Below are positions 1 through 64,000 of a stretch of DNA of 64,000 nucleotides, piece by piece. The translations under genes were made by a program, and so were the position numbers. Under the pieces are notes generated by a model that saw only the letters and a program-made list of their open reading frames with translations, was not told the DNA's origin and made no database searches. Positions within the stretch are counted from its first letter, which is position 1; every line of letters begins with the position of its first letter. Source of the stretch: a virus; IMG/VR virus record IMGVR_UViG_3300020048_000056, positions 41,798 to 105,797 of that record; one strand, written 5' to 3'.

Positions 1-1
1 G

Positions 2-88
2 GGAAATGCCACTCCGCTTGTGATTCGTGCATTTGCGGCAACGGCTAACGTTATTACTATTCATGGTTTTGTGAATGTTATTGCGTAA
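2..88 (+). CDS. 3' end of a truncated upstream gene (probable tail-fibre-associated small protein)
   Basis: Open frame GNATPLVIRAFAATANVITIHGFVNVIA* ends at TAA 86-88, overlapping the next ATG (TAATG). Confidence 0.7.
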   Translation, partial: GNATPLVIRAFAATANVITIHGFVNVIA

Positions 89-1083
89 TGAGATATCCAC
101 GCACACCATCGTTACCAGTTAGTGCTACGTCTTATGGGCGTGGAGTACAGCCAGCGTATGTTTCTATACCTTTAGTTGTTCAGTATTTGGTAATTGGTGG
201 CGGGGCTTCTGGTGGTTTTGGAAATATCCAAGTTTCTGGAGGCGGGGGCGGTGCTGGTGGATATCGCTGTAGTTTTAATGGGGACAACTCTGGCACAAAT
301 GTTGGTGCTGAAATTGCTTTAGTTCTTTCCACAGGCTCATTTTTTCCAGTAAAAGTTGGAACTGGTGGGGCAACTGTTGGTCCAGCCACTGTACTTGCTG
401 GCAATATTGTTGCTGGCCTTAATGGAAATCCTTCTTCTTTCGGTCCCATTGAAAGCATCGGAGGTGGTGGCGGTGGAGCCGCTGCTAACGTAGCAACTCC
501 TGCCTCAAACGGCGGTTCTGGTGGCGGCGGTGGTGCTGCTGCAACATCGGGTGTAGTTGGAAATGGGACCGTAGGCCAAGGGAAAATGGGCGGTACTGGA
601 TTTCCAAGCGCGACTGTAACTGTTAGATCGGCTGGTGGTGGTGGAGGAGCAGGCTTTGTTGGAGTTAATGGGGCAAGCACCGTTGGTGGAAATGGTGGCG
701 CTGGAATAGCCTCATCTATTACTGGCACTTCTATAACCCGTGGCGGCGGTGGGGGCGGGTCTACCACGTTAAACGGTGGCGGTACTCAAGGAACTGGTGG
801 CTCTGGCGGTGGTGGTGCTGCTTCGGTTGGTAACGTTTTGCCAGGTAACGGTTCCGCTAATACTGGTGGTGGTGGTGGTGGTATTTCTAATAATAATACC
901 GTTGGTGGAGGAACGGTGGGAAGTGGATCGGGTGGATCAGGGGTAGTTATTATCAGGTATCCAGATGTTTATACTGCGATATTTTCTGCTGGTGTTACTC
1001 AGACAACAGCAACTAGTGGACGTTTTAAAGTATCTACAATTACAGCGACTTCTACAATAAATGAAACGGTGACATTTAAATGA
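88..1083 (+). CDS. Glycine-rich tail-fibre/virion accessory protein
   Basis: YLVIGGGASGG...GGGGGAGGY and ANTGGGGGG...GSGGSGVVIIRYP motifs typical of the phage Gly-rich domain family. Confidence 0.75.
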   Translation: MRYPRTPSLPVSATSYGRGVQPAYVSIPLVVQYLVIGGGASGGFGNIQVSGGGGGAGGYRCSFNGDNSGTNVGAEIALVLSTGSFFPVKVGTGGATVGPATVLAGNIVAGLNGNPSSFGPIESIGGGGGGAAANVATPASNGGSGGGGGAAATSGVVGNGTVGQGKMGGTGFPSATVTVRSAGGGGGAGFVGVNGASTVGGNGGAGIASSITGTSITRGGGGGGSTTLNGGGTQGTGGSGGGGAASVGNVLPGNGSANTGGGGGGISNNNTVGGGTVGSGSGGSGVVIIRYPDVYTAIFSAGVTQTTATSGRFKVSTITATSTINETVTFK

Positions 1084-1118
1084 GAGTATCAGTATATGCC
1101 ATTGCTAAGAATAAGTAG
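1080..1118 (+). pseudogene. Possible remnant of a GT2 glycosyltransferase N-terminus (MRVSVYAIAKNK*)
   Basis: ATGA-coupled start; the 12 codons resemble the GT2 start 'MKIxVYAIxKNE' and then hit a stop. Confidence 0.4.
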
Positions 1119-1193
1119 TAAAGAAGTTATCAGGCTTTATCTATTAAATCCATATGTGAGGGTAATATAAAAATATGAAATTCTATATGAGAA

Positions 1194-1202
1194 TGGTATA
1201 AT
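1194..1202 (+). promoter_or_regulatory. Extended -10 promoter, leaderless start
   Basis: TGGTATAAT, 6 nt, ATG 1209; no Shine-Dalgarno. Confidence 0.75.
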
Positions 1203-1208
1203 TTATTT

Positions 1209-2771
1209 ATGTCAGTTAGAATTCAAATGCGTAGGGATACCGCTGCCAATTGGACGGCAAATAATCCCATCCTTGCAGCAGGGGAAATGGGCCTAGATAC
1301 CACAAACAATACTTGGAAAATTGGTGATGGTGCTAAAACATGGTCATTGTTGACATACTCAAATGCCACATTTGGACCTTCATCATTAACTGGTAATACT
1401 ACAATTCCTGTTCTTTCAATTAGTCAAGTAGGTTCTGGTCCTGCCCTTCTTGTAGAAGATTCTACTTCTGTAGATACTGATCCTTTCATTATTACTTCAT
1501 CAGGGGATGTTGGTATGGGTACACTAACTCCCTCAGCCAAACTAGATGTAGTTGGTAATGCAAGATTCTCAGGACAAATTACATCTCTAGTCGCTACAAG
1601 TTCTCCACCACTCATTGTTGCATCAACGACGGTAGTTACTAATCTTAATGCTGATCTATTAGATGGACAACATGGAAGTTATTATGCTCCCCTTGCTTCT
1701 CCAGCACTTACTGGAAGTCCAACAATCTTAGCAAACACAAGTACTCCAGCATTAACTATTACTCAGACTGGGGCAGGCGCAGCACTTTTGGTGGAAGATT
1801 CTGCATCTATTGATAGCACTCCTGTTGTTATTGATACAAATGGCAGGCTTGGTATTGGGACAACGACTCCCGCTTCTCTCCTGCATATTGAATCGGATGC
1901 GGCACATCATGTTAGATTTATTAAGAACTCTACAGACGCACAACCTGTTTACCTGATGTTTAGGAAGCGTAGGGGCACGGCTGCCGCCCCAACAATTGTT
2001 GCTGCTAACGACTACTTGGGGATCACCCAATATCTTGCATATGACGGTGCATCTGATCAGGCTGTGGCATCAATTTCTGTGCAGGTTGATGGGACTCCTG
2101 CTGCTGGTGATGTACCTACTCGTATGTGGTTTGCTACGACTCCCGCTGGTTCTTCTACTCCAGTATCACGAATGAATATTGCTAGTACTGGAATAGTGAC
2201 CATTACTGGTACTGTTCCTGCTGTAGACACAAATACTACTCAGGTAGCGACTACTGCATTTGTGGTTGGTCAAGGGTACTTAAAGTCGGCCACGGCTTCT
2301 TCAACCTATGCCCCACTTGCTTCTCCCACATTGACTGGTACTCCATTATCTACCACTGCTGCTATAGGTACAAATACAACACAGATAGCCACTACTGCAT
2401 TTGTAAATCAACGTGAAGAATTTCTTGAGATTGCTCTTTCTGATGAAATTACCGCTATTACTACGGGGGTAGCCAAAGTAACATTACGTGCTCCATATGC
2501 TATGACTCTTACCCAAATTCCAAGGTCAAACGTAAATACTGCTTCTTCTTCTGGTATTCCTACAGTAGACATTAAGGTTACTGGAACCACAATTCTAGGT
2601 GCCGCCAAATTAACTATCGATGCTACTGAAAAGACTTCTACTACAGCAGCAACTCCAACAACATTAGTCACATCAACTATTGCTGATGATGCTGAAATCA
2701 CCTTTGATGTTACTGTCGCGGGTACAGGAACCAAGGGACTTAAAGTAATTATATATTACAGAAGGACATAA
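1209..2771 (+). CDS. Tail fibre protein with Mtd-N-like N-terminal domain
   Basis: N-terminus RIQMRRDTAANWTANNPILAAGEMG...KIGDG; APLASPxLTGTP and TQIATTAFV fibre repeats; GxVGIGT repeats. Confidence 0.8.
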   Translation: MSVRIQMRRDTAANWTANNPILAAGEMGLDTTNNTWKIGDGAKTWSLLTYSNATFGPSSLTGNTTIPVLSISQVGSGPALLVEDSTSVDTDPFIITSSGDVGMGTLTPSAKLDVVGNARFSGQITSLVATSSPPLIVASTTVVTNLNADLLDGQHGSYYAPLASPALTGSPTILANTSTPALTITQTGAGAALLVEDSASIDSTPVVIDTNGRLGIGTTTPASLLHIESDAAHHVRFIKNSTDAQPVYLMFRKRRGTAAAPTIVAANDYLGITQYLAYDGASDQAVASISVQVDGTPAAGDVPTRMWFATTPAGSSTPVSRMNIASTGIVTITGTVPAVDTNTTQVATTAFVVGQGYLKSATASSTYAPLASPTLTGTPLSTTAAIGTNTTQIATTAFVNQREEFLEIALSDEITAITTGVAKVTLRAPYAMTLTQIPRSNVNTASSSGIPTVDIKVTGTTILGAAKLTIDATEKTSTTAATPTTLVTSTIADDAEITFDVTVAGTGTKGLKVIIYYRRT

Positions 2772-2773
2772 TT

Positions 2774-3607
2774 ATGGGTGGAATTCTAATGAATCCTTAT
2801 AGACATAAATCTCCTTGGAATTTAGCAACTGGTGGTAATACAGTTAACACTGTGACTAATTACAATGGTACTGGACAAACTTGGAATGTTCATAGTTTTA
2901 CCGATACTGGCATTGGATCTTTTAATATTATTAATGGTCCAAATCCATTTACATATTTACTTATTGCTGGAGGCGGTGGGGCTCTTGGTAGTGGAACTTA
3001 CGGTGGTGGAGGAGGAGCAGGAGGATACTTGACTGGATCAACATCATTAACTAATGGATCTATATCTTTGTCTGTTGGAATTGGAGGAGGTGGAAGCACA
3101 CAAGGAGGTGGTAGCACTTTTGGATCTATCGTTACAATTGGAGGTGGATCTCAAGGAGGAGTCGGAGGCTCTGGAGGTGGGGGACAAGGATACTGGCCTT
3201 ATGCTCCTGGCGTGGGTACTGCGGGGCAAGGTAATACAGGAGGAACAGGTGCCAGTGGAATTAAATCATCAGGTGGTGGTGGAGGAGCAGGGGCAGTAGG
3301 AGGTGCCGCCGCTTCTAGGGCAGGAAATGGAGGATCAGGTCTTTCTAGTTCAATAACTGGAATATCCGTAGTACGCGCAGGAGGAGGTGGAGGCGGATCA
3401 GATGCAGAATCAGGAGCAGGAGGTACTGGTGCAGGATCTGGAGGATCTGGTGGCGGGGGTAACGGAGGATTTAATACTTTTCCGGCTGCCTCCAATGGTG
3501 GCAGCGGCGCTGCAAACACTGGTTCTGGTGGTGGAGGAGGAAGTCAGGCAGGATCAGGAGGTGTAGGAGGATCAGGAATAATTATAATTGCTTATCAGAT
3601 AGCATAA
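2774..3607 (+). CDS. Glycine-rich tail-associated protein
   Basis: ATGG...VHSFT start, YLLIAGGGG, C-terminal GGSGIIIIAY. Confidence 0.75.
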   Translation: MGGILMNPYRHKSPWNLATGGNTVNTVTNYNGTGQTWNVHSFTDTGIGSFNIINGPNPFTYLLIAGGGGALGSGTYGGGGGAGGYLTGSTSLTNGSISLSVGIGGGGSTQGGGSTFGSIVTIGGGSQGGVGGSGGGGQGYWPYAPGVGTAGQGNTGGTGASGIKSSGGGGGAGAVGGAAASRAGNGGSGLSSSITGISVVRAGGGGGGSDAESGAGGTGAGSGGSGGGGNGGFNTFPAASNGGSGAANTGSGGGGGSQAGSGGVGGSGIIIIAYQIA

Positions 3608-3638
3608 ACATAAGTGATATAATCTTATTAGGTAAATT

Positions 3639-4469
3639 ATGACTCAATCTATAGGAACAACCTATCTATCAACAATCGCTACTCTAAGCGATAAAGCAAC
3701 CATTGTTGAAGCATTTCAATATTATCATTTAGGTGGTCTTACAGGATCTGTAGAAGAGAACAGTATAGAGAAGCGACTTGTAGATATAAATGCCCGTGCA
3801 GGCACAATAGAGACAAATTTGGGGTACGGAGAACTACCTTTGCCCTCTCCAGTAAACACAAGACTTACTGCTCTTGAAGTTGCAACTGGAGGAGGAACAT
3901 TATCCTCTACTTATCTTAAAATGATCCCCACTAGCATTAATCCAAACCTAGTCACTCCAGCAACAAGTTCAGTAGTTCCTATGACAATTCAAGGGGTAGT
4001 TGGTCAATCAGCAAACCTTCAAGAATGGAAAACTAGTGCTACCTCAGTAGCCTATGTAGATCCAATTGGAAAAATTTATTCAAGCAATGGGGGGGCAGTA
4101 GCAGAAGTAGCCACTATTTCTGGAACACAAACACTAACTGATAAAAGATATGTTGTTGGAATAAATCCAAGAACTGCATCCTATCTTTTACAACTAACAG
4201 ATCAAAGTAAAGTTGTTGAAGTTAATTCATCATCAACAACATATGTTTCAATTCCTGGAAATGCAAACGTGGCTTTTCCAGTTGGAACATACATTGTTGT
4301 TTTGCAAACTGGTACAGGACAAGTAATAATAGATGGACAAATAAATGTTGGGTGGACGGTAGTTATTAATGCAACCCCAGGTCTTAAGGCCAGAACTCAA
4401 TGGTCAATGATAACTTTAATTAAAAGAGCAACAAATACGTGGGTCGTTGCTGGAGATCTAGTAGCATAA
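3639..4469 (+). CDS. Minor tail/fibre protein
   Basis: C-terminal 'AFPVGT.I.V.Q.GTGQV...LIKRATNTWVVAGDL' domain common in phage fibre proteins; TGATATAAT at 3615-3623 upstream. Confidence 0.7.
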   Translation: MTQSIGTTYLSTIATLSDKATIVEAFQYYHLGGLTGSVEENSIEKRLVDINARAGTIETNLGYGELPLPSPVNTRLTALEVATGGGTLSSTYLKMIPTSINPNLVTPATSSVVPMTIQGVVGQSANLQEWKTSATSVAYVDPIGKIYSSNGGAVAEVATISGTQTLTDKRYVVGINPRTASYLLQLTDQSKVVEVNSSSTTYVSIPGNANVAFPVGTYIVVLQTGTGQVIIDGQINVGWTVVINATPGLKARTQWSMITLIKRATNTWVVAGDLVA

Positions 4470-4478
4470 TGGTATAAT
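4470..4478 (+). promoter_or_regulatory. Extended -10 promoter, leaderless start
   Basis: TGGTATAAT, 6 nt, ATG 4485. Confidence 0.75.
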
Positions 4479-4484
4479 TTTACT

Positions 4485-5345
4485 ATGCTTTATACAGACC
4501 CATATCTCCTACCTTCCCCAGAGCAAACAGATCCAGTAGATGTATCCCTACACATTAATCTATTGGCTGAGGCGGTAGACCTAGAACTTGGTAAAAAGGC
4601 TGACTTGACATCTCCAGAATTTACTGGAACACCTACATCAACTACTCCAAGTCCTGGAAATAATACAACATATATAGCCACAACAGCGTTTGTTAAAACA
4701 GCAATTGATAATGATGTTATTGCAACTGGGGAAGTTGTAAATTCAATGCTTGCATCAGATTCAGTAACTAATATAAAGGTCAGTGCTTCAGCAGCCATAG
4801 CACAATCAAAAATTAGTGGATTAACGACTGATTTAGGGTTAAAGGCTCCACTGGCTTCTCCAACTTTCACAGGGACAGTAGTTCTTCCAAGTACAACATC
4901 TATAGGAACTGTTACAAGCACACATATTGGATATCTGTTTGCAGCAGCATCTAATATTCAAGATCAGATAAATGCTAAAGCAGAAAGAGTCAGAGAGCCA
5001 TCTACTGATTTAATAATTACTTCTAACATAACAACACTAGATGTTTCAAAATGGAGCATTGGTGTAGTTGCCCCATCTCCACCAGCAGCAAACTTTACGT
5101 TAAACTTAACAAATGTATTAGTAACTGACAATACAACAATAACTATAACTCTAATGGTTACTCAAGGATCTACTGGGTATATTCCATCAGCATTGCAGAT
5201 TGATGGGGTAGGGCAGACTATTAAGTGGCAAGGGGGTGTAGCGCCAGTTCCAACATCAGGTGCAGGGAAAATTGATATATTCTCATTCACTATTGCCCGT
5301 CGTACAACTTGGTCAGCATATGGATCTGCGTTACTAAACTTCTAA
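4485..5345 (+). CDS. Tail fibre protein
   Basis: SPEFTGTPT..IATTAFV and KAPLASPTFTGT repeats; C-terminal 'IKWQGG..P..T....DIFSF' fibre domain. Confidence 0.75.
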   Translation: MLYTDPYLLPSPEQTDPVDVSLHINLLAEAVDLELGKKADLTSPEFTGTPTSTTPSPGNNTTYIATTAFVKTAIDNDVIATGEVVNSMLASDSVTNIKVSASAAIAQSKISGLTTDLGLKAPLASPTFTGTVVLPSTTSIGTVTSTHIGYLFAAASNIQDQINAKAERVREPSTDLIITSNITTLDVSKWSIGVVAPSPPAANFTLNLTNVLVTDNTTITITLMVTQGSTGYIPSALQIDGVGQTIKWQGGVAPVPTSGAGKIDIFSFTIARRTTWSAYGSALLNF

Positions 5346-6136
5346 TGCCAAGATTATCTAGCATGGGTGGCATATATGGACCAATATCTGGTAAAGCCAG
5401 AAGAATGTTTAATTTAGCAACTGGTGGATCAATTGCTGAAGTTCCAAACTACAATGGAACTATAGAAACTTGGAATGTTCACACAATTACTGCTAATAGT
5501 AATTTTACAATTCTAAGATCAATAGATGCGTTCTCAATTCTTGCTGTTGCTGGTGGTGGGGCTGGTGGAGCGCAGATTGATGGGAATACTCGTTGCGGAA
5601 CTGGTGGTGGTGGTGGGGTAATCCTTACTTCTGCTTCCATAAATCTTGGCACTTATCCAGTTGTTGTTGGTCTTGCTGGTCCTGGAATTTATCCGACACT
5701 CGCCAATAACGGTGGAAATACTACGTTCAATGGGCTTACTGCTATCGGAGGCGGCGGTGGTGGGAGAGCAGCAAATACAGGAAATTACAACGGCGCTAAC
5801 GGTGGATCTGGAGGTGGAGGCGCTAATGATCCTGGTGGAAGTTATGGCAGCGGAGGAACTAATACTGCTGGCCAAGGCTACGCGGGTGGTAGTGGATGGA
5901 ATACAACGAATACTTGCAATGGTGGTGGTGGCGCTACAAGTGCTGGGGCGCAGAATTATGCTGGTAGAGCCAGAACGGTTACGATTACGGGGTCATCTTT
6001 GAAAGTCGGGGCAGGAGGCGCAGGAGACGGTGTTAACGCCGACACCTCAACATACGGACAAGGTGGGTACGGTGGTGTTGGATATCAGGGCATAGGGCAA
6101 AATGGCGTTTTAATAGTTGCCTATAGAATAAGATAG
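5345..6136 (+). CDS. Glycine-rich tail-associated protein (paralog of 2774..3607)
   Basis: Start revised to the ATG overlapping the upstream TAA; NLATGG...NYNGT..TWNVH is shared with the 2774 ORF. Confidence 0.75.
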   Translation: MPRLSSMGGIYGPISGKARRMFNLATGGSIAEVPNYNGTIETWNVHTITANSNFTILRSIDAFSILAVAGGGAGGAQIDGNTRCGTGGGGGVILTSASINLGTYPVVVGLAGPGIYPTLANNGGNTTFNGLTAIGGGGGGRAANTGNYNGANGGSGGGGANDPGGSYGSGGTNTAGQGYAGGSGWNTTNTCNGGGGATSAGAQNYAGRARTVTITGSSLKVGAGGAGDGVNADTSTYGQGGYGGVGYQGIGQNGVLIVAYRIR

Positions 6137-6169
6137 TATTTTTATTAAAATAATATGGAGGGTAAATAG

Positions 6170-6646
6170 ATGTTTGTAGCAGCAAGTAGTTCCTCTGGAG
6201 GTAGATTTATACCTATAAAACCAGTATTGGTCTTTATAGGTAATGGTCAATTTTCTATAGATCCATATGATTCATCATTAGACTATAGGGTGTCTTCAGG
6301 TACAAGATCTGGATCAACTATTGTTCCAGTTGGAACATCAAGCCCAGTAACTTTAATAGCCTATGCTCCAAAAGGAATTATGCAATCAACATCTTCCATA
6401 TGTGAGTGGAGAAACATTACTACAAGCCAAGTACCCTATTATGGATATGGACAAACTGGGTGGACATATACTTGGTGTACTGGAACTTGTCCAAATGGAG
6501 CAGGTTGTCGTTATTGGGCAAATGGAGATCCATTTTGCCAAAATGCAACTTATGGAAATGATGCACTTTTAGGATACAATGCGGTAGAGGATACACCCCC
6601 TATGGGATTTGCTAAGGCTTATGGCCAATGGTGGTCTACTTCATGA
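6170..6646 (+). CDS. Hypothetical virion-associated protein with Cys-rich C-terminus
   Basis: GGAGG SD upstream; operon context. Confidence 0.6.
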   Translation: MFVAASSSSGGRFIPIKPVLVFIGNGQFSIDPYDSSLDYRVSSGTRSGSTIVPVGTSSPVTLIAYAPKGIMQSTSSICEWRNITTSQVPYYGYGQTGWTYTWCTGTCPNGAGCRYWANGDPFCQNATYGNDALLGYNAVEDTPPMGFAKAYGQWWSTS

Positions 6647-6990
6647 ACATTAAAGTTAGTCGGGGAAATCAACTTTTTATGGAATGGGAAATGAAGAACA
6701 GAAAATTTGAAAATATTAATGGTGAGGTGCTAGAATTTTCACTTAAAGATAATATATTAAGATCATTTAGCAGAACAATCTGGGATAATGATAAGAGAAC
6801 TACAGGACTATCAAAAGATATAGTTCTAATAAATAAGGATGAAGGAGTATCTATGGTTTTTATGACTTGGGATACATCATTCCTTCCAGTAGGAATAAGC
6901 AATTATGAAATATTAATTGTGGGTAAGAATGAAGATGAAGTTCCTACGATGTTTTTAGAAGATTGTGGAACGGTAGAGATAGTTGAATAA
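6643..6990 (+). CDS. Hypothetical protein
   Basis: ATGA overlap with the previous stop. Confidence 0.55.
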   Translation: MNIKVSRGNQLFMEWEMKNRKFENINGEVLEFSLKDNILRSFSRTIWDNDKRTTGLSKDIVLINKDEGVSMVFMTWDTSFLPVGISNYEILIVGKNEDEVPTMFLEDCGTVEIVE

Positions 6991-7171
6991 TTCACCTTTG
7001 CAGTTACTAAAAGACGCCATTAAACTAGCAGATACAGAACTATCCGATAAAAGAATGTCTATCTGTCAAGAATGTCCATTTTTTACTGGAGTTTTATGCA
7101 CATCTTGTGGCTGCATAATGAAAATTAAAACAAGATTGCTGAATATGAAATGTCCATTAGATAAATGGTAA
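6983..7171 (+). CDS. Small Cys-rich protein (DUF6171-like)
   Basis: R..IC..CP....C..CGC...KT......CP..KW pattern. Confidence 0.65.
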   Translation: MNNSPLQLLKDAIKLADTELSDKRMSICQECPFFTGVLCTSCGCIMKIKTRLLNMKCPLDKW

Positions 7172-7285
7172 CCGTAATCAAACTGTTACATTAATCACCT
7201 AAGTCTTTCCTCATAGCCACCTTGTTAAATATACAAAAAGTTGCTACAATAGAAGTTCACAAAAATTCAAAGAAGGTGGTGTTTT

Positions 7286-9250
7286 ATGTCATTTATTGAC
7301 GAAAATGGATCGATTTCTGATCCCTATAGAAACTTTATCCATGTAAGTAGATACTCACGATGGATAGAGGAAAAAGGAAGACGAGAGACTTGGGTGGAGA
7401 CTGTAGATCGATACATGTCATTTATGAAAAACCACCTTGTAAAGAATTATAATTACGATGAAAACGATATCAAATTTGATGAAGTGCGAGAGGCAATCCT
7501 CAACCATAAGGTAATGGGCAGCATGAGAGCCCTAATGACCGCAGGGCCAGCATTAGACAGAGATCATATCGCAGCATACAATTGCTCTTTTATCGCGGTA
7601 GACAGTCTGAGAGCCTTTGATGAGGCTATGTATATTCTAATGAATGGTACTGGTGTTGGATTCTCAGTAGAACAGAAATATGTTGCTCAACTACCCGTAA
7701 TTGCAGAAGAACTATTTAAGACTCATACAACTATTATGGTTGAGGATTCCAAGTTGGGATGGGCTAAAGCATATAAGGAACTCGTTGGTTTACTTGTTAC
7801 TGGTCAAATTCCAGAATGGGATATGTCAAAGATTCGTCCCGCAGGCGCACGACTAAAGACGTTCGGTGGCCGTGCATCAGGACCAGAGCCATTGAACGAT
7901 CTTTTCAAGTTTACTGTTGAGCAATTCAAGATTGCTAAGGGACGTAGACTCAAATCAATTGAGGCACATGATCTTATGTGTAAGATTGGTGAGGTTGTTG
8001 TTGTCGGAGGCGTTCGTCGTTCTGCTCTCATTTCACTATCTAATCTGGATGACTTTGAAATGGCTAAGGCTAAGTCTGGTCAATGGTGGGAAACAGAAGG
8101 TCAACGTGCGCTAGCCAATAACTCAGCGGTATATAATATGAAGCCTAATACTGCTCAGTTCCTCCGTGAATGGAGAAATCTATATGAGTCAAAGTCAGGT
8201 GAGCGTGGTATCTATAATATGGATTCCGTTCGTAAGCATATTGATAAATTCGGTCGCAGAGATTCATCTCTGGTCGCTGGCACTAATCCCTGCGGAGAAA
8301 TCCTTCTACGGGCAAATCAGTTCTGTAACCTTACCGAAGTAGTTATCAGTGCTGATGACGATGCTAAGAGTCTTTCAGAGAAAGTTCGTATAGCAACAAT
8401 CTTGGGTACTTGGCAAGCAACGCTAAGCAACTTTAAGTATATTCGTAAGTCTTGGAAAACTAATACAGAAGAAGAAAGACTATTGGGGGTGTCCTTAACA
8501 GGTATCTTTGGCAATACTCTTACTGGAACAATTCATGATGGATTAGAAAAACTTCTCACGGATATGCGTGAAGTCGCTGTAGCAGTCAATGTTGATGAGG
8601 CAGATATCCTAGGAATTCAGCATTCTGTAGCAATCACCACGGTGAAACCGTCAGGAACTGTTTCTCAACTCACGGGGGTATCTAGCGGTATTCACCCTTG
8701 GTATTCAGAATACTATATTCGATCTGTTCGTGCTGACAATAAAGATCCTATGACAGTATTCCTAAAGGACTTTGGAGTACCAAGTGAGCCAGACGTTATG
8801 AAGCCTGATGCTACTACAGTATTTTACTTCCCAATCAAGGCTCCAGAAGGGGCAACGGTAACTTCAGATCTATCAGCAATTGATCACCTTGAGATCTGGA
8901 AGATGTACAGAACTCATTGGACAGAGCATAATCCTTCAGTAACAATTAATATTGCAGAAGATGAATGGCTAGATGTAGGCGCTTGGGTTTATAAGAACTT
9001 TGATCATATTGGTGGGGTATCATTCCTACCAGCATCTGAGCATTCTTACAAGCAGGCTCCATATCAAAAGATTAGCAAAGAAGAGTATGAAGAGGCTGTG
9101 GCAAAGATGCCAAAGCGTATTCCTTGGGAATCACTTCCTCTCTATGAATTAGAGGATTCAACAACTGGAAGTCAAGAATTGGCTTGTAGTGGATCTACTG
9201 GTTGTGAAGTTGTAGATATAACATATTCAGAACCAATTTTAGTTAAATAA
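7286..9250 (+). CDS. nrdJ: Class II (adenosylcobalamin-dependent) ribonucleotide reductase
   Basis: YNCSF, GGVRRSA, GTNPCGEI, TVKPSGT and a C-terminal CxxxxxC pair; no adjacent beta subunit. Confidence 0.93.
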   Translation: MSFIDENGSISDPYRNFIHVSRYSRWIEEKGRRETWVETVDRYMSFMKNHLVKNYNYDENDIKFDEVREAILNHKVMGSMRALMTAGPALDRDHIAAYNCSFIAVDSLRAFDEAMYILMNGTGVGFSVEQKYVAQLPVIAEELFKTHTTIMVEDSKLGWAKAYKELVGLLVTGQIPEWDMSKIRPAGARLKTFGGRASGPEPLNDLFKFTVEQFKIAKGRRLKSIEAHDLMCKIGEVVVVGGVRRSALISLSNLDDFEMAKAKSGQWWETEGQRALANNSAVYNMKPNTAQFLREWRNLYESKSGERGIYNMDSVRKHIDKFGRRDSSLVAGTNPCGEILLRANQFCNLTEVVISADDDAKSLSEKVRIATILGTWQATLSNFKYIRKSWKTNTEEERLLGVSLTGIFGNTLTGTIHDGLEKLLTDMREVAVAVNVDEADILGIQHSVAITTVKPSGTVSQLTGVSSGIHPWYSEYYIRSVRADNKDPMTVFLKDFGVPSEPDVMKPDATTVFYFPIKAPEGATVTSDLSAIDHLEIWKMYRTHWTEHNPSVTINIAEDEWLDVGAWVYKNFDHIGGVSFLPASEHSYKQAPYQKISKEEYEEAVAKMPKRIPWESLPLYELEDSTTGSQELACSGSTGCEVVDITYSEPILVK

Positions 9251-9269
9251 ATAGATTAAGTATGGCATT

Positions 9270-9299
9270 GAGGGGAGGTAGTTTTTACTACCTCCCTTC
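9270..9299 (+). terminator. Hairpin terminator after nrdJ
   Basis: GAGGGGAGGTAGT-TTTT-ACTACCTCCCTTC. Confidence 0.75.
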
Positions 9300-9300
9300 T

Positions 9301-9309
9301 TGCTATAAT
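9301..9309 (+). promoter_or_regulatory. Extended -10 promoter, leaderless start
   Basis: TGCTATAAT, 6 nt, ATG 9316. Confidence 0.78.
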
Positions 9310-9315
9310 TAGACT

Positions 9316-12300
9316 ATGACCACCACAATAAACCAATATGCCGAAAGGGTATATGCGGAGCATCCAATTGCCCTGTGGTCACTAGATGAAACTGCATACT
9401 ATCTTGCTCTTGCCAATGACAACTCTAGACTCTTTTCAAATTGGTCATTAACTGAATGTACTTCTGACGATTCTCCAGATCTCACAGGAATCCCAGTATC
9501 CCCATTTAAAAATAGTGCAATATATTCATCTATAACTAAAACAACATCATCAGCAGGATCGATAAGGGCTTTATCTCCAATGCTTTTTGGACCATCGGAT
9601 ATTAACACCTCTGTTAAAACATTTTGCGTAAATTTCTTTTTATATCAAAAACCAACATATATTAACTACTTTCAAATTGGCATCACTTATTGGAATTCTC
9701 TTGGCATTCAGAAAGAGGTATGGTTTGATGAAACCCCTCCACCAATTAATGAATCTTGGGCTAACTTTAATCAAATATTTGATATTCCTTTTAGTTGGTC
9801 AGGGGATTTACAACTAATGATCAAGGTAGACTTTAAGGATGGTGCAGATGTTTCAGCAAGGACTCTTATCCTGAATGGACTATCAATAGGTCAAGGATCA
9901 GAAACAACATGTTACGAAAATCTTGGTAGTGAAGCAATAACTTTACCAAGTTCTACAAATATTGTGGGTCTTTCTGGTATACCTGCTGATCAGTATGGAA
10001 TTCTATCGGATAACGCTTATTACCTTGTTAGAGAAAATAATCTTTTAGCCTATAATGATGGATTCCCCATAATTTTTGGTACAGGAAGTTCTACTAAGTT
10101 ATATCCTTCTGGAGTGAATCTTCCATCATTAATTTTTCCTGGTAAAGGAATGCTAAACGAAGCAGGTAGAAATAAAAAATATACCCTAGAGGCTTGGATT
10201 CAAATTGATCCAAAAACAACATCTGCCATAAAGATCTTAGGACCATTATCAGGAACAGATGGAATCTATGTAAAAGAAGGTTTTATTACTTTAGTGGTTG
10301 GGGACAACATATCCTCTCATTGTGTTTCTGAATGGTACAGGCCAATGCTTATTCATATTCAAATAAAAGACAACAATGTTGTTCTTCTTATTAATGGTGA
10401 AGAGGTTGCAAATGTTTTAATTGATAAGAAAACTATAAACCTACCAAATGATACAGATTGGTGGGGGGTATATTCTTATCCATCAATAAATATGTTTAAG
10501 ATTGATGCTATATCTATCTATCCATACATAGTCTCAGCAATTGCTGCAAAAAGAAGGTTCGTTTATGGTCAAGGAACTCCTGCAATTCAATCGATAAATA
10601 ATGGATTTTCTGGAACAGCCGTAACCATAGACTTCTCTACAGCAGAGTATAGTTCAAACATAATTTATCCAGACATTGCTCGTTGGGATGCAGGGTATTT
10701 CAATAACCTAAATGCTACAAAGGACTATATATCAGTTCCAGATTATACACTTCCAGAAATAAATATTAACGGTAGAGATATTCAGGAATGGTATAGAGAT
10801 AATCGTGTCGTTTATGGACTAGAATATCCATTAAATAATAGTCCAAACTTTATTACATTCAGACCAAATATCACTTACGATATAGACGGAAATCCTATAT
10901 CATGGAGTACCGAAGGAATAAATTATACTTCTGACGAGCAATCCTATTTAAATTTTCCAAGTTTAAATGTTTTAAATGATCCAGTTTCAACAATATATGG
11001 AATATTTGAAGCAGAGCAAAACTTAACCATTGGAAGAACTTTAATGAGTTTTGTAAATATCACAAATGGAGAAACGTTTGAGATAACAATTACTTTCGAT
11101 CCAGATACTGAATTAAACTTAATTAAATACTTTATAAATAACACTGAGTTAGAGTCAGCAAGGCAGTCAGTTACCACTGGAATAGAATGTCTTGTTGGAA
11201 TTAATATTGAAGCACTTGGTATAGAGTTTGGGTATGAAGTTTCTAAATTCTTTTCTTCTCCAACATCAATACAGTTGTTTGTTGGTGGTAATGGCAATAA
11301 TACCTTTGAAGGAAAGATATATTTGGTTGGATTTTCAAATCAAACGAATTACAATGAAATATCTACAAACTTTTTATCAAACGGTACAGCAATAAACGAT
11401 AGGTATGAATTACTGTTCGATCATATTGCAAGTTACACATTAATACCAGAACTAGAGTATGGTCATCTGTTCCTAGACATATCGGTATCATCTTCTTGGG
11501 AAGAATATTTTCCCTTAACTTATTTTGCAAGTTACGTTAAAGATGAAAATGGAAACCCATATTATGACTTAGACATGTTGCAAATAAATTTGGGATATGT
11601 GTCCGTTGAGTCAAATGTTGTTTGGACATATCAAGAACTTAGAGATGCTTATGTGGGGCAAACCTACCAAGATCTAAAAGATTCAATCTATTCAAATTAC
11701 TTTAATCTTAGTAAAAACAATACAACGGGGAACTCAGTAAACATCTCTAACTCATCCCTTCAATCATACATGACATTCCAATCACTTTCTGATGGAGCCA
11801 ATTCACCAATATCTGATTTTCCATATACAAAAGAACTTATAAGCAGCAAGGTTATTGATCCAGATTTAGAGAATACAGAACTGTTTCCTCAAAGAGCATA
11901 TGAAACAAAGTTTTCATTTAACGACAATGTAATTGTTTATCCACCTAAAACAAATAATTTTGAAGACTATGCCCTAGTCGTACATTTTCAGATAAATCAA
12001 AGATCTATTCTGAAGAATCCATTAAAGGTTAAGAGTTTTGAAATAACATCTAAGAATCTTAATTATGCAAGCATAACTAATCCAAAAACCCAAAGGAATT
12101 ATGTTGGAACAAAGTTTGGAACAAAGATAAATCCAGAAATAGATATATTTGGAGTGCTAGATGGAAAGAGCAAGAATCCATATCTAATATACAAGACAGC
12201 GACTCCCTACATATATAAAACTGGAAAGTCTGGAATTAGAGTTATAAACCAGTCATCAATATCTCTTGAAACTTTAGATCAATATCAAGTAAGTATTCCA

Positions 12301-13122
12301 GTAAACTCTAATAGTTCATACGACTTTAAAGTAGCAGCATTAACGTTTTTCCTTATGGGGAATATTGCAGATGGATCAGATCAAATACCCCTTATTGAAA
12401 TAAAACATAAAGATGGAATAATCACCTTAGTATTAAATAAAACAGAAACTGAGACTAACATAAAGGTATATAGTAGAGCGATTAATACATTTGTTAATGG
12501 AGGTTACTCAGATACTGTTTTATGGACAGACTATTGGGATTGTGGAACATCTAGTACTCTTCCAAATGTATTTATAGATGTATCAGTAGGATCTCTAGAT
12601 CAAACCAACATTCCAGATAATTACGTTGAAATTGATGGAGTCAGTTTCTATCAAAATGGAAGGTATGTCAAGAATCCTTCAATAAAAAATGATGAATGGA
12701 ATTCTATAGGTCTTTCCTTTGCAGAGGAACTTAATTTTGATGGGTATCCCGATGGGAACATTAAGATATTCGGAGGGTTCACCTTTAATGACATATCATA
12801 TTACCTATCAGAAGGAATGGGCATTCAAAGAGATATTAATGCTCGTACATGGCAAAAGGTACTTGATAGTGATTATGCAGGAGATCCCATCATCCCTGAC
12901 AACCTTTGGTCATACTGGTCAGCAGAAGACAGAAAATGGCAAAGTGTGTATGAACTTAGTAAGTCATCTTCATACCTAAGTACCCCAGCAAATATTTATC
13001 AAGCATATACTGGTACGAATAGGTACATTATTGATGACAACTCAGGTATTGAGTTAAATCAAACACAAACTTCCGTATTGACAGACGTATCTTGGTCTGC
13101 ATATACTGGTAAACCCGTATAA
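9316..13122 (+). CDS. Large virion structural protein with LamG/ConA-like domain
   Basis: N-terminal 'EHPIALWSLDE'; beta-rich 'YTLEAWI...LLINGEEV' segment; lies just before the portal. Confidence 0.65.
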   Translation: MTTTINQYAERVYAEHPIALWSLDETAYYLALANDNSRLFSNWSLTECTSDDSPDLTGIPVSPFKNSAIYSSITKTTSSAGSIRALSPMLFGPSDINTSVKTFCVNFFLYQKPTYINYFQIGITYWNSLGIQKEVWFDETPPPINESWANFNQIFDIPFSWSGDLQLMIKVDFKDGADVSARTLILNGLSIGQGSETTCYENLGSEAITLPSSTNIVGLSGIPADQYGILSDNAYYLVRENNLLAYNDGFPIIFGTGSSTKLYPSGVNLPSLIFPGKGMLNEAGRNKKYTLEAWIQIDPKTTSAIKILGPLSGTDGIYVKEGFITLVVGDNISSHCVSEWYRPMLIHIQIKDNNVVLLINGEEVANVLIDKKTINLPNDTDWWGVYSYPSINMFKIDAISIYPYIVSAIAAKRRFVYGQGTPAIQSINNGFSGTAVTIDFSTAEYSSNIIYPDIARWDAGYFNNLNATKDYISVPDYTLPEININGRDIQEWYRDNRVVYGLEYPLNNSPNFITFRPNITYDIDGNPISWSTEGINYTSDEQSYLNFPSLNVLNDPVSTIYGIFEAEQNLTIGRTLMSFVNITNGETFEITITFDPDTELNLIKYFINNTELESARQSVTTGIECLVGINIEALGIEFGYEVSKFFSSPTSIQLFVGGNGNNTFEGKIYLVGFSNQTNYNEISTNFLSNGTAINDRYELLFDHIASYTLIPELEYGHLFLDISVSSSWEEYFPLTYFASYVKDENGNPYYDLDMLQINLGYVSVESNVVWTYQELRDAYVGQTYQDLKDSIYSNYFNLSKNNTTGNSVNISNSSLQSYMTFQSLSDGANSPISDFPYTKELISSKVIDPDLENTELFPQRAYETKFSFNDNVIVYPPKTNNFEDYALVVHFQINQRSILKNPLKVKSFEITSKNLNYASITNPKTQRNYVGTKFGTKINPEIDIFGVLDGKSKNPYLIYKTATPYIYKTGKSGIRVINQSSISLETLDQYQVSIPVNSNSSYDFKVAALTFFLMGNIADGSDQIPLIEIKHKDGIITLVLNKTETETNIKVYSRAINTFVNGGYSDTVLWTDYWDCGTSSTLPNVFIDVSVGSLDQTNIPDNYVEIDGVSFYQNGRYVKNPSIKNDEWNSIGLSFAEELNFDGYPDGNIKIFGGFTFNDISYYLSEGMGIQRDINARTWQKVLDSDYAGDPIIPDNLWSYWSAEDRKWQSVYELSKSSSYLSTPANIYQAYTGTNRYIIDDNSGIELNQTQTSVLTDVSWSAYTGKPV

Positions 13123-13140
13123 TCTGGTACAATTGTGGTT

Positions 13141-13533
13141 ATGAGTAATGAAAAAAGAGAAAAAGTTGGTAAGTCCAAGGTAACTGTAATGAATGTGGGA
13201 GATGCCCAAAAGAAGCACTTTGGATATGAGTGGGGTATGTATTTTTGGAAACTACCAGATGGTCACTTATTTGGTGATGGAGAAGGAAGACTCCTTAATA
13301 TTCCATCAGTTAAGGGAGACATTGGACAGATGGCAAAGATTAGATCAGAAGCAGCAATTAATGGTCAGCCAGATGGAGAAGCATGGTTCTATGCAGGGGC
13401 AGGAAGAGCAACTGATGAAGAATATAGCGAACAGTTAAATAGACTTGAGGAAGGACTCATCCCATCTCTTAATGATTTTGGGGCAGTCGCAGCAGCAAAG
13501 AGATCCTTAGAAGTATATGGAGAGGTTGACTAA
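13141..13533 (+). CDS. Hypothetical protein upstream of portal
   Basis: TGGTACAAT at 13125-13133, then 7 nt to ATG 13141. Confidence 0.7.
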   Translation: MSNEKREKVGKSKVTVMNVGDAQKKHFGYEWGMYFWKLPDGHLFGDGEGRLLNIPSVKGDIGQMAKIRSEAAINGQPDGEAWFYAGAGRATDEEYSEQLNRLEEGLIPSLNDFGAVAAAKRSLEVYGEVD

Positions 13534-15161
13534 TGGCTGACTTCCTAATTGATGCAAAACTAGCAGACCAAATAATCCAGAACGAGTTTGCAGATTCAGA
13601 TCCATTTAATAAAACTGTAGATGATCTTCTTGGTCTTAGAGGAATAAATAAAAACTTTAAGAGAAGAATGACTAGAGTTGAAAAAGCAAATACCACAATT
13701 AATAACGTCCCCCGTCAAGCAGATGGACAAATTTCTGAACGATATTTAAGTGACTCAAAGGCTGTAGGGCAGAATACAGATCATACTGTAGGGTCAAAGA
13801 AGATTAATCCTGGCCAAGTGTATCGAAATGGATATGGAATCTTTGACCTTATTACTCCCCCATACAATCTTTATGAACTTTCAGCATATTACGATACATC
13901 ATTTGCAAACCATGCGGCGGTAGATGCTAAGGTATCAAATACTGTTGGCCTTGGATATGACTTTGAAATGACAACCAACACTCTTATGAGAATTGAAGAT
14001 ACTAAAGATGATGCTAAAAAGTTAGGTGCTAAAAGAAAAATTGAAAGACTTAAGATTCAGATGGGTGATTGGGTTGAAAGTCTAAATGATGATGATAGTT
14101 TAACTAAGACTCTTGAAAAAGTTGTAACAGATATGCAGGCTACAGGAAATGGCTTTATTGAAGTAGGCCGCACAGTAACAGGAGAGATTGGATATGTTGG
14201 ACATATCCCAGCAACCACAATGCGCGTTCGTCGTCTGCATGATGGATATATTCAGATCATTGCTGGAACCATCACATACTTCCGTAACTTTGGTGCAACC
14301 AATCCTAATCCCGTTACAGATGACAATCGTCCAAATGAAGTTCTTCATCTTAAAGAATATTCACCACTTAATACATTCTATGGTGTTCCAGACATTATTG
14401 CCGCAATGACTTCCCTGCAAGGCGACCAGATGGCTGCACGATACAATATCGACTACTTTGAGAACAAAGCAGTACCACGTTACATCATTACAGTCAAGGG
14501 TGCAAAACTAACCCCAGAAGCAGAAGATAAGTTATTTAGATTCTTCCAAACGGGTTTAAAGGGGCAGTCACATAGAACTCTATACATTCCACTTCCTGGT
14601 GATAGTGAAGGAAGTAAGATTGAGTTTGAAATGCATCCAGTAGAGAATGGTGTACAAGAAGCATCATTTAATGAATACCGTTTGCGTAATCGTGATGACA
14701 TCCTTATGGCTCATCAAGTACCTCTTTCAAAACTAGGCGGGGTAGATACAGGATCTCTTGCATCAGCAATGACACAAGATAGAACCTTCCGTGATCAAGT
14801 AGCAAAGCCACTACAAGAATATGTTGAGAAGGCTGTAAATAAACTTATTAAAGAAAAGACAGACATCATTAGACTTAGATTTAAGCAAGTAAGTCTTACT
14901 GACGAAATTGCTGAATCTCAGATTCTTGAGCGTTATGTTAAGAACAAGATTCTTGTTCCAAATGAGGCACGCGAAAAGATTGGTATGCCACAGATTGAGG
15001 GTGGAGATATTCCTTTAGAGTTAACTCCTCGTCAAGCAACTGATACTCGTGCGAACATGGCACAGAACAGAACAAGAGATACTGAGCGTTCTAACAATCA
15101 ATCCGATGGAGCAGGAGCCGTTAGTGGAAGGAACCCTAAGGGTGCTGGACCAAAGGTTTAA
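13533..15161 (+). CDS. Portal protein
   Basis: TGNGFIEV, EVLHLKEYSP..FYGVPD, YFENKAVP and ILVPNEAREKIG motifs; precedes the protease and capsid genes. Confidence 0.92.
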   Translation: MADFLIDAKLADQIIQNEFADSDPFNKTVDDLLGLRGINKNFKRRMTRVEKANTTINNVPRQADGQISERYLSDSKAVGQNTDHTVGSKKINPGQVYRNGYGIFDLITPPYNLYELSAYYDTSFANHAAVDAKVSNTVGLGYDFEMTTNTLMRIEDTKDDAKKLGAKRKIERLKIQMGDWVESLNDDDSLTKTLEKVVTDMQATGNGFIEVGRTVTGEIGYVGHIPATTMRVRRLHDGYIQIIAGTITYFRNFGATNPNPVTDDNRPNEVLHLKEYSPLNTFYGVPDIIAAMTSLQGDQMAARYNIDYFENKAVPRYIITVKGAKLTPEAEDKLFRFFQTGLKGQSHRTLYIPLPGDSEGSKIEFEMHPVENGVQEASFNEYRLRNRDDILMAHQVPLSKLGGVDTGSLASAMTQDRTFRDQVAKPLQEYVEKAVNKLIKEKTDIIRLRFKQVSLTDEIAESQILERYVKNKILVPNEAREKIGMPQIEGGDIPLELTPRQATDTRANMAQNRTRDTERSNNQSDGAGAVSGRNPKGAGPKV

Positions 15162-15199
15162 TAACAATTGTATAAACATGATGTATAATAGAAAGTAAT

Positions 15200-16744
15200 A
15201 TGGACATTAATAAGGCAAGTTGGTCTACAAATGACAATCATATTCGTCTTTCTATGCCAATTAATAAGATAGATAAGGAACGCAGAATCGTTACTGGTTT
15301 CGCTACTCTTGATAACCTTGATCGTCAAGGAGATGTTGTTCCAAAGGAAGCAAGCCTTAAGGCTTTTGAATCCTTTCGTGGAAACATTCGTGAGATGCAT
15401 CAGCCTATCGCTGTTGGCAAGGTAGTTTCTTTTAAGGAAGACACTTATTTTGATCCAGAATCAAAGAGTTTCTATAATGGCATTGTTGTTTCTGCATACG
15501 TTAGTAAAGGGGCACAGGATACTTGGGAAAAGGTTCTTGATGGAACTCTTACAGGATTCTCTATTGGTGGAGAGATTCATGACTCAGAAAATGTATTTGA
15601 TGAAGATATGGGTAAGACTTATCAAGTAATCAAAGAATATTCACTTAGTGAATTATCCTTGGTAGATAATCCAGCAAATCAATTTGCTAATGTATTTAGT
15701 ATCGAAAAGGGTATTGCTACTGGATACCTTTCAAAGACAGCAACTGAAAATGTTTATTGGTGCAGGAAGTGTGACATTGTAAAAATGTCTTCTGCATCAT
15801 CTTGCGTTTGCCCACAATGTGATGCATCAATGAATAGCATTGGTTTTGTTGAGAGCAATGACGCTGAAAAAGCAATGGTTGTTAAAACAATGGTTTCTGA
15901 AATAAAGAAAAGTGAAATTCAAAAGGGAATAGAAGTTGGTTCGTATGTCAAATCAAGTGACGGATATGCTCGTGTATCTGAGATAATCTTCCATGGTGGA
16001 GCAAGACTATCATCCCAAGAAGTAGCAATAATGGCGAAGTCAAGTGATCCAGTTGTTGTGCTTAAGGTATATTCACAAAATGACGGTACAATAGTACCTA
16101 CCAATCGTCGTATTGTTAAAAATATTTCTTCATTAGAAAAGATTAATACGATTAGTAAATCAGAGGAGGTAAGTAATATGAACTCAGACATTATCATTGT
16201 AGATGAGATTGAAAAGAGCATGAGTGAAGAGCAGGTTAATCCTCCAGAGGAGACTGCTATTCCCGTAACTGTAACAGATCACACAAATTCTGAAGCAGCA
16301 AAAGCAATCGAAGTCGAAATTGAAGAAGATGATTCAGAAGATTCTGCTGATGAAGCAGAGGACATGACTGAAGAAGATTCTATGGGAGAAGATATGAAAG
16401 AAGAGGTTGCCGTTAAAATGGATACACCTAGTGATGAAACTACCATGAAAATGGTTGGTGAAATTGCTGAGACTCTTTCAGCAACTCTCTCTACCCTTGC
16501 AGAAACAGTAAAGGCTCTTGATGCCAAGATTGAAGGCATTCATAAGTCAATTACTGGACTAAGTGGCGAGGTAGATGAAGTAAAAAATAGTTTTGGTAAG
16601 CGTGTCGATGCAGTCGAAAAAGACACCGCTTTCCGTAAATCTGCTGATCTTGGCGAGATCTTGCAGGAAGAACCAGTTATGGAGAAGTCAATGACTTCCA
16701 CATGGAACGGTCGTTTCCTCACAAATGCCGATCTATTTAACTAA
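15200..16744 (+). CDS. HK97-type prohead protease fused to Zn-ribbon, Tudor-like insert and acidic scaffold
   Basis: RIVTGFAT...DRQGD, REMH, GFSIGG, ELSLVDNPAN; CxxC..CxxC; acidic/coiled-coil C-terminus. Confidence 0.9.
   Translation: MDINKASWSTNDNHIRLSMPINKIDKERRIVTGFATLDNLDRQGDVVPKEASLKAFESFRGNIREMHQPIAVGKVVSFKEDTYFDPESKSFYNGIVVSAYVSKGAQDTWEKVLDGTLTGFSIGGEIHDSENVFDEDMGKTYQVIKEYSLSELSLVDNPANQFANVFSIEKGIATGYLSKTATENVYWCRKCDIVKMSSASSCVCPQCDASMNSIGFVESNDAEKAMVVKTMVSEIKKSEIQKGIEVGSYVKSSDGYARVSEIIFHGGARLSSQEVAIMAKSSDPVVVLKVYSQNDGTIVPTNRRIVKNISSLEKINTISKSEEVSNMNSDIIIVDEIEKSMSEEQVNPPEETAIPVTVTDHTNSEAAKAIEVEIEEDDSEDSADEAEDMTEEDSMGEDMKEEVAVKMDTPSDETTMKMVGEIAETLSATLSTLAETVKALDAKIEGIHKSITGLSGEVDEVKNSFGKRVDAVEKDTAFRKSADLGEILQEEPVMEKSMTSTWNGRFLTNADLFN
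16178..16744 (+). CDS. Putative nested scaffold protein (in-frame internal start)
   Basis: GGAGGT at 16165-16170, 7 nt, in-frame ATG 16178. Confidence 0.6.
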   Translation: MNSDIIIVDEIEKSMSEEQVNPPEETAIPVTVTDHTNSEAAKAIEVEIEEDDSEDSADEAEDMTEEDSMGEDMKEEVAVKMDTPSDETTMKMVGEIAETLSATLSTLAETVKALDAKIEGIHKSITGLSGEVDEVKNSFGKRVDAVEKDTAFRKSADLGEILQEEPVMEKSMTSTWNGRFLTNADLFN

Positions 16745-16778
16745 AATAACAGAAAGAAATTCAGGAGGTGAAAGTCAA

Positions 16779-17915
16779 ATGACAGAAATTATTAAGAATC
16801 AGCCATCCGATACTGGTGAATACGGCGATCCAAGTCCAGGTTTATACCAAGGACAGGGCGCAGTTGCCAACCTCGGAATTGGTGGAACAGAAGGCGTCAT
16901 GGGAGGCGATGCTTGGGGAACCCCAGGTAACATTCCTAACGCAAACTATGGAGATCTATCAGGACCAAACGCAGTTAATCCAACTGGCGTTCCTGGCGGT
17001 ATCCTCAACCCAGAGCAGGCTCGTCGTTTTATCGACTACGTTTGGGATGCAACAGTTCTCGCACAAGATGGTCGTAGAGTTACAATGCGTGCAAACACGA
17101 TTGAACTTGAGAAGGTCAATGTTGGAGAGCGCGTAATTCGTGCTGCAAATCAGGCACTTGGCGATTATGTCAATGCTGGTGCAACATTCACAAAGGTTGA
17201 GTTGACAACAAAGAAGATCCGTTTGGATTGGGAAGTTGCAACAGAGGCTCTTGAAGATAACATCGAAGGCTCAGCATTAGAGGATCACTTGGTCCGCTTG
17301 ATGACAAACGCATTCGGTAACGATCTTGAGGATCTTGCTATCAATGGCGATGGAGGTATTGATCCATTCCTAGGTATCATGAACGGCTTTGTTAATCAGG
17401 TCCAGTTCTCTGGCGATGCTCACGAAGCAGTTGTTGATGTTACAGGTGGATGGACCCCAGAGGTCATGCAAGAAATCATCTATGCACTTCCACGCAAGTA
17501 CCGTGCAATCAAGACTGGCCTAAAGTTCTATGCAGGTACAGATGTATTCGCAAACATCGTTAGAAATAACGGTACACTTGCAGATGCTATCTCTGAGGCA
17601 CTTATGCCACGAGTCAGCGGTACTCCAGGCCGTCGTGAGGATTACCTTTCAGGTGGTGCTCAGACATTTGGTGGCGCTCGCACAACTCGCGTTCTTGGTA
17701 TCGATGTTCAGGAAGTTCCTTACTACCCTGCGGACTTTGTAGATCTTACATTCCCACAGAACCGTGTATGGGGATTCCAACGCGATATCACAGTTAATCG
17801 TGAGTACAAGCCAAAGAAGGACACAATTGAGTACACAGTATTCGTCCGTTTTGGTCTTACTTGGGAAGAACTAGACGCAGTTGCTTATGCAGATACAAAC
17901 CCATTCACATCCTAA
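16779..17915 (+). CDS. Major capsid protein (HK97 fold)
   Basis: AGGAGGTG SD, ATG 16779; GGILNPEQARRFID, EALEDNIEG, EDLAINGD. Confidence 0.92.
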   Translation: MTEIIKNQPSDTGEYGDPSPGLYQGQGAVANLGIGGTEGVMGGDAWGTPGNIPNANYGDLSGPNAVNPTGVPGGILNPEQARRFIDYVWDATVLAQDGRRVTMRANTIELEKVNVGERVIRAANQALGDYVNAGATFTKVELTTKKIRLDWEVATEALEDNIEGSALEDHLVRLMTNAFGNDLEDLAINGDGGIDPFLGIMNGFVNQVQFSGDAHEAVVDVTGGWTPEVMQEIIYALPRKYRAIKTGLKFYAGTDVFANIVRNNGTLADAISEALMPRVSGTPGRREDYLSGGAQTFGGARTTRVLGIDVQEVPYYPADFVDLTFPQNRVWGFQRDITVNREYKPKKDTIEYTVFVRFGLTWEELDAVAYADTNPFTS

Positions 17916-17936
17916 TCAAGTGATGTGACTGTTTTT

Positions 17937-17964
17937 GGGGAGTAGCCTTTCGAGGTTGCTCCCC
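17937..17964 (+). terminator. Hairpin terminator after the capsid gene
   Basis: GGGGAGTAGCCT-TTCG-AGGTTGCTCCCC. Confidence 0.8.
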
Positions 17965-18008
17965 TTAAGCATATAATGATATAATTACAATAAGAAAAGG
18001 AGTTGCAC

Positions 18009-18443
18009 ATGTCTGAAGAAATTTTAGAAGAATCACTGGAAGTACCAAAAGCCGATAAGGTAATGGAACCAGTTGAAGTCGTAGTTGGTAAACTTGTAGA
18101 AGTTAAAGAAGATGCTCCAGAACTGGTAACTCAAAAAGTTATCTCTGGTCCAAAAAAGACAAGAGCGCCAAAGAAGTCAAACGTTCAGGCAAAGAGCAAT
18201 AACGCTATTGGTTCAGGAGCAGCAGATAGAGCATTGGCAAGAAAGGTAGATACAACAAAGCCAAAGCGAGATGAATCTGAGATGATAGCGCTTTGGTCAG
18301 ACAAGAATATTAGATGGTCAGATGTTGGAACTATCTGTAAGGGTTATAATATTGTATCTAAGGAGGCAGCCGTAAAGTGGACTTCAAAGGCTGGTATCCG
18401 CGAGGCTACCCCAGAAGAAGTTGCAACATACTACGGCGCATAA
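18009..18443 (+). CDS. Hypothetical head-associated protein
   Basis: TGATATAAT at 17977, AGGAG SD; C-terminal KGYNIV...IREATPEEVA. Confidence 0.7.
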   Translation: MSEEILEESLEVPKADKVMEPVEVVVGKLVEVKEDAPELVTQKVISGPKKTRAPKKSNVQAKSNNAIGSGAADRALARKVDTTKPKRDESEMIALWSDKNIRWSDVGTICKGYNIVSKEAAVKWTSKAGIREATPEEVATYYGA

Positions 18444-18446
18444 TAT

Positions 18447-19436
18447 ATGGAGATTACCAGATTACAACCATTCCCATTAGTATTTAATCATTCAGGGTTT
18501 GAGCCAGAAACTGATTATGTTCTGGCCATCCTTGATGATCATGCAACTGATCTTGTAGAGATCGCTACGGCTAGTGATATAGATGGAAATATCATCACTC
18601 CTTTACCTGCTTATTTTTCTAGATATGATGATGAGTATCGTGGAGAAGTTTATTATAGTTTGGGGGTAGATCCAGTAACTGGACTAAATATTCGTGGAGA
18701 TCTTCTTTGGATAGATACTATTACCATCATGCGACCATATGTTGACCCAGACGTATTGGCTGATACTCCAGATGATACTGCTGATGCAAAGATGTATGAA
18801 GCAATTGCTCGTGCGATTATCAATTCAATTACTGGTGGATTCATGTATAAGCGTGAAGTTATTGAAACAGTTGGTTTAGGCGCTGATTATCTATCTGTAC
18901 CATTTAGACTTAATAAGATTATTAGAGTATACGAAAATGATGTTGTAGTTTATGATACAGAGCCTCTAGATCCCACAACTTGGGTTAATAGAAGAGAGTA
19001 CTACATCTCACCAGATAAGGCCACCATAAGCGTTGTAATGCCTAATACGACAGGATACAATCGTATGCAGTCCAAAGCGGTACAGCCACAAATGCCTGCA
19101 TCAGATTCTTTTACCTTGTATAACACAAATGATTCACCAAATATTATTCAGAATATTACTGGAAGCCCCATGTTCCCTTCTGGCTGGGACTATACTGTAA
19201 TAGTTGATGCTGGATGGCCAATCATTCCTCAAGATATTAAGCAAGCAACACTGTTGATTGTTAATGATCTCAAGTGTAATAATATTCCATACATCAACTC
19301 CTACATTAAAAGTTACAAGAGTGATCAATTCACCCTACAATTCGCTGACGATGTTTTCACAGATACGGGAAATCGTATTGCAGATAAGATTCTTTCTGCA
19401 TACGTCCGACCAATCTATCGCCTAGGTGTACTGTAA
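18447..19436 (+). CDS. Head-to-tail adaptor
   Basis: ARAIINSITG, GWPIIPQDIKQATLLIV, TGNRIADKILSAY; position in the module. Confidence 0.75.
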   Translation: MEITRLQPFPLVFNHSGFEPETDYVLAILDDHATDLVEIATASDIDGNIITPLPAYFSRYDDEYRGEVYYSLGVDPVTGLNIRGDLLWIDTITIMRPYVDPDVLADTPDDTADAKMYEAIARAIINSITGGFMYKREVIETVGLGADYLSVPFRLNKIIRVYENDVVVYDTEPLDPTTWVNRREYYISPDKATISVVMPNTTGYNRMQSKAVQPQMPASDSFTLYNTNDSPNIIQNITGSPMFPSGWDYTVIVDAGWPIIPQDIKQATLLIVNDLKCNNIPYINSYIKSYKSDQFTLQFADDVFTDTGNRIADKILSAYVRPIYRLGVL

Positions 19437-19924
19437 TGGCTGGATTATTTGGAACAAATGTATGCGATAGTCTATTTTTTCAAATGCAATCAGATATATA
19501 TTATGCAACTGAGTCACAGGATAAGTATGGAAAGATAGATAAGGATTGGTCCTTTGATATGGTTGAACCTTGCTCATTCTATACATTAGGAGATAAGAGC
19601 AATGATGATAACTTTAATTTTGAGGATAAAAGATTCTATAAGTTAGAGACAATGCTTTATGGTAGATTTGCTACCGATCCCCGCAAAGATTCATCAGGCT
19701 TGTATCATCCACTATCTCACATCCTTGTATCTAATATTCGTGGGGCAACCTGTAATGAAGAAACATTCTTTATTGAAAGTAATGGAGACTATGCAGGCAA
19801 GCCAACAATCTTTGAAATTAAGACCTGTCAGCCCTTTGTTGGACCCTTCAACACTGTTGAGTACTACAAGATCCAATTAGAAAGATCAGATACTCAGGAG
19901 TTGAATCCCATTGTTAACTGCTAA
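19436..19924 (+). CDS. Head-to-tail stopper (putative)
   Basis: Synteny; 'QDKYGKI.K.W' motif. Confidence 0.55.
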   Translation: MAGLFGTNVCDSLFFQMQSDIYYATESQDKYGKIDKDWSFDMVEPCSFYTLGDKSNDDNFNFEDKRFYKLETMLYGRFATDPRKDSSGLYHPLSHILVSNIRGATCNEETFFIESNGDYAGKPTIFEIKTCQPFVGPFNTVEYYKIQLERSDTQELNPIVNC

Positions 19925-20585
19925 GATAGATACCATTAACTTTAATAAAACAATGAAAAATGTTGTCAACTATTCAGAAGGATTTTTAAGCGGAGTAGAG
20001 TTAGAAAGAGCAAACTTCAACAAGTTTCTAGGTGGATTTACAGCAGAAGCATTAGGAAAGTATATTGATTCTAAAGCCAGAATGAATAGCGGGGAGTTAC
20101 ATCATGTGTACGAACCTGGGGAAACTGGGAATATTGGTGGAAGACTTTTTTCATTTAATGTAATTGCAACAAAAAGCCTAATCAATATTAATGGAAAGTT
20201 TTTATTGTCAAAAAAGACTCCTACTAATGGTGGAGATCCTTTTATAAATAGAGCAGAAATAATGGAAAATGGAATTGCAATTACCATTGTTCCTAAAAAT
20301 GGAGGAATGCTTGCTTTTGAGGACGGTGGAGAGATGGTCTTTACTAGAAAGTCAATCGTTATAGAGCATCCTGGTGGAGATGGAGTGGCTGGGAGTTTCG
20401 GAGCAGTTGTTGATGACTTCTTTCAGAATTTCTTTACTGGAGCAATGCTTAATCCAATACTTAATAAACTAAGCACTCCAAATGACTTTACTAGAAACTT
20501 AGCAGCGGGAGCAGTATCAGGAAAACCCATAGGAGTTAGAGCGGGAAGACAGTATCTTAATATGGTAGGATTGACAGTAGAATGA
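19911..20585 (+). CDS. Neck/tail completion protein (putative)
   Basis: Synteny; LHHVYE and HPG motifs. Confidence 0.5.
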   Translation: MLTAKIDTINFNKTMKNVVNYSEGFLSGVELERANFNKFLGGFTAEALGKYIDSKARMNSGELHHVYEPGETGNIGGRLFSFNVIATKSLININGKFLLSKKTPTNGGDPFINRAEIMENGIAITIVPKNGGMLAFEDGGEMVFTRKSIVIEHPGGDGVAGSFGAVVDDFFQNFFTGAMLNPILNKLSTPNDFTRNLAAGAVSGKPIGVRAGRQYLNMVGLTVE

Positions 20586-21094
20586 CATTTGCCAATTTCA
20601 CCTTACCCGTAATTACTGTTAATAACTACCTCTGGTCTGTTATGAAGCAGATAGAGCCAACCTTTGTTAAGAAATATGGAACAGTCCTTCCATTCTTTCC
20701 AATAAGTGATTCAGCATCTGGAACAAAGTCTTGGGAAACAAAAACTTATGTAATTTACGATAGAATGTTTCAATCAACATCAAGTCCCTTTTATCCAATT
20801 AAAAAGGAGCATATCTTATATGCTGTAAAGGGTAAAGAAGAAGAGACATTAGAGTGGGGAATGGCAATTCAATATATCCTAGATCGTATGGATGATGCAG
20901 CACAAGATATTAACTCTTGGAATAGATTGCAAGACAATCCTTCAAATGTTTATTTTCATAATATGAGAGTTTTCCAGACAAGAAGCATGAATTCTCAAAG
21001 TAGAGATTTCAGCAATAGACCATTTTACATTACTGAGTTTATAGTTGAGGCAGAATATCACCTCACAGATTCCCTAGAATCATATTTGACATAA
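20582..21094 (+). CDS. Tail terminator (putative)
   Basis: Immediately precedes the major tail protein. Confidence 0.5.
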   Translation: MTFANFTLPVITVNNYLWSVMKQIEPTFVKKYGTVLPFFPISDSASGTKSWETKTYVIYDRMFQSTSSPFYPIKKEHILYAVKGKEEETLEWGMAIQYILDRMDDAAQDINSWNRLQDNPSNVYFHNMRVFQTRSMNSQSRDFSNRPFYITEFIVEAEYHLTDSLESYLT

Positions 21095-21163
21095 ACTTAG
21101 AGTATAATTGTATTTGAGGAAACACACGTTCAAAAATTCTAAAGAAAATAGAGGTGAAAAAAT

Positions 21164-21844
21164 ATGGCTTATACCCGTGGTGATTCAAAGCAGATTATTG
21201 TTGGTGCAGCATCCTTGTTTGTATCCAAAACTGCCGAATTTGATCCAACAAACGTTAGTCCAACACTACCAGATTTCGTAGCAGGTACTTCCTACCGCGA
21301 AACATTAACTGATGCTGTTGCTACCCCAGTAAGAAATGTTGGTTACACATCAAATGGTCTAGAAATTCAGTTCCAACCAGATTTTGGTGAGGTTCAGGTT
21401 GACCAGTTGCTTGACGTTGCAAAACTATACAAGCAAGGAATGAAGGTTAACCTTAATACATCTTTCGCAGAGGCTACCCTTGAGAATCTTCTCATGGCAA
21501 TTGCTGCACAAAGTGCAGATCTTACAAGAGATCTTAAGATGGACAACCCCCTTGAGGCAGGATCAGTCAACTATGCTGACGTTCTAGAACTCAAGTCAGG
21601 TGAACTTGGCTCTTGCCCAGTTGAGCGAGGAATTATCGCAATTGGTCCAGGTACAGGTGACTGTGCAGCAGGTACTTCAATCGAACGTATCTATGTTGCA
21701 TACCGTGCCCTCTCAATTGAGAATGTAACAGTTTCCGCAAAGCGTGACGCTGCTTCAATGTTCGACGTATCCTTCCGTTTGCTTCCTGCAAACAACGGTT
21801 CATATGGAAAGATCGTTGATCGTCTAGTTGCAACTTCAACCTGA
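21164..21844 (+). CDS. Major tail (tube) protein
   Basis: IIVGAA.LF, VGYTSNGLE, VQVDQLLD, AEATLENL; GAGGTG SD. Confidence 0.88.
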   Translation: MAYTRGDSKQIIVGAASLFVSKTAEFDPTNVSPTLPDFVAGTSYRETLTDAVATPVRNVGYTSNGLEIQFQPDFGEVQVDQLLDVAKLYKQGMKVNLNTSFAEATLENLLMAIAAQSADLTRDLKMDNPLEAGSVNYADVLELKSGELGSCPVERGIIAIGPGTGDCAAGTSIERIYVAYRALSIENVTVSAKRDAASMFDVSFRLLPANNGSYGKIVDRLVATST

Positions 21845-21865
21845 TAATTAAATAATAACTTAATA

Positions 21866-21900
21866 GATGATTGCCCTCCTATTTTAGGGGGGCAATTGTC
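21866..21900 (+). terminator. Hairpin terminator after the major tail gene
   Basis: GATGATTGCCCTCCTA-TTT-TAGGGGGGCAATTGTC. Confidence 0.75.
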
Positions 21901-21957
21901 ATTGTAAAGGTAGGCACTTAATGATACAATTATCATCTAACAGGAAGAGGATTAAAT

Positions 21958-22293
21958 ATGGCAACAACAGTTTATGAGACAGTAGAATTAGAACTGATGA
22001 ATGGTGATAAGATTACCATGCGTCCATTAAAGATCTCACTACTTAGAGCATTTATGACTAAGTTTGATAGCATCGTGGACTCTTCAGGAAGTAACGTAGA
22101 TTCAATGGATATTCTTGTTGAATGCGCCATGATTGCTATGAAGCAGTACGCTCCAGAACTATCAGAAGATAAAGATAAGTTTGAGGATGTTGCAGATATC
22201 AAGATGGTCTATAAGATCATTGAGATTGCATCAGGCATCAAGTTGGACGCAGAGGGAAACGATCCAGCGGCGGGACTACTTGGAACGATCTAG
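21958..22293 (+). CDS. Tail assembly chaperone (short form)
   Basis: Lies between the tail tube and tape measure genes; carries a slippery site. Confidence 0.85.
   Translation: MATTVYETVELELMNGDKITMRPLKISLLRAFMTKFDSIVDSSGSNVDSMDILVECAMIAMKQYAPELSEDKDKFEDVADIKMVYKIIEIASGIKLDAEGNDPAAGLLGTI
22254..22260 (+). other. -1 programmed frameshift slippery site G GGA AAC
   Basis: In-frame X XXY YYZ heptamer; the -1 frame stays open to 22655. Confidence 0.88.
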
Positions 22294-22655
22294 ATCTTGC
22301 CACAGTTGAGTCAGAAGTATTCCTTCTAGGTAACTGGAAAGACTACAAAGACTTAGAAGATAGTCTCTCTATGCCAGAACTCACAATGACCCTAGGGGCC
22401 ATGAGAGAATCTGAGCATAGAGAGCATGTCTTTTTGGCTGCAATTCAGGGTATTGATTTTGATAACGATTCTGAAAGTAAGGGTGGGCAAAAAGAATGGG
22501 AAGATATGAAGTCTCGGGTATTTAGCGGTGGAACAGCAACAGATTCTAATGACGTAATATCTCTACAAGGTCAGAATGCTGCAAATGCTGGATTCGGTAT
22601 TGGTGCTGGACTAGATTATGTGAAATCAAAGAGTCTAGAAGATCTAACTTGGTAA
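22260..22655 (+). CDS. Tail assembly chaperone, frameshifted extension
   Basis: The -1 frame reads RSSGGTTWNDLDLATVESEVFLLGNWKDY... and joins the listed 22371 ORF. Confidence 0.85.
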   Translation, partial: RSSGGTTWNDLDLATVESEVFLLGNWKDYKDLEDSLSMPELTMTLGAMRESEHREHVFLAAIQGIDFDNDSESKGGQKEWEDMKSRVFSGGTATDSNDVISLQGQNAANAGFGIGAGLDYVKSKSLEDLTW

Positions 22656-22697
22656 AAGCCAACGTGCTAAATGATATAATAAACATAGTGATGATTA

Positions 22698-25600
22698 ATG
22701 ACTGATGTTAATGCGAATATCAAAATCAATATTGATTCTTCTGCTGCGCTCGCAGGTTTAAGAAATCTTGAAACCAAGATAAACCAATTTCAACGAACAG
22801 TTGGATCAAGTGGCACGGCAGCGGCTGCAAGTCAGTCTGCCTACAACAAGGCTCTTCTTGACGGTATAAATAATACTGGATTATTCTCTGCAAAGCAAGT
22901 ATCATCTATTGACTCAATGGCTCGCTTTTCAAATGCATTAGATAAAAATAAACTAAGTCTTGGAGAATACTCAAGGTATGCTGCATCCCAACTTCCTGGG
23001 ATGAGCAAGATGTTCCGCAAAGAATTTGACACAATGCAGCAAGTTGCTGTATCAAGAGTTAAGACCATCAACACTCAGTATCTTGCTCTAGGAAAGACCG
23101 TAGACGGCGTTACAAAGGCTATCCAGTCAACTCCTACAGGTCTTTCTCAAGGTATGGCTACAAGCACTGCAATAGCCTCTCAGAAACAAATGATTTTTAA
23201 TAAATTAATTGATGATGGCTCCACTAAACTTTTGAACTGGGGTAAGAATACCCAATGGGCAGGCCGTCAGTTGATGGTAGGTTTAACACTTCCTTTGGCA
23301 GCAATGGGTACGGCAGCAGCAAAAGCCTTCATGGAAATTGATAAAGCATCTACAGCGTTAAAGAGGGTATATGGAGATCTAAGCACAACAACTGCTGAGA
23401 TCAATACTAACGTGGAGGCAGTTAAGACACTAGGTGCAGAATATACTAAATACGGCATTGCAGTTTCAGACACAATCACTGTTGCTGCAAAGGCAGCGGC
23501 AACGGGTGCCACTGGTCAAAAGTTAATGGACGTAACCAGACAGACTCTTAGATTTGCCACTTTGGGTCAGGTAGATTATAATGAGGCTTTAAGTACAACC
23601 ATTGCTATGCAGACAGCATTTGGAATATCTAATGAAGATCTTGGTAAAAGTGTAGATTACCTTAACGCAGTTGAGAACCAGACAATCCTAACTATCCAAG
23701 ACATGTCTCTTGCAATTCCAAGAGTTGCAACAGTTGTTAAGGGGTTGGGTGGAGATGTAGAAGATCTCGCAATCATGATGACTGCCATGAGAGAGGGTGG
23801 AGTAACTGCTGAGAACGCTGCTAACGGACTAAAGTCTGGTTTAGCATCTATGATTAACCCTACAAAACAAGCGTCTGAATACCTTGGTAAATTTGGAATT
23901 AATCTTAATGGAATTGTTGAGGGCAACTCAGGAGATCTCATTGGAACAGTAAAAGCCTTTGGCATAGAACTTAACAAGTTAAGCGACATGGATCGTCAGC
24001 GTGCCTTGGAAAAGACTTTTGGTAAATATCAATATGCAAGAATGTCTGCTCTATTTGACAACATGATTAAGAAAAATGGTCAGGCTGCCAGAGCAATGGA
24101 CCTAACTGGAATGTCTGCAAAAGATCTTGCAGCAATTGCAGATAAAGAACTTGGGACTATCTCTGAATCAGCAACAGTTAAATTTCAGGCAGCCCTAGAG
24201 AATCTTAAATTAACAATTGCTCCTTTAGGCGAGGCGTTCTTAAAGATTGCAACGCCAATTATGGGGGTAATCACTAAGATTGCAGAGGCATTTAATGCAC
24301 TCCCTGATCCAATTAAGAATGCAATGGGTATTGCAACAGTTGCTATTGCGGGTCTTGGTCCAATCCTATTAATGGGTATTGGTCTTATGGGTAACTTAAT
24401 AGCCAACGTAATTAAGGGTGTTCAGTGGTGGAGAAGACTCAGTGCAAGGATTAAGGGCAATGCTGCTGATTTTACTCATCTAAGCATGGCAGAACTTGAG
24501 GCTCAAGCAGCAACAAATGCCCTTGAAGGATCTACCACAAGTCTTACTGGAAAACTTCTTCTACAAAAGAGTGCAGTTAGCGCTCTTTCTGCGGAATATG
24601 AAAGATTCGCCAGTGTTGCAGGAATTGCTTCTGGAGCCATGGGTAGAGTTGGTGGCGGTGGAGGTAAGGCAATAGTAAGAAGATCTACTCCTAGAAAGAT
24701 GGCTACTGGTGGAATAGTTCCTGGTAGTGGTAATGGAGATACTATTCCTGCATTGTTAACTCCTGGTGAATCTGTAGTAACCAAGAAAGCAAGTCAAAAG
24801 TATGGACCCATTCTTGCAGCAATGAATGCTGGAACACTTTCTGGTTTTGCTAAGGGTGTAACATCTCTTGGTGGAGTCAATCTTCCAGAAGGCGCAATGG
24901 TCCGTTCTAATGCAAATACTCAAGCCATAGATAACTATATTCTAAAAACAAAGCAAGCAGCCTTGGCTATTGAAGATGAAACATTAAGAAAGAAGCAACT
25001 TGCAAAAATTGATGAAAAAATTATAGCATTATCTTCCAGAGAAAATGCAGATAAAAAAAGATATGCCATGTCTATGGGATCTATTGCTAAAGAATTAGAC
25101 ATGATTGTTCCACACCTAAAGGAAGTATCTGTATCTGCGGCTCACCTTACACAATCCAGAGGGATTAGCAAAAGTGGAATTGAATTTTTAGAGTCAAGGC
25201 CAGGAAAGAAAAAAGGATCTAAATCTCAGGTAGCACAAGGATATTTGGATATTGCTAATGATCCTACTTTAAGTAAGCATCTTAAAGAATATAGTGGACT
25301 TACTGCTAGTTTATCTCAAGGATTAAATACTCAATTACAAACTGGTGCAAAAGTGTCAGAATTTAATAAAGAATGGTCGCAAGAAGGAAGTAAACTTCTT
25401 CCATCTCTAAGGAAATTTGGTGGATATACTGCAACATCTGCTCAAGATACTCAAGCCCTAGGTGAATTTGAAAGACTTCTAGGTCAAAGAATTAATAATA
25501 ATGCAGAGGTTATACTAAATAAAACAGTTACAGATAAAATACTTGAAGCAGAAACAAAAGCCTTAATAGGTGAATATAAAAATGCTGGTGGAGCAATGGG

Positions 25601-28600
25601 AAGAGTTGCTATCGCTGCGAATACAGCATCAGAAACAGTTGCCCAAGTTGCTATTCAAATGAGTCTAGATGAAGCCAAAAGGCATAGTACTAGCGTTGTT
25701 ACTACAGAGAATGAGCGTCGTTATAAGAGAAATGGCGTTACTTTAGGAAGAGAAGACCTTAAAACTGGTAAGTTCCGACCAGAGAGATACGGAGAAGATC
25801 TTGCAAAATCTGCTGGAATAATGTCAGGTGGTACTGCTGCTAAGTCTCAAAGAGAAGCAATGGGGGTAAGAAGTCCTGGAAAAGAGGGAGAATATGTCTC
25901 TAAGATGAATGCTGAAGGACAACTTAAGGGAGCAAAAGAAAATGCTAAAGTATCTGCTGAGGCAGGAGCAGTTGCTGGAAAAGCACAAAAAACTGCTTTA
26001 AGAGAGGCAGCGGTTCTTACTCCTCAAGAACAATATAGGCTTGCTCAAGGACAACAGCGTCAAGAAGAAAAACAAATAAATCAAATTGCAGCAAAAAGAC
26101 AATCCATGGTTGCTACTCAAAGAACTGCTCCAATGCAAGGTAAAGATACTCATCGACTCCGCGCATCCTTAATTAATAAGATTCAAGCGACATCTGATGA
26201 AGATATTCTTGTATTAATTAAACAAGAGCAAAGTACAAGAATTGCTGAAGAAAAAACAGCATCTACTCAAAGAAGAGAAATTAGAGCAAAATCTGATAGA
26301 GAAATTGCCTTAGCAAGAAATACAGAGGCAGCAGATGATGTTAGAGTAGCAACAGCAAGAAGGCAAGCAAATCATGCACAAGCCATGAGGACCATGGACA
26401 ATATTGCTCTTCAAGCAGGGGCTGGTGCCGCATATGATATAGGCACAGAAACTCAAATCCAAGGTGGAGGACAAGCAATAAAGACTCAGCCTAAAACAAA
26501 AACTCGAAGAAATATGACTGGAGGTATTAGGAAGGCTGGTGGTGTCTTGGGTATGGCATCGATGATTCCCTTTATGGCTCAAAATCAAGAGGGAAAGTTT
26601 ATGGGCATGGATGCAAATATGCTAGGAATGGGCATGATGGGTGGAAGTATGGCAGCAGAACTTCTTCCTTCCATTCTTCCAAAGATTCTCCCAATGTTAT
26701 TAAGTCCAGTAGGAATTGCTGCTGCTGCTTTTGCTGGCCTTGGCGTTGCAGCAGCAATTATGACAAATAAAATGAATGAGTCTATCAAGAAAACTCAAGA
26801 ATATACAGACGCCGCATCTGGATCTGCGAATGCTATGACAAATATGGCAAAAGCATTAAATAAGCAAAGTATTCTGTCTAGAGGGCAATCAAAAGCCCCA
26901 AATATTTCAGGACTCACTGCAAAACAATTATCTTATGGACAAGATTATTTAGCATCAGAGCAAGGTAAAGGATTGCAACAAACTATTGGACAACTTTCTG
27001 GAGCAGATAGACAACAAAGTCTTAAGGCACAAATGATACAAGGAGTAGCAGCAGGCTTTATAACTCAAAAGCAAGCAAAATCCATTACAATTGCCGTATC
27101 TAAAGCGTTGGGAGATCCACTTCTAGGTTCTTCTGTCGTTGCATCGATAAGTCAAGCATTCGTAAAAGATGGAGACAAACTTAGAAACACATTGGCTACC
27201 ATATTTGCTGATACTATTCCTGATTACAAGTCAGATCCATTAGTTCAAAAGGCTGAAGAGGCATTTAAGAAATATCAGAATGATCTTGAAGCACAGAAAA
27301 AGGCTTTAGCAGCAGAATCGGCTCCTGGAGGAATTCCTTCTGATGCAACAAATGCTCCAGAACTTGCATTAACACAAGAAGAAGTTGCGGGAGCCTTTCA
27401 AAAATCTGCAACAGCAGGAATTAAGTTTAGAGAAGCGTTGGTTCTTCTAAAAGAAAGTTTTGATTCTGGACAAATTGGTCAAAAGAAATTTGAAAAGGGG
27501 CAGAAGGATCTACAGTCAAAGATTGATGAAACTACTAATGGAATTTTCTTGCTTTCAGATTCCGTAAGTAATGATAAATTAGGCGGCTATTTCTTAAACT
27601 TTGCAATGTCTATGGGGAAAACAGAAGAGCAGTTCAAGGCTACAGAAGATAATATTAAGGATATTACTAAGGCCATAGAAGTTTTTGACAGAGAAGACCA
27701 AGTGAAAGTTGAAACATTACTTAAAATATCCTATACTAGTGGAAGCCTTACCGAAGAAGATATTAGTAACCTTAGGACAAACCTAAATTCCCTTCCAGAA
27801 GAACAATCAACAAGATATGAAATGCTCTTAAATAAAGAGCAGTGGACTCCAGAAGCAGTTAAGTTAATTAATTACCTAGTTAGCCTTCCTGATGAATTCG
27901 AAAAGAAGGGTACACTTGTTGCTGAAACACTTGGAATCCAAGCCGCTAATGACTGGATGACAGCCATGAGTGCAATTCAAATATTAAGTCCAAAAAAGAT
28001 AGTAGTACTTGAGGCACTAATTGGGGGATCAGGACAAGCGGGACTTGAAACTGCTGCAAAGTATTTTGCATATCTTTCTGCCATTCCAAAAAGCCAAAGA
28101 AAAGAGTTTATTCTAGAAGTTAAAAAAATAATAACTACAGAGAATCAGGCTTCTTATGGTACAGGATCGCTCCTTCTTGGAACTCCTGAGAAAAGAGCCG
28201 CAGGTATGGCAGCAGACTCAGCAGCCGCTGAAAAAGAAGTTGCCGCTGCTAAGGCAAAACTAGATGCTCAAGCAAAGGCAGCATTAGATGCATTAGGTGG
28301 AGGCGGCGGTGGCGGCGGAGGAGGCGGCGGCGGCGGTGGTGGATCTGCAACAACAAACGCATTAACAGAGATGAATAAGGGTTTCATAGAACAAATTAAG
28401 ATGTATACAAACATGGACGCAAACCTTAAACTTCTTAATGGAAAGCGTCAAGATTTTGTTAAAAATCTAACTAAAGGCCAAGGAATTATTACTAAGTTAA
28501 GAGCCTTAGGATTATCAGAAGGTATCATAACAGATCTTGCAGCACAAGGATTTGGTGCATTGAAAAATGCCTATACTAAATATCAAGGCAAAGGTAAGGC

Positions 28601-30590
28601 AAATGCTATTGTGAACCAGAACCAACTTGGCATACAGACATCATTCGCAAAAACTATTGCAGATAATAGATCTGCAAACATAGTGGGAAGAACTAGAACA
28701 GCAGCAGCAGGAAAACTTCAGGGTACAGGTCTTACTGCTGACCAGATTTCAACTATGCTAGAAGATCCAAAAATAGCATATGGAATAGAAAATGTTGGTA
28801 AAAAGAGTGGATATACTCAAAGTCAATTAGATAAATTAGTAAACTCTATGAAGATTACAGGAAAGGTTTCTGATCAAGTAGCACGAGCAACAGATCCTCT
28901 TACAGCAGCATTCGATGATATGTCCAGTGCAGTTGAATTAGCAAATACTCAAATTGCTGCACAGAATGCCCTAAAGGAAGAGGCTAGCAATCAAGCATTC
29001 CTTCTTGATACTGGAATATCAAAAGCAACAGCAGAATTACAGATGGCTCAAACTGATCAACAGATTAAGGATATTCAAAAGGTTATTGACGAAAAGCAAA
29101 GATCTAATGATTTAGATCAACATAGTATTGATATGCTAGAGCGTAGCAAGAAGCAGTGGAATGATAATATTCAATTCCTTCAAGATAAAATTGATTTATC
29201 ACAAAAGTCAGTTGATGTTTATCAAAGAGAAAACGATTTAAGAGATCAGCAGTCTAACGTTATCAATCATAGTCTTGATCAAATGTCAATTAAAGAAACA
29301 GCAATCAACAAAGCCTATGATGACAGAATTAAGGCTTTAGATCAGGTTTCTTCAATTAACCAACACATCTTGGATCAGCAATCAGGTCAATTGAATATGG
29401 CTCAAGCATTAAGTTCTGGAGATATTTATGCTGCTGCTCAAGCACAACAAGAAATGCAGAATCAGAGTTATCAATATGCTCAGGAACAATTACGATCAAG
29501 CATGGAAGTAGGAAAGAATAATGCTATTGCTGGGCTTACAACTGAAGGTGGATTAACAAGAGTCCAAGCAGAAAAGCAAATTGCAGATTTTAAAGAACAA
29601 AGTTACCAAAATGATCTTCTTGTCACTAAATTACAGAATGAGATTTATGCAACGACTCAATTAATGATTCCAAATAAAGAAGAAATTGCTAAGATTGATA
29701 AGAGTATTGCAGGATATACCCAAACTATTTCAGATAGAAATGACAATATCTATCTACTTCAAACAAATAGCATTGCTCCTCTAACTCAAGCAAACGCTTT
29801 AATACAAGAAAAATTAGATAAGAGCGCATTATCATTACGGGCTCAAGAAGCAGAAAGTAATTGGAATGGAAGAAATCAAGAGCAATGGGATAGCATTGGA
29901 AAGATAACTTCTGCCGTTGGATTAGCAATCATCGCTCAAAGAGATGCAAGTGATGAAACATTGACATCAGTTACAAATCTAGCAAATGCTTGGAAAAATG
30001 TAGGCGTTAGTGCTGCTGCTGCACTAGATGCTACAAAGAGTGGAAAATTTGTTGCGCCAGAACTCACAGTTGTAAAGCCTTCAGATAAGCAAACAAAGGC
30101 TGTTGATTGGGCTGAATTAATAAAGAATGTCCCAGTATTAGAGGCGCTTGGAGTTGATCCATCACTAATAGCAGAAATGACTGCTGGATCTGCAACACAA
30201 AATAGATATGCTGGTGGATCTATTCGTAAATATGCATCAGGCAACTTTGTCAAGGGTTCAGGCGGTATGGATTCAGTATCAACTAGGCTAACCCCTGGAG
30301 AATATGTGATTAGAAAGTCAATGGTAAACAAGTATGGTCCTGCAATGTTTGATCAGATTAACCAAGGCTCATTCTCTATGCCAAAATACAACATGAATTC
30401 TGGAAGGAATACAGGAACCATGCAGGCTGCTCCACCTTCTACAAACATCTCTGCCCCAGTGTATAATACATATAGCGTTACAGTTCCTGTAACATATCCT
30501 GGTGCATCTGCTAATGACATTGCCAATCAGGTTATGACAAGAATCAAAAACGTTGACAATAGTTCAATTAGGAGAATCAATGGATATTAA
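22698..30590 (+). CDS. Tape measure protein
   Basis: 2630 aa, Ala-rich and helical; TP901-like core region; hydrophobic segments; follows the chaperones. Confidence 0.93.
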   Translation: MTDVNANIKINIDSSAALAGLRNLETKINQFQRTVGSSGTAAAASQSAYNKALLDGINNTGLFSAKQVSSIDSMARFSNALDKNKLSLGEYSRYAASQLPGMSKMFRKEFDTMQQVAVSRVKTINTQYLALGKTVDGVTKAIQSTPTGLSQGMATSTAIASQKQMIFNKLIDDGSTKLLNWGKNTQWAGRQLMVGLTLPLAAMGTAAAKAFMEIDKASTALKRVYGDLSTTTAEINTNVEAVKTLGAEYTKYGIAVSDTITVAAKAAATGATGQKLMDVTRQTLRFATLGQVDYNEALSTTIAMQTAFGISNEDLGKSVDYLNAVENQTILTIQDMSLAIPRVATVVKGLGGDVEDLAIMMTAMREGGVTAENAANGLKSGLASMINPTKQASEYLGKFGINLNGIVEGNSGDLIGTVKAFGIELNKLSDMDRQRALEKTFGKYQYARMSALFDNMIKKNGQAARAMDLTGMSAKDLAAIADKELGTISESATVKFQAALENLKLTIAPLGEAFLKIATPIMGVITKIAEAFNALPDPIKNAMGIATVAIAGLGPILLMGIGLMGNLIANVIKGVQWWRRLSARIKGNAADFTHLSMAELEAQAATNALEGSTTSLTGKLLLQKSAVSALSAEYERFASVAGIASGAMGRVGGGGGKAIVRRSTPRKMATGGIVPGSGNGDTIPALLTPGESVVTKKASQKYGPILAAMNAGTLSGFAKGVTSLGGVNLPEGAMVRSNANTQAIDNYILKTKQAALAIEDETLRKKQLAKIDEKIIALSSRENADKKRYAMSMGSIAKELDMIVPHLKEVSVSAAHLTQSRGISKSGIEFLESRPGKKKGSKSQVAQGYLDIANDPTLSKHLKEYSGLTASLSQGLNTQLQTGAKVSEFNKEWSQEGSKLLPSLRKFGGYTATSAQDTQALGEFERLLGQRINNNAEVILNKTVTDKILEAETKALIGEYKNAGGAMGRVAIAANTASETVAQVAIQMSLDEAKRHSTSVVTTENERRYKRNGVTLGREDLKTGKFRPERYGEDLAKSAGIMSGGTAAKSQREAMGVRSPGKEGEYVSKMNAEGQLKGAKENAKVSAEAGAVAGKAQKTALREAAVLTPQEQYRLAQGQQRQEEKQINQIAAKRQSMVATQRTAPMQGKDTHRLRASLINKIQATSDEDILVLIKQEQSTRIAEEKTASTQRREIRAKSDREIALARNTEAADDVRVATARRQANHAQAMRTMDNIALQAGAGAAYDIGTETQIQGGGQAIKTQPKTKTRRNMTGGIRKAGGVLGMASMIPFMAQNQEGKFMGMDANMLGMGMMGGSMAAELLPSILPKILPMLLSPVGIAAAAFAGLGVAAAIMTNKMNESIKKTQEYTDAASGSANAMTNMAKALNKQSILSRGQSKAPNISGLTAKQLSYGQDYLASEQGKGLQQTIGQLSGADRQQSLKAQMIQGVAAGFITQKQAKSITIAVSKALGDPLLGSSVVASISQAFVKDGDKLRNTLATIFADTIPDYKSDPLVQKAEEAFKKYQNDLEAQKKALAAESAPGGIPSDATNAPELALTQEEVAGAFQKSATAGIKFREALVLLKESFDSGQIGQKKFEKGQKDLQSKIDETTNGIFLLSDSVSNDKLGGYFLNFAMSMGKTEEQFKATEDNIKDITKAIEVFDREDQVKVETLLKISYTSGSLTEEDISNLRTNLNSLPEEQSTRYEMLLNKEQWTPEAVKLINYLVSLPDEFEKKGTLVAETLGIQAANDWMTAMSAIQILSPKKIVVLEALIGGSGQAGLETAAKYFAYLSAIPKSQRKEFILEVKKIITTENQASYGTGSLLLGTPEKRAAGMAADSAAAEKEVAAAKAKLDAQAKAALDALGGGGGGGGGGGGGGGGSATTNALTEMNKGFIEQIKMYTNMDANLKLLNGKRQDFVKNLTKGQGIITKLRALGLSEGIITDLAAQGFGALKNAYTKYQGKGKANAIVNQNQLGIQTSFAKTIADNRSANIVGRTRTAAAGKLQGTGLTADQISTMLEDPKIAYGIENVGKKSGYTQSQLDKLVNSMKITGKVSDQVARATDPLTAAFDDMSSAVELANTQIAAQNALKEEASNQAFLLDTGISKATAELQMAQTDQQIKDIQKVIDEKQRSNDLDQHSIDMLERSKKQWNDNIQFLQDKIDLSQKSVDVYQRENDLRDQQSNVINHSLDQMSIKETAINKAYDDRIKALDQVSSINQHILDQQSGQLNMAQALSSGDIYAAAQAQQEMQNQSYQYAQEQLRSSMEVGKNNAIAGLTTEGGLTRVQAEKQIADFKEQSYQNDLLVTKLQNEIYATTQLMIPNKEEIAKIDKSIAGYTQTISDRNDNIYLLQTNSIAPLTQANALIQEKLDKSALSLRAQEAESNWNGRNQEQWDSIGKITSAVGLAIIAQRDASDETLTSVTNLANAWKNVGVSAAAALDATKSGKFVAPELTVVKPSDKQTKAVDWAELIKNVPVLEALGVDPSLIAEMTAGSATQNRYAGGSIRKYASGNFVKGSGGMDSVSTRLTPGEYVIRKSMVNKYGPAMFDQINQGSFSMPKYNMNSGRNTGTMQAAPPSTNISAPVYNTYSVTVPVTYPGASANDIANQVMTRIKNVDNSSIRRINGY

Positions 30591-31236
30591 TCCCAGTAAT
30601 CCCACAAGTACTAGTGCCTATATGTCTGGTAGAAAGCGTTATGCCAGACCACAAGGAATGCTTTGGTCTGATAATGCTGGAACAATCATTGATGGAGTAA
30701 GATTTCCCGAAGGAACTGAGAAATCAGAGTTTATAGTTTTATCTGATCACAATAGAGCACCTATGAGTTTATCTCAACAGCGTATTGAAAATAGACAAAG
30801 AATGGTTAATGGAACAATGCGTTCATACCATATTGCAGACAAGGTTTCAATATCTTGCTCTTGGAATAGAATTCCTTCTAGATCTTATTCAAGAAATGTT
30901 CTTTTTGACGATCTTGGTAATCCAACAACTCTCGTATCAGAGGGGGTATATGCAGAGTACTCTGAATACACCGTTGACGGTGGCGCTGGAGGAGTAGAAC
31001 TGCTAGACTGGTACGAGAATCATTCAGGACCATTCTATGTCTACCTTGCCTATGACAAGTACAATAATGCATCATTTCAGGTAGGTGGTAAAGTAGAGGA
31101 CACATCCTTTGACTTCTTATCAGTCTATAACGATGTTCGATTAATGTACTTTGCTAGTTTTGAATATTCAGTAGAAAAAAGAGGCGGGACAAATTTTGAT
31201 TTCTGGTCAGTCAGCGTATCTTTGGAAGAGGTCTGA
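30580..31236 (+). CDS. Distal tail/baseplate protein (putative)
   Basis: GGAG SD, ATG 30580; RQRMVNGTMRSYHIADK; ends SLEEV. Confidence 0.65.
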   Translation: MDINPSNPTSTSAYMSGRKRYARPQGMLWSDNAGTIIDGVRFPEGTEKSEFIVLSDHNRAPMSLSQQRIENRQRMVNGTMRSYHIADKVSISCSWNRIPSRSYSRNVLFDDLGNPTTLVSEGVYAEYSEYTVDGGAGGVELLDWYENHSGPFYVYLAYDKYNNASFQVGGKVEDTSFDFLSVYNDVRLMYFASFEYSVEKRGGTNFDFWSVSVSLEEV

Positions 31237-34200
31237 TGTTTAACGATCCAACTCTAGAAACATTCCTAAAGACATCTCATACAATTGATAATGAACAGGC
31301 AGTCTGGGTGGAATGGAACCTTAATCAATCAGAGAATATTAAGAGGGTAGGGAACTATCGATACCGTCCTGGAACAAGTGACGCATACTATGGAACTATT
31401 AAATCTATCTATCAAGACGTAGATCCAATAATTTCTGAAACAGGGTTTGGCTATTACACAGGAGCAACGGATTCAGACATTGTAATTAATGCTGGCTTTG
31501 ATGACTCAGACAATCCAGCATATTTTATTGCTCCAAAGAAGAAGATGAACCTTTTATATTCCTTGGATGATTGCTTTAAGCAAAACAGACCAAGATCTGG
31601 TATCAATAAATTACTATACTTAGGTATTGTTGGTAAGGATTCTGGGGGGCAATATGTAGATAGCATCAACACCTTCAGAGAAATTAAATCAGCATTAATA
31701 ACTGATGCTCAGTCTATTGATGGATCAATACTTTACACAGCAACAAATAACTTTATTATAGGAGATTTAGTAAAGATTACTGGAACTAGCCCATCCTCAT
31801 ACGATTACCTAACTCCTCAAGCGATTACTGGTGCAGATGAAAATGGTTTTAGTATATCTGGAACAAATGCATCAGAATATATAAGTGGTGGATTAGCACA
31901 AATGGGGTATCTTTCAACAAGTAATATTGCTCGTAGACCAAGATATTACATGGCTTCACGGTATGATGACTTTAAATATTGGACTTCCTACAGAACTCAA
32001 GCCAAAGAGCAAGTAGATGAAACTACCCTTTTGATAAAAAATGTAACAGAAGAGTTTGGTATTGCTTTAAATAACAGCACTGGCACATCATCCCCCTCTT
32101 ATTATATTTATGATACGGCACCCTTTGTAGTTTATAATGAACAAGTTCCAGCAAATAGAATTACAATAAAGATGCAAACAAACGTAGGGGAAATAAACAA
32201 TGGTCCTTATCGAATGGGAGCGAGTACTCTACTGTCAGATCCATTTTATGGGGAACAGAATAAAACTGTTCCAAAGAGATGGGCCATACAGACATTAGAT
32301 ATAGATAATAATTGGACAGAGGTTATCTCATTTTCAGAGGATTCTTTGAGAAATGACGGTAGCCCCATTGTTGGTACAGATGGACAAGTAGAACTTGACT
32401 ATGGGTTAATAATTCCAGAACTGTATAAAAATAATTTTACCTTTGTTGAAGAACTTTATTCATTATCATTGCTTCCAGATTTAGCACCATATGGATATGC
32501 TTACCTATACAAAGAATCATCCACAGATAAAGGTGAGTTATATGTTAGTGACGGTGGATCTTGGATTCACGATCCTGCACAATACGCTTGGTCAATAGCA
32601 GAATTAGACATTACCAAAAATACCAAGGTAATCAAAAAACTTTCAAACCCAGATTATTATATACAAGATGAAGTAACTATCTTTAGAGAATTTCAATTTA
32701 TATCTGGAATAAGAATTGTTGTTGATACGATGAATAGGATTAACTCAACATTTGATCTTATAGAAATGTCTCCTAGATTAGTTTCAGATATAACAAAAAA
32801 GGTAATTTCTTTTTCAGTAACAAAGACTTTATCAGACTTAGGCACTTATTCAATGCCGACAGGAAACCTATTGGCATCTACTGGAAATATTAGTATCTTT
32901 GATGAGGATCTATCCTTCAATGAGAATAACCTGTTTGACCTTGAAACAAACCAAGGAAGCATTATCAGTCAGTATTCTAATACAAAGATTAAGTTTTTAT
33001 TCTATGACATTATAAAGAATATTAATGGATACGATTACTATATTCCAGTAAAAACATTATTCTCTGAGAGAATTCCACAAGTTAGTGATTCAGCAGCGGT
33101 TATTTCAATGGACCTAAGAGACTTATTCTACTTGCTTGAATCAAAGAAATCTCCAGAACTATTATTAACGAACGTATCACTTAGTTATGCCATTACAGTA
33201 TTGCTGGATAATATTGGATTTAGTAACTATGTATTTAAAAGAACAGAGGAAGATGAAGAATTAATCATTCCTTATTTCTTTGTTGGTCCAGATCAGAATA
33301 TTGCAGAAACACTTCAGCAACTAGCGGTATCATCACAAACTGCAATGTTCTTTGATGAATTTAATGATCTTGTAATTATGTCAAAAAACTATCTCCTTCC
33401 ATCAGCAGAGGCTAGGCCAACAGACCTAACTCTTTATGGTCAAGAGGAATTGATAGAAGGAGAAGTACTTTTACCAAACATTATGAATATATCTTCTCAA
33501 GAAAAAAAGGTATACAACGGTGGAGAAATCAATTACACTACAAGATATATCCAGAAGTCTATTGGGTCAATCTCTCAAGCACCATACATACAAGACTATA
33601 AAACATTTATATATAAGCCAGTACTTCTTTGGGAGGTAGCAGGACAAGAAAATACAACAACTGTCAACGAGTCTGCTGGTCAGCAGTCAGGATACTCCCT
33701 ATCAGCCATGCCACTAAGAACAGATCTATCTGGAGATATTCCAGCAATTGTTAATGGGCAGATAGTTAACAACTATATGGACTTTGGAGAAAGTATTTTC
33801 TGGATGGTAAACTACAATGGATACTTTTATTCTGGTGGGGAAGTTATTAAATATGATTCAGTTGAGTATTCTGTAGCAGGAGTGGGTAATGTTTGGATAT
33901 CAAACAATCAAGAATATCAAAACTACTTTAGCAAATTAAAGTTCAATGGAAAAATGTATCCTACTGGTAGAGTTAGAATCTACGTTAACGCTCAAAACAA
34001 TATTATTAACGAGCATGGACGAGGGCAATTTGGAACAACGATTGTAGAGCATAAGGCTGGACTATCAGATTCCCCTTGGACTGATGATATACAAGTTAGA
34101 GGATCTATTCAAAATGCAAAAGAATATTTATTTAATACAAATACAATTATCTCCTATCCAAATAACTTGGGTATAGAAAAGGCTGGAGACACTAAGATTA

Positions 34201-36623
34201 TTAATGGCGTCCCCTATACCTCAGAGTCTTATGCCATAAAATCAACAAGGAATGGCATCATTAAAAACTTTATGGCCAATACAAATATTACAGAAAATGC
34301 TGTAAATTATTACAAGACTGCTTTTTCAGGATCTGTTCAAACTTCTGCATTAATATTTAATGGACCAACTCTTCCTATAGAGATTGATCCAGTAGATTTT
34401 ATAACATACGCATACAAGGAATGTGACAAGCCGTATAAGCATTTTGGGACAAGAATGAGAATTGTTGGAAAGATTGAATCGGGCACTAACAAGGTTCAAA
34501 GTCCTATTGGATCGTTTGATTTATTCTCATCAAGCGGTACAGTATCGGGAGATCCAACTCAGCAAGTATCTATTACTGGAGGCAGTGGCGGTCTTGCCTT
34601 TGGATTGAATAAAGACACCAACGTGGGTTATTACTTTGAGATTGCAGCCTTATCACAAAACAATTTCTCATCATATGTAAACAATTCAAATGTTGACTCC
34701 TACACTATTCTAAAAAGCCCAGTTGTAAGTTCAACTAGTGATACTGTTACAGTAACATTAAACAGACAACATGACTTTGAAATAGGAACAATCGTTGTAG
34801 TTTCTGGATTAGTTGATGACGATAAAAAATCAAATGATAATACAAGACTAAACGGAGAGTTTGTCGTAACAGAAATATCTACAAATAGAAAGCAGTTCAA
34901 GTATAAAATTACTTCTGCTCCCAATGCTACAATTACCGCAGTATCTAGAATAGGATCTGGATCTAATTGGGTAGTAACCTATACTGCAAATAATTCATTT
35001 GTTGCTGGGCAGATTGTGAATATATCAGGACTATTGCCAGTAGCCTACAACATGACTGGTGCGGTAATAAGTTCTTCAACAGAGACATCCTTTAACGTAG
35101 CCGTATCATCAGACTTTGGTGCATTATCTGATCAATCAGGAACTGCAACCTATGTTCCATTAACTACGCTATCATCAAATGGAGGAACAACAACAAAAAG
35201 TCTTTCCAGTGATACGATTATTTCTAATGTATTTTTCTATAAGGTTCAATCTGGATCAAATACTGCTGATATTATTAGTAAGCAAAAAACTGGATCAACT
35301 CTAATATTAAATACTCTCAGAGATCATAAACTAGTGGTTGGTGAAGTTATTGTGGTATCTGGTGTGGGCGGAGAATTTGACGGTAGTCATCAGATCACAG
35401 CAATTGGATCAAAGTCTATTCAATATACTAGTACTTCATCAGGAACTATTGCTGTCACAGATTTAGATCCATTAGGACTAGCAACAAGTGTAAATAAGGT
35501 TGCAATTCCAAAGATACTGTGGAGAGGGTTTGCAGAAATCATTGCAGACGATGGAAAGTTTACAACCCAGTCAAGACTTACTACTGCTGGAGGAACAACC
35601 GTATATGACCTTTCCGCAGAATATATAGATATTGGAACTAGTCGTCAGTTCTACTTATACTTAAATAATAAGCAGGTAGCCGTAGTTACAGATGAAAGTC
35701 CATTACCACAATACAATAACCTAGCATTGTTTGTTCGCGGATCTTCCCGTGCAATGTTTGAGAATGTCTTTGCTCTTTCAGATGACCTTGCAACTAATAC
35801 GGCGAGAGCATTACAACTACCAATATCTAAGATCTTTGGAGATAGCCTTATTACTGAATCAGAGGCAATTAAAAAGTTTGCCATTAGTGGAATAGTTCAG
35901 AATACATACCTATCTGGAATCAGTTCAGAGAGTCCTCCAGCATATAGTTTGTATTATGAAGAATTTGGAACAATCATGCGTGAAGCAGCATACTTTAATA
36001 TTAGATATGATCGTGCATACCCTGCACTTTATGCCAAATTAGCAGAAACCATGAACAGGGTTCGTGGATATACATTATCAGGATTCATTGCTGGATCTTA
36101 TGGAGCAGAGTTTTTAATCTTCAACGCTATAGACAAGAATCTACTTTTAGATGATACTTCTGGAAACTATTTAAGAATCCTAGGAATTGCCTTTACCCAA
36201 AACACAACACACAGTTTAAAGGTGGATGACTTCTTTAAAAAGAATAGCAATTTTGCAGAAGGTATGTATAATGGGACATCTAATGCTGGACAATACCAAC
36301 AGATGTATACTGACATACAAAATAGTAGAAATAAGTATGGTAGAAATGACTTTACAATTGACACTCAATATGTTCAGACAGATGCGGCGGCAGAATCAAT
36401 GATGGACTGGATCATCAAGAAAGTCATTAGTCCAAGAAAGACGGTAGGAGTTACAGTCTTTGGAACTCCACACTTACAACTAGGAGATATTGTAAACCTT
36501 AATTACAAGAGTAGTGGAATAGATATTGTTACACCTCCCACAACTAGGTTCGTTGTGTACAATATAGAATATCAGAAGAGTAGTGGTTCAGTTTCAACTA
36601 CAATTCATTTAGCGGAGGTTTAA
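31236..36623 (+). CDS. Large minor tail/baseplate hub protein with inserted beta-modules
   Basis: 1795 aa; C-terminal PHLQLGDIV hub-like motif; repeated 'HxxxxGxxVxISG...xGxxxVT' modules. Confidence 0.75.
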   Translation: MFNDPTLETFLKTSHTIDNEQAVWVEWNLNQSENIKRVGNYRYRPGTSDAYYGTIKSIYQDVDPIISETGFGYYTGATDSDIVINAGFDDSDNPAYFIAPKKKMNLLYSLDDCFKQNRPRSGINKLLYLGIVGKDSGGQYVDSINTFREIKSALITDAQSIDGSILYTATNNFIIGDLVKITGTSPSSYDYLTPQAITGADENGFSISGTNASEYISGGLAQMGYLSTSNIARRPRYYMASRYDDFKYWTSYRTQAKEQVDETTLLIKNVTEEFGIALNNSTGTSSPSYYIYDTAPFVVYNEQVPANRITIKMQTNVGEINNGPYRMGASTLLSDPFYGEQNKTVPKRWAIQTLDIDNNWTEVISFSEDSLRNDGSPIVGTDGQVELDYGLIIPELYKNNFTFVEELYSLSLLPDLAPYGYAYLYKESSTDKGELYVSDGGSWIHDPAQYAWSIAELDITKNTKVIKKLSNPDYYIQDEVTIFREFQFISGIRIVVDTMNRINSTFDLIEMSPRLVSDITKKVISFSVTKTLSDLGTYSMPTGNLLASTGNISIFDEDLSFNENNLFDLETNQGSIISQYSNTKIKFLFYDIIKNINGYDYYIPVKTLFSERIPQVSDSAAVISMDLRDLFYLLESKKSPELLLTNVSLSYAITVLLDNIGFSNYVFKRTEEDEELIIPYFFVGPDQNIAETLQQLAVSSQTAMFFDEFNDLVIMSKNYLLPSAEARPTDLTLYGQEELIEGEVLLPNIMNISSQEKKVYNGGEINYTTRYIQKSIGSISQAPYIQDYKTFIYKPVLLWEVAGQENTTTVNESAGQQSGYSLSAMPLRTDLSGDIPAIVNGQIVNNYMDFGESIFWMVNYNGYFYSGGEVIKYDSVEYSVAGVGNVWISNNQEYQNYFSKLKFNGKMYPTGRVRIYVNAQNNIINEHGRGQFGTTIVEHKAGLSDSPWTDDIQVRGSIQNAKEYLFNTNTIISYPNNLGIEKAGDTKIINGVPYTSESYAIKSTRNGIIKNFMANTNITENAVNYYKTAFSGSVQTSALIFNGPTLPIEIDPVDFITYAYKECDKPYKHFGTRMRIVGKIESGTNKVQSPIGSFDLFSSSGTVSGDPTQQVSITGGSGGLAFGLNKDTNVGYYFEIAALSQNNFSSYVNNSNVDSYTILKSPVVSSTSDTVTVTLNRQHDFEIGTIVVVSGLVDDDKKSNDNTRLNGEFVVTEISTNRKQFKYKITSAPNATITAVSRIGSGSNWVVTYTANNSFVAGQIVNISGLLPVAYNMTGAVISSSTETSFNVAVSSDFGALSDQSGTATYVPLTTLSSNGGTTTKSLSSDTIISNVFFYKVQSGSNTADIISKQKTGSTLILNTLRDHKLVVGEVIVVSGVGGEFDGSHQITAIGSKSIQYTSTSSGTIAVTDLDPLGLATSVNKVAIPKILWRGFAEIIADDGKFTTQSRLTTAGGTTVYDLSAEYIDIGTSRQFYLYLNNKQVAVVTDESPLPQYNNLALFVRGSSRAMFENVFALSDDLATNTARALQLPISKIFGDSLITESEAIKKFAISGIVQNTYLSGISSESPPAYSLYYEEFGTIMREAAYFNIRYDRAYPALYAKLAETMNRVRGYTLSGFIAGSYGAEFLIFNAIDKNLLLDDTSGNYLRILGIAFTQNTTHSLKVDDFFKKNSNFAEGMYNGTSNAGQYQQMYTDIQNSRNKYGRNDFTIDTQYVQTDAAAESMMDWIIKKVISPRKTVGVTVFGTPHLQLGDIVNLNYKSSGIDIVTPPTTRFVVYNIEYQKSSGSVSTTIHLAEV

Positions 36624-36624
36624 T

Positions 36625-37326
36625 ATGGGCGCTTGGCAAGATATGGTCAATGCGGTAGCCGCAGCAAACACTGCATATGAAAATGCTCAAAACGCTAGAG
36701 TTATCAATGGCCAGCAAGGTATGCTTGCTACCTATGGACCAGATACTGCTGGCATGAGAGCGGCAGTTGAAGCCAGAGATGCTGCTCAGAGAGCATATGA
36801 TGCTAGTCAGGCATCTGTGTCAGTTAATCAAGCATCTCCTGCGCCACCCCCTGCTGCATCAGCACCTATCCCTGCCCCTCCTCCAGCACCAGTACTTCCC
36901 CAATTCAGACAGATGCAGCCAAACTACAAGACTTTTAAAGTTGCTCCCATAGACACTATTCAGTTTGATGATAATGCCGTAGAAATAGCAATGATAACTG
37001 ATCTATTGTTTGAAGATATTGGGGCAGTCGAATTAGCCAATATTTCTCGTACAGATCTTATTGACGGAATAGAAGTCCTCTATGCACCAATTAAAAATCT
37101 TTCAATAATGAGAAGAGACTATAATCCAAACAACATTGTTGCTACGTCCTACTCTACTGACTATTTCTCAAGGTTCGGAATAGATCTATCGACTAAGGGT
37201 ATCCATGAACCCTACTTTGATGATAATGGAAACCTTGTTGTAGAGATTGATATTGTATCAAGTGAAGAGGAAATTCAAGTTCAAATATTGACGAATGGTA
37301 CAATTAGCGAGGTGAATGACATATGA
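36625..37326 (+). CDS. Minor tail protein with Pro/Ala-rich linker
   Basis: Tail operon context. Confidence 0.6.
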   Translation: MGAWQDMVNAVAAANTAYENAQNARVINGQQGMLATYGPDTAGMRAAVEARDAAQRAYDASQASVSVNQASPAPPPAASAPIPAPPPAPVLPQFRQMQPNYKTFKVAPIDTIQFDDNAVEIAMITDLLFEDIGAVELANISRTDLIDGIEVLYAPIKNLSIMRRDYNPNNIVATSYSTDYFSRFGIDLSTKGIHEPYFDDNGNLVVEIDIVSSEEEIQVQILTNGTISEVNDI

Positions 37327-38753
37327 TTACAAACGATGGTAAAGAAATTATCTCGAAATTCTTATTAGGACAAGTTCCTTCTTATGCAACGCATCTATCA
37401 ATCGGATGTGGTGCAGTGCCTTTAGCATTAGATGAAAATCTTCCAGTAAACCTTCATGCAAAGCAGATGATGGATTTTGAAATGACTCGTGTTCCTATCT
37501 CATCAAAAGGATTTACCGATGATTCTAAAACTTATTCCATCAGTTTTAAAGCAGTGGATTCAAATGTTGTAACCTTGACGACATCTACAGCCCATGACAT
37601 TGTTGCTGGGGAAACAGTTATTATATCTGGGGTAGATTCTATACTTGATGGACAGTATAGAGTAACTGGAACAAATTATCCAACTAATACTACATTTAGT
37701 TATTCTTTAGTTACAGTAGATATTCTTTCTCCTTTGCCAGTATCTCCAGTAGGCTCAGTAATAGTTTCAAGAACAAAGATATCTCTTACCGCAGAAATAC
37801 CAAGTGATAATAGATACGAAATAACCGAGGTTGCCATATGGTCTGCGGGAAGTAATAGTTTGGCATCTCAATATGAAAGTAGAGTTATGTTTAATTTTAC
37901 TCAATCTTGGCAGAAGCATTTTGGTGTCGCTGGTGCAGGTTCAACTATCGAATCTATCCCATTGAATACTAACTTGGGCTATGATTCTGAAACTAAATTA
38001 ACAGGTGTAGATATTAAGGAGCCCTCGAATCTATTTTTTGCAGAAACTAACGACCCAATATTTCAAACAACTGATCGTAAGGATAGGAAGGAAGGCCCAA
38101 GGCATCTAAATAGAACGCTAATGGCCAAGGGGAACCTTTCAGTAATAAATATGCCAGATGGATTAGATGGTAATTGGGTAGTAGATCCTGAGAATGCTAC
38201 ACACGCACAATTAGACAATATTAACTTTGATATATCTGGAAACAATACTGCGGACATCCTAAAGTTAGCATTCTCTCTAGTTGATAAAACATCAATAGAT
38301 ATGGCTCCCGTTTCAGATATAAAGATACTAATAGAATTTTATAAAACTAGGGTAAATACTACAAGTGGCTACGCTAAAGCACAGATTTATATTCCTGGAT
38401 CGTATTTTGCTACAGATAGATATAATGTTTCTTCTTGGGAAATATCTCAGAGCATTGATTATAGCAATGAGGCGGCAAGTTTGAGTCTTCCTTATACTCG
38501 TTTCTTTACTTCAGCAGATTTTAGTTCATCAGAAGTAAGACTATGTAGAATCTTTGTTGATGTAACAGAAACTTCAGAGGAAGATGGAAGTCATTATATT
38601 GCTTTTGATGGTTTTAGAATTGAAAATACAACAGAAAATCCAGTATATAAGATGTCTGGATACTCTGTAATTAAGTATGATGGATATCCCATTATTAAAT
38701 CTGCAAATACAAATAATTATGTTGACTTTAGATTCTCTCTTGGAGTATCATAA
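37323..38753 (+). CDS. Minor tail protein
   Basis: MITNDGKEII.K.LLG start typical of fibre-collar/baseplate proteins. Confidence 0.65.
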   Translation: MITNDGKEIISKFLLGQVPSYATHLSIGCGAVPLALDENLPVNLHAKQMMDFEMTRVPISSKGFTDDSKTYSISFKAVDSNVVTLTTSTAHDIVAGETVIISGVDSILDGQYRVTGTNYPTNTTFSYSLVTVDILSPLPVSPVGSVIVSRTKISLTAEIPSDNRYEITEVAIWSAGSNSLASQYESRVMFNFTQSWQKHFGVAGAGSTIESIPLNTNLGYDSETKLTGVDIKEPSNLFFAETNDPIFQTTDRKDRKEGPRHLNRTLMAKGNLSVINMPDGLDGNWVVDPENATHAQLDNINFDISGNNTADILKLAFSLVDKTSIDMAPVSDIKILIEFYKTRVNTTSGYAKAQIYIPGSYFATDRYNVSSWEISQSIDYSNEAASLSLPYTRFFTSADFSSSEVRLCRIFVDVTETSEEDGSHYIAFDGFRIENTTENPVYKMSGYSVIKYDGYPIIKSANTNNYVDFRFSLGVS

Positions 38754-39571
38754 TGGCAAGGATCATAATTCCTAAAGAGAACTTTCCAGATCCAAGTATA
38801 TACAACCCTTCATATCAAATTAGATTTAGGTTACTAGCAGAGAATAAGAATAGAACGTCTGCTTGGAGTCCAATATTTCCTGTAAATCCAGAAGTATTTT
38901 TTGAAAGAGGTACAAGAGAATTACGGGGGTATATAGAGATAGAAAAGGTAGGATCAAAACAAGTAAACATTGTATGGGACTTTGTAACAGGATACAGAGA
39001 TAGTGGGACTGAGATTTTAGACGTAGGAAAGGTCCAAGAATATGACCTTTGGATTAGGTGGGCCGTCGCAGGTGGGGCTACGCCAAGTGAATGGATATAT
39101 AGGGGAAGAATTTCATCAACTTCCTTAAACATCACAATACCATCAGAATACCCATACAAAGATCCTATAACTGGAATAATAACACTAATAGATAATCCAA
39201 AATACCTTTATGCAGAAGTGTATCGCCCATCAAGAGAAATTACAAGATATGAGCAAACTGCAACATTTCCTCAAAATGCTTCAACAGTAGATATTAGTAG
39301 TGACACTTTTATATTTCCTCAAGGTCATGGATCAAGTACTGGAACTCCAGGTCTTTATACATCGACAACGCCTGTAGGTGGACTAACAAGCGGTGTCACT
39401 TATTATACAAGAACTATAGATTACTATAAAATCTCCTTGTATCCAACCTTAGCAGATGCCATGGCGTATACAGAAACAAATAAGATAAACCTAACAGGAA
39501 CTCCTGCGGGGTATGGGTCATTTACAGGATACCCATTAAGAATGTACAATGACCTAATTACCACCCTATGA
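38753..39571 (+). CDS. Minor tail protein
   Basis: Fn3-like 'Y.IRFR...NRTSAWSP'; operon context. Confidence 0.6.
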   Translation: MARIIIPKENFPDPSIYNPSYQIRFRLLAENKNRTSAWSPIFPVNPEVFFERGTRELRGYIEIEKVGSKQVNIVWDFVTGYRDSGTEILDVGKVQEYDLWIRWAVAGGATPSEWIYRGRISSTSLNITIPSEYPYKDPITGIITLIDNPKYLYAEVYRPSREITRYEQTATFPQNASTVDISSDTFIFPQGHGSSTGTPGLYTSTTPVGGLTSGVTYYTRTIDYYKISLYPTLADAMAYTETNKINLTGTPAGYGSFTGYPLRMYNDLITTL

Positions 39572-39586
39572 TGGTATAATTTTCAC

Positions 39587-40030
39587 ATGGCTAAAATTCC
39601 TCTTCCAGACCGTGGGCAACCCCTAGACGTTACATATATCTATCAGATTGCTAACGCTATTAATGAGGTTTCAAATGAAATATCCTCAGCAACCTATAAT
39701 TACACAACTATCTCAACAAGAGATGCTGGTAATCAGGTCATTCAAACTAGGGCTGCAAGAATAATTGCAGGATTCGTAGACATTGTAACTAATGAATCTA
39801 TTACTGCTGGAACAACTAGATCATTCTCATTTCCTTATCCATCAGACTTCAAGTATCCCCCAGTTGCTACTGCAACAGTCGTTAACAGAGGCACAAGTGA
39901 TATTGGAGATGATGTTACAGTTGTCATTAGATCAATTACGACATCTCGTATCGAAGGAGTAGTTAAGTTTAACTCTTCTGGACAAGTAACAACTACAGTA
40001 AACATTACCGCAATCGGTATTCCTACATGA
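39587..40030 (+). CDS. Minor tail protein (H-type lectin-like C-terminus)
   Basis: 'FP..FKYPPVATAT...VNITAIG'; leaderless promoter TGGTATAAT at 39572-39580. Confidence 0.6.
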   Translation: MAKIPLPDRGQPLDVTYIYQIANAINEVSNEISSATYNYTTISTRDAGNQVIQTRAARIIAGFVDIVTNESITAGTTRSFSFPYPSDFKYPPVATATVVNRGTSDIGDDVTVVIRSITTSRIEGVVKFNSSGQVTTTVNITAIGIPT

Positions 40031-40045
40031 TATAATTTTTACATT

Positions 40046-40237
40046 ATGTTGACATGTGTAAAATGCACAGGAAGAATGTTTTTAGATAGAGCGTTTTCTG
40101 AAGTAAATCACATGGAATCCTTTTGCATTCGTTGTGGAGCAAGAAACTTTTATCATAATTTTAATAAGACAAGTGGAGAGACAGCATGGCTTTGGCTAAT
40201 GGAGAAGAAGAGGAAGGCAGCCTCAATATCCCAGTAA
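40046..40237 (+). CDS. Small Zn-ribbon protein
   Basis: CVKC...CIRCG; TGATATAAT at 40028-40036. Confidence 0.7.
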   Translation: MLTCVKCTGRMFLDRAFSEVNHMESFCIRCGARNFYHNFNKTSGETAWLWLMEKKRKAASISQ

Positions 40238-40728
40238 TACAAAGGCCAAGAAGGAAAACCTTCTTCCTTAATGGGGATATAGTTAGAATTACTCACGTTA
40301 GTCGTGCCCAAGGGTTAGTAACCTTATGGAATTGCACAAAGATGAATTCTATGATGATTGATATGTTAGAATTTAAACGCAAGAGAAGGCGTGCATATAC
40401 TGTATCTGAAACTGCCAAACTTCTAAACTATCACAAGAAAACAATTCCAAGACTAATTAGGATAGGGATGTTGCCAGTTCCAATGGGGGAACTTCCAAAT
40501 GGAGAACGAGCATTTCATTACTTATCTTATTATTCTGAAGATCATATACGGGATGCAAGAAATCTTATGGCTCAAACTCACATGGGTAGGCAAAGAAAAG
40601 ATGGATTAATAACCAATAATAAAACACCTACAGAGCAAGAATTGCGCTTTGCAATGGGTGATGGTATGATCTTTTATGTCAAGAATGAAGAGGGTAAGTT
40701 TATCCCCACATTCTCTGAAACCGTTTAG
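40186..40728 (+). CDS. MerR-like HTH DNA-binding protein
   Basis: YTVSETAKLLNYHKKTIPRLIRIG...YYSEDHI. Confidence 0.75.
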   Translation: MALANGEEEEGSLNIPVIQRPRRKTFFLNGDIVRITHVSRAQGLVTLWNCTKMNSMMIDMLEFKRKRRRAYTVSETAKLLNYHKKTIPRLIRIGMLPVPMGELPNGERAFHYLSYYSEDHIRDARNLMAQTHMGRQRKDGLITNNKTPTEQELRFAMGDGMIFYVKNEEGKFIPTFSETV

Positions 40729-40732
40729 GGTA

Positions 40733-40762
40733 TTGACAGAACCATAACAGTAGTGTTATGCT
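40733..40762 (+). promoter_or_regulatory. Housekeeping-sigma promoter for the replication module
   Basis: TTGACA-N18-TATGCT with a TG extension. Confidence 0.7.
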
Positions 40763-40789
40763 TTTACCACAACAACAGAAAGGACTCCA

Positions 40790-40987
40790 ATGGAGCCTAC
40801 AAAAATTTCATGGTCCGTGGGATATACCTACAATACTGGAAACTTCCAGAATCTACGGCTTGATTGTTCAGTAACAGATTACAAGCATGAGGATGAGACA
40901 ATGACTCAGGCATCCAATCGGGTGTATGCTTTCGTAGAGAATCAACTTATGGCAAAGTTGAATGAGGCAAAGAAGGATCTAGGATGA
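40790..40987 (+). CDS. Hypothetical protein
   Basis: GYTYNTGNFQNLRLD motif; AAGGA SD. Confidence 0.7.
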   Translation: MEPTKISWSVGYTYNTGNFQNLRLDCSVTDYKHEDETMTQASNRVYAFVENQLMAKLNEAKKDLG

Positions 40988-41169
40988 GTTTAGCGTATGA
41001 GGCAGTGAATGAAAACTCTCGTGTGTTTGTTGCATATGGGGAGTCACCAGTAAAGGTACTCAAGAATATGGCAAGGCTCCTAAGGAAGAACAATATTGTT
41101 TGGTGGTCAGCATCAGCAGTTTACTATGATGAGTCTGAAAATATCTTTTATATGAATATCTACGTCTAG
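40984..41169 (+). CDS. Hypothetical protein
   Basis: ATGA coupling. Confidence 0.6.
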   Translation: MSLAYEAVNENSRVFVAYGESPVKVLKNMARLLRKNNIVWWSASAVYYDESENIFYMNIYV

Positions 41170-41177
41170 GGGTTACA

Positions 41178-41495
41178 ATGGCAGATCGCAAGGAACGATT
41201 CGCACTTATTACTCGCTTTGAAAAGCATTGCAAGATAAATAATGTGTCATCCCCCATCATCAATAAATATGGTGAGCAATGGGCGGCAGATGCACTGATT
41301 GAATCATTTACAATCGATGACTTGTATGCAGCAATAGAGTATTACTTTAGTATCAACTCCCATCCTTCTTGGAAGGGATTTGCTAACAATGCGGGTCGTC
41401 TGCTAGAATCCATGAAAGCAAAGCAAGAGGATGAAGAGTTTCGCGCAGATATGCGCCAGAAAGCAAAGGAGTGGCTAAATGAATCTAGAGGCTAA
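41178..41495 (+). CDS. Hypothetical protein (possible helicase loader or initiator)
   Basis: Directly upstream of and overlapping DnaB. Confidence 0.6.
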   Translation: MADRKERFALITRFEKHCKINNVSSPIINKYGEQWAADALIESFTIDDLYAAIEYYFSINSHPSWKGFANNAGRLLESMKAKQEDEEFRADMRQKAKEWLNESRG

Positions 41496-42696
41496 GACAA
41501 TATCGGCAGTACTGAATGATAAGCAGATGCATGTATTGCTACAGGCAAATGTTGGACAGATGTTACGAACACACACCGATATTTGGAACTTTGTTCGTGA
41601 GTACTATGAGTCAAATCAGACAGTGCCTCCCGTTAGCATTGTCAAGCAGAAGTTCTCAGACTTTGATTATACTTCTGAGACTGGTGCGACAAAGCATCAT
41701 CTTGATGAGTTGCGTGGAGAATTCCTTAACGATAACGTAAAACTCATGCTGCGCTCTGCTGCAAGTCAGGTGCAAGACGGAGACTCAGGTCTGGCTATTG
41801 ACACGCTTATGTCAGAGACAGCACGACTCAAGCACATCACATCTACTGCACGCGATCTTGATGTATCTAATGTTGAAGATGCTGTCGCATATTATGAGAA
41901 CGTCAAGCGTATGCAGGATGCGGGAGCCTATGGAATCTACACAGGTCTAGCAGGATTTGATGATTATATGCCAACAGGCATCACTCCAGGACAGTTCGGC
42001 ATCCTTCTTGCTTACCCTGCCATCGGAAAGTCATGGATGGCTCTGTACATGGCTGTACAGGCTTGGAAGAGGGGTAAGTCACCTCTCGTAGTCAGTCTTG
42101 AGATGGCTGAGGCAGAAGTTCGTAACCGTATCTTTGCCATTATTGGCGAGGGACTGTGGAGTCATAGAAAACTATCTAGTGGAGAAGTAGAACTAGATAT
42201 GTTCCGTAAGTGGTCAGAAAAAACTTTCACAGGAAAGCCACCGTTCCATATCGTATCTAGTGATGGAATGGGAGAAGTTTCTCCATCAGTTCTTAGAGGA
42301 AAGATCGATCAGTATAAGCCTGATATTGTTTTCGTAGACTATCTTAACCTTATGACAAGTAATCAGCGCACAGATAACGAGGTAGTCAAGATGAAGAATC
42401 TATCTCGTGAACTAAAGTTGCTTGCCATGTCTGAGCAGATTCCAGTAATCGCTATTTCATCAGCAACTCCAGATGACGTTAGCAATATGAATACTGTTCC
42501 AACACTTGGTCAGACATCATGGTCACGACAGATTGCTTATGATGCCGATTTCCTTCTAGCACTAGGGCGTGCTGCTAACTCTGATGTTCTGGAATGTGTG
42601 TTTAGGAAGAACCGAAATGGATTCTTGGGTGAGTTTATGGTTCAGGTAGATTTTGATCGGGGAATCTTTAGGTATAAGGATTTTGCTCAAGGCTAA
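41479..42696 (+). CDS. dnaB: Replicative DNA helicase
   Basis: Walker A AYPAIGKS, SLEM, VFVDYL, SRELKLLA, IAYDAD, KNRNG. Confidence 0.93.
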   Translation: MNLEAKTISAVLNDKQMHVLLQANVGQMLRTHTDIWNFVREYYESNQTVPPVSIVKQKFSDFDYTSETGATKHHLDELRGEFLNDNVKLMLRSAASQVQDGDSGLAIDTLMSETARLKHITSTARDLDVSNVEDAVAYYENVKRMQDAGAYGIYTGLAGFDDYMPTGITPGQFGILLAYPAIGKSWMALYMAVQAWKRGKSPLVVSLEMAEAEVRNRIFAIIGEGLWSHRKLSSGEVELDMFRKWSEKTFTGKPPFHIVSSDGMGEVSPSVLRGKIDQYKPDIVFVDYLNLMTSNQRTDNEVVKMKNLSRELKLLAMSEQIPVIAISSATPDDVSNMNTVPTLGQTSWSRQIAYDADFLLALGRAANSDVLECVFRKNRNGFLGEFMVQVDFDRGIFRYKDFAQG

Positions 42697-42729
42697 GACT
42701 GAAAGCAATAGTACTGTATAATTTCTCAT

Positions 42730-43068
42730 ATGCAGTCATTTCTACATAAAAGGATAAGGAGATTCCATCTTGATGGTCAAATATCAGATGATATCTTCAT
42801 CCCCCGTATGAGACAAGAGTATATTAGACTGCTTGCTGATTCTATGAAAGAGGATGGATACGTCATACGTCTTGACATAGAGCCAGATTGGTCGCTATCA
42901 TATACAGGTAACTATTATGAATTTAATTTAAGCGTATATGGGTCTTTTATAGGAAAGAAGAATGCTGCATGTATAGAGGGTTTAGACAAAAACAGGCCAA
43001 TTTATATTCACCAGAGCAAGTTAGGCGAGTCCTCAATTGGTCGGGAATCGACATTGAATCAGAAGTAG
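42730..43068 (+). CDS. Hypothetical protein
   Basis: TATAAT at 42717-42722, 7 nt to ATG. Confidence 0.7.
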   Translation: MQSFLHKRIRRFHLDGQISDDIFIPRMRQEYIRLLADSMKEDGYVIRLDIEPDWSLSYTGNYYEFNLSVYGSFIGKKNAACIEGLDKNRPIYIHQSKLGESSIGRESTLNQK

Positions 43069-43913
43069 ATTCTGACTTCCTTATCTTTTGTCCTTATCAC
43101 AATAACTATCGCACTCCAGCAGGAGAGGTTAGTAAGGATACGGGTATATTCTTTTGTTTCTCCTGCCACGAGTCAAGATCAATGACTGAGTTAGTCATGC
43201 ATACAACAAGCAAGACTTATTTTGAGGTATGTAGGGTTATCGATTCTGCAAAGACAGATGTTGATATCATTGGAAATATTGATAAACTCCTTGAAGTAGA
43301 GCCAGAGTATATTCCTTTTGATGAGATCGTCATCAAGAGACTAAATAATCAGGCTTTAGAGTCTCCTAGGGCAACGAGATGTTTTGAAGGACGTTTGATA
43401 ACCAAAGACTCAATCAAGAAGTTCTCCCTTGGATATTCAGAGAAGCAAGACATGGTAACAATCCCCATGACGACTCCTGATGGCCAGACATTTGTTGGAT
43501 TTGTAGGACGTTCTATTGAAGGTAAAGAGTTTAAGAATACTCCTGGACTTCCTAAATCAAAGATTCTATTTAATCTTCATCGTGCAAAAATGTATAGTAC
43601 TGTCCACGTTGTTGAGTCAGCATTTGATGCAATTAGACTTCATCAATGTGGTGTAGCAGCAGTTGCAACCTTGGGGGCAAATGTTTCAAAAAAGCAGGTA
43701 GAATTATTGACAAAGTACTTCAACGATGTTATAATTATTCCAGATAACGATGAGGCAGGAAGGTCTATGTCTCAGAGGATTATCGATAAAATGGGTCCAA
43801 GGGCTATATCAATTGGACTCCCAAGTAGATTCAAGGATATCGGTGATCTAACAGATTCCGACATTGGAGAACTCACAAAAAGAATGAAAGACCCACTATT
43901 AGCAATGAATTAA
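42969..43913 (+). CDS. dnaG: DNA primase
   Basis: CPYH...CFSC Zn finger; VVESAFD and PDNDEAG TOPRIM motifs; KDIGD. Confidence 0.92.
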   Translation: MYRGFRQKQANLYSPEQVRRVLNWSGIDIESEVDSDFLIFCPYHNNYRTPAGEVSKDTGIFFCFSCHESRSMTELVMHTTSKTYFEVCRVIDSAKTDVDIIGNIDKLLEVEPEYIPFDEIVIKRLNNQALESPRATRCFEGRLITKDSIKKFSLGYSEKQDMVTIPMTTPDGQTFVGFVGRSIEGKEFKNTPGLPKSKILFNLHRAKMYSTVHVVESAFDAIRLHQCGVAAVATLGANVSKKQVELLTKYFNDVIIIPDNDEAGRSMSQRIIDKMGPRAISIGLPSRFKDIGDLTDSDIGELTKRMKDPLLAMN

Positions 43914-43937
43914 ACTAAAAAATAAGGAGAATATAAG

Positions 43938-44615
43938 ATGAGTATTATTAGAGGATTGAAGGCAATGGAACAACTTGAGCGCCCATCAGCAGCAGCAGGA
44001 GATGGTACAAAGGTTCGCTGGCTTAAGTTGGAAGATTCACAGAGCGCAAAGGTTCGCTTTGTAAACGAGATGGATGAAGACTCACCACATTTTGATGCGG
44101 TACGAGATCTTGCAATTGTTATTTCAGAGCATACTAATCCAAAGGATTATAAGCGTAAGGCTGTTTGTACCGTAGAGTCAGAAGGCCGTTGTTTCGGTTG
44201 TGAAATGGCTCGTAAGGAGACTATGGAGGATCGTAAGCGTGGTGGCTCGTGGCGTGCCCGTTTCCGTTTCTACACTAACCTCCTCGTTGATGATGGTATC
44301 GACACTCCCTATGTCGCAGTTTGGTCACAGGGTGTAGGAAAGCAGTCTGCGTTTAATACTCTCAAGGAGTATGCAATTGATACGGGCAGTATCAGCAATC
44401 GTCAGTGGCGCATGAAGCGTCAGGGAAGCGGTACAGATACAACGTACATTCTTCTTCCTGGCGATCCTGATACAGAGAAGTTTGATTGGAAGGACGTAGA
44501 GCCATTCAATCTAGAGAAGGTTGTTCGTGAGGTTACTTATGCAGAACAGGAATCCTATTACTTGGGATTTGATGGTCCTGCACCAAATAGCAACACTACA
44601 AACGCTGAGTGGTAA
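43938..44615 (+). CDS. Single-stranded DNA-binding protein (gp32-like)
   Basis: KVRF...H...C...C.GC, KRQGSGTDTTY; replication context. Confidence 0.75.
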   Translation: MSIIRGLKAMEQLERPSAAAGDGTKVRWLKLEDSQSAKVRFVNEMDEDSPHFDAVRDLAIVISEHTNPKDYKRKAVCTVESEGRCFGCEMARKETMEDRKRGGSWRARFRFYTNLLVDDGIDTPYVAVWSQGVGKQSAFNTLKEYAIDTGSISNRQWRMKRQGSGTDTTYILLPGDPDTEKFDWKDVEPFNLEKVVREVTYAEQESYYLGFDGPAPNSNTTNAEW

Positions 44616-44628
44616 TTTATTACTAGAG

Positions 44629-44657
44629 AGGGGGGAGGCCCATAAAGCCTCCCCCTT
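44629..44657 (+). terminator. Hairpin terminator
   Basis: AGGGGGGAGGC-CCATAAA-GCCTCCCCCTT. Confidence 0.72.
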
Positions 44658-44673
44658 ATTCTCATTTGTACTA

Positions 44674-44703
44674 TTGACAATCAACCATCTCTCATGAGAT
44701 ACT
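44674..44703 (+). promoter_or_regulatory. Promoter for dnaE
   Basis: TTGACA-N18-GATACT with a TG extension. Confidence 0.5.
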
Positions 44704-44750
44704 TATCAAATAGCAACCACATATCACAAGTAGAAACGGAATCCCAATTC

Positions 44751-47700
44751 ATGTCTAGCACAAACCCTAACGACTACGCAGCCCTCCACCTACACACAGA
44801 TATGGGCTCGCTCATGGATGGGGTAGCAACTCCAGAAGAGTATGCAGAACGTGCCAAAGACATCGGTATGACTTCCCTAGGAATTACAGATCATGGATCG
44901 CTTGCTGCTCATCGTAGGTTCGTGCGTGCAACCACTTCACGAGGGATTAAGCCTATCCTTGGCATTGAGGCATATTTCTCTCCTGACCGCTTTGATAAGC
45001 GTGACAAGAAGGAGCGAGTGGGACCACTAGACAAGAATTACCACCACCTCATTATCCTTGCTAAGAACGATCAGGGCTTAGAGAATCTTAATCGCCTCAA
45101 TGAGATTGCTTGGAACGAGGGGTTCTACAGTAAGCCTCGCATGGACTTTGATCTTCTTGATAAGTTTGGTGAGGGACTAATCATCTCCTCTGCCTGCATG
45201 GGTGGGCTTCTTAATCAGGCTATTGAGAATAATGAGTTTGCTGTTGCTAAGGATCATCTTAAGAAGTTTAGTGATCGTTTTGGTGAGGACTTCTATGTTG
45301 AGGTTATGCCACATAATCCACCAGAGATGAATCGCATCCTTATCGAACTTGCAGATACAAGTGGACTTAAGATTATTGTCACACCTGACTGCCACCATGC
45401 GACGGTAGATCAGAAGGTTATCCAAGAGATCATGCTTATTACTAATACTCACGCTAAGTTTGAGAAGGATATCTCTTATGGGGAATCTCGTAAGATTGAA
45501 GATCCTTTGGCAAGACTAGACTACCTATACGGTGAGGGCCGTATGATGAGTTTCAACAAGTTTGATATTCATCTTCTTAGTGGTGATGAGATGAGTATCG
45601 CCATGGGGGAGAACTCAAGGCCAGACATGTTCTCTAATACTCTATCTCTTGCAGACAAGGTTGAGGAGTATACGATTCAGAGGAACCTTAATCTTCTTCC
45701 TGTTGAGCATAAAGATCCTGACAAGCAGATCCGAAAGTATGCAGAATCTTGGCTTAAAGCCAACAACCTAGATACTAATGAAGAGTATGTAGATCGGATG
45801 AACGTAGAACTTGAACTCATTAAGGATAAGAAGTTTGCTTCATACTTCATCGTAGTTCAGAATATGATTAACTGGGCAAAGAAGCAGGACATTATGGTTG
45901 GTCCTGGTCGTGGATCTTCTGCTGGATCACTCGTCTGCTATGCGCTTGGTATCACAGAGATTGATCCCATCAAGTATGGACTACTCTTCTTCCGATTCAT
46001 CGACATTGATCGTGATGACTTTCCAGATATTGACTCTGATATTCAGGATAACCGACGCGAGGAAGTTAAGCAGTATCTAGAGGATCAGTATAAGCACGTT
46101 GCATCAATTGCCACGTTCCTTCAGTTCAAGGATAAGGGAGTTGTGCGTGACGTTGCACGATGCTTCAACATTCCATTGGCTGATGTTAATCGTGTACTTA
46201 AGACTGTAGACTCTTGGGAAGATTATGTATTCTCTAAGAATTCTGAGTGGTTTCGGGAGAAGTATCCAGAGGTAGAGATCTATGCTGGTCAACTCCGTGG
46301 CCGTGTCCGTGGTACAGGAGTCCATGCAGCAGGCGTTGTAACCTCAAAGATTCCTATCTCAAAGGTTGCTCCAATGGAGACTCGTAGCATTACGGGAAGT
46401 GATACAAGAATCCCTGTAGTTTCAGTTGACATGGAGGAGGCAGCAGACATTGGTCTAATTAAGATTGATGCTCTTGGCCTAAAGACCCTCACAGTCATCC
46501 ACGACACATTGGATATCATTCATGACCGTACTGGAAATCGTATTGATCTGAATAAGATTGATCTAGAAGACAAGGATGTTTACAACATGTTGTCTGATGG
46601 ATATACAAAGGGTGTGTTCCAATGTGAGGCAACCCCTTACACTAGCCTTCTCATCAAGATGGGGGTCCATAAGTTTGATGAACTCGTAGCCTCTAATGCC
46701 CTTGTACGTCCTGGTGCTATGAATACTATTGGTAAGGAATATATTGCTCGTAAGCAAGGTCGAAGTGGTACTGTATACTCTAATACAATACTGAAAGAAT
46801 TTACAGAAGATACTTACGGGTGCATTCTCTATCAGGAACAGGTCATGCTTGCTTGTACTAAGTTGGGCGGGATGACGATGGGAGAGGCAAATAAGGTTCG
46901 TAAGATCATTGGAAAGAAGCAGGATGCAACAGAATTCGACCAATTCAAAGAGTTATTTGTTCGGAATGCGACTGGGCCACTTGGTGGGGCGGCTGCTGAA
47001 AAGATGTGGTCTGATTTCGAAGCACATGCAGGATACTCATTCAATAAGTCTCATGCTGTGGCTTATTCAACAGTGTCGTACTGGACGGCGTGGCTAAAGT
47101 ACTACTACCCTCTAGAGTTTATGTTCTCTCTCTTTAAGAACGAGAAGGATAAGGATGGCCGCACAGAGTACATGATTGAGGCTAAGCGCATGGGTATTCC
47201 CCTAAGACTGCCACATGTCAATGACTCAGATGTTGACTTTAAGATTGAAGGGAAGGGTATTCGCTTTGGGCTATCTAGCATTAAGTATATTTCTGATAAG
47301 ATCTCTGAACGATATATCGAAGGCCGTCCTTTCAGTTCCTTTAAAGAAGTTGAAGAGTTTACTTTCACCAAGGGAAATGGAGTAAACTCACGAGCCCTTG
47401 AGTCTATGCGAAAGGTTGGGGCACTAACCTTCCCAGATAACCCTAGAAACCCAGAAGAGGTTAAGGAGAACATGTATGAGTATCTTAATCTTCCAGAGTT
47501 TAATATTCAGGTTCCTCAGCATTATCACGCATATATCACAAGCGTAGATGACTTTGATGAGCAGGGTGCTTATGTCCTTATGGGTATTGTTCGTAGCGTA
47601 AAGCGTGGTAAAGGTTGGAGCCGTGTAGAGATTCTGGACGGTACAGGATCGATTGGAGTGTTTGATGCAGAGGAAACTACTATTGAGCCTGGAAGAACTT

Positions 47701-48038
47701 ATATTGTTCTTGTTGGTTCTAACAGAATCGTGGAAGCGGTTCCTATCGATGAGATATCGGAAACTACATCGCCGCTTATCAGATTCCTAAACTATAAGCA
47801 ACTACCCTATGGTGAGGGTGAGTATTATGTGCTATCCTTCAAGTCAAGGCTAACAAAGGCCAATAAAAGAATGGGCACGTTAGTGGTTGCTGATGGGGGC
47901 AGAGATCTATTATCAATGATCGTCTTCCCATCTAACTTTGCAATGGCATACACAAGACTAGAAGAGGGTAGTGCCTATAAGATCAACTATAGTATCTCAA
48001 AAGATGAGGACTTAGTATTTCAAGAGGTGGTAGTGTGA
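44751..48038 (+). CDS. dnaE: DNA polymerase III alpha subunit
   Basis: PHP motifs LHLHT and ITDHG; GPGRGSSAGS, PDIDSD, HAAGVV, KIDALGL, FNKSHA; no intein visible. Confidence 0.96.
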   Translation: MSSTNPNDYAALHLHTDMGSLMDGVATPEEYAERAKDIGMTSLGITDHGSLAAHRRFVRATTSRGIKPILGIEAYFSPDRFDKRDKKERVGPLDKNYHHLIILAKNDQGLENLNRLNEIAWNEGFYSKPRMDFDLLDKFGEGLIISSACMGGLLNQAIENNEFAVAKDHLKKFSDRFGEDFYVEVMPHNPPEMNRILIELADTSGLKIIVTPDCHHATVDQKVIQEIMLITNTHAKFEKDISYGESRKIEDPLARLDYLYGEGRMMSFNKFDIHLLSGDEMSIAMGENSRPDMFSNTLSLADKVEEYTIQRNLNLLPVEHKDPDKQIRKYAESWLKANNLDTNEEYVDRMNVELELIKDKKFASYFIVVQNMINWAKKQDIMVGPGRGSSAGSLVCYALGITEIDPIKYGLLFFRFIDIDRDDFPDIDSDIQDNRREEVKQYLEDQYKHVASIATFLQFKDKGVVRDVARCFNIPLADVNRVLKTVDSWEDYVFSKNSEWFREKYPEVEIYAGQLRGRVRGTGVHAAGVVTSKIPISKVAPMETRSITGSDTRIPVVSVDMEEAADIGLIKIDALGLKTLTVIHDTLDIIHDRTGNRIDLNKIDLEDKDVYNMLSDGYTKGVFQCEATPYTSLLIKMGVHKFDELVASNALVRPGAMNTIGKEYIARKQGRSGTVYSNTILKEFTEDTYGCILYQEQVMLACTKLGGMTMGEANKVRKIIGKKQDATEFDQFKELFVRNATGPLGGAAAEKMWSDFEAHAGYSFNKSHAVAYSTVSYWTAWLKYYYPLEFMFSLFKNEKDKDGRTEYMIEAKRMGIPLRLPHVNDSDVDFKIEGKGIRFGLSSIKYISDKISERYIEGRPFSSFKEVEEFTFTKGNGVNSRALESMRKVGALTFPDNPRNPEEVKENMYEYLNLPEFNIQVPQHYHAYITSVDDFDEQGAYVLMGIVRSVKRGKGWSRVEILDGTGSIGVFDAEETTIEPGRTYIVLVGSNRIVEAVPIDEISETTSPLIRFLNYKQLPYGEGEYYVLSFKSRLTKANKRMGTLVVADGGRDLLSMIVFPSNFAMAYTRLEEGSAYKINYSISKDEDLVFQEVVV

Positions 48039-48466
48039 ATCCTTTTGATATAGCGGTAGATGCAATAAATAATGGATACTTTACACCAATAACTAAAGGT
48101 AAAAGGAAAAGAAATAATACTATGGAGGAGATTGAAATGAATTTTGATACATGGGCCAAAGAAATCCATGAGACATCAGTAGAGAAAGGATTTTGGGAGC
48201 CTAATAACGAAGAGACTCACATCATCTTTTATCTAAAGCAGATTGCAATGATCCATTCAGAGTGTTCTGAGGTTTTGGAGGCAATTAGAAAAGAAAAGGG
48301 TGACGATCAAGTAGTTGAAGAACTAGCAGACATTATCATTCGTACTCTTGATCTCTATGAAGGCTTGAAGGTAGATGGATATACAGAAGAGTCCCTTCAT
48401 CAGGTCATGCGTAGGAAAACCACCATTAACCGACAGAGAGGGCAGATGCACGGGGTGCTAGCCTGA
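48035..48466 (+). CDS. mazG: MazG-like nucleotide pyrophosphohydrolase (real start probably 48137)
   Basis: HSECSEVLEAIRK...EELADIIIR.LD; GGAGGAG SD before ATG 48137. Confidence 0.82.
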   Translation: MNPFDIAVDAINNGYFTPITKGKRKRNNTMEEIEMNFDTWAKEIHETSVEKGFWEPNNEETHIIFYLKQIAMIHSECSEVLEAIRKEKGDDQVVEELADIIIRTLDLYEGLKVDGYTEESLHQVMRRKTTINRQRGQMHGVLA

Positions 48467-49482
48467 TGACTGACATTAATGAGATCCTTGCACAACTTAA
48501 TCCAAAATTGCGTAAGAGACTCACCCTTGGATCAGAGGTAGAGGCAACAACATTTGCAAAGACTCCATCATTTGGACTCAATCGTGCGCTCAACGGTGGA
48601 CTCCCATACGGAAGGCAAGTCCTTATTTATGGGAATAAGTCTGCTGGGAAGTCATCATTCTGCCTACAACTCATTGCAGATGCTCAAAAGGAAGGTAAGG
48701 TGTGTGCATGGATCGACGCAGAAATGTCATATTCCACAGAATGGGCTTCAGCATTAGGCGTAGACAACGAAACGCTTATTCACTCAACAGCACGCACCAT
48801 GAACGATATGGTAGATGTTGGTACAGAACTTATGAAGGCAGGAGTAGACATCATTGTCGTGGATAGTATTTCTGCTCTTCTTCCTGCTATCTATTTTGAG
48901 AAGGACTCTAATGATCTCAAACAACTGGAGAATACTAAGCAGATTGGTGCTGAATCAAGAGATATGGCTAATGCAGTAAAGATGCTTAACTATGCAAATA
49001 ATCGTGGTAATCAAACATTGCTTATCTTTATCTCTCAGATTAGAAATAGTTTCGGATCAATGCATGTGTCTCATGAACCTACTGGTGGTCATGCCACAAA
49101 GTTCTACTCATCAACGATCATTAAGTTATTCTCTAGTCAGTCAGACAACCAAGCAATCAAGGGGAAGATATACATTAACGATAAAGTCCTTGAGGAAAAG
49201 GTTGGTCGTAAGGTTCGTTGGGATGTTCAATTCTCAAAGACAAGTCCTGCATTCCAAAGTGGGGAGTATGACTTTTATTTCCGTGGAGATGATGTTGGCA
49301 TCGATACTATTGCAGATCTAGTTGACACAGCAGAAGGAATTGGGGTTATTGAAAGAGGTGGTGCTTGGTATACCGTCGAAGGAGAACGTTTCCAAGGAAG
49401 AGACAAGTTAGTCTTGGGAGTTAAAGAAAACCTAGATCTCCAAGATCTATTAATCAAGAAGGTAAATGATGAACAAGTATAG
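48466..49482 (+). CDS. recA: RecA/UvsX recombinase
   Basis: GGLPYGR, GNKSAGKS, WIDAE, IVVDS, FISQIR, TGGHATKFYSS. Confidence 0.95.
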   Translation: MTDINEILAQLNPKLRKRLTLGSEVEATTFAKTPSFGLNRALNGGLPYGRQVLIYGNKSAGKSSFCLQLIADAQKEGKVCAWIDAEMSYSTEWASALGVDNETLIHSTARTMNDMVDVGTELMKAGVDIIVVDSISALLPAIYFEKDSNDLKQLENTKQIGAESRDMANAVKMLNYANNRGNQTLLIFISQIRNSFGSMHVSHEPTGGHATKFYSSTIIKLFSSQSDNQAIKGKIYINDKVLEEKVGRKVRWDVQFSKTSPAFQSGEYDFYFRGDDVGIDTIADLVDTAEGIGVIERGGAWYTVEGERFQGRDKLVLGVKENLDLQDLLIKKVNDEQV

Positions 49483-49663
49483 TAATCCTACAAAAAAGAT
49501 TCCATCTGCACCAAAGTTTACTGTTTATGATGGAGTTTTTCCTTGTCAAAAATGCAAAGTCGATGTTGATAAGGCTAGATTTTGGAAGGATACATTTGAC
49601 TTTACTTGGATGTGCGAATGTAGATTCGTATCAAAGGTAAATCTTTATGGGCGAGGATACTAA
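49466..49663 (+). CDS. Small Zn-binding protein
   Basis: CQKC...CEC; coupled to its neighbours. Confidence 0.6.
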   Translation: MMNKYSNPTKKIPSAPKFTVYDGVFPCQKCKVDVDKARFWKDTFDFTWMCECRFVSKVNLYGRGY

Positions 49664-49992
49664 TGGCTGACTACAAGGCAAGCAATAAGACTGAAGCCTC
49701 AGAACTTAAGCGTATGGGGGCCAAGGTCCACAAAAATAGTGGGAGGGGACAGGTTAAGGGTGATGGAAGTACGGATGAGTTTGTGGTTGATGTAAAAGAA
49801 TACAGTAAGTCATATTCTATATCAATTGATAACTGGGCAAAAATCTGTACAGATTCGATGAAGGTCGATAAAAGTAAGTCACCAATGCTGCAACTCGTTC
49901 TACGAGATGGAAATAGGGTAATTCGATTATCGGTGATAGAATGGTCTATCCTAGAAGATCTAATAGAGAGGGCAAACCGTGACGACGCTTGA
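49663..49992 (+). CDS. PD-(D/E)XK Holliday-junction resolvase-like nuclease
   Basis: E...NSG....KGD......DVK. Confidence 0.72.
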   Translation: MADYKASNKTEASELKRMGAKVHKNSGRGQVKGDGSTDEFVVDVKEYSKSYSISIDNWAKICTDSMKVDKSKSPMLQLVLRDGNRVIRLSVIEWSILEDLIERANRDDA

Positions 49993-50275
49993 ACAACTTA
50001 GTGATCTATATGATATTGCTGAGTATATGAATGATCCAGATCTAACCTTGGCGCTTGAGTTTATTGCAAAGGTAGTAATTAAACCAGATATTCCTATTCA
50101 AGTTGTTGCAGTTGAGTTAGTTAGACTGCAAGCCATAGCCGCAAAGATGGCTATGAAGGCTACATGGATGGCTAATGTCGATAAGAGTGATAGAGCCAAA
50201 AAAAATATGTACTACACAGCATCATCAGAAATTGATAAACTTGTAGGATCACTTAAGTATTTGGTCCGTTTGTGA
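49979..50275 (+). CDS. Hypothetical protein
   Basis: GTGA-coupled ORF. Confidence 0.65.
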   Translation: MTTLEQLSDLYDIAEYMNDPDLTLALEFIAKVVIKPDIPIQVVAVELVRLQAIAAKMAMKATWMANVDKSDRAKKNMYYTASSEIDKLVGSLKYLVRL

Positions 50276-50358
50276 TATAGTGTTATCCGTATAGATAATA
50301 ACCAAATAACGCCTACCTCTTGGATATCCCACAGGTAGCATACAACAGAAGGAATCAC

Positions 50359-51126
50359 ATGGCTAAGAATTTTCTAAAGCAGGTTATCAATAAGCCACCA
50401 GAGTCAGCGATTGACACTAAGGCATTTATTGAAAGAGTTGAATCAGGATACACAGCAGGTAATGGATATAGTTTTAAGACTAAGAAGACATTCAGCCCAT
50501 CAGCACTTGTGTATGGCAATGGAGCATGTCCTCGTTACTGGTTCCTAGCGTTCACAGGGGTAGAGTTTCTTAATGATAACGATGCCTATTCAATTGCTAA
50601 CATGGCAAGTGGAACACTAGGCCACGAGCGTATCCAGAAAGCAATTACAGACGCAGGAATCATGGTTGAGATGGAGAAGCGTATCGTTGCTCAAGATCCT
50701 CCAATCTTTGGTTTTGCTGATGCCATTGTTCAGTGGGGTGAAGAGCAGCCTGTAGTTGAAATTAAGACTATGCGTGAAGAATCATTCGCGTATCGCAAGT
50801 ATGCAAAGCCACCGTCTTACCACCTTATGCAGTTGGCTATTTACATGAAGGTTCTTGGAAAGAAGTTAGGCATCCTTCTTTATGAGAATAAGAACTCTCA
50901 TGAACTGCACGCCATTACTGTTGAGCCAACACCAGAACTCATTGCTTGGGGCGAGTATGCTTTCCAGTGGATGCGTGATGTTCGTTCACAGTGGGAAAGC
51001 GGAGACATTCCCAAGAAGACCTATCGATCAAACTCAAAGGTCTGTGGTGGATGCCCCGTCAGAGAGGCTTGTACAGCCGCTGACAAGGGTACAGTTAAGA
51101 TTGAGCCCTTGGAGTACCTTGCATGA
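50359..51126 (+). CDS. Cas4-like PD-(D/E)XK exonuclease
   Basis: SPS...CPR, GTLGHERIQ, GFADAI, EIKT, QLAIY, C..CP....C Fe-S motif. Confidence 0.88.
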   Translation: MAKNFLKQVINKPPESAIDTKAFIERVESGYTAGNGYSFKTKKTFSPSALVYGNGACPRYWFLAFTGVEFLNDNDAYSIANMASGTLGHERIQKAITDAGIMVEMEKRIVAQDPPIFGFADAIVQWGEEQPVVEIKTMREESFAYRKYAKPPSYHLMQLAIYMKVLGKKLGILLYENKNSHELHAITVEPTPELIAWGEYAFQWMRDVRSQWESGDIPKKTYRSNSKVCGGCPVREACTAADKGTVKIEPLEYLA

Positions 51127-51416
51127 AGGTGTGCGACTGGTGTTCCCATGAATTCCAGCCTAATGTAAGTTATCAGATTTACTGCTCAGTTGAGTGTAGG
51201 GCTTCTGCTACAAAGGAAAAAGTAAAAGAACTCTATAAAACAAAACGTACTAAAAGACTTATGGTAAAAGAGCGCAGATGTTCTAACGGATGTGGAACAC
51301 TTCTTAGTGGATACAACAGTTCTACCATCTGTAGTTCTTGTAATATTAATAGAAAGCAAGTTGACAAGACTCTAAAAGAATTAAGGGGGTTTATAGATTA
51401 TGAAAGGCTTGATTAA
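51123..51416 (+). CDS. Zn-finger protein
   Basis: CDWC...YCSVEC...C...C...CSSC. Confidence 0.7.
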   Translation: MKVCDWCSHEFQPNVSYQIYCSVECRASATKEKVKELYKTKRTKRLMVKERRCSNGCGTLLSGYNSSTICSSCNINRKQVDKTLKELRGFIDYERLD

Positions 51417-51966
51417 TAAACCAGATAGTTTTGTCAGTATCGATGCCAGTACGAATAGTTTAGCCTTTGCATATTTTAAGCAGGATAGTTTAATAAGGTA
51501 TGGAAAGATAAAGTATTTTGGTAATGACATCTATGAAAAGATTTCAGATACATCACACAAAACTCAAGCATTTTTTAAGCAATTCTCTGAACTAGAGTAT
51601 CTTCTCATTGAGCAACCTATTTACCTTAACTCACCAAAGACAGCAGCCAACTTATCTATGAGTCATGGGGCTCTTGTTGGATCTGCTGCTTTGGCTGGGG
51701 TAAAGCATATGGCTAGCGTAAGCCCTATGCAATGGCAAAATTGGATAGGCAATGGAAGACTTACTATTGTAGAAAAGGATATTATCCGTAAAGAGACTCC
51801 AAACAAATCAGAGTCTTGGTATAAATCTAAAGAAAGAGAATTTCGAAAGAGCAGAACTATTAAATTTGTCAATGAGAAGTTTAATCTAAAAGTTGATGAT
51901 GACGATATTGCAGATTCAATTGCTATTGGATCTTGGGCTGTTGACAATTGGAACAAGGTATTCTAA
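51400..51966 (+). CDS. ruvC: RuvC-like resolvase
   Basis: SIDAST, LLIEQP, DDIADSIAIG. Confidence 0.85.
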   Translation: MKGLINKPDSFVSIDASTNSLAFAYFKQDSLIRYGKIKYFGNDIYEKISDTSHKTQAFFKQFSELEYLLIEQPIYLNSPKTAANLSMSHGALVGSAALAGVKHMASVSPMQWQNWIGNGRLTIVEKDIIRKETPNKSESWYKSKEREFRKSRTIKFVNEKFNLKVDDDDIADSIAIGSWAVDNWNKVF

Positions 51967-51970
51967 GATT

Positions 51971-52120
51971 ATGGCTAAGAACGCAGGACTTCATCACTCT
52001 GAATCATACTTAAGAAAGCGTTTGTATCTGGATAAGAAAACACCAGAGCAGATTGCCATTGAGTGTGGGGTAAGTTTACAAATCATCTATCGACAACTAA
52101 AAAAGTTTGGATTAAAATGA
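51971..52120 (+). CDS. Small HTH protein
   Basis: TPEQIAIECGVSLQIIYRQLKKFGL. Confidence 0.7.
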   Translation: MAKNAGLHHSESYLRKRLYLDKKTPEQIAIECGVSLQIIYRQLKKFGLK

Positions 52121-52323
52121 GTGATCAGGTAAATCATCCTATCCATTACACGAGTCACCCCTCTGGAATAGAGGTAATTCAAATTACTGAGCATATGAAT
52201 TTTTGTCTTGGTAATGCTATTAAATATATTCTAAGGTCTGATTTAAAAGGTAAGCAAATTGAGGACTTAAAGAAGGCTGTTTGGTATATTAATCGGGAGA
52301 TTAATCGCCTAGAACAAACCTAA
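52117..52323 (+). CDS. DUF3310 family protein
   Basis: DQVNHP.HY...GIE.I...FCLGNAIKY..R...K..EDLKKA.WY. Confidence 0.88.
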   Translation: MSDQVNHPIHYTSHPSGIEVIQITEHMNFCLGNAIKYILRSDLKGKQIEDLKKAVWYINREINRLEQT

Positions 52324-52338
52324 AATAAATAAACATCG

Positions 52339-52354
52339 TGTGATTCATTTCACA
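52339..52354. promoter_or_regulatory. CRP/GlxR-family binding site
   Basis: Exact TGTGA-TTCATT-TCACA in the intergenic region upstream of a promoter. Confidence 0.7.
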
Positions 52355-52432
52355 TTTTGCTAAAATACCTATCAATCGTGCATAATTGCTGTTATGCTAG
52401 AACCTGTTGCCGCCGCTATAGGAGGAAATAAC

Positions 52433-52981
52433 ATGACGAAAACGAAACTGGTAGGAGGAGTTATGGCTAGCATTATGGCAGTAGCATTAGTTACCGCATC
52501 TGCAAGTTCTGCTTCAACCGAACAGGTATATGCTAAGTCAAATATACCTATTGCGACGGAGGCTTTGCTAAAGCCTGTCGTTAATAAAACAAAGGCTAAA
52601 TCAAAGCCAAACAATGTCTGTAAAAGCTGGCTCGCCAAGGAATTGAAGAGTGCAGGATTTAAAGACAAGGGATTGAAGATCGCATGGTCAATTGCTATGC
52701 GTGAAAGTGGAGGAAGGGCTAACGCAATTTCTTCCACTGGAGACTACGGAGTCTTCCAGTTCAACCGCGCAGCGTGGTCAGGGCAACCTTGGTGGAATAC
52801 ACATAAGTTGCTCACACGCAAATACAATATCATGGTTGCCTACAAGATATCTCAACATGGCACAACATGGTATCCCTGGGACATAAATGGTCAAGGGAAG
52901 CACCTTAAGAGGTATACACCTAACAGTGTTTACCACAAGTACGAGGCTTGGTACAGTAAGTATCCAAGCAACTGTAAGTAA
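52433..52981 (+). CDS. Secreted lysozyme-like/SLT lytic transglycosylase
   Basis: Signal peptide (ending ASA-SSA); IAMRESGG catalytic Glu, DYGVFQFN, W.PW; AGGAGG SD. An in-frame ATG at 52394 is also possible. Confidence 0.82.
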   Translation: MTKTKLVGGVMASIMAVALVTASASSASTEQVYAKSNIPIATEALLKPVVNKTKAKSKPNNVCKSWLAKELKSAGFKDKGLKIAWSIAMRESGGRANAISSTGDYGVFQFNRAAWSGQPWWNTHKLLTRKYNIMVAYKISQHGTTWYPWDINGQGKHLKRYTPNSVYHKYEAWYSKYPSNCK

Positions 52982-53045
52982 GTAGTGAGCAGGGCAGGAA
53001 CCCTAAGTTATCTATTGGTGGCAACAATCCTGCCCTGCCACTGCT
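52981..53045 (+). ncRNA. 3' stem-loop whose loop is complementary to the 5' UTR/RBS of the upstream gene
   Basis: 18-bp stem (AGTAGTG-a-GCAGGGCAGGA / TCCTGCCCTGC-CACTGCT) with a 28-nt loop containing GGTGGCAACA. Confidence 0.6.
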
Positions 53046-53059
53046 ATAATTGGAGTCTT

Positions 53060-53584
53060 ATGAGCGAAATAGTAGATCACATTGAAGAAGTCAATAGAGT
53101 TGCATCAGAGTACATTAAGGGGTCTAATGAGTCTGAAATATCTAAGCAACTGGATATCCCACGAGCAAGAGTCTCATCTCTTCTTAGAGAGTGGAAGAGC
53201 ATGGCAAGCAATTCAGAGGCTGTCAGAGCACGAGCGCGTGAGGCTCTATCAGGAGCAGATCAACACTATTCTAAACTCATCAAGCAAGCATATGAAGTTA
53301 TCGATGAAGCAACTTTTAACAGCAACCTATCTGCAAAGACTGCTGCAATTAAACTCATCCTTGATATAGAATCTAAGCGTATTGATATGCTTCAAAAGGC
53401 GGGACTCCTAGAAAATAAGGAACTTGCAGATCAGTTACTAGAAACAGAACGTAAGCAGGAACTGTTGATGAAGGTTCTTGTTGAAGTGTCAGGGTCATGT
53501 GCGGTATGTAAGCCCAAGGTTCTTAAGCGCCTAGCAGAGGTTTCTGGTCCCAATGGAGAAGCCGTGGTTATCAATGGCGATTGA
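53060..53584 (+). CDS. terS: Terminase small subunit
   Basis: N-terminal HTH, helical body, overlaps TerL; TGCTATAAT at 53042-53050. Confidence 0.75.
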   Translation: MSEIVDHIEEVNRVASEYIKGSNESEISKQLDIPRARVSSLLREWKSMASNSEAVRARAREALSGADQHYSKLIKQAYEVIDEATFNSNLSAKTAAIKLILDIESKRIDMLQKAGLLENKELADQLLETERKQELLMKVLVEVSGSCAVCKPKVLKRLAEVSGPNGEAVVINGD

Positions 53585-55361
53585 TCTCTCTGATTTTCTT
53601 GGGGCACTTGATGATTCCCCATTTGAAGAAGTTCCCGTAGACTTAGATACCTTTCTTCATGATGTGAACTACCTAGATCAGCCAGAACTGTCACAGATTC
53701 AGCGTGACCTTGTAGAGGCTATGAGTCAGATCTATAAAGAAGAAGATCTGATTAGATTCATGGGCGATAAAGAAGGCCATGATCACTACAAGAAGTATAC
53801 TAAGGCAGAGGTTATCCTCCAGTTGGGCAAGGGATCAGGTAAGGATCATACCTCTACCATTGGTTGCGCTTACCTAGTATACAAACTCTTATGTCTAAAA
53901 GACCCTGCACGCTACTTTGGTAAGCCTCCTGGTGACGCTATTGATATTATTAACGTTGCAATCAATGCACAGCAGGCAAAGAACGTCTTCTTCAAGGGAT
54001 TTAAGAATAAGATTACTCGCTCTCCTTGGTTTGCAGGGAAGTTTGATGCAAAGGCAGATAGTATTGAGTTTGATAAGGCTATAACCGTTTACTCAGGTCA
54101 CTCAGAACGAGAGAGTCATGAGGGACTTAACCTTATTCTAGCAATCCTTGATGAGATCTCAGGATTTGCCCAAGACTCTGCATCTGGAAATGAAGGTGCT
54201 AAGACTGGTGATGCTATCTACAAGGCATTCCGCGCCTCTGTAGATTCACGATTCCCAGACTTTGGCAAGGTCGTCCTTCTTTCATTCCCCCGTTATCCAG
54301 GAGACTTTATCTCCAAGCGTTATGACGAGGTTGTTGCTGAAAAGGATATTGAGCAGAAGTCTCATACATTTATTATTAATCCAGATCTTCCTGATACTGG
54401 AGTAGACAATCAGTTCACTATTGAGTGGACTGAGGATCACATCTTGTCTTATAAATATCCTGGGGTATATGCAATTAAGCGTCCTACATGGGAAGCAAAT
54501 CCTACACGATCTATTGAAGACTTTAAGATTTCATTCATGTCAGATTATGGAGATGCCATGCAGAGATTTGCTTGTATGCCATCCTTCATGTCAGATGCAT
54601 TCTTTAAGCAAAAGGATAAACTAGAACATGCTATGCGTTCAAGGAATCCTGTAGATAACTTCAAGAGACTTGATGAATCATTTAAGCCATTACCAGATGT
54701 TCGATACTACATGCACGCTGACCTTGCCCAAAAGCATGATAAGTGTGCCATTGCCATAGCCCACGTTGACAAGTGGGTACAAGTAAGAACATTTAACGAC
54801 TATACTCAGATACATCCATTAGTAATTGTTGATGCAATTATTTGGTGGGAGCCACATAAGGAAGGACCAGTAGATCTTTCAGAAGTAAAGAACTGGATCG
54901 TCAACTTCCGTAGGGATGGATTTAAGATTGGTCTATGCACCTTTGACCGTTGGAATTCATTTGACATTCAGCAGGAACTTAAGAGTGTAAATATTCCCAC
55001 AGACACACTCTCTGTAGCAAAGAAGCATTATGAGGATCTTGCAATGCTTATCTATGAAGATCGCGTCATCATGCCCCACATTGATATTCTTCTTGAAGAG
55101 ATGAGTCAATTGCGTATTGTGTCTGACAAGAAGGTCGATCATCCTCGTAAAGGATCTAAGGATCTCTCAGATGCCGTGACGGGTGCCGTCTATAACGCTA
55201 TTGCTCACACTCCTCGCAATGCTAATCAAGAGATTAGTATCCATGACTGGACTTCTGTTACTAAGAAGAATGAAGCAGAAGAATCATTAAACAATATCAT
55301 AAAGTATCCAGAAATGCCAAGGGACATAAAAGACTTCCTTGACTCATTCACCGTTCTTTGA
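53574..55361 (+). CDS. terL: Terminase large subunit
   Basis: LGKGSGKD Walker A, ILDEISGF Walker B, HADLA..HD, FDRWNS, VDHP...SKD..DA. Confidence 0.93.
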   Translation: MAIDLSDFLGALDDSPFEEVPVDLDTFLHDVNYLDQPELSQIQRDLVEAMSQIYKEEDLIRFMGDKEGHDHYKKYTKAEVILQLGKGSGKDHTSTIGCAYLVYKLLCLKDPARYFGKPPGDAIDIINVAINAQQAKNVFFKGFKNKITRSPWFAGKFDAKADSIEFDKAITVYSGHSERESHEGLNLILAILDEISGFAQDSASGNEGAKTGDAIYKAFRASVDSRFPDFGKVVLLSFPRYPGDFISKRYDEVVAEKDIEQKSHTFIINPDLPDTGVDNQFTIEWTEDHILSYKYPGVYAIKRPTWEANPTRSIEDFKISFMSDYGDAMQRFACMPSFMSDAFFKQKDKLEHAMRSRNPVDNFKRLDESFKPLPDVRYYMHADLAQKHDKCAIAIAHVDKWVQVRTFNDYTQIHPLVIVDAIIWWEPHKEGPVDLSEVKNWIVNFRRDGFKIGLCTFDRWNSFDIQQELKSVNIPTDTLSVAKKHYEDLAMLIYEDRVIMPHIDILLEEMSQLRIVSDKKVDHPRKGSKDLSDAVTGAVYNAIAHTPRNANQEISIHDWTSVTKKNEAEESLNNIIKYPEMPRDIKDFLDSFTVL

Positions 55362-55388
55362 TAAACTTATACCTATGAGGGAGACACT

Positions 55389-55571
55389 ATGAACACCGCT
55401 TTTCTTATATGCACTCTTGTAATATTCGTAGTAAATATCTTAATTAGCCTAAGAATGCTTTTTTATGTTGCTCATAATGAAACTGTATTTTTTATGACAG
55501 CAATAGGTATTTATATATTCGTGTTGCTAACAATGATAAGTTGGATTATACTGATACAAATATCTCCGTAA
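55389..55571 (+). CDS. Small two-TM membrane protein
   Basis: Two hydrophobic helices; GGGAG SD. Confidence 0.55.
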   Translation: MNTAFLICTLVIFVVNILISLRMLFYVAHNETVFFMTAIGIYIFVLLTMISWIILIQISP

Positions 55572-55579
55572 GGAGACAA

Positions 55580-55653
55580 GCGCTACGGCTGGCTGGTGGT
55601 CAGATGGTGTCTTATATACATCCTAGAGTTGGGTCCAATTCCCAAGTGGCGTA
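55580..55653 (+). tRNA. tRNA-Ile (anticodon TAT)
   Basis: Acceptor GCGCTAC/GTGGCGT; anticodon arm GGTGT-CTTATAT-ACATC; T arm TTGGG-TCCAATT-CCCAA. Confidence 0.8.
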
Positions 55654-55689
55654 CAAATAGTATATAATTATCTAAAAGGAGTTGGTCGT

Positions 55690-55890
55690 ATGCCTTGGAA
55701 TATTCAAAGAGCAGGATCTAAGTACGAAGTTGTAAATAGTGAAACAGGGAGAGTCGTAGGGACTCATCCATCAAGGGCTAATGCCCAAGAACAACTTGCA
55801 GCACTAAACGCTAACGTACATGAGTCTGATAAGGCAGCGCAGCCTGTACGAAGCACTTGGCAAGGACAGTTTTTCCCAAGAAGGGGGTAG
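55690..55890 (+). CDS. Small protein with C-terminal STWQGQF motif (probable head-internal protein)
   Basis: MPW.I......Y.VV...TG.VVG.H.S...A..QL.AL.AN domain; AGGAG SD. Confidence 0.75.
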   Translation: MPWNIQRAGSKYEVVNSETGRVVGTHPSRANAQEQLAALNANVHESDKAAQPVRSTWQGQFFPRRG

Positions 55891-55892
55891 AC

Positions 55893-56201
55893 ATGATAAT
55901 ACTTTTAGTAGTCCCTTGGGTGCTAACAGTTCTAGCCTTAATGTTCATTATTATTAAGTCACGATCAAACGATGAGGATGATGAAGATATGGAAGATTCA
56001 GAACATACTACCATTAAGGTTGCCGTATATGAAGAGAAAGCCTATTGGGTGTATCAAAATACTTTCTATGAATCAGAGATAACTAGAGAGCCAGACTTTA
56101 CAACAGCCAAAGTAATTGATATAATGGAAATGTCAACGAAACAGTTAGACGAACTGTTCACTATTTTAGATGAACTTGAAGAGGAAATCGAAAGGGATTA
56201 A
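55893..56201 (+). CDS. Membrane-anchored hypothetical protein
   Basis: N-terminal TM helix followed by an acidic domain. Confidence 0.65.
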   Translation: MIILLVVPWVLTVLALMFIIIKSRSNDEDDEDMEDSEHTTIKVAVYEEKAYWVYQNTFYESEITREPDFTTAKVIDIMEMSTKQLDELFTILDELEEEIERD

Positions 56202-56202
56202 G

Positions 56203-56547
56203 ATGAAGGTTGCAGTACAAGGAACCAAAGAGTTTTCTAACTACCAAGTATTCATGCGTGCAATGGGCGTAGCGCTTTCCTCATGTGATGATGGAGAGTT
56301 TAACGTCTATACTGCTGGACCAGCACAGATTAACTCATATACTTCTGAGTTCTGTAATCTTTCAGAAGTTGGCCTAAAGAATCGTGGTATCAAGGTTCGC
56401 TTCTACAAGGTTCCTCCATCTTATATTGAAGATAATATTTCAGACTTTACCTACTTTGCCTTTCTCTCTAATCCATCACAGCGACCGTCGAAGTTGGTTA
56501 CCGTTGCTGAAGCAAATGGAATTGAGACTGGCCTATTTAGATACTAG
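56203..56547 (+). CDS. SLOG/YspA-like protein (tentative)
   Basis: MKVAVQGTKEFSNY resembles the YspA-type start 'xxxxxGSRxFxDY'. Confidence 0.5.
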   Translation: MKVAVQGTKEFSNYQVFMRAMGVALSSCDDGEFNVYTAGPAQINSYTSEFCNLSEVGLKNRGIKVRFYKVPPSYIEDNISDFTYFAFLSNPSQRPSKLVTVAEANGIETGLFRY

Positions 56548-56552
56548 GGGAT

Positions 56553-56915
56553 ATGGTGCTTAGCAATACAGCCAAGGCATATCTTAGTGTTGCCAGATAT
56601 TGTGCAACAAAGTCTACAGCCAGAAATACTCATGGTGCTGTAGTTGTACGCGGTGGTAGCGTACTTGGAACAGGTTACAATAAGGATCGTAACCATCCAC
56701 GATTGGTTTCTCCTGAGCATATTAAAACAGATTGCAGCACTCATGCTGAGCAAGTTGCAATTCGTGATGCTGGGGAGGATAATGTAAAGGGTGCAATTAT
56801 TTATGTTGCACGAGTAAACCGTGAAGGTAAAGATAGAGATAGTAAGCCTTGTTCCCGCTGTAGTGCTCTTATTGAGCGAGTTGGAATCAAGCGTGTTGTC
56901 TTTACATCTCAATAG
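56553..56915 (+). CDS. dCMP/cytidine deaminase
   Basis: HGAVVV..G.N, HAEQVAI, PCSRC. Confidence 0.88.
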   Translation: MVLSNTAKAYLSVARYCATKSTARNTHGAVVVRGGSVLGTGYNKDRNHPRLVSPEHIKTDCSTHAEQVAIRDAGEDNVKGAIIYVARVNREGKDRDSKPCSRCSALIERVGIKRVVFTSQ

Positions 56916-56925
56916 GAGAATGAAA

Positions 56926-57156
56926 ATGCTAGTAGTTAATCAGGACGAAATGGAACAGATTATTCAATCCCGTGAGGATCTTGAGTGGGATGGATGGGAT
57001 GTCGTCAAGTATACGAATAGTAGCAATGCCATTTATGCTAGTGATGGAGTATTCCATCAGGGTAGATGGGTAAGGAAAAAGGTCTTCCCTATCACTCCAG
57101 AGGGATGGTATCTTCCAAATACGATAGGGAGAATCCATGCACGGGTGGAAGGATAA
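56926..57156 (+). CDS. Hypothetical protein
   Basis: AGGAG SD; L.WDGWDVV motif. Confidence 0.65.
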   Translation: MLVVNQDEMEQIIQSREDLEWDGWDVVKYTNSSNAIYASDGVFHQGRWVRKKVFPITPEGWYLPNTIGRIHARVEG

Positions 57157-57418
57157 AGGAGAATGTCTAGGAATGGACACAGGCTTATTCTTTGATACAT
57201 ATGAAGAAGAACCTAATGTCGCAAAGGCTGTAGATCACATTTGTCAGAGATGTCCTGTAAACCAAGAATGCTTTGCTTGGGGGATATCCAAGAAAGAATG
57301 GGGAGTCTGGGGCGGCGTTTACCTTAAAGATGGTAAAATTGATAAAGAGTTCAACGCTCATAAAACCAAGGATGATTGGTATACTGCGTGGGAGTCATTA
57401 ACAATGGAGAAAGAATGA
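57137..57418 (+). CDS. whiB: WhiB-family Fe-S transcription factor
   Basis: C...FF...C..CPV..EC...GVWGG. Confidence 0.92.
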   Translation: MHGWKDKGECLGMDTGLFFDTYEEEPNVAKAVDHICQRCPVNQECFAWGISKKEWGVWGGVYLKDGKIDKEFNAHKTKDDWYTAWESLTMEKE

Positions 57419-57669
57419 TATACACACCAGATGTAAGTTCAGCCATTAGGAGTATTCCTATGCCTGTAGAAATGTCAGTAGATATTGCTGACTATGGAAA
57501 CTATCTGGGTATCAGGTTCTACGAAAGTGAGTGGAAACATCTTTCAGAGGGGGAACGATTAAAAATGATTAGATATTTTCAAGAAATAAAGGCTATGCTT
57601 AGCCTTGGTGGAGTAGATTCTACTTTAGATCCAATCTATGATCAGATAGGAGTGCAGAAACTAGGATGA
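57415..57669 (+). CDS. Hypothetical protein
   Basis: ATGA coupling. Confidence 0.6.
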   Translation: MIYTPDVSSAIRSIPMPVEMSVDIADYGNYLGIRFYESEWKHLSEGERLKMIRYFQEIKAMLSLGGVDSTLDPIYDQIGVQKLG

Positions 57670-58706
57670 GCATCTTTATCTCTATTGCCTCTTATCGTGA
57701 TCAGGAATTAGTGAAGACTCTAAGTAGTATAATTAATAATGCTGATAACCCGCAAGATCTTTCATTTGGTGTAGTAGATCAAAATGAAAGAAATAAATGG
57801 GTAGACCTATCCTCTATTCCAAATCTAAAGCATATGAAAGTTCACTTTAAAGATGCTAAGGGTGCGGGGTATGCAAGGAAACTAGCAACAGAATTATATG
57901 ATGGAGAAGACTTCTTCTTTCAAACAGATTCTCATATGAGATTTGCTAAGGGGTGGGATACTAAACTAATCGAAATGTACGATTGGTGTAGTAAAGATGC
58001 TGGAACGGATAAAGTCATCCTTAGCCAGTTCCCAGCCCCCTTTGAAGTCCTCACAGACAACTCAGATTATTATTTAAAAAATGATAAGTATTTCTGGGAT
58101 GGTCCTTCATGGACAAGCGTTGTGAATACACACTATGGTGCTTGGGCAGGCAATAGAGAAAAGATTGCAGATATGTCTATGCCTCATAAATCCCATACCG
58201 TCTTGGGAGCCTTAATGTTCTCTCGTGGACAGATTGCACTTGACATTCCCTATGACGAGCGTATATCATTTATGGGAGAAGAGTTATGTTATGCTATTCG
58301 TGCTTACACGAGGGGATACAAGATGTATGCTCCTAATGAAATGCTAGCATGGCATTTCTATAAGCGAACTAATCGACCTAAAGTTTGGGGAGATAAGAAA
58401 ATAGAATGGTTTAATATTGAGAAATATTCCAAGGAAACACAAAAAAGTGTTCTTCTTGGAGAGGACAATGGTATTTATGGTATTGGAGATTATGAAAAGT
58501 ATCTAGAGTATCAGAAAATGATCGGCATTAATTTTAAAGAATTTTATTCAGTTGAACCAGAGCAAAGAATAGATTTAGATTTTGTATCAGAAGAATTATC
58601 TTTTAATTTTGATGAACCAGAATTGCAGTCTGGCCACTGTCTAGCAAACCAGCACAAGACTTGCCGTGTAGACGCATGTGCATGTAAATGTCACGAGGAG
58701 GAATAA
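57666..58706 (+). CDS. GlcNAc-transferase (GT60/Skp1-type) glycosyltransferase
   Basis: IFISIASYRD.EL, KGAGYAR, QTDSHMRF..GWD, F.GEE...AIRAYT.G, WHFY.R. Confidence 0.85.
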   Translation: MSIFISIASYRDQELVKTLSSIINNADNPQDLSFGVVDQNERNKWVDLSSIPNLKHMKVHFKDAKGAGYARKLATELYDGEDFFFQTDSHMRFAKGWDTKLIEMYDWCSKDAGTDKVILSQFPAPFEVLTDNSDYYLKNDKYFWDGPSWTSVVNTHYGAWAGNREKIADMSMPHKSHTVLGALMFSRGQIALDIPYDERISFMGEELCYAIRAYTRGYKMYAPNEMLAWHFYKRTNRPKVWGDKKIEWFNIEKYSKETQKSVLLGEDNGIYGIGDYEKYLEYQKMIGINFKEFYSVEPEQRIDLDFVSEELSFNFDEPELQSGHCLANQHKTCRVDACACKCHEEE

Positions 58707-58876
58707 TGTCAGAAAAAGATGAAAAGATTCTACGAGATCTAACAATCGCTTCCGCAGCAGTTCGTAAAGGTCTAGGTGGGAAAACTGGAGATGGTGCTGA
58801 GAAGACATACGGTATTGCCTATGCTAAGGCTGTACAAGCAGGACTGAAGCCAAGATTGAAGAAGCGGTATCGGTGA
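58706..58876 (+). CDS. Small basic protein
   Basis: GAGGAGG SD; ends PRLKKRYR. Confidence 0.65.
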   Translation: MSEKDEKILRDLTIASAAVRKGLGGKTGDGAEKTYGIAYAKAVQAGLKPRLKKRYR

Positions 58877-59502
58877 CCCAACAAATCGTTATACCTTGGA
58901 GAGATATAGATTGTGTATATCGTAGAAAGCATTTTGACTTTCTTGTAGAGTATTATTCTCAAGAATTTGATATTATTCTGGGGGATAATGAAGGGGATTT
59001 CAATCGTTCTGCTGCAAGAAATACTGGAGTAAGTGAAAGCACCTCAGAGGTTGTAGTAATCTTAGATGCAGATAACTATGTTCCATTACAACAAATTCAC
59101 TCAGCAATTAACTTAGCAACAGAAAAAGATATCCTTGCAAAGCCATTCACTTGGTTTGGATATCTTACAGAAGACTCTACAGATAAGTTTTATGAGTTCT
59201 ATGGAATTATAGATGTAGAGCCAGAATTCCTAAACCCACAGCAACAAAACTTTACTGGAGGGGTTTACGTTATGAAGAAATCTCTTTGGCAAGAGATTGG
59301 TGGCATGGACGAGGGATTTATTGGTTGGGGTGCAGAAGATGATGCATTCCACTTACATTGTAAGAATAAGGGAATTAAGACAGAATATGTAGAAGGATAT
59401 GATTACCATTTATATCATCCTGCATATAGAGTAACATCAGATTTTAATTATAAAAAACTAATGAAGGAGTACGCTCATGGGGACAAGTCATCCAGAAAGT
59501 AG
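58873..59502 (+). CDS. Glycosyltransferase (GT2/GT7 galactosyltransferase-like)
   Basis: IVIPWR, FNRSAARN.G, LDAD, GGMDEGFIGWGAEDD, HLYH. Confidence 0.85.
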   Translation: MTQQIVIPWRDIDCVYRRKHFDFLVEYYSQEFDIILGDNEGDFNRSAARNTGVSESTSEVVVILDADNYVPLQQIHSAINLATEKDILAKPFTWFGYLTEDSTDKFYEFYGIIDVEPEFLNPQQQNFTGGVYVMKKSLWQEIGGMDEGFIGWGAEDDAFHLHCKNKGIKTEYVEGYDYHLYHPAYRVTSDFNYKKLMKEYAHGDKSSRK

Positions 59503-59989
59503 ACCTTGGATTTTAGAAAAGATTAATGAGGCAGGAATCCAAAGCATTCTTGATGTTGGTGCTGGCTCAGGGACTTATTCAGATGCATTTTCTGAAGCAG
59601 GAATGTCATTTGAGATTCTTAATGCTATTGAAGTTTGGCAACCATATATTGAAGAGTTCAAACTAAAGAACAAATATAATTTTGTCTATGAGGGGGATGT
59701 AAGGGATCACGATCATTTCTTCTATGACCTAATCATCTTTGGAGATATCCTAGAGCACATGTCAGTGAGTGACGCCCTAGAGGTATGGAACAAGGTTAGC
59801 AAGCAAGCAGACTATGCTGTAATCTCTATTCCAATTATTCATTATCATCAAGGCGAAATTAACGGTAATCCTTACGAGAGACACGTTAAGGATGACTGGT
59901 CACATGAAGAAGTATTGCTAACATTTCCTGGAATTGTGGACTGTTGGCAAGGAGAAGTTGTCGGTGCGTACTGGGCTAAATTTCGATAA
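59477..59989 (+). CDS. Class I SAM-dependent methyltransferase
   Basis: ILDVGAGSG, YDLIIFGDILEHM. Confidence 0.88.
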   Translation: MGTSHPESRPWILEKINEAGIQSILDVGAGSGTYSDAFSEAGMSFEILNAIEVWQPYIEEFKLKNKYNFVYEGDVRDHDHFFYDLIIFGDILEHMSVSDALEVWNKVSKQADYAVISIPIIHYHQGEINGNPYERHVKDDWSHEEVLLTFPGIVDCWQGEVVGAYWAKFR

Positions 59990-60006
59990 GGTGGTATAAT
60001 TTTTCT

Positions 60007-60447
60007 ATGAATAGTGAATTAGTCAGTGCTCTCAAGGTAGTCCTTGCAGATCACTACGCAGTATATTTTAAGGCTCAGGGATATCACTGGAATGTCGAAG
60101 GTGTTGACTTTGCAGAATATCATGGGCTCTTTGCAAATGTATACGATGATTCTTTGGGGGCAGTCGATTCAATTGCGGAGAATATTCGCAAACTCCAATC
60201 TTATGCTCCATTCAAGATGACTCGTTTTTCTGAACTTACAACAGTTGCAGAAACTGAGGTAGGCCCAGATGTTAAGTCAATGACCGCAGATTTACTTATT
60301 GCTGTTGAGACTAGCATTCGATCTACCAATGCCGCTTTTGCTCTCGCAAACGGTATGGCCATGGAACCAGGTATCGCTAACGATCTTGCTGCGCGTGATG
60401 GATGCTTGAAGAAGTGGGCATGGCAACTACGAGCATCACTCTCATAG
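60007..60447 (+). CDS. dps: Dps/ferritin-like protein
   Basis: YHWNV.G..F..YH..F...Y...D.IAE.IR; KWAWQLRAS; leaderless TGGTATAAT at 59992-60000. Confidence 0.88.
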   Translation: MNSELVSALKVVLADHYAVYFKAQGYHWNVEGVDFAEYHGLFANVYDDSLGAVDSIAENIRKLQSYAPFKMTRFSELTTVAETEVGPDVKSMTADLLIAVETSIRSTNAAFALANGMAMEPGIANDLAARDGCLKKWAWQLRASLS

Positions 60448-60451
60448 ACTG

Positions 60452-60658
60452 ATGTACGTTGCTAAGTTTTCTAGGATAGGTATTCTTTGGGATGTCAAGA
60501 TTTTCGATAAGTCTTGGTCCAATGAAATGCTTTCTCATGAAATTAAGGAACTAGACTCTAAAAGATTCTTATTCCATTCCAGCGGGTATCGTTGGATAAA
60601 CAAGCAGGTAGTTAAACAACTATTTATACAACACAAGATGGAGATTATTAATGGATGA
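60452..60658 (+). CDS. Hypothetical protein
   Basis: ORF within the operon. Confidence 0.5.
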   Translation: MYVAKFSRIGILWDVKIFDKSWSNEMLSHEIKELDSKRFLFHSSGYRWINKQVVKQLFIQHKMEIING

Positions 60659-60812
60659 GTCAGGTATTTTAAGTCAAACACTGGGCGCTACATTACAAAG
60701 ACAGTCAAAGTTATTTCAAAATTATGAAACTGAAATAGCAAACCTTACAGTAGAAATCTTTAGGCTTAATGAGCAAGTTAAAGCATTAAGTGCTGAAGAT
60801 ACTGCTGAGTAA
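60651..60812 (+). CDS. Small coiled-coil protein (not in the ORF track)
   Basis: GGAG SD; MDESGILSQTLGATLQRQSKLFQNYETEIANLTVEIFRLNEQVKALSAEDTAE*. Confidence 0.6.
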   Translation: MDESGILSQTLGATLQRQSKLFQNYETEIANLTVEIFRLNEQVKALSAEDTAE

Positions 60813-60833
60813 TAAGTCATGATAGAATGAAGT

Positions 60834-61223
60834 ATGGCAGTTATTGTAGACATTGATGGGACATTACTTGCTTATGGGAATAAGCCAATTAAAAGAGTCA
60901 TCGATCATGTAAATTCCTTAGGAACAGTATACATCGTTACTGCTCGTCCAGAATCAAGACGGGCTGATACGGTAAGATCTCTGAGGGATGCAGGCATAAA
61001 ATACAATAGATTGTTAATGAATTCTGTTGGACCAACACATAAAGATGGTGTTGAGTCAAAGCGTCGTCACGCTAAAGATTTAAGTGGAGTTACAGAAGCA
61101 ATTGATAATGATGCAGACGTTCGTAGGATGTATCAGCAGGAAGGGATCAAAGCGACAAATCCTTCCTCAATTGGAAAGTCAATTTGGCAGGGGGCATTTA
61201 TTAAAAATGTCACCAGACCTTAA
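60834..61223 (+). CDS. HAD-family phosphatase (PNK 3'-phosphatase-like) with C-terminal SIWQGAF motif
   Basis: DIDGT, VTARP, K, IDND HAD motifs I-IV. Confidence 0.82.
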   Translation: MAVIVDIDGTLLAYGNKPIKRVIDHVNSLGTVYIVTARPESRRADTVRSLRDAGIKYNRLLMNSVGPTHKDGVESKRRHAKDLSGVTEAIDNDADVRRMYQQEGIKATNPSSIGKSIWQGAFIKNVTRP

Positions 61224-61362
61224 TGATGATAGTGATACATATGTTTGCATTACTCATCAATGCATTGCTCCATGTCCTAGCGATGGACATCATTTAATTT
61301 CAAACTGGAATACTGATGTTAAAAAGATTTTAAGTTTAATGAATAAAAATAAAACTATTTAA
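61207..61362 (+). CDS. Small Cys/His protein
   Basis: MSPDLNDDSDTYVCITHQCIAPCPSDGHH... Confidence 0.5.
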   Translation: MSPDLNDDSDTYVCITHQCIAPCPSDGHHLISNWNTDVKKILSLMNKNKTI

Positions 61363-61378
61363 TAAGAGGAGATATACA

Positions 61379-62086
61379 ATGACTTGGAAACCAGTAGCAG
61401 GAATCCCCACGATGACAGATCAGGTAAATAAACGTTGGCCTAAGAGAGACAAGGCTACAGATGGGGTTGTGGGAGATTCTAATCACGCAGCCAGAATCAG
61501 CGATCATAATCCAGATAGTAAAGGATTAGTCCATGCCCAAGATTTAGACAAGGATCTTAAGGGATCAAAGAATGATATGAGATGGTTTGCTGATCAACTA
61601 ATTGCCTATGCTCGTGGTAATGTTGGAGGCTCAGCAAGATTTAAGAACATCGTCTTTGAAGATCAGGTAGCATCAGGATCATATTCTGATCATAATTGGA
61701 CTTGGCGTGATGGAAACTATGGTCACTTTGATCATATCCACATCTCTTATTCAACCAAGGGCGAGACTGATGGAATGGCGTTTAATATTCCAATCCTTTA
61801 TGGGCAGGGCAACGTATGGGATGGAACCGCTCCATTCTATGACATTGTTGCCAGTGCAGCAAAGACAGGAGCGGCTAACAAGGCTACATGGAGACTTGCT
61901 TGCAGACTCAAAGAACTAGGATTCTATGAGGGAACTGTTCTTCCAGAGGGCAAGCAAGGATATCCAAAGAATGCTATCCGTACAATGCAAGACTGGATGG
62001 GGTGGACTCGTAGAGACTATGACGTTGTTACCCATAAGTCTATCTGGAAAGAGTTTGCAATCTCTCATATTGACAACACAGTGTGA
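61379..62086 (+). CDS. Endolysin-like Zn peptidase (M15-type)
   Basis: WP.R....DG..GD..H...SDHNP, A.DL, H.DHIHIS; C-terminal putative cell-wall-binding region. Confidence 0.72.
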   Translation: MTWKPVAGIPTMTDQVNKRWPKRDKATDGVVGDSNHAARISDHNPDSKGLVHAQDLDKDLKGSKNDMRWFADQLIAYARGNVGGSARFKNIVFEDQVASGSYSDHNWTWRDGNYGHFDHIHISYSTKGETDGMAFNIPILYGQGNVWDGTAPFYDIVASAAKTGAANKATWRLACRLKELGFYEGTVLPEGKQGYPKNAIRTMQDWMGWTRRDYDVVTHKSIWKEFAISHIDNTV

Positions 62087-62166
62087 TCAGCATCATAGAG
62101 TAATTGCCTAGTATTTAGTCAAAGAACTGATAAGATTAGATGTACCAACCAAAAGGAGGAATATCT

Positions 62167-62319
62167 ATGACTACAATCGGAAAGATATTCTCTAATCTAT
62201 TCCAAACCGTCACGAGCGATACGGATAAGGTTTACAGAGAATGGGCCAAGCAACGGTCCCGAGCAATGTCACCATCAGAAGTATCAGAAATTGATGCCAT
62301 CTTTGCTAGACACTTGTAA
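62167..62319 (+). CDS. Small 50-aa protein (not in the ORF track)
   Basis: AAGGAGG SD; MTTIGKIFSNLFQTVTSDTDKVYREWAKQRSRAMSPSEVSEIDAIFARHL*. Confidence 0.7.
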   Translation: MTTIGKIFSNLFQTVTSDTDKVYREWAKQRSRAMSPSEVSEIDAIFARHL

Positions 62320-62322
62320 GTA

Positions 62323-62351
62323 TTGACAAAGCCCACCTCACAGATTATACT
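62323..62351 (+). promoter_or_regulatory. Consensus housekeeping-sigma promoter
   Basis: TTGACA-N17-TATACT. Confidence 0.75.
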
Positions 62352-62363
62352 TGTGGGGTGGGT
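62331..62363 (+). terminator. Hairpin overlapping the promoter
   Basis: GCCCACCTCACA-GATTATACT-TGTGGGGTGGGT (two G-U pairs). Confidence 0.6.
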
Positions 62364-62390
62364 TACTCATTTCTATAGTTGGGATGTAAA

Positions 62391-62891
62391 ATGCAAACAT
62401 TCGTACCGTTCAGTAATTTTGAAGATTCTGCTGCCTCATTGGACAATAAGCGACTTAATAAGCAGTTGCTTGAGGGTCGGCAGATCTACAACATCCTTGC
62501 TTCTGGGAAACGCTCTGGCGCTTGGGTCAATCATCCTGCGGTAAAGATGTGGCGCAACTACGATATGGCTCTATTTGAGTACCTTGCTGTGATGAAGGAT
62601 GAATGTATCCATCGAAAGATTAAGACTGATAATAACTGGTCAGCCATTCTTGATATTCACGAAAAGAATTGGAATCGTGGTAGCAACGTTGTTATGCCGC
62701 CTTGGTGGGATGATGAGAGGGTACATGAGTCACATCGTAATAATCTTTACATCAAAGATCCAGATCATTATGCTGAGTTTTCTACAGCCAAGCGAGTCGT
62801 ATGTTGTGAGAAGTGTAACTACTTCTGGCCTACGCATACCGTTTGGTACAACAGGGAACTAGTAGAGCCATTTCAGTACTTTAAGGTATAA
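62391..62891 (+). CDS. Pyrimidine-dimer DNA glycosylase/DenV-like (MSMEG_6728 family)
   Basis: MQTF.P...F..SA..LD.KRL.KQ..E..QI, W.NHPAV.MW, PPW.....H.SHR.NL..KDP..Y. Confidence 0.85.
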   Translation: MQTFVPFSNFEDSAASLDNKRLNKQLLEGRQIYNILASGKRSGAWVNHPAVKMWRNYDMALFEYLAVMKDECIHRKIKTDNNWSAILDIHEKNWNRGSNVVMPPWWDDERVHESHRNNLYIKDPDHYAEFSTAKRVVCCEKCNYFWPTHTVWYNRELVEPFQYFKV

Positions 62892-62898
62892 TTGCCAT

Positions 62899-63723
62899 AT
62901 GATATTTGGAAATAATGTCTTAGGACCAATGCCAACTTCTGGACCAATTAGGATTTGGGATGCAGGAGTTCAATGGTGTGATATAGAAAAACAACGTGGA
63001 GTTTGGGACTGGACCAAGTTAGATAATTTAGTAAATCAAGCAGGCTCTCGATCCATAATGATTGTTCTAGGCCATCCTCCCGCATGGGCAGCAAAGGGTG
63101 GACCAGATGGCCGTCAGGCTGCATGGATGGCAGCAGGAAGCAATAGACCTCCTATAAACATGGAGACTTGGAGGAGATATGTTCATGCCGTAGTGATGCG
63201 TTACAAGTCCAAGGTAAGACATTATCAAATCTGGAACGAGCCAGCAGATAAAAGATTTTATTCGGGTACATGGGCAGAACTAGGAACACTTACTAAGATC
63301 GCTTATACAGAGATAAAGTCAATTGATAAGAATCTTAAGGTGGTTTCTCCACCGTTGCAACCAAGGAAGCAAGCGGGGTGGTCAGTAAAGGGTAAGTCAT
63401 TGCTTAAGGCTATGAAGGATGTCAATCATCCATTTGACATCTGGGCTTGTCACATATATCCTCAGATAAGTGAAGGAGTAAGTGGATTTGAAAGAGACTT
63501 AACATTAGTTAAGAATGCCATTGCGTCAACACCAAGAAAGGCTCTTTGGATTACTGAGATGAATTATAATCTTGGGGGAGTTGGAAATCCATATGCAATT
63601 AAAGATCAAGTAACATTAAAAGCACAGACAAAGAATGTTTGCACAAGGCTTGACGTAGGTAGAGGTTATTGGTATGCTTTTAATTACAACAACCCCGCAC
63701 TAATAGCAATAAGCGTTACTTGA
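62899..63723 (+). CDS. Clan GH-A glycoside hydrolase (GH39/GH5-like)
   Basis: W..IE...G..DW..LD, QIWNEP (acid/base), H.YP, LWITE (nucleophile). Confidence 0.8.
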   Translation: MIFGNNVLGPMPTSGPIRIWDAGVQWCDIEKQRGVWDWTKLDNLVNQAGSRSIMIVLGHPPAWAAKGGPDGRQAAWMAAGSNRPPINMETWRRYVHAVVMRYKSKVRHYQIWNEPADKRFYSGTWAELGTLTKIAYTEIKSIDKNLKVVSPPLQPRKQAGWSVKGKSLLKAMKDVNHPFDIWACHIYPQISEGVSGFERDLTLVKNAIASTPRKALWITEMNYNLGGVGNPYAIKDQVTLKAQTKNVCTRLDVGRGYWYAFNYNNPALIAISVT

Positions 63724-63748
63724 CAATTAAATAGAGTATGTGTACAAT
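63720..63748 (+). promoter_or_regulatory. Promoter of the tRNA cluster
   Basis: TTGACA-N17-TACAAT. Confidence 0.78.
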
Positions 63749-63761
63749 ATAAAAGTACAAT

Positions 63762-63835
63762 GCGAATGTTGCATAATGGTAGTGCCTCAGTTTTCCAAAC
63801 TGATAGCGCGGGTCCGATTCCCGCCATTCGCTCCA
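63762..63835 (+). tRNA. tRNA-Gly (TCC), CCA encoded
   Basis: GCGAATG/CATTCGC acceptor; TCAGT-TTTCCAA-ACTGA anticodon arm. Confidence 0.9.
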
Positions 63836-63836
63836 A

Positions 63837-63908
63837 GCCTCTGTAGTTCAATGGATGAACAATTGGTTTCTACCCAATACGATGCAGGTTCGAATCCTGT
63901 CAGGGGTA
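63837..63908 (+). tRNA. tRNA-Arg (TCT)
   Basis: GCCTCTG/CAGGGGT acceptor; ATTGG-TTTCTAC-CCAAT anticodon arm; GGTTCGAATCC. Confidence 0.88.
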
Positions 63909-63921
63909 CGTAGTAAGGTAA

Positions 63922-64000
63922 GCCTGATATTCCCCAAGGTGGGGAAGGAGACTGTAAATCTCTCGCGGTATCGCATGGTAGGTTCGATTCCTACATCAGG
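63922..64000 (+). tRNA. tRNA-Tyr (GTA), truncated by the window end
   Basis: GGAGA-CTGTAAA-TCTCT anticodon arm; long variable arm; GGTTCGATTCC. Confidence 0.85.

Follow-up and report, generated by a model that had tools for sequence, protein, structure and literature searches.

Why should a prohead protease-scaffold, a protein of only 66 residues and a phosphatase, all encoded by one phage, end in the same short peptide? This question arises in the window analyzed here, a stretch of 64,000 nucleotides from the 105,797-bp genome of an uncultured phage, on which an earlier note had read the common tail as a cleavable, scaffold-derived address for packaging enzymes into the phage head in the manner of encapsulins. 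The features on which our analysis is anchored are as follows:

13533..15161, +, portal protein gene (ORF list; matches under annotated portal genes of Streptomyces phages; synteny)
15200..16744, +, prohead protease-scaffold fusion P0001, 514 aa (Pfam Peptidase_S78 and S78_2, above cut-off; phrog_9427, 4e-115)
16685..16741, +, scaffold tail with the tag (alignment A5, 16 scaffolds)
16779..17915, +, major capsid protein, HK97 fold, 378 aa (Pfam Phage_capsid, above cut-off; phrog_1623, 1.6e-69)
53553..55361, +, terminase large subunit (phrog_17415, 3.8e-13)
55690..55890, +, P0002, 66 aa: N-terminal domain of ~45 aa, short linker, tag (phrog_3684, 4e-9)
55831..55887, +, tag region of P0002, from Lys48 through W57-x-G59-x-F61 to the C-terminus (alignment A2)
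60834..61223, +, P0003, HAD-superfamily phosphatase, 129 aa, tag appended (Pfam Acid_phosphat_B, PF03767, 29 bits against a cut-off of 27)
61176..61220, +, tag region of P0003, from Lys115 through W118-x-G120-x-F122 to the C-terminus (33-homologue alignment)

Distribution of the motif in the genome

A six-frame scan recovered W-x-G-x-F in the long plus-strand ORFs of the window at three places only: 16697-16717 in the protease-scaffold, 55852-55872 in the 66-aa protein and 61179-61199 in the HAD phosphatase, lying 8, 5 and 7 residues ahead of the respective stops. The translations reproduce the earlier note's coordinates for these tails exactly, and profile matches, which place the bearers with S78 protease-scaffolds, DUF2188-like/phrog_3684 proteins and HAD phosphatases, agree with its description of them as otherwise unrelated. 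The whole genome adds two further occurrences, one internal and one N-terminal on an 88-aa protein outside the window. Tag-bearing proteins number four in this genome, and in the clade the tag spans at least six domain families.

Across the proteome, the five observed occurrences compare with 1.6 expected from composition. Three of them fall in the C-terminal zone, which makes up 6% of positions (binomial p = 0.002), and none of 2000 per-protein shuffles produced three C-terminal hits. With three relatives included, the motif occurs 16 times, 14 of them at a C-terminus (p = 1.5e-16), a count in which orthologues are not independent. The C-terminal enrichment that the earlier note's reading predicts is present both in this genome alone and together with its relatives, and a chance origin of the shared tail was rejected on the enrichment and shuffle statistics. 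A Lys precedes the Trp by 2–5 residues in most tails and by 9 in the 66-aa protein.

Other known motifs were also considered and rejected. In the WXG100/type VII secretion signal the motif is central in a helical hairpin of ~100 aa, and the scaffold is not a secreted protein; beta-clamp-binding and SSB-tail-like motifs have a different consensus and would be of no use to a scaffold.

The scaffold tail and its counterparts on other proteins

The genome carries genes for the portal, the S78 protease-scaffold, the terminase and the tail, and the order portal, small ORF, protease-scaffold, capsid is common to Streptomyces and Rhodococcus relatives. In the fusion protein, which is encoded between the portal and capsid genes, a helical scaffold region comes after the Peptidase_S78 domain. 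In its AlphaFold2 model, the S78 protease (residues ~1-172) precedes a Zn ribbon (182-218) and a Hva1_TUDOR-like beta domain (244-312); an acidic disordered stretch (317-411) then leads into a long helix (412-482), beyond which lies the conserved tail. Among 16 aquatic scaffolds (alignment A5), this tail is the most conserved part outside the protease domain, with an invariant Lys496 followed by W502-x-G504-R-F-L and D511-L512, and E-K-S-like sites recur in the same alignment. All scaffold homologues keep the motif, those of Streptomyces phages included, with Rhodococcus phages showing it as F-x-G-x-F. In the AlphaFold2 monomer model of the whole protein the tail has a pLDDT below 50, which neither supports nor contradicts its folding back onto the protease. 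The capsid protein, presumably the partner that binds the tag, starts at an ATG after an AGGAGG site and carries a Gly/Pro-rich N-terminal extension of ~75 aa (alignment A1).

The gene for the 66-aa protein lies directly downstream of that for the terminase large subunit, far from the head genes. Alignment A2 shows no variation at W57, G59, F61, F62 and P63 of this protein, and W-x-G-x-F-F-P-[RK] is retained by all 13 further homologues (4 genomic and 9 from databases, overlapping), among which the linker varies from ~10 to 70 aa. An ESM Atlas search with this protein returned unnamed viral clusters only; its structural neighbours there include some portal-linked clusters, which we record as a lead.

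In the HAD phosphatase, which also matches PHROG polynucleotide kinase/phosphatase families, the catalytic D-x-D-x-T occupies residues 6-10, with D6, D8 and T10 invariant in 33 homologues; a search of solved structures with this protein gave nothing useful. K115 and W118 of the tail are conserved in 100% of these homologues, at identities down to 46%, and are hence as invariant as the catalytic residues; the linker positions are 27-73% conserved, and the residues past F122 are variable or absent. The Lys that the earlier note had placed near the motif start is a genuine feature of the tail. Such conservation marks the motif as being under selection. Where HAD and DGSFPI domains are fused, the tag occurs only at the new C-terminus. 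Such displacement to the end, the variable linker and AlphaFold confidence below 50 all bear out the view that the tag lies outside the folded domain, in extensions that are presumably flexible.

In the wider clade, the tag is carried by the families of the 66-aa protein (B), the DGSFPI proteins (C) and the HAD phosphatase (D), by a further family (E), by a TUDOR-like protein and by multidomain proteins of 356-517 aa, irrespective of the attached domain. The 88-aa protein outside the window is a DGSFPI-domain protein with an N-terminal tag, a position that it shares with at least 6 further homologues, whereas the tag of this family is C-terminal in relatives; 60 of 80 IMG/VR DGSFPI loci carry a C-terminal tail. 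An AlphaFold2 model of the DGSFPI protein found no PDB match with Foldseek, and BFVD gave uncharacterized homologues only. One variant cargo tail ends in G-P-x-N-W-K-I, and the scaffold of the same phage has a canonical tail; in this test of cargo/scaffold co-variation, the shared part is therefore confined to a K-x-x-W-x-G-x-hydrophobic core.

Domains are interchanged between scaffolds and tagged proteins. The tagged proteins of sister phages are multidomain and assembled from the same small domains, and three of these, TUDOR-like, DUF5824/5872-like and DGSFPI, are also embedded in related scaffolds. The beta domain of the scaffold studied here is homologous to the TUDOR-like domains of sister-phage tagged proteins: it lies inside this scaffold, but phages with no such domain in their scaffolds carry it on separate tagged proteins. 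A block of ~280 residues in one relative's scaffold aligns colinearly with a tagged protein that a second relative encodes separately (BLASTP E = 1e-19). S78 prohead proteases have a DGSFPI domain fused to them in ~10 of 78 long homologues, and a capsid protein has one in a single case; elsewhere DGSFPI is joined to NUDIX and ferritin-like enzymes. This alternation of the same domains between scaffolds and separate tagged proteins links the tagged proteins to the scaffold. Genes in these phages are, more generally, highly mosaic.

Whole genomes of the cultured soil relatives Wakanda, Trina and NiceHouse have the motif on the scaffold only, with no tagged cargo. The proposed cargo use would therefore seem, from these sequences, to be clade-specific. 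In the more divergent relative G004 (67% complete), no tagged cargo was found either.

Proposed role of the tail and competing explanations

We propose that the tail, K-x(1-4)-W-x-G-x-[F/I/L], may be the capsid-interior-binding end of the protease-scaffold, and that this phage clade may reuse it as a portable terminal address peptide. A polypeptide ending with the tag, or in one family starting with it, would be recruited to the scaffold docking site during procapsid assembly. This site would most likely be on the HK97-fold capsid protein, at its inner face or N-arm, and the tagged protein would in this way become enclosed in the prohead. We regard it as probable that the tail is a portable peptide which takes proteins to wherever the scaffold tail docks, most likely on the capsid protein within the procapsid. 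Within this scheme, binding of the tail to the capsid protein is what we infer, and a cut made at the conserved Lys by the S78 protease, with subsequent retention or ejection of the freed proteins, is a more tentative step. The experimental precedent of the 80alpha scaffold and SaPI1 CpmB counts in favor of reading the scaffold tail as an address. Against packaging stand the distance of the tagged genes from the head genes (39-44 kb) and the cargo tails themselves, which beyond W-x-G-x-F are unlike the scaffold tail, possibly reflecting weaker binding or binding elsewhere.

A more far-reaching version is that the tail constitutes a natural capsid-loading tag of ~8 residues, copied from the scaffold and functional at either terminus, which loads enzymes or effector domains for delivery with the DNA; we put this forward tentatively, as something that could be so but is more probably not. 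The delivered enzymes would be the HAD phosphatase here and, elsewhere, NUDIX and ferritin-like domains brought in through the DGSFPI module, and the system as a whole would be a phage counterpart of encapsulin cargo loading.

The domain interchange described above can also be read in another way, in which tagged proteins enter the procapsid through the tag as detached auxiliary scaffold or core modules and are then degraded or expelled, with nothing carried to the next host. The TUDOR-like, DUF5824/5872-like and DGSFPI domains are, after all, those of related scaffolds, and in protease-containing phages scaffold proteins are normally digested and lost. Yet the clade tags a HAD phosphatase, an enzyme with no obvious scaffolding role, and the partners of DGSFPI elsewhere include the NUDIX and ferritin-like enzymes; on balance, we judge this account rather unlikely, albeit one to be taken seriously. 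Less probable still is that what the tails bind in common is not the capsid protein but, for example, the portal, the protease domain or a host chaperone, and that the tagged proteins meet the scaffold by another route or do not lie inside the capsid at all. Scaffold-portal contacts occur in other phages, and the portal-linked ESM Atlas clusters offer a lead in that direction; where it has been studied, however, the extreme C-terminus of a scaffold binds the capsid protein (PMC5644958).

The tail might, finally, have no addressing role, being a degradation or stability signal or a recombination remnant of the scaffold gene. Mosaicism on the scale seen in these phages would leave such remnants room to arise, and short terminal peptides can act as degrons. 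Neither version explains why the tail should be the most conserved part of the scaffold outside the protease domain, and both sit poorly with the complete conservation of Lys and Trp in divergent HAD homologues and with a motif that is kept through domain reshuffling and always shifts to the polypeptide terminus. We consider this account highly improbable.

If the tag works as an address to the scaffold docking site, a simple sequence rule would predict virion-carried proteins in a large uncultured phage group. Such proteins act first in the newly infected cell, for instance as candidate anti-defense or takeover factors. The tag would also provide a very short natural handle for loading foreign proteins into HK97-fold capsids. 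The comparison further shows how modules pass, in the course of evolution, between scaffolds and the putatively packaged proteins.

Relation to known head-addressing systems

Short terminal peptides are known to address the internal proteins and Alt of T4 (through the CTS) and DarB of P1 to heads, and the T4 CTS is removed by the prohead protease (PMC9024508). The tag resembles these in that one short terminal peptide is common to unrelated proteins of one phage. Those signals are N-terminal, belong to myoviruses and are not copies of a scaffold end, whereas the tag sits mostly at the C-terminus, has an identical core to that of the scaffold tail and belongs to siphovirus-type phages in which an S78 protease is fused to the scaffold; the N-terminal position of the T4 CTS is limited here to a single subfamily of DGSFPI proteins. 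In T4, the CTS works by way of the scaffold core.

A closer parallel is the 80alpha scaffold, whose last 16-21 residues bind the capsid protein, and whose C-terminal motif is copied by the otherwise unrelated SaPI1 CpmB, which binds the same capsid site (PMC5644958). As in this "helix-and-hook" arrangement, the motif at the very end of the phage's own scaffold is found again on a protein that is not a scaffold. CpmB differs in being encoded by a satellite, as a competing scaffold that alters capsid size, whereas the candidate cargo here is phage-encoded, and its RIIK motif on an amphipathic helix has no sequence relation to K-x-x-W-x-G-x-F. For HK97, Duda, Oh and Hendrix are said to have found in 2013 that the S78-family prohead protease enters the prohead via its C-terminal region, which can reportedly carry a foreign protein along. 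That signal serves the protease only, its foreign use being engineered, whereas natural accessory proteins bear the tail described here.

With encapsulins the phage shares an HK97-fold shell (Pfam Phage_capsid) and short C-terminal peptides on flexible linkers of unrelated enzymes. Encapsulins, however, are devoid of scaffold, protease, portal and DNA, and their peptides have a different consensus with no evident homology to the tag. The motif is a different one, and portal, protease and scaffold mark this as a true phage, so the likeness is best regarded as an analogy only. The earlier interpretation is partly supported, in its unrelated bearers, its appended tail and its scaffold link, with the conservation of the tail in its favor; the packaging of enzymes by a cleavable tag would be the proposed step. 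For polyvalent phage proteins, packaging was inferred from MuF/portal domain fusions and genome context, and a term search of that work found neither this tail nor the DGSFPI, TUDOR-like or ChaB combinations of the phages analyzed here (PMC5512222). Because head addressing by short terminal peptides (PMC9024508) and scaffold-tail mimicry (PMC5644958) were both already known, the scaffold-tail tag would be a further variant of head addressing and not a new principle.

A conserved terminal peptide common to the scaffold and unrelated proteins

A conserved terminal peptide is common to the protease-scaffold of this phage and to proteins unrelated to it. The three proteins that carry this W-x-G-x-F-type tail in the window, and the capsid protein that follows the scaffold, are encoded as follows (window coordinates).

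15200-16744, +: protease-scaffold, 514 aa; Pfam Peptidase_S78 and S78_2 above cut-offs, phrog_9427 at 4e-115
16779-17915, +: capsid protein; Pfam Phage_capsid, phrog_1623
55690-55890, +: 66-aa tagged protein
60834-61223, +: tagged HAD phosphatase

Translation placed the three tails 8, 5 and 7 residues ahead of their stop codons, where the earlier note had read them, and the tagged proteins proved mutually unrelated, as it had claimed. The motif is enriched at C-termini beyond both composition and shuffle expectation in the whole genome. A six-frame scan of the window recovered W-x-G-x-F in long plus-strand ORFs at these three sites only. Genome-wide, five occurrences were observed against 1.6 expected from composition, and the C-terminal zone, which makes up 6% of positions, holds three of the five (p = 0.002); three C-terminal matches arose in 0 of 2000 per-protein shuffles. 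Pooled over this genome and three relatives, 14 of 16 occurrences were C-terminal, a figure inflated by orthologues.

All 16 aligned scaffolds of aquatic relatives end in an invariant Lys followed by W-x-G-R-F-L and D-L, and in this alignment the tail is the best-conserved part of the protein besides the protease domain. The scaffold tail of Streptomyces phages Wakanda and Jay2Jay reads W-G-G-[RH]-F-L, and the corresponding residues in Rhodococcus phages Trina and NiceHouse are F-x-G-x-F. The cultured soil relatives Wakanda, Trina and NiceHouse bear the motif on the scaffold only, with no tagged cargo, and the tagged clade is known from uncultured members alone. In the family of the 66-aa protein, W-x-G-x-F-F-P-[RK] terminates all 13 further homologues, with a linker between domain and tail that ranges from about 10 to 70 residues. 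Across 33 HAD homologues, the most distant at 46% identity, K115 and W118 of the tail are 100% conserved, equal to the catalytic Asp residues; conservation at linker positions is 27-73%, and whatever lies beyond F122 varies or is absent. The tail core can be written K-x(1-4)-W-x-G-x-[F/I/L], and its conservation in scaffolds, 66-aa protein homologues and HAD homologues indicates that it is under purifying selection.

Genomic setting and domain exchange with the scaffold

The virus record is complete (105,797 bp, direct terminal repeats, G+C 40%), and the window forms its final 64 kb, with nearly all genes, as delimited by simple longest-ORF calls, on the plus strand. The nearest cultured relatives are Stanwilliamsviridae phages of Streptomyces and Trinavirus phages of Rhodococcus, at about 45-55% protein identity; closer relatives are uncultured IMG/VR contigs, with scaffold identity of 57-77%. 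The head module runs from the portal gene (13533-15161) through a small ORF to the protease-scaffold and the capsid protein. The latter likely starts at the ATG at 16779, with an AGGAGG site just upstream; the start at 16725 in the ORF list overlaps the scaffold gene and is probably wrong. The N-terminal extension of the capsid protein (16779-17000; about 75 aa) is Gly/Pro-rich; apart from the Lys at position 6 and a handful of Gly, its sequence is poorly conserved, and the protease may remove it as a propeptide.

Two very long tail genes follow, encoding 2630 aa (22698-30590) and 1795 aa (31236-36623) and implying an unusually long tail; the former has the position and size of a tape measure protein. 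Some 36 kb separate the terminase large subunit gene (53553-55361) from the portal, protease and capsid genes upstream of it, as in Streptomyces phage Wakanda, and one small ORF stands between it and the downstream 66-aa tagged gene. Between the two non-scaffold tagged genes (56553-59502) are a dCMP deaminase gene and two glycosyltransferase-like genes, which may serve DNA or cell-surface modification.

Between its protease and acidic region, the scaffold itself carries a four-Cys zinc ribbon (15743-15853, matching DUF7129 weakly) and an inserted TUDOR-like beta domain (15929-16135). This site varies widely among related scaffolds, which have no insert, a single TUDOR-like domain, two of them, or a DUF5824-like domain. 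The beta domain (residues 244-312) shares homology with TUDOR-like domains found on separate tagged proteins in two sister-phage contigs, G007 and G009 (BLASTP 1e-6 and 1e-5), and the scaffolds of G007-G009 are without this insert. A 746-aa protease-scaffold from another relative, G011, combines Peptidase_S78 and Hva1_TUDOR, both above cut-off, and its residues 265-547 are colinear with residues 71-401 of a free tagged protein encoded by G007 (E = 1e-19). From these homologies and the colinear alignment, some phages have the accessory-domain block joined covalently to the scaffold, and others have it as a free tail-bearing protein. On the simplest reading, the tail would replace covalent attachment, taking the free protein to the scaffold's destination, and this domain sharing offers what we consider the strongest indirect support for an addressing role.

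Further tagged families and the DGSFPI domain

Across whole related contigs, two to four tagged proteins per contig were found besides the scaffold. One family comprises proteins of about 90 aa with the motif D-G-S-F-P-I, whose tail lies 6 residues from the C-terminus in three uncultured relatives (G001-G003). The orthologue in this genome is without the C-terminal tail and has the motif at residues 5-9 instead; among database homologues, the N-terminal form occurs in at least six more and the C-terminal form in about 20, and distant ones have neither. The N-terminal-form gene immediately follows genes for tRNA-Leu and tRNA-Asn and starts only 7 nt past a TATAAT box, which suggests a leaderless message. 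One source's call of the 88-aa gene begins at Met8, and the tag would be missed. The sister phages G006-G010, with genomes of about 90 kb and scaffolds bearing the same tail, add three more kinds of tagged protein.

G000 (whole genome) 2984-3250, locus L050:1501-1767, outside the window, 38.5 kb before its start: 88-aa DGSFPI-domain protein, N-terminal tag
G006-G010: tagged multidomain proteins, 356-517 aa, with a domain like that of the 66-aa protein plus TUDOR-like, DUF5824/5872-like and DGSFPI domains
G006-G010: tagged family E, 123-145 aa, neighbouring the multidomain tagged protein
G009: tagged 274-aa protein with a Pfam Hva1_TUDOR domain

HAD-DGSFPI fusions bear the tail solely at the end of the whole polypeptide; the tail therefore tracks the polypeptide terminus, not a given domain. 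In the multidomain tagged proteins (L054-L133, L137-L141), a conserved [E/D]-K-R-[D/E]-[F/Y]-[S/N] junction stands before each DGSFPI domain, and the prohead protease could use it as a processing site between domains.

The DGSFPI domain (about 60 aa) is an undescribed, widespread phage domain, for which a search at E <= 0.001 gives 5789 cluster representatives and Pfam has no family, and is frequently repeated within proteins; a fold search with its model gave no match indicating a function. It shares a polypeptide with Peptidase_S78 or S78_2 in about 10 of 78 long homologues, often some 45 residues past the S-L-V-D-R-P-A-N strand that closes the protease domain, and with Phage_capsid in one; other partners are NUDIX, ferritin-like, ChaB, Hva1_TUDOR and DUF5872 domains. 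The domain probably belongs to the capsid interior.

AlphaFold2 models residues 22-85 of the DGSFPI protein as a confident helical core and its N-terminal tag region at low confidence (10-residue block means of 50 and 47); in the scaffold monomer, the final 30 residues, after a 70-residue helix, have pLDDT < 50. Such predicted termini would fit a flexible peptide ordered only upon partner binding.

Candidate addressing role and comparison with known systems

The earlier note had taken the shared tail for a capsid cargo-loading signal. This stands in part: the tail is terminal, conserved, domain-independent and linked to the scaffold. Judged from sequence comparison, the tail probably directs proteins to the site in the procapsid where the scaffold binds. 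By analogy with scaffold biology and with 80alpha/CpmB, in which capsid-protein binding resides in the last 16-21 residues (PMC5644958), the peptide would attach to the capsid protein on its inner side while the procapsid is being assembled, so that the tagged proteins become enclosed.

Later steps are more tentative. The S78 protease might cut at the invariant Lys just upstream of the tag, freeing the domains; comparable E-K-S sites occur repeatedly in the scaffold, and in the multidomain proteins E-K-R junctions stand ahead of DGSFPI domains. More speculatively, the freed proteins would remain in the head and enter the host along with the DNA, although we regard delivered cargo as a rather unlikely identity for the tagged proteins. 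Alternatively, they could be auxiliary scaffold modules, lost at maturation.

The HK97 protease reportedly carries a C-terminal encapsidation signal (Duda et al. 2013, cited in PMC12749128). T4 internal proteins and P1 DarB are established carriers of terminal capsid-targeting peptides (PMC9024508), SaPI1 CpmB is an established scaffold-tail mimic (PMC5644958), and polyvalent packaged phage proteins have been predicted (PMC5512222). In the literature we searched, neither this W-x-G-x-F scaffold-tail motif nor any tagged cargo of Stanwilliamsviridae-like phages is described. Terminal targeting peptides and scaffold-tail mimicry are already known; the occurrence of this motif on tagged cargo appears to be new.

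Follow-up and report, generated by a model that had tools for sequence, protein, structure and literature searches.

The transglycosylase locus and its 3' hairpin

The window (the whole stretch of DNA analysed, 64,000 nucleotides) forms the final 64 kb of a phage genome that is complete at 105.8 kb and carries terminal repeats. The locus considered here carries a gene whose product matches the Pfam family SLT_3 (9.8e-12), and also Transglycosylas and SLT, with recombination and replication genes (PD-(D/E)XK nuclease, DUF3310) on one side and terminase genes on the other. Forming a self-contained unit, the gene has an extended -10 promoter to itself (Table 1). Judged from its sequence, the product would be a Sec-type secreted Rpf/SLT-like protein, and lethality is not indicated by this analysis. 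The phage GenBank collection gave no match for the DNA and none for the enzyme, and so offered no cultured relatives for comparison. Since the large terminase is closest to those of Streptomyces and Gordonia phages (53% identity), and since the complete cassette is found on contigs binned with a Candidatus Nanopelagicales MAG (L273) and an Aquiluna MAG (L291), the host is very probably a low-GC freshwater actinobacterium. These two contigs may be prophages or mis-binned phage DNA. Nanopelagicales phages have been isolated together with their hosts (PMC10202952).

Table 1. Features of the transglycosylase locus (positions are those of the window)
Feature	Position	Strand	Basis
TGTGA-N6-TCACA CRP/GlxR-like box, upstream of the promoter and outside the RNA element	52339-52354	+	sequence
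Extended -10 promoter element TGTTATGCT (P1) of the transglycosylase gene	52390-52398	+	conserved in relatives
5'-terminal leader segment pairing with the 3' loop (core GUUGCCGCC, 52406-52414); predicted transcript start ~52405	52405-52415	+	pairing, covariation, promoter position
Shine-Dalgarno AGGAGG (52420-52425) and start ATG (52433-52435); neither in the conserved pairing	52420-52435	+	sequence
SLT_3/Rpf-like transglycosylase gene, 182 aa, secreted, N-terminal signal peptide	52433-52981	+	ORF and Pfam
Conserved coding block: small hairpin GGUAUAU (52525-52531)/AUAUACC (52542-52548), then UAUUGCGACGG	52525-52559	+	synonymous-site conservation, RNAalifold
3' hairpin, 7 + 11 bp stem, 28-nt loop; begins at the stop codon (TAA, 52979-52981)	52981-53045	+	folding, stem covariation
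A/U-rich 5' half of the loop, starting ACC; linker spanning the leader-loop helix	53000-53015	+	loop comparison
Loop segment complementary to the mRNA 5' end (core GGUGGCAAC, 53017-53025), 1 nt short of the 3' arm	53016-53026	+	pairing and covariation
Small-terminase-like gene: extended -10 TGCTATAAT (53042-53050), GGAG (53052-53055), ATG (53060)	53042-53062	+	sequence

The promoter is a constant part of the arrangement, with TGnTAnnnT at a fixed place upstream of the leader in 58 of 61 unique relatives; TANNNT is the actinobacterial type of -10 element. The first pairing base of the leader lies 4-8 nt (mode 6-7) past the extended -10, which is where the promoter consensus predicts +1, and this conserved spacing supports the transcript start near 52405 that had been proposed from the window sequence. 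The CRP/GlxR-like box, perfect in the window, is recurrent rather than universal: among 67 unique upstream regions from relatives, 20 have it.

An 18-bp stem (52981-52999/53028-53045) with a 28-nt loop had been described directly after the transglycosylase stop codon, and these coordinates are right. The lower stem (52981-52987/53039-53045) has 7 bp, one of them G.U, and is separated by a bulged A52988 from an upper stem of 11 bp (52989-52999/53028-53038) that closes the loop (53000-53027). The predicted folding energy is -38.3 kcal/mol (z = -5.07), and none of 200 shuffled sequences was as stable. The hairpin is kept directly 3' of the stop codon in all 200 scored loci, starting 0-7 nt past the stop. 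Its stem is free to vary in sequence, and all 12 consensus stem pairs carry compensatory double changes among 43 relatives; the 3' end of the loop nevertheless holds GGUGGCAAC or a variant of it, although the stem around it varies. The linker that makes up the rest of the loop is 13-21 nt long in relatives, with A(A)ACC at its start in most. A search with the Rfam 15 covariance models gave no relevant match, the only hits within 52000-53400 being sub-threshold ones at chance level to CRISPR-DR61 (E=1.3) and mir-1976 (E=1.9).

The overlap that had been noted between the stem and the terS promoter is also there: in most relatives, as in the window, the lower 3' arm of the hairpin shares sequence with the extended -10 of the small-terminase-like gene, and CTGCTATAAT is conserved downstream of the hairpin in most of them. 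A terminator scan found no intrinsic terminator in the window, where the hairpin tail is AUAAUUGG, with no U-run, as in most relatives. A U-run does follow the hairpin, together with a different downstream gene, in L030/31, L034, L079-81, L084, L119, L127 and L227. There the hairpin is an ordinary terminator, and at least these phages therefore have a monocistronic message that stops at it; from loci of the window type, which have no U-run, transcripts may read on into the terminase genes.

Pairing of the leader with the hairpin loop

The original prediction paired the loop of this hairpin with the 5' untranslated region of the same gene, through 11 bp including two G-U pairs. This pairing is present in the window, between leader positions 52405-52415 (UGUUGCCGCCG) and loop positions 53016-53026 (UGGUGGCAACA), and its energy of -19.2 kcal/mol lies far beyond the -7.4 +/- 2.9 kcal/mol of shuffled loops, none of 300 shuffles reaching -19.2. 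The prediction went further, adding two shorter blocks (CUAU 53012-15 with AUAG 52418-21, and GUUAU 53007-11 with AUAAC 52428-32), so that 20 consecutive loop bases would clamp the leader and bulge out the Shine-Dalgarno core. These blocks can be read in the sequence, but they amount to chance-level energy and are absent from relatives: in the window, the segment from Shine-Dalgarno to AUG pairs with the remaining loop at -5.4 kcal/mol against -5.5 +/- 2.1 for shuffles, and across 78 unique relatives the corresponding values are -2.5 and -2.8. The clamp thus falls away, and the conserved part is a duplex of 9-13 bp at the extreme 5' end only. On this comparison, the Shine-Dalgarno sequence and the AUG lie outside the conserved pairing and are predicted to stay unpaired.

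The loop 9-mer GGTGGCAAC is a single copy in the entire 105.8-kb genome, with no further copy of the pairing motif in the window or elsewhere in the genome, which rules out a dispersed operator or repeat.

To follow the pairing through relatives, we collected loci by protein-based searches of viral contigs, by a leader-pattern search, and by a pattern for a conserved block in the coding region, blind to both pairing partners, which was run against viral contigs, species genomes and metagenomes. Loci with complete leader, gene and 3' flank numbered 200 and gave 78 unique leader/loop combinations. In each of the 200, the loop is complementary to the leader; pairing energies run from -15 to -22 kcal/mol across all unique relatives, whereas shuffled loops give -6 to -9. 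Several lineages lengthen the helix to 12-13 bp, each with a different sequence. The leader motif is exclusive to the front of this gene, other matches to the leader pattern having neither the open reading frame nor the loop.

Individual base pairs were counted in 61 unique combinations with the two motifs anchored without gaps; a MAFFT alignment, in which the window leader was shifted by 3 columns, was left out. Core positions 1-9 are canonical in 547 of 549 cells, and double compensatory changes are seen at positions 4, 5, 8 and 9. Positions 4 and 5 change together from C-G to U-A, so that GUUGUUGCC stands with GGUAACAAC (L223, L225 and relatives), and position 8 changes from U-A to C-G (GCUGUCGCC with GGUGGCAGC; L244, L396). 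Position 9 has changed in two ways, from G-C to C-G (CUUGCCGCC with GGUGGUAAG; L079, L145, L148) and from G-C to A-U (AUUGCCGCC with GGUGGCAAU; L034/L189). Where only one side of the core has changed, the result is always G.U or A-U. Cognate partners pair better than permuted ones (18/20000), and a register shift of 1-3 nt brings pairing down to 22-70%. A naive all-against-all covariation scan of the gene alignment returned 912 'compensatory' column pairs, mostly transition-linked third-codon positions, and is uninformative because shared ancestry alone makes Y/R column pairs covary. The case therefore rests on position-matched changes in otherwise invariant motifs, together with the permutation and register controls. 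On these grounds the complementarity is both conserved and covarying, and the relatives strongly support a real long-range pairing between leader and hairpin loop in the mRNA.

The departures from Watson-Crick pairing also have a direction. Non-Watson-Crick cells comprise 68 G.U against one A.C, and therefore the pairing occurs in the + strand (sense) RNA, in line with the earlier argument from the two G-U pairs of the window that selection acts on + strand RNA. This asymmetry bears on a reading at the level of DNA, in which the inverted copies would be bound by one protein, as an operator pair or DNA loop, or would be the ends of an invertible segment. The copies do flank the gene, one just past its promoter and the other ~20 bp before the -10 of the next promoter. 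A strand bias of 68 to one is meaningless for duplex DNA, however; four positions have changed in step on both sides, 60 of the 61 combinations depart from a perfect repeat, and the loci retrieved with the coding-block pattern, a search that does not depend on the leader, included none in inverted orientation. On the strand asymmetry and the absence of inverted forms we rejected the invertible segment and the operator pair, a reading that seems to us hardly credible.

At position 3, 60 of the 61 combinations retain a G.U, and it is never replaced by G-C. This points to a gap in the model as it stands and suggests a second partner for the loop U, the leader G or both.

Some loci depart from the usual correspondence of leader and loop. 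L035/L195 and L119/L343 share the leader AUGUCUUGCCGCC but differ in their loops. L035 combines a loop of the common type, mismatched (C.C) at position 9, with a 3' context of the terminase type, and looks like a recombinant between two cassette types; in L119, the pairing is restored through a one-base bulge.

Constraint in the coding region and a second enzyme family

Synonymous variation is suppressed in the coding block (VYAKS..P.AT, 52514-52567), where third-codon identity is 0.92-0.94 compared with 0.65 for the whole gene. RNAalifold predicts a small hairpin within it, with compensatory changes in the window and in L127, and the invariant UGCGACGG follows. The block may belong to the same RNA device as the leader-loop pairing.

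A second set of loci (L120, L127, L135, L140, L146, L136, L150, L164, L171, L223, L244) encodes secreted proteins of 175-198 aa that share 25% identity with the window enzyme over 114 residues, have no Pfam match and carry the motif ..RESRF.YRAAN.SSSARGAYQFLD.. These loci retain the promoter, the leader, the first codons and N-terminus, the coding block and the 3' hairpin with its loop motif. As the cassette is kept across enzymes only 25% identical, the RNA signals are more constrained than the enzyme.

A proposed closed message and its alternatives

The duplex has a defined position at both ends. On the loop side it comes to within 0-2 nt of the hairpin's 3' arm, and thus the leader-loop helix can stack on the stem, placing the 5' end of the message at the junction. 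On the leader side it stops 3-5 nt upstream of a full-strength Shine-Dalgarno sequence, AAGGAGGA, and takes up nearly all the single-stranded leader before it. The pairing and this geometry are established by sequence and covariation, and from them we infer the function. The purpose of pairing the ends is probably control of the lifetime or use of the message. The reading we prefer, at a probability of roughly 0.55, is that a conserved pseudoknot, formed over a long range in the RNA, closes this short phage message and guards its buried 5' end against decay. The pseudoknot joins the predicted first 9-13 transcribed bases to the 3' half of the hairpin's large apical loop; the new helix can stack on the hairpin stem, with the A/U-rich half of the loop crossing it. 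Closed in this way, the message would hide its 5' end from actinobacterial RNase J, RNase E and pyrophosphohydrolase while the hairpin blocked 3' exonucleases, and only complete transcripts would become long-lived. A single-stranded region before the Shine-Dalgarno sequence, the standby site, aids initiation; a helix ending 3-5 nt before a very strong Shine-Dalgarno sequence may remove that region and so lower initiation, which would give a stable, moderately translated message.

We favour protection of the 5' end because the pairing fits +1, as expected of a 5'-end protector, and because there is a precedent in the hbs mRNA of Bacillus subtilis, in which a 14-bp, -19 kcal/mol pairing of 5' and 3' UTR next to the terminator restricts cleavage of the leader by RNase (Braun, Durand & Condon 2017, PMC5737220). 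Conserved complementarity of that type (~10-14 bp, joining the leader to the 3' UTR close to the terminator) is present here, with 9-13 bp in relatives, and the two share an intramolecular pairing of similar size and energy and a short monocistronic mRNA with a strong Shine-Dalgarno sequence. They differ in that the 5' partner of hbs is internal to a long structured leader, whereas that of the phage mRNA is the extreme 5' end, and in that the 3' partner of hbs is single-stranded just upstream of the terminator, whereas in the phage it lies inside the hairpin loop and gives a pseudoknot. A simpler 5' stem-loop could protect a 5' end, and the long-range design hints at a further function that this reading does not capture.

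The original prediction took the pairing for a lock on translation like those of hok and aapA, the full-length mRNA being inert, with its ribosome-binding region clamped by the 3' loop, until a later release, for example by 3' processing, so that a dangerous wall hydrolase is restricted. The general likeness of a message folded back on itself stood up. Conserved pairing of the very 5' end with the 3' region is the hallmark of tac/fbi in hok of plasmid R1 (PMC9841398) and is found in aapA1 of Helicobacter pylori (PMC5416894), and at the phage locus, too, the extreme 5' end (at the predicted +1) is paired with the 3' region, as the covariation attests; a stable closed full-length form and a potentially harmful product would be further points in common. 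The consumption of the leader by the pairing also fits a lock, as does the conserved G.U, which hints at alternative partners, and RNAalifold predicts that the leader could, as in hok, pair alternatively with a site early in the coding region (GCGACGG, 52553-52559, in the coding block). That pairing, however, is worth only ~-10 kcal/mol and ranks 10th-25th among ~175 coding 15-mers. The part of the analogy that did not hold is the clamp itself, its extension being at chance level and missing from relatives. In hok, the ucb and dcb boxes hide the Shine-Dalgarno sequence, 3' trimming opens the fold, the open reading frame is that of a small toxin and there is an antisense RNA, whereas none of these was found at the phage locus: no conserved anti-Shine-Dalgarno pairing was detected in the window or the 78 unique relatives, a small toxic membrane peptide is absent, the locus encoding instead a 182-aa SLT_3/Rpf-like enzyme secreted by Sec, and no antisense RNA is known. 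The Shine-Dalgarno sequence is free, moreover, and the 3' partner is shielded in the loop, sheltered from 3' trimming. Silencing of a lethal hydrolase is a possible candidate function, though we consider a lock of the hok type unlikely, and the geometry suits 5'-end protection at least as well as silencing.

Closure could also serve to destroy the message, if the coaxial leader-loop and stem helix (~30 bp) marked the finished mRNA for cleavage by RNase III, a negative control like that of icaR or the sib retroregulation of lambda. An 18-bp stem with an abutting duplex of 9-13 bp would make a suitable substrate, and in Staphylococcus aureus an anti-Shine-Dalgarno motif (UCCCC) in the icaR 3' UTR covers the Shine-Dalgarno sequence and triggers RNase III (Ruiz de los Mozos 2013, PMC3868564). 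The icaR and phage messages are alike in that a 3'-UTR element pairs with its own 5' UTR for post-transcriptional control, but the phage Shine-Dalgarno sequence is outside the duplex, and a 3' element complementary to it is absent, such complementarity being at chance level in the window and the 78 unique relatives. The phage helix is nicked and interrupted by a bulge, and such strong conservation over very divergent enzymes would be an odd route to mere destruction of a message; we judge this reading improbable, and a trans-acting RNA equally so. Here the hairpin, released or made separately (~65-100 nt), would act through its loop on the 5' ends of new transglycosylase mRNAs; in favour of this, the loop motif is exposed in a stable hairpin, the only target site in the genome is the gene's own leader, and a -10-like sequence of the TGGTAT(A/T)A type lies in the last codons of both gene families. 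That sequence doubles as a conserved Trp-Tyr codon pair, however, and a cis interaction accounts equally well for a duplex that adjoins the 3' arm and begins at +1.

Closure of an RNA by its own 3' hairpin is familiar from eukaryotic RNA viruses. In flaviviruses, through cyclisation sequences, and in tombusviruses, through the kissing loops of 3' translation enhancers, a 3' hairpin loop or sequence pairs with the distant 5' end; these closures act in genome replication or in cap-independent delivery of factors in eukaryotic cells, whereas the phage mRNA is a message of bacterial type with a Shine-Dalgarno sequence. A bacterial-type counterpart of viral cyclisation would have the 5' end wound through the closed 3' loop and stacked on the stem, as a knot-like, exonuclease-resistant substitute for a cap, with the stop codon, at the hairpin's foot, brought within a few nanometres of the Shine-Dalgarno sequence so that terminating ribosomes could re-initiate on the message they had just read; we offer this as a speculation that is quite unlikely to be right. 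The invariant GGU of the loop resembles the Shine-Dalgarno variant AGGUG and might hold a 30S subunit once the leader is released.

Very few conserved 5'-3' pairings within bacterial or phage mRNAs are known (hok and its relatives including aapA1, icaR, hbs), most of them documented in a single species. The present cassette brings about 200 environmental sequences with natural compensatory mutations, a defined geometry, and retention despite divergence of the enzyme. It differs from the known cases in that the extreme 5' end is joined to the inside of a terminal hairpin loop, as a pseudoknot, and in its unusually broad natural covariation. The cassette is thus a clean system for the effects of mRNA closure on decay and translation in bacteria with RNase J, and it is relevant to the dosing of a secreted Rpf-like wall enzyme by phages that infect two abundant freshwater groups, Nanopelagicales and Aquiluna.

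Two further arrangements in the gene concern where translation might begin. At 52558-52567, an internal GGAGG has an in-frame codon 2-5 nt downstream, TTG in the window but ATG in many relatives (e.g. L005-L016), an arrangement that is not conserved in the second enzyme family and that could give a form without the signal peptide. Nearer the start, in 52433-52465, the first 8 codons are frozen at synonymous sites (0.93), and the gene contains a second UAGGAGG (52452-52458) that precedes by 4 nt an in-frame AUG, that of Met11 (52463). Initiation at this AUG would remove both lysines of the signal peptide, and the site could be a dual start or a place where ribosomes are held.
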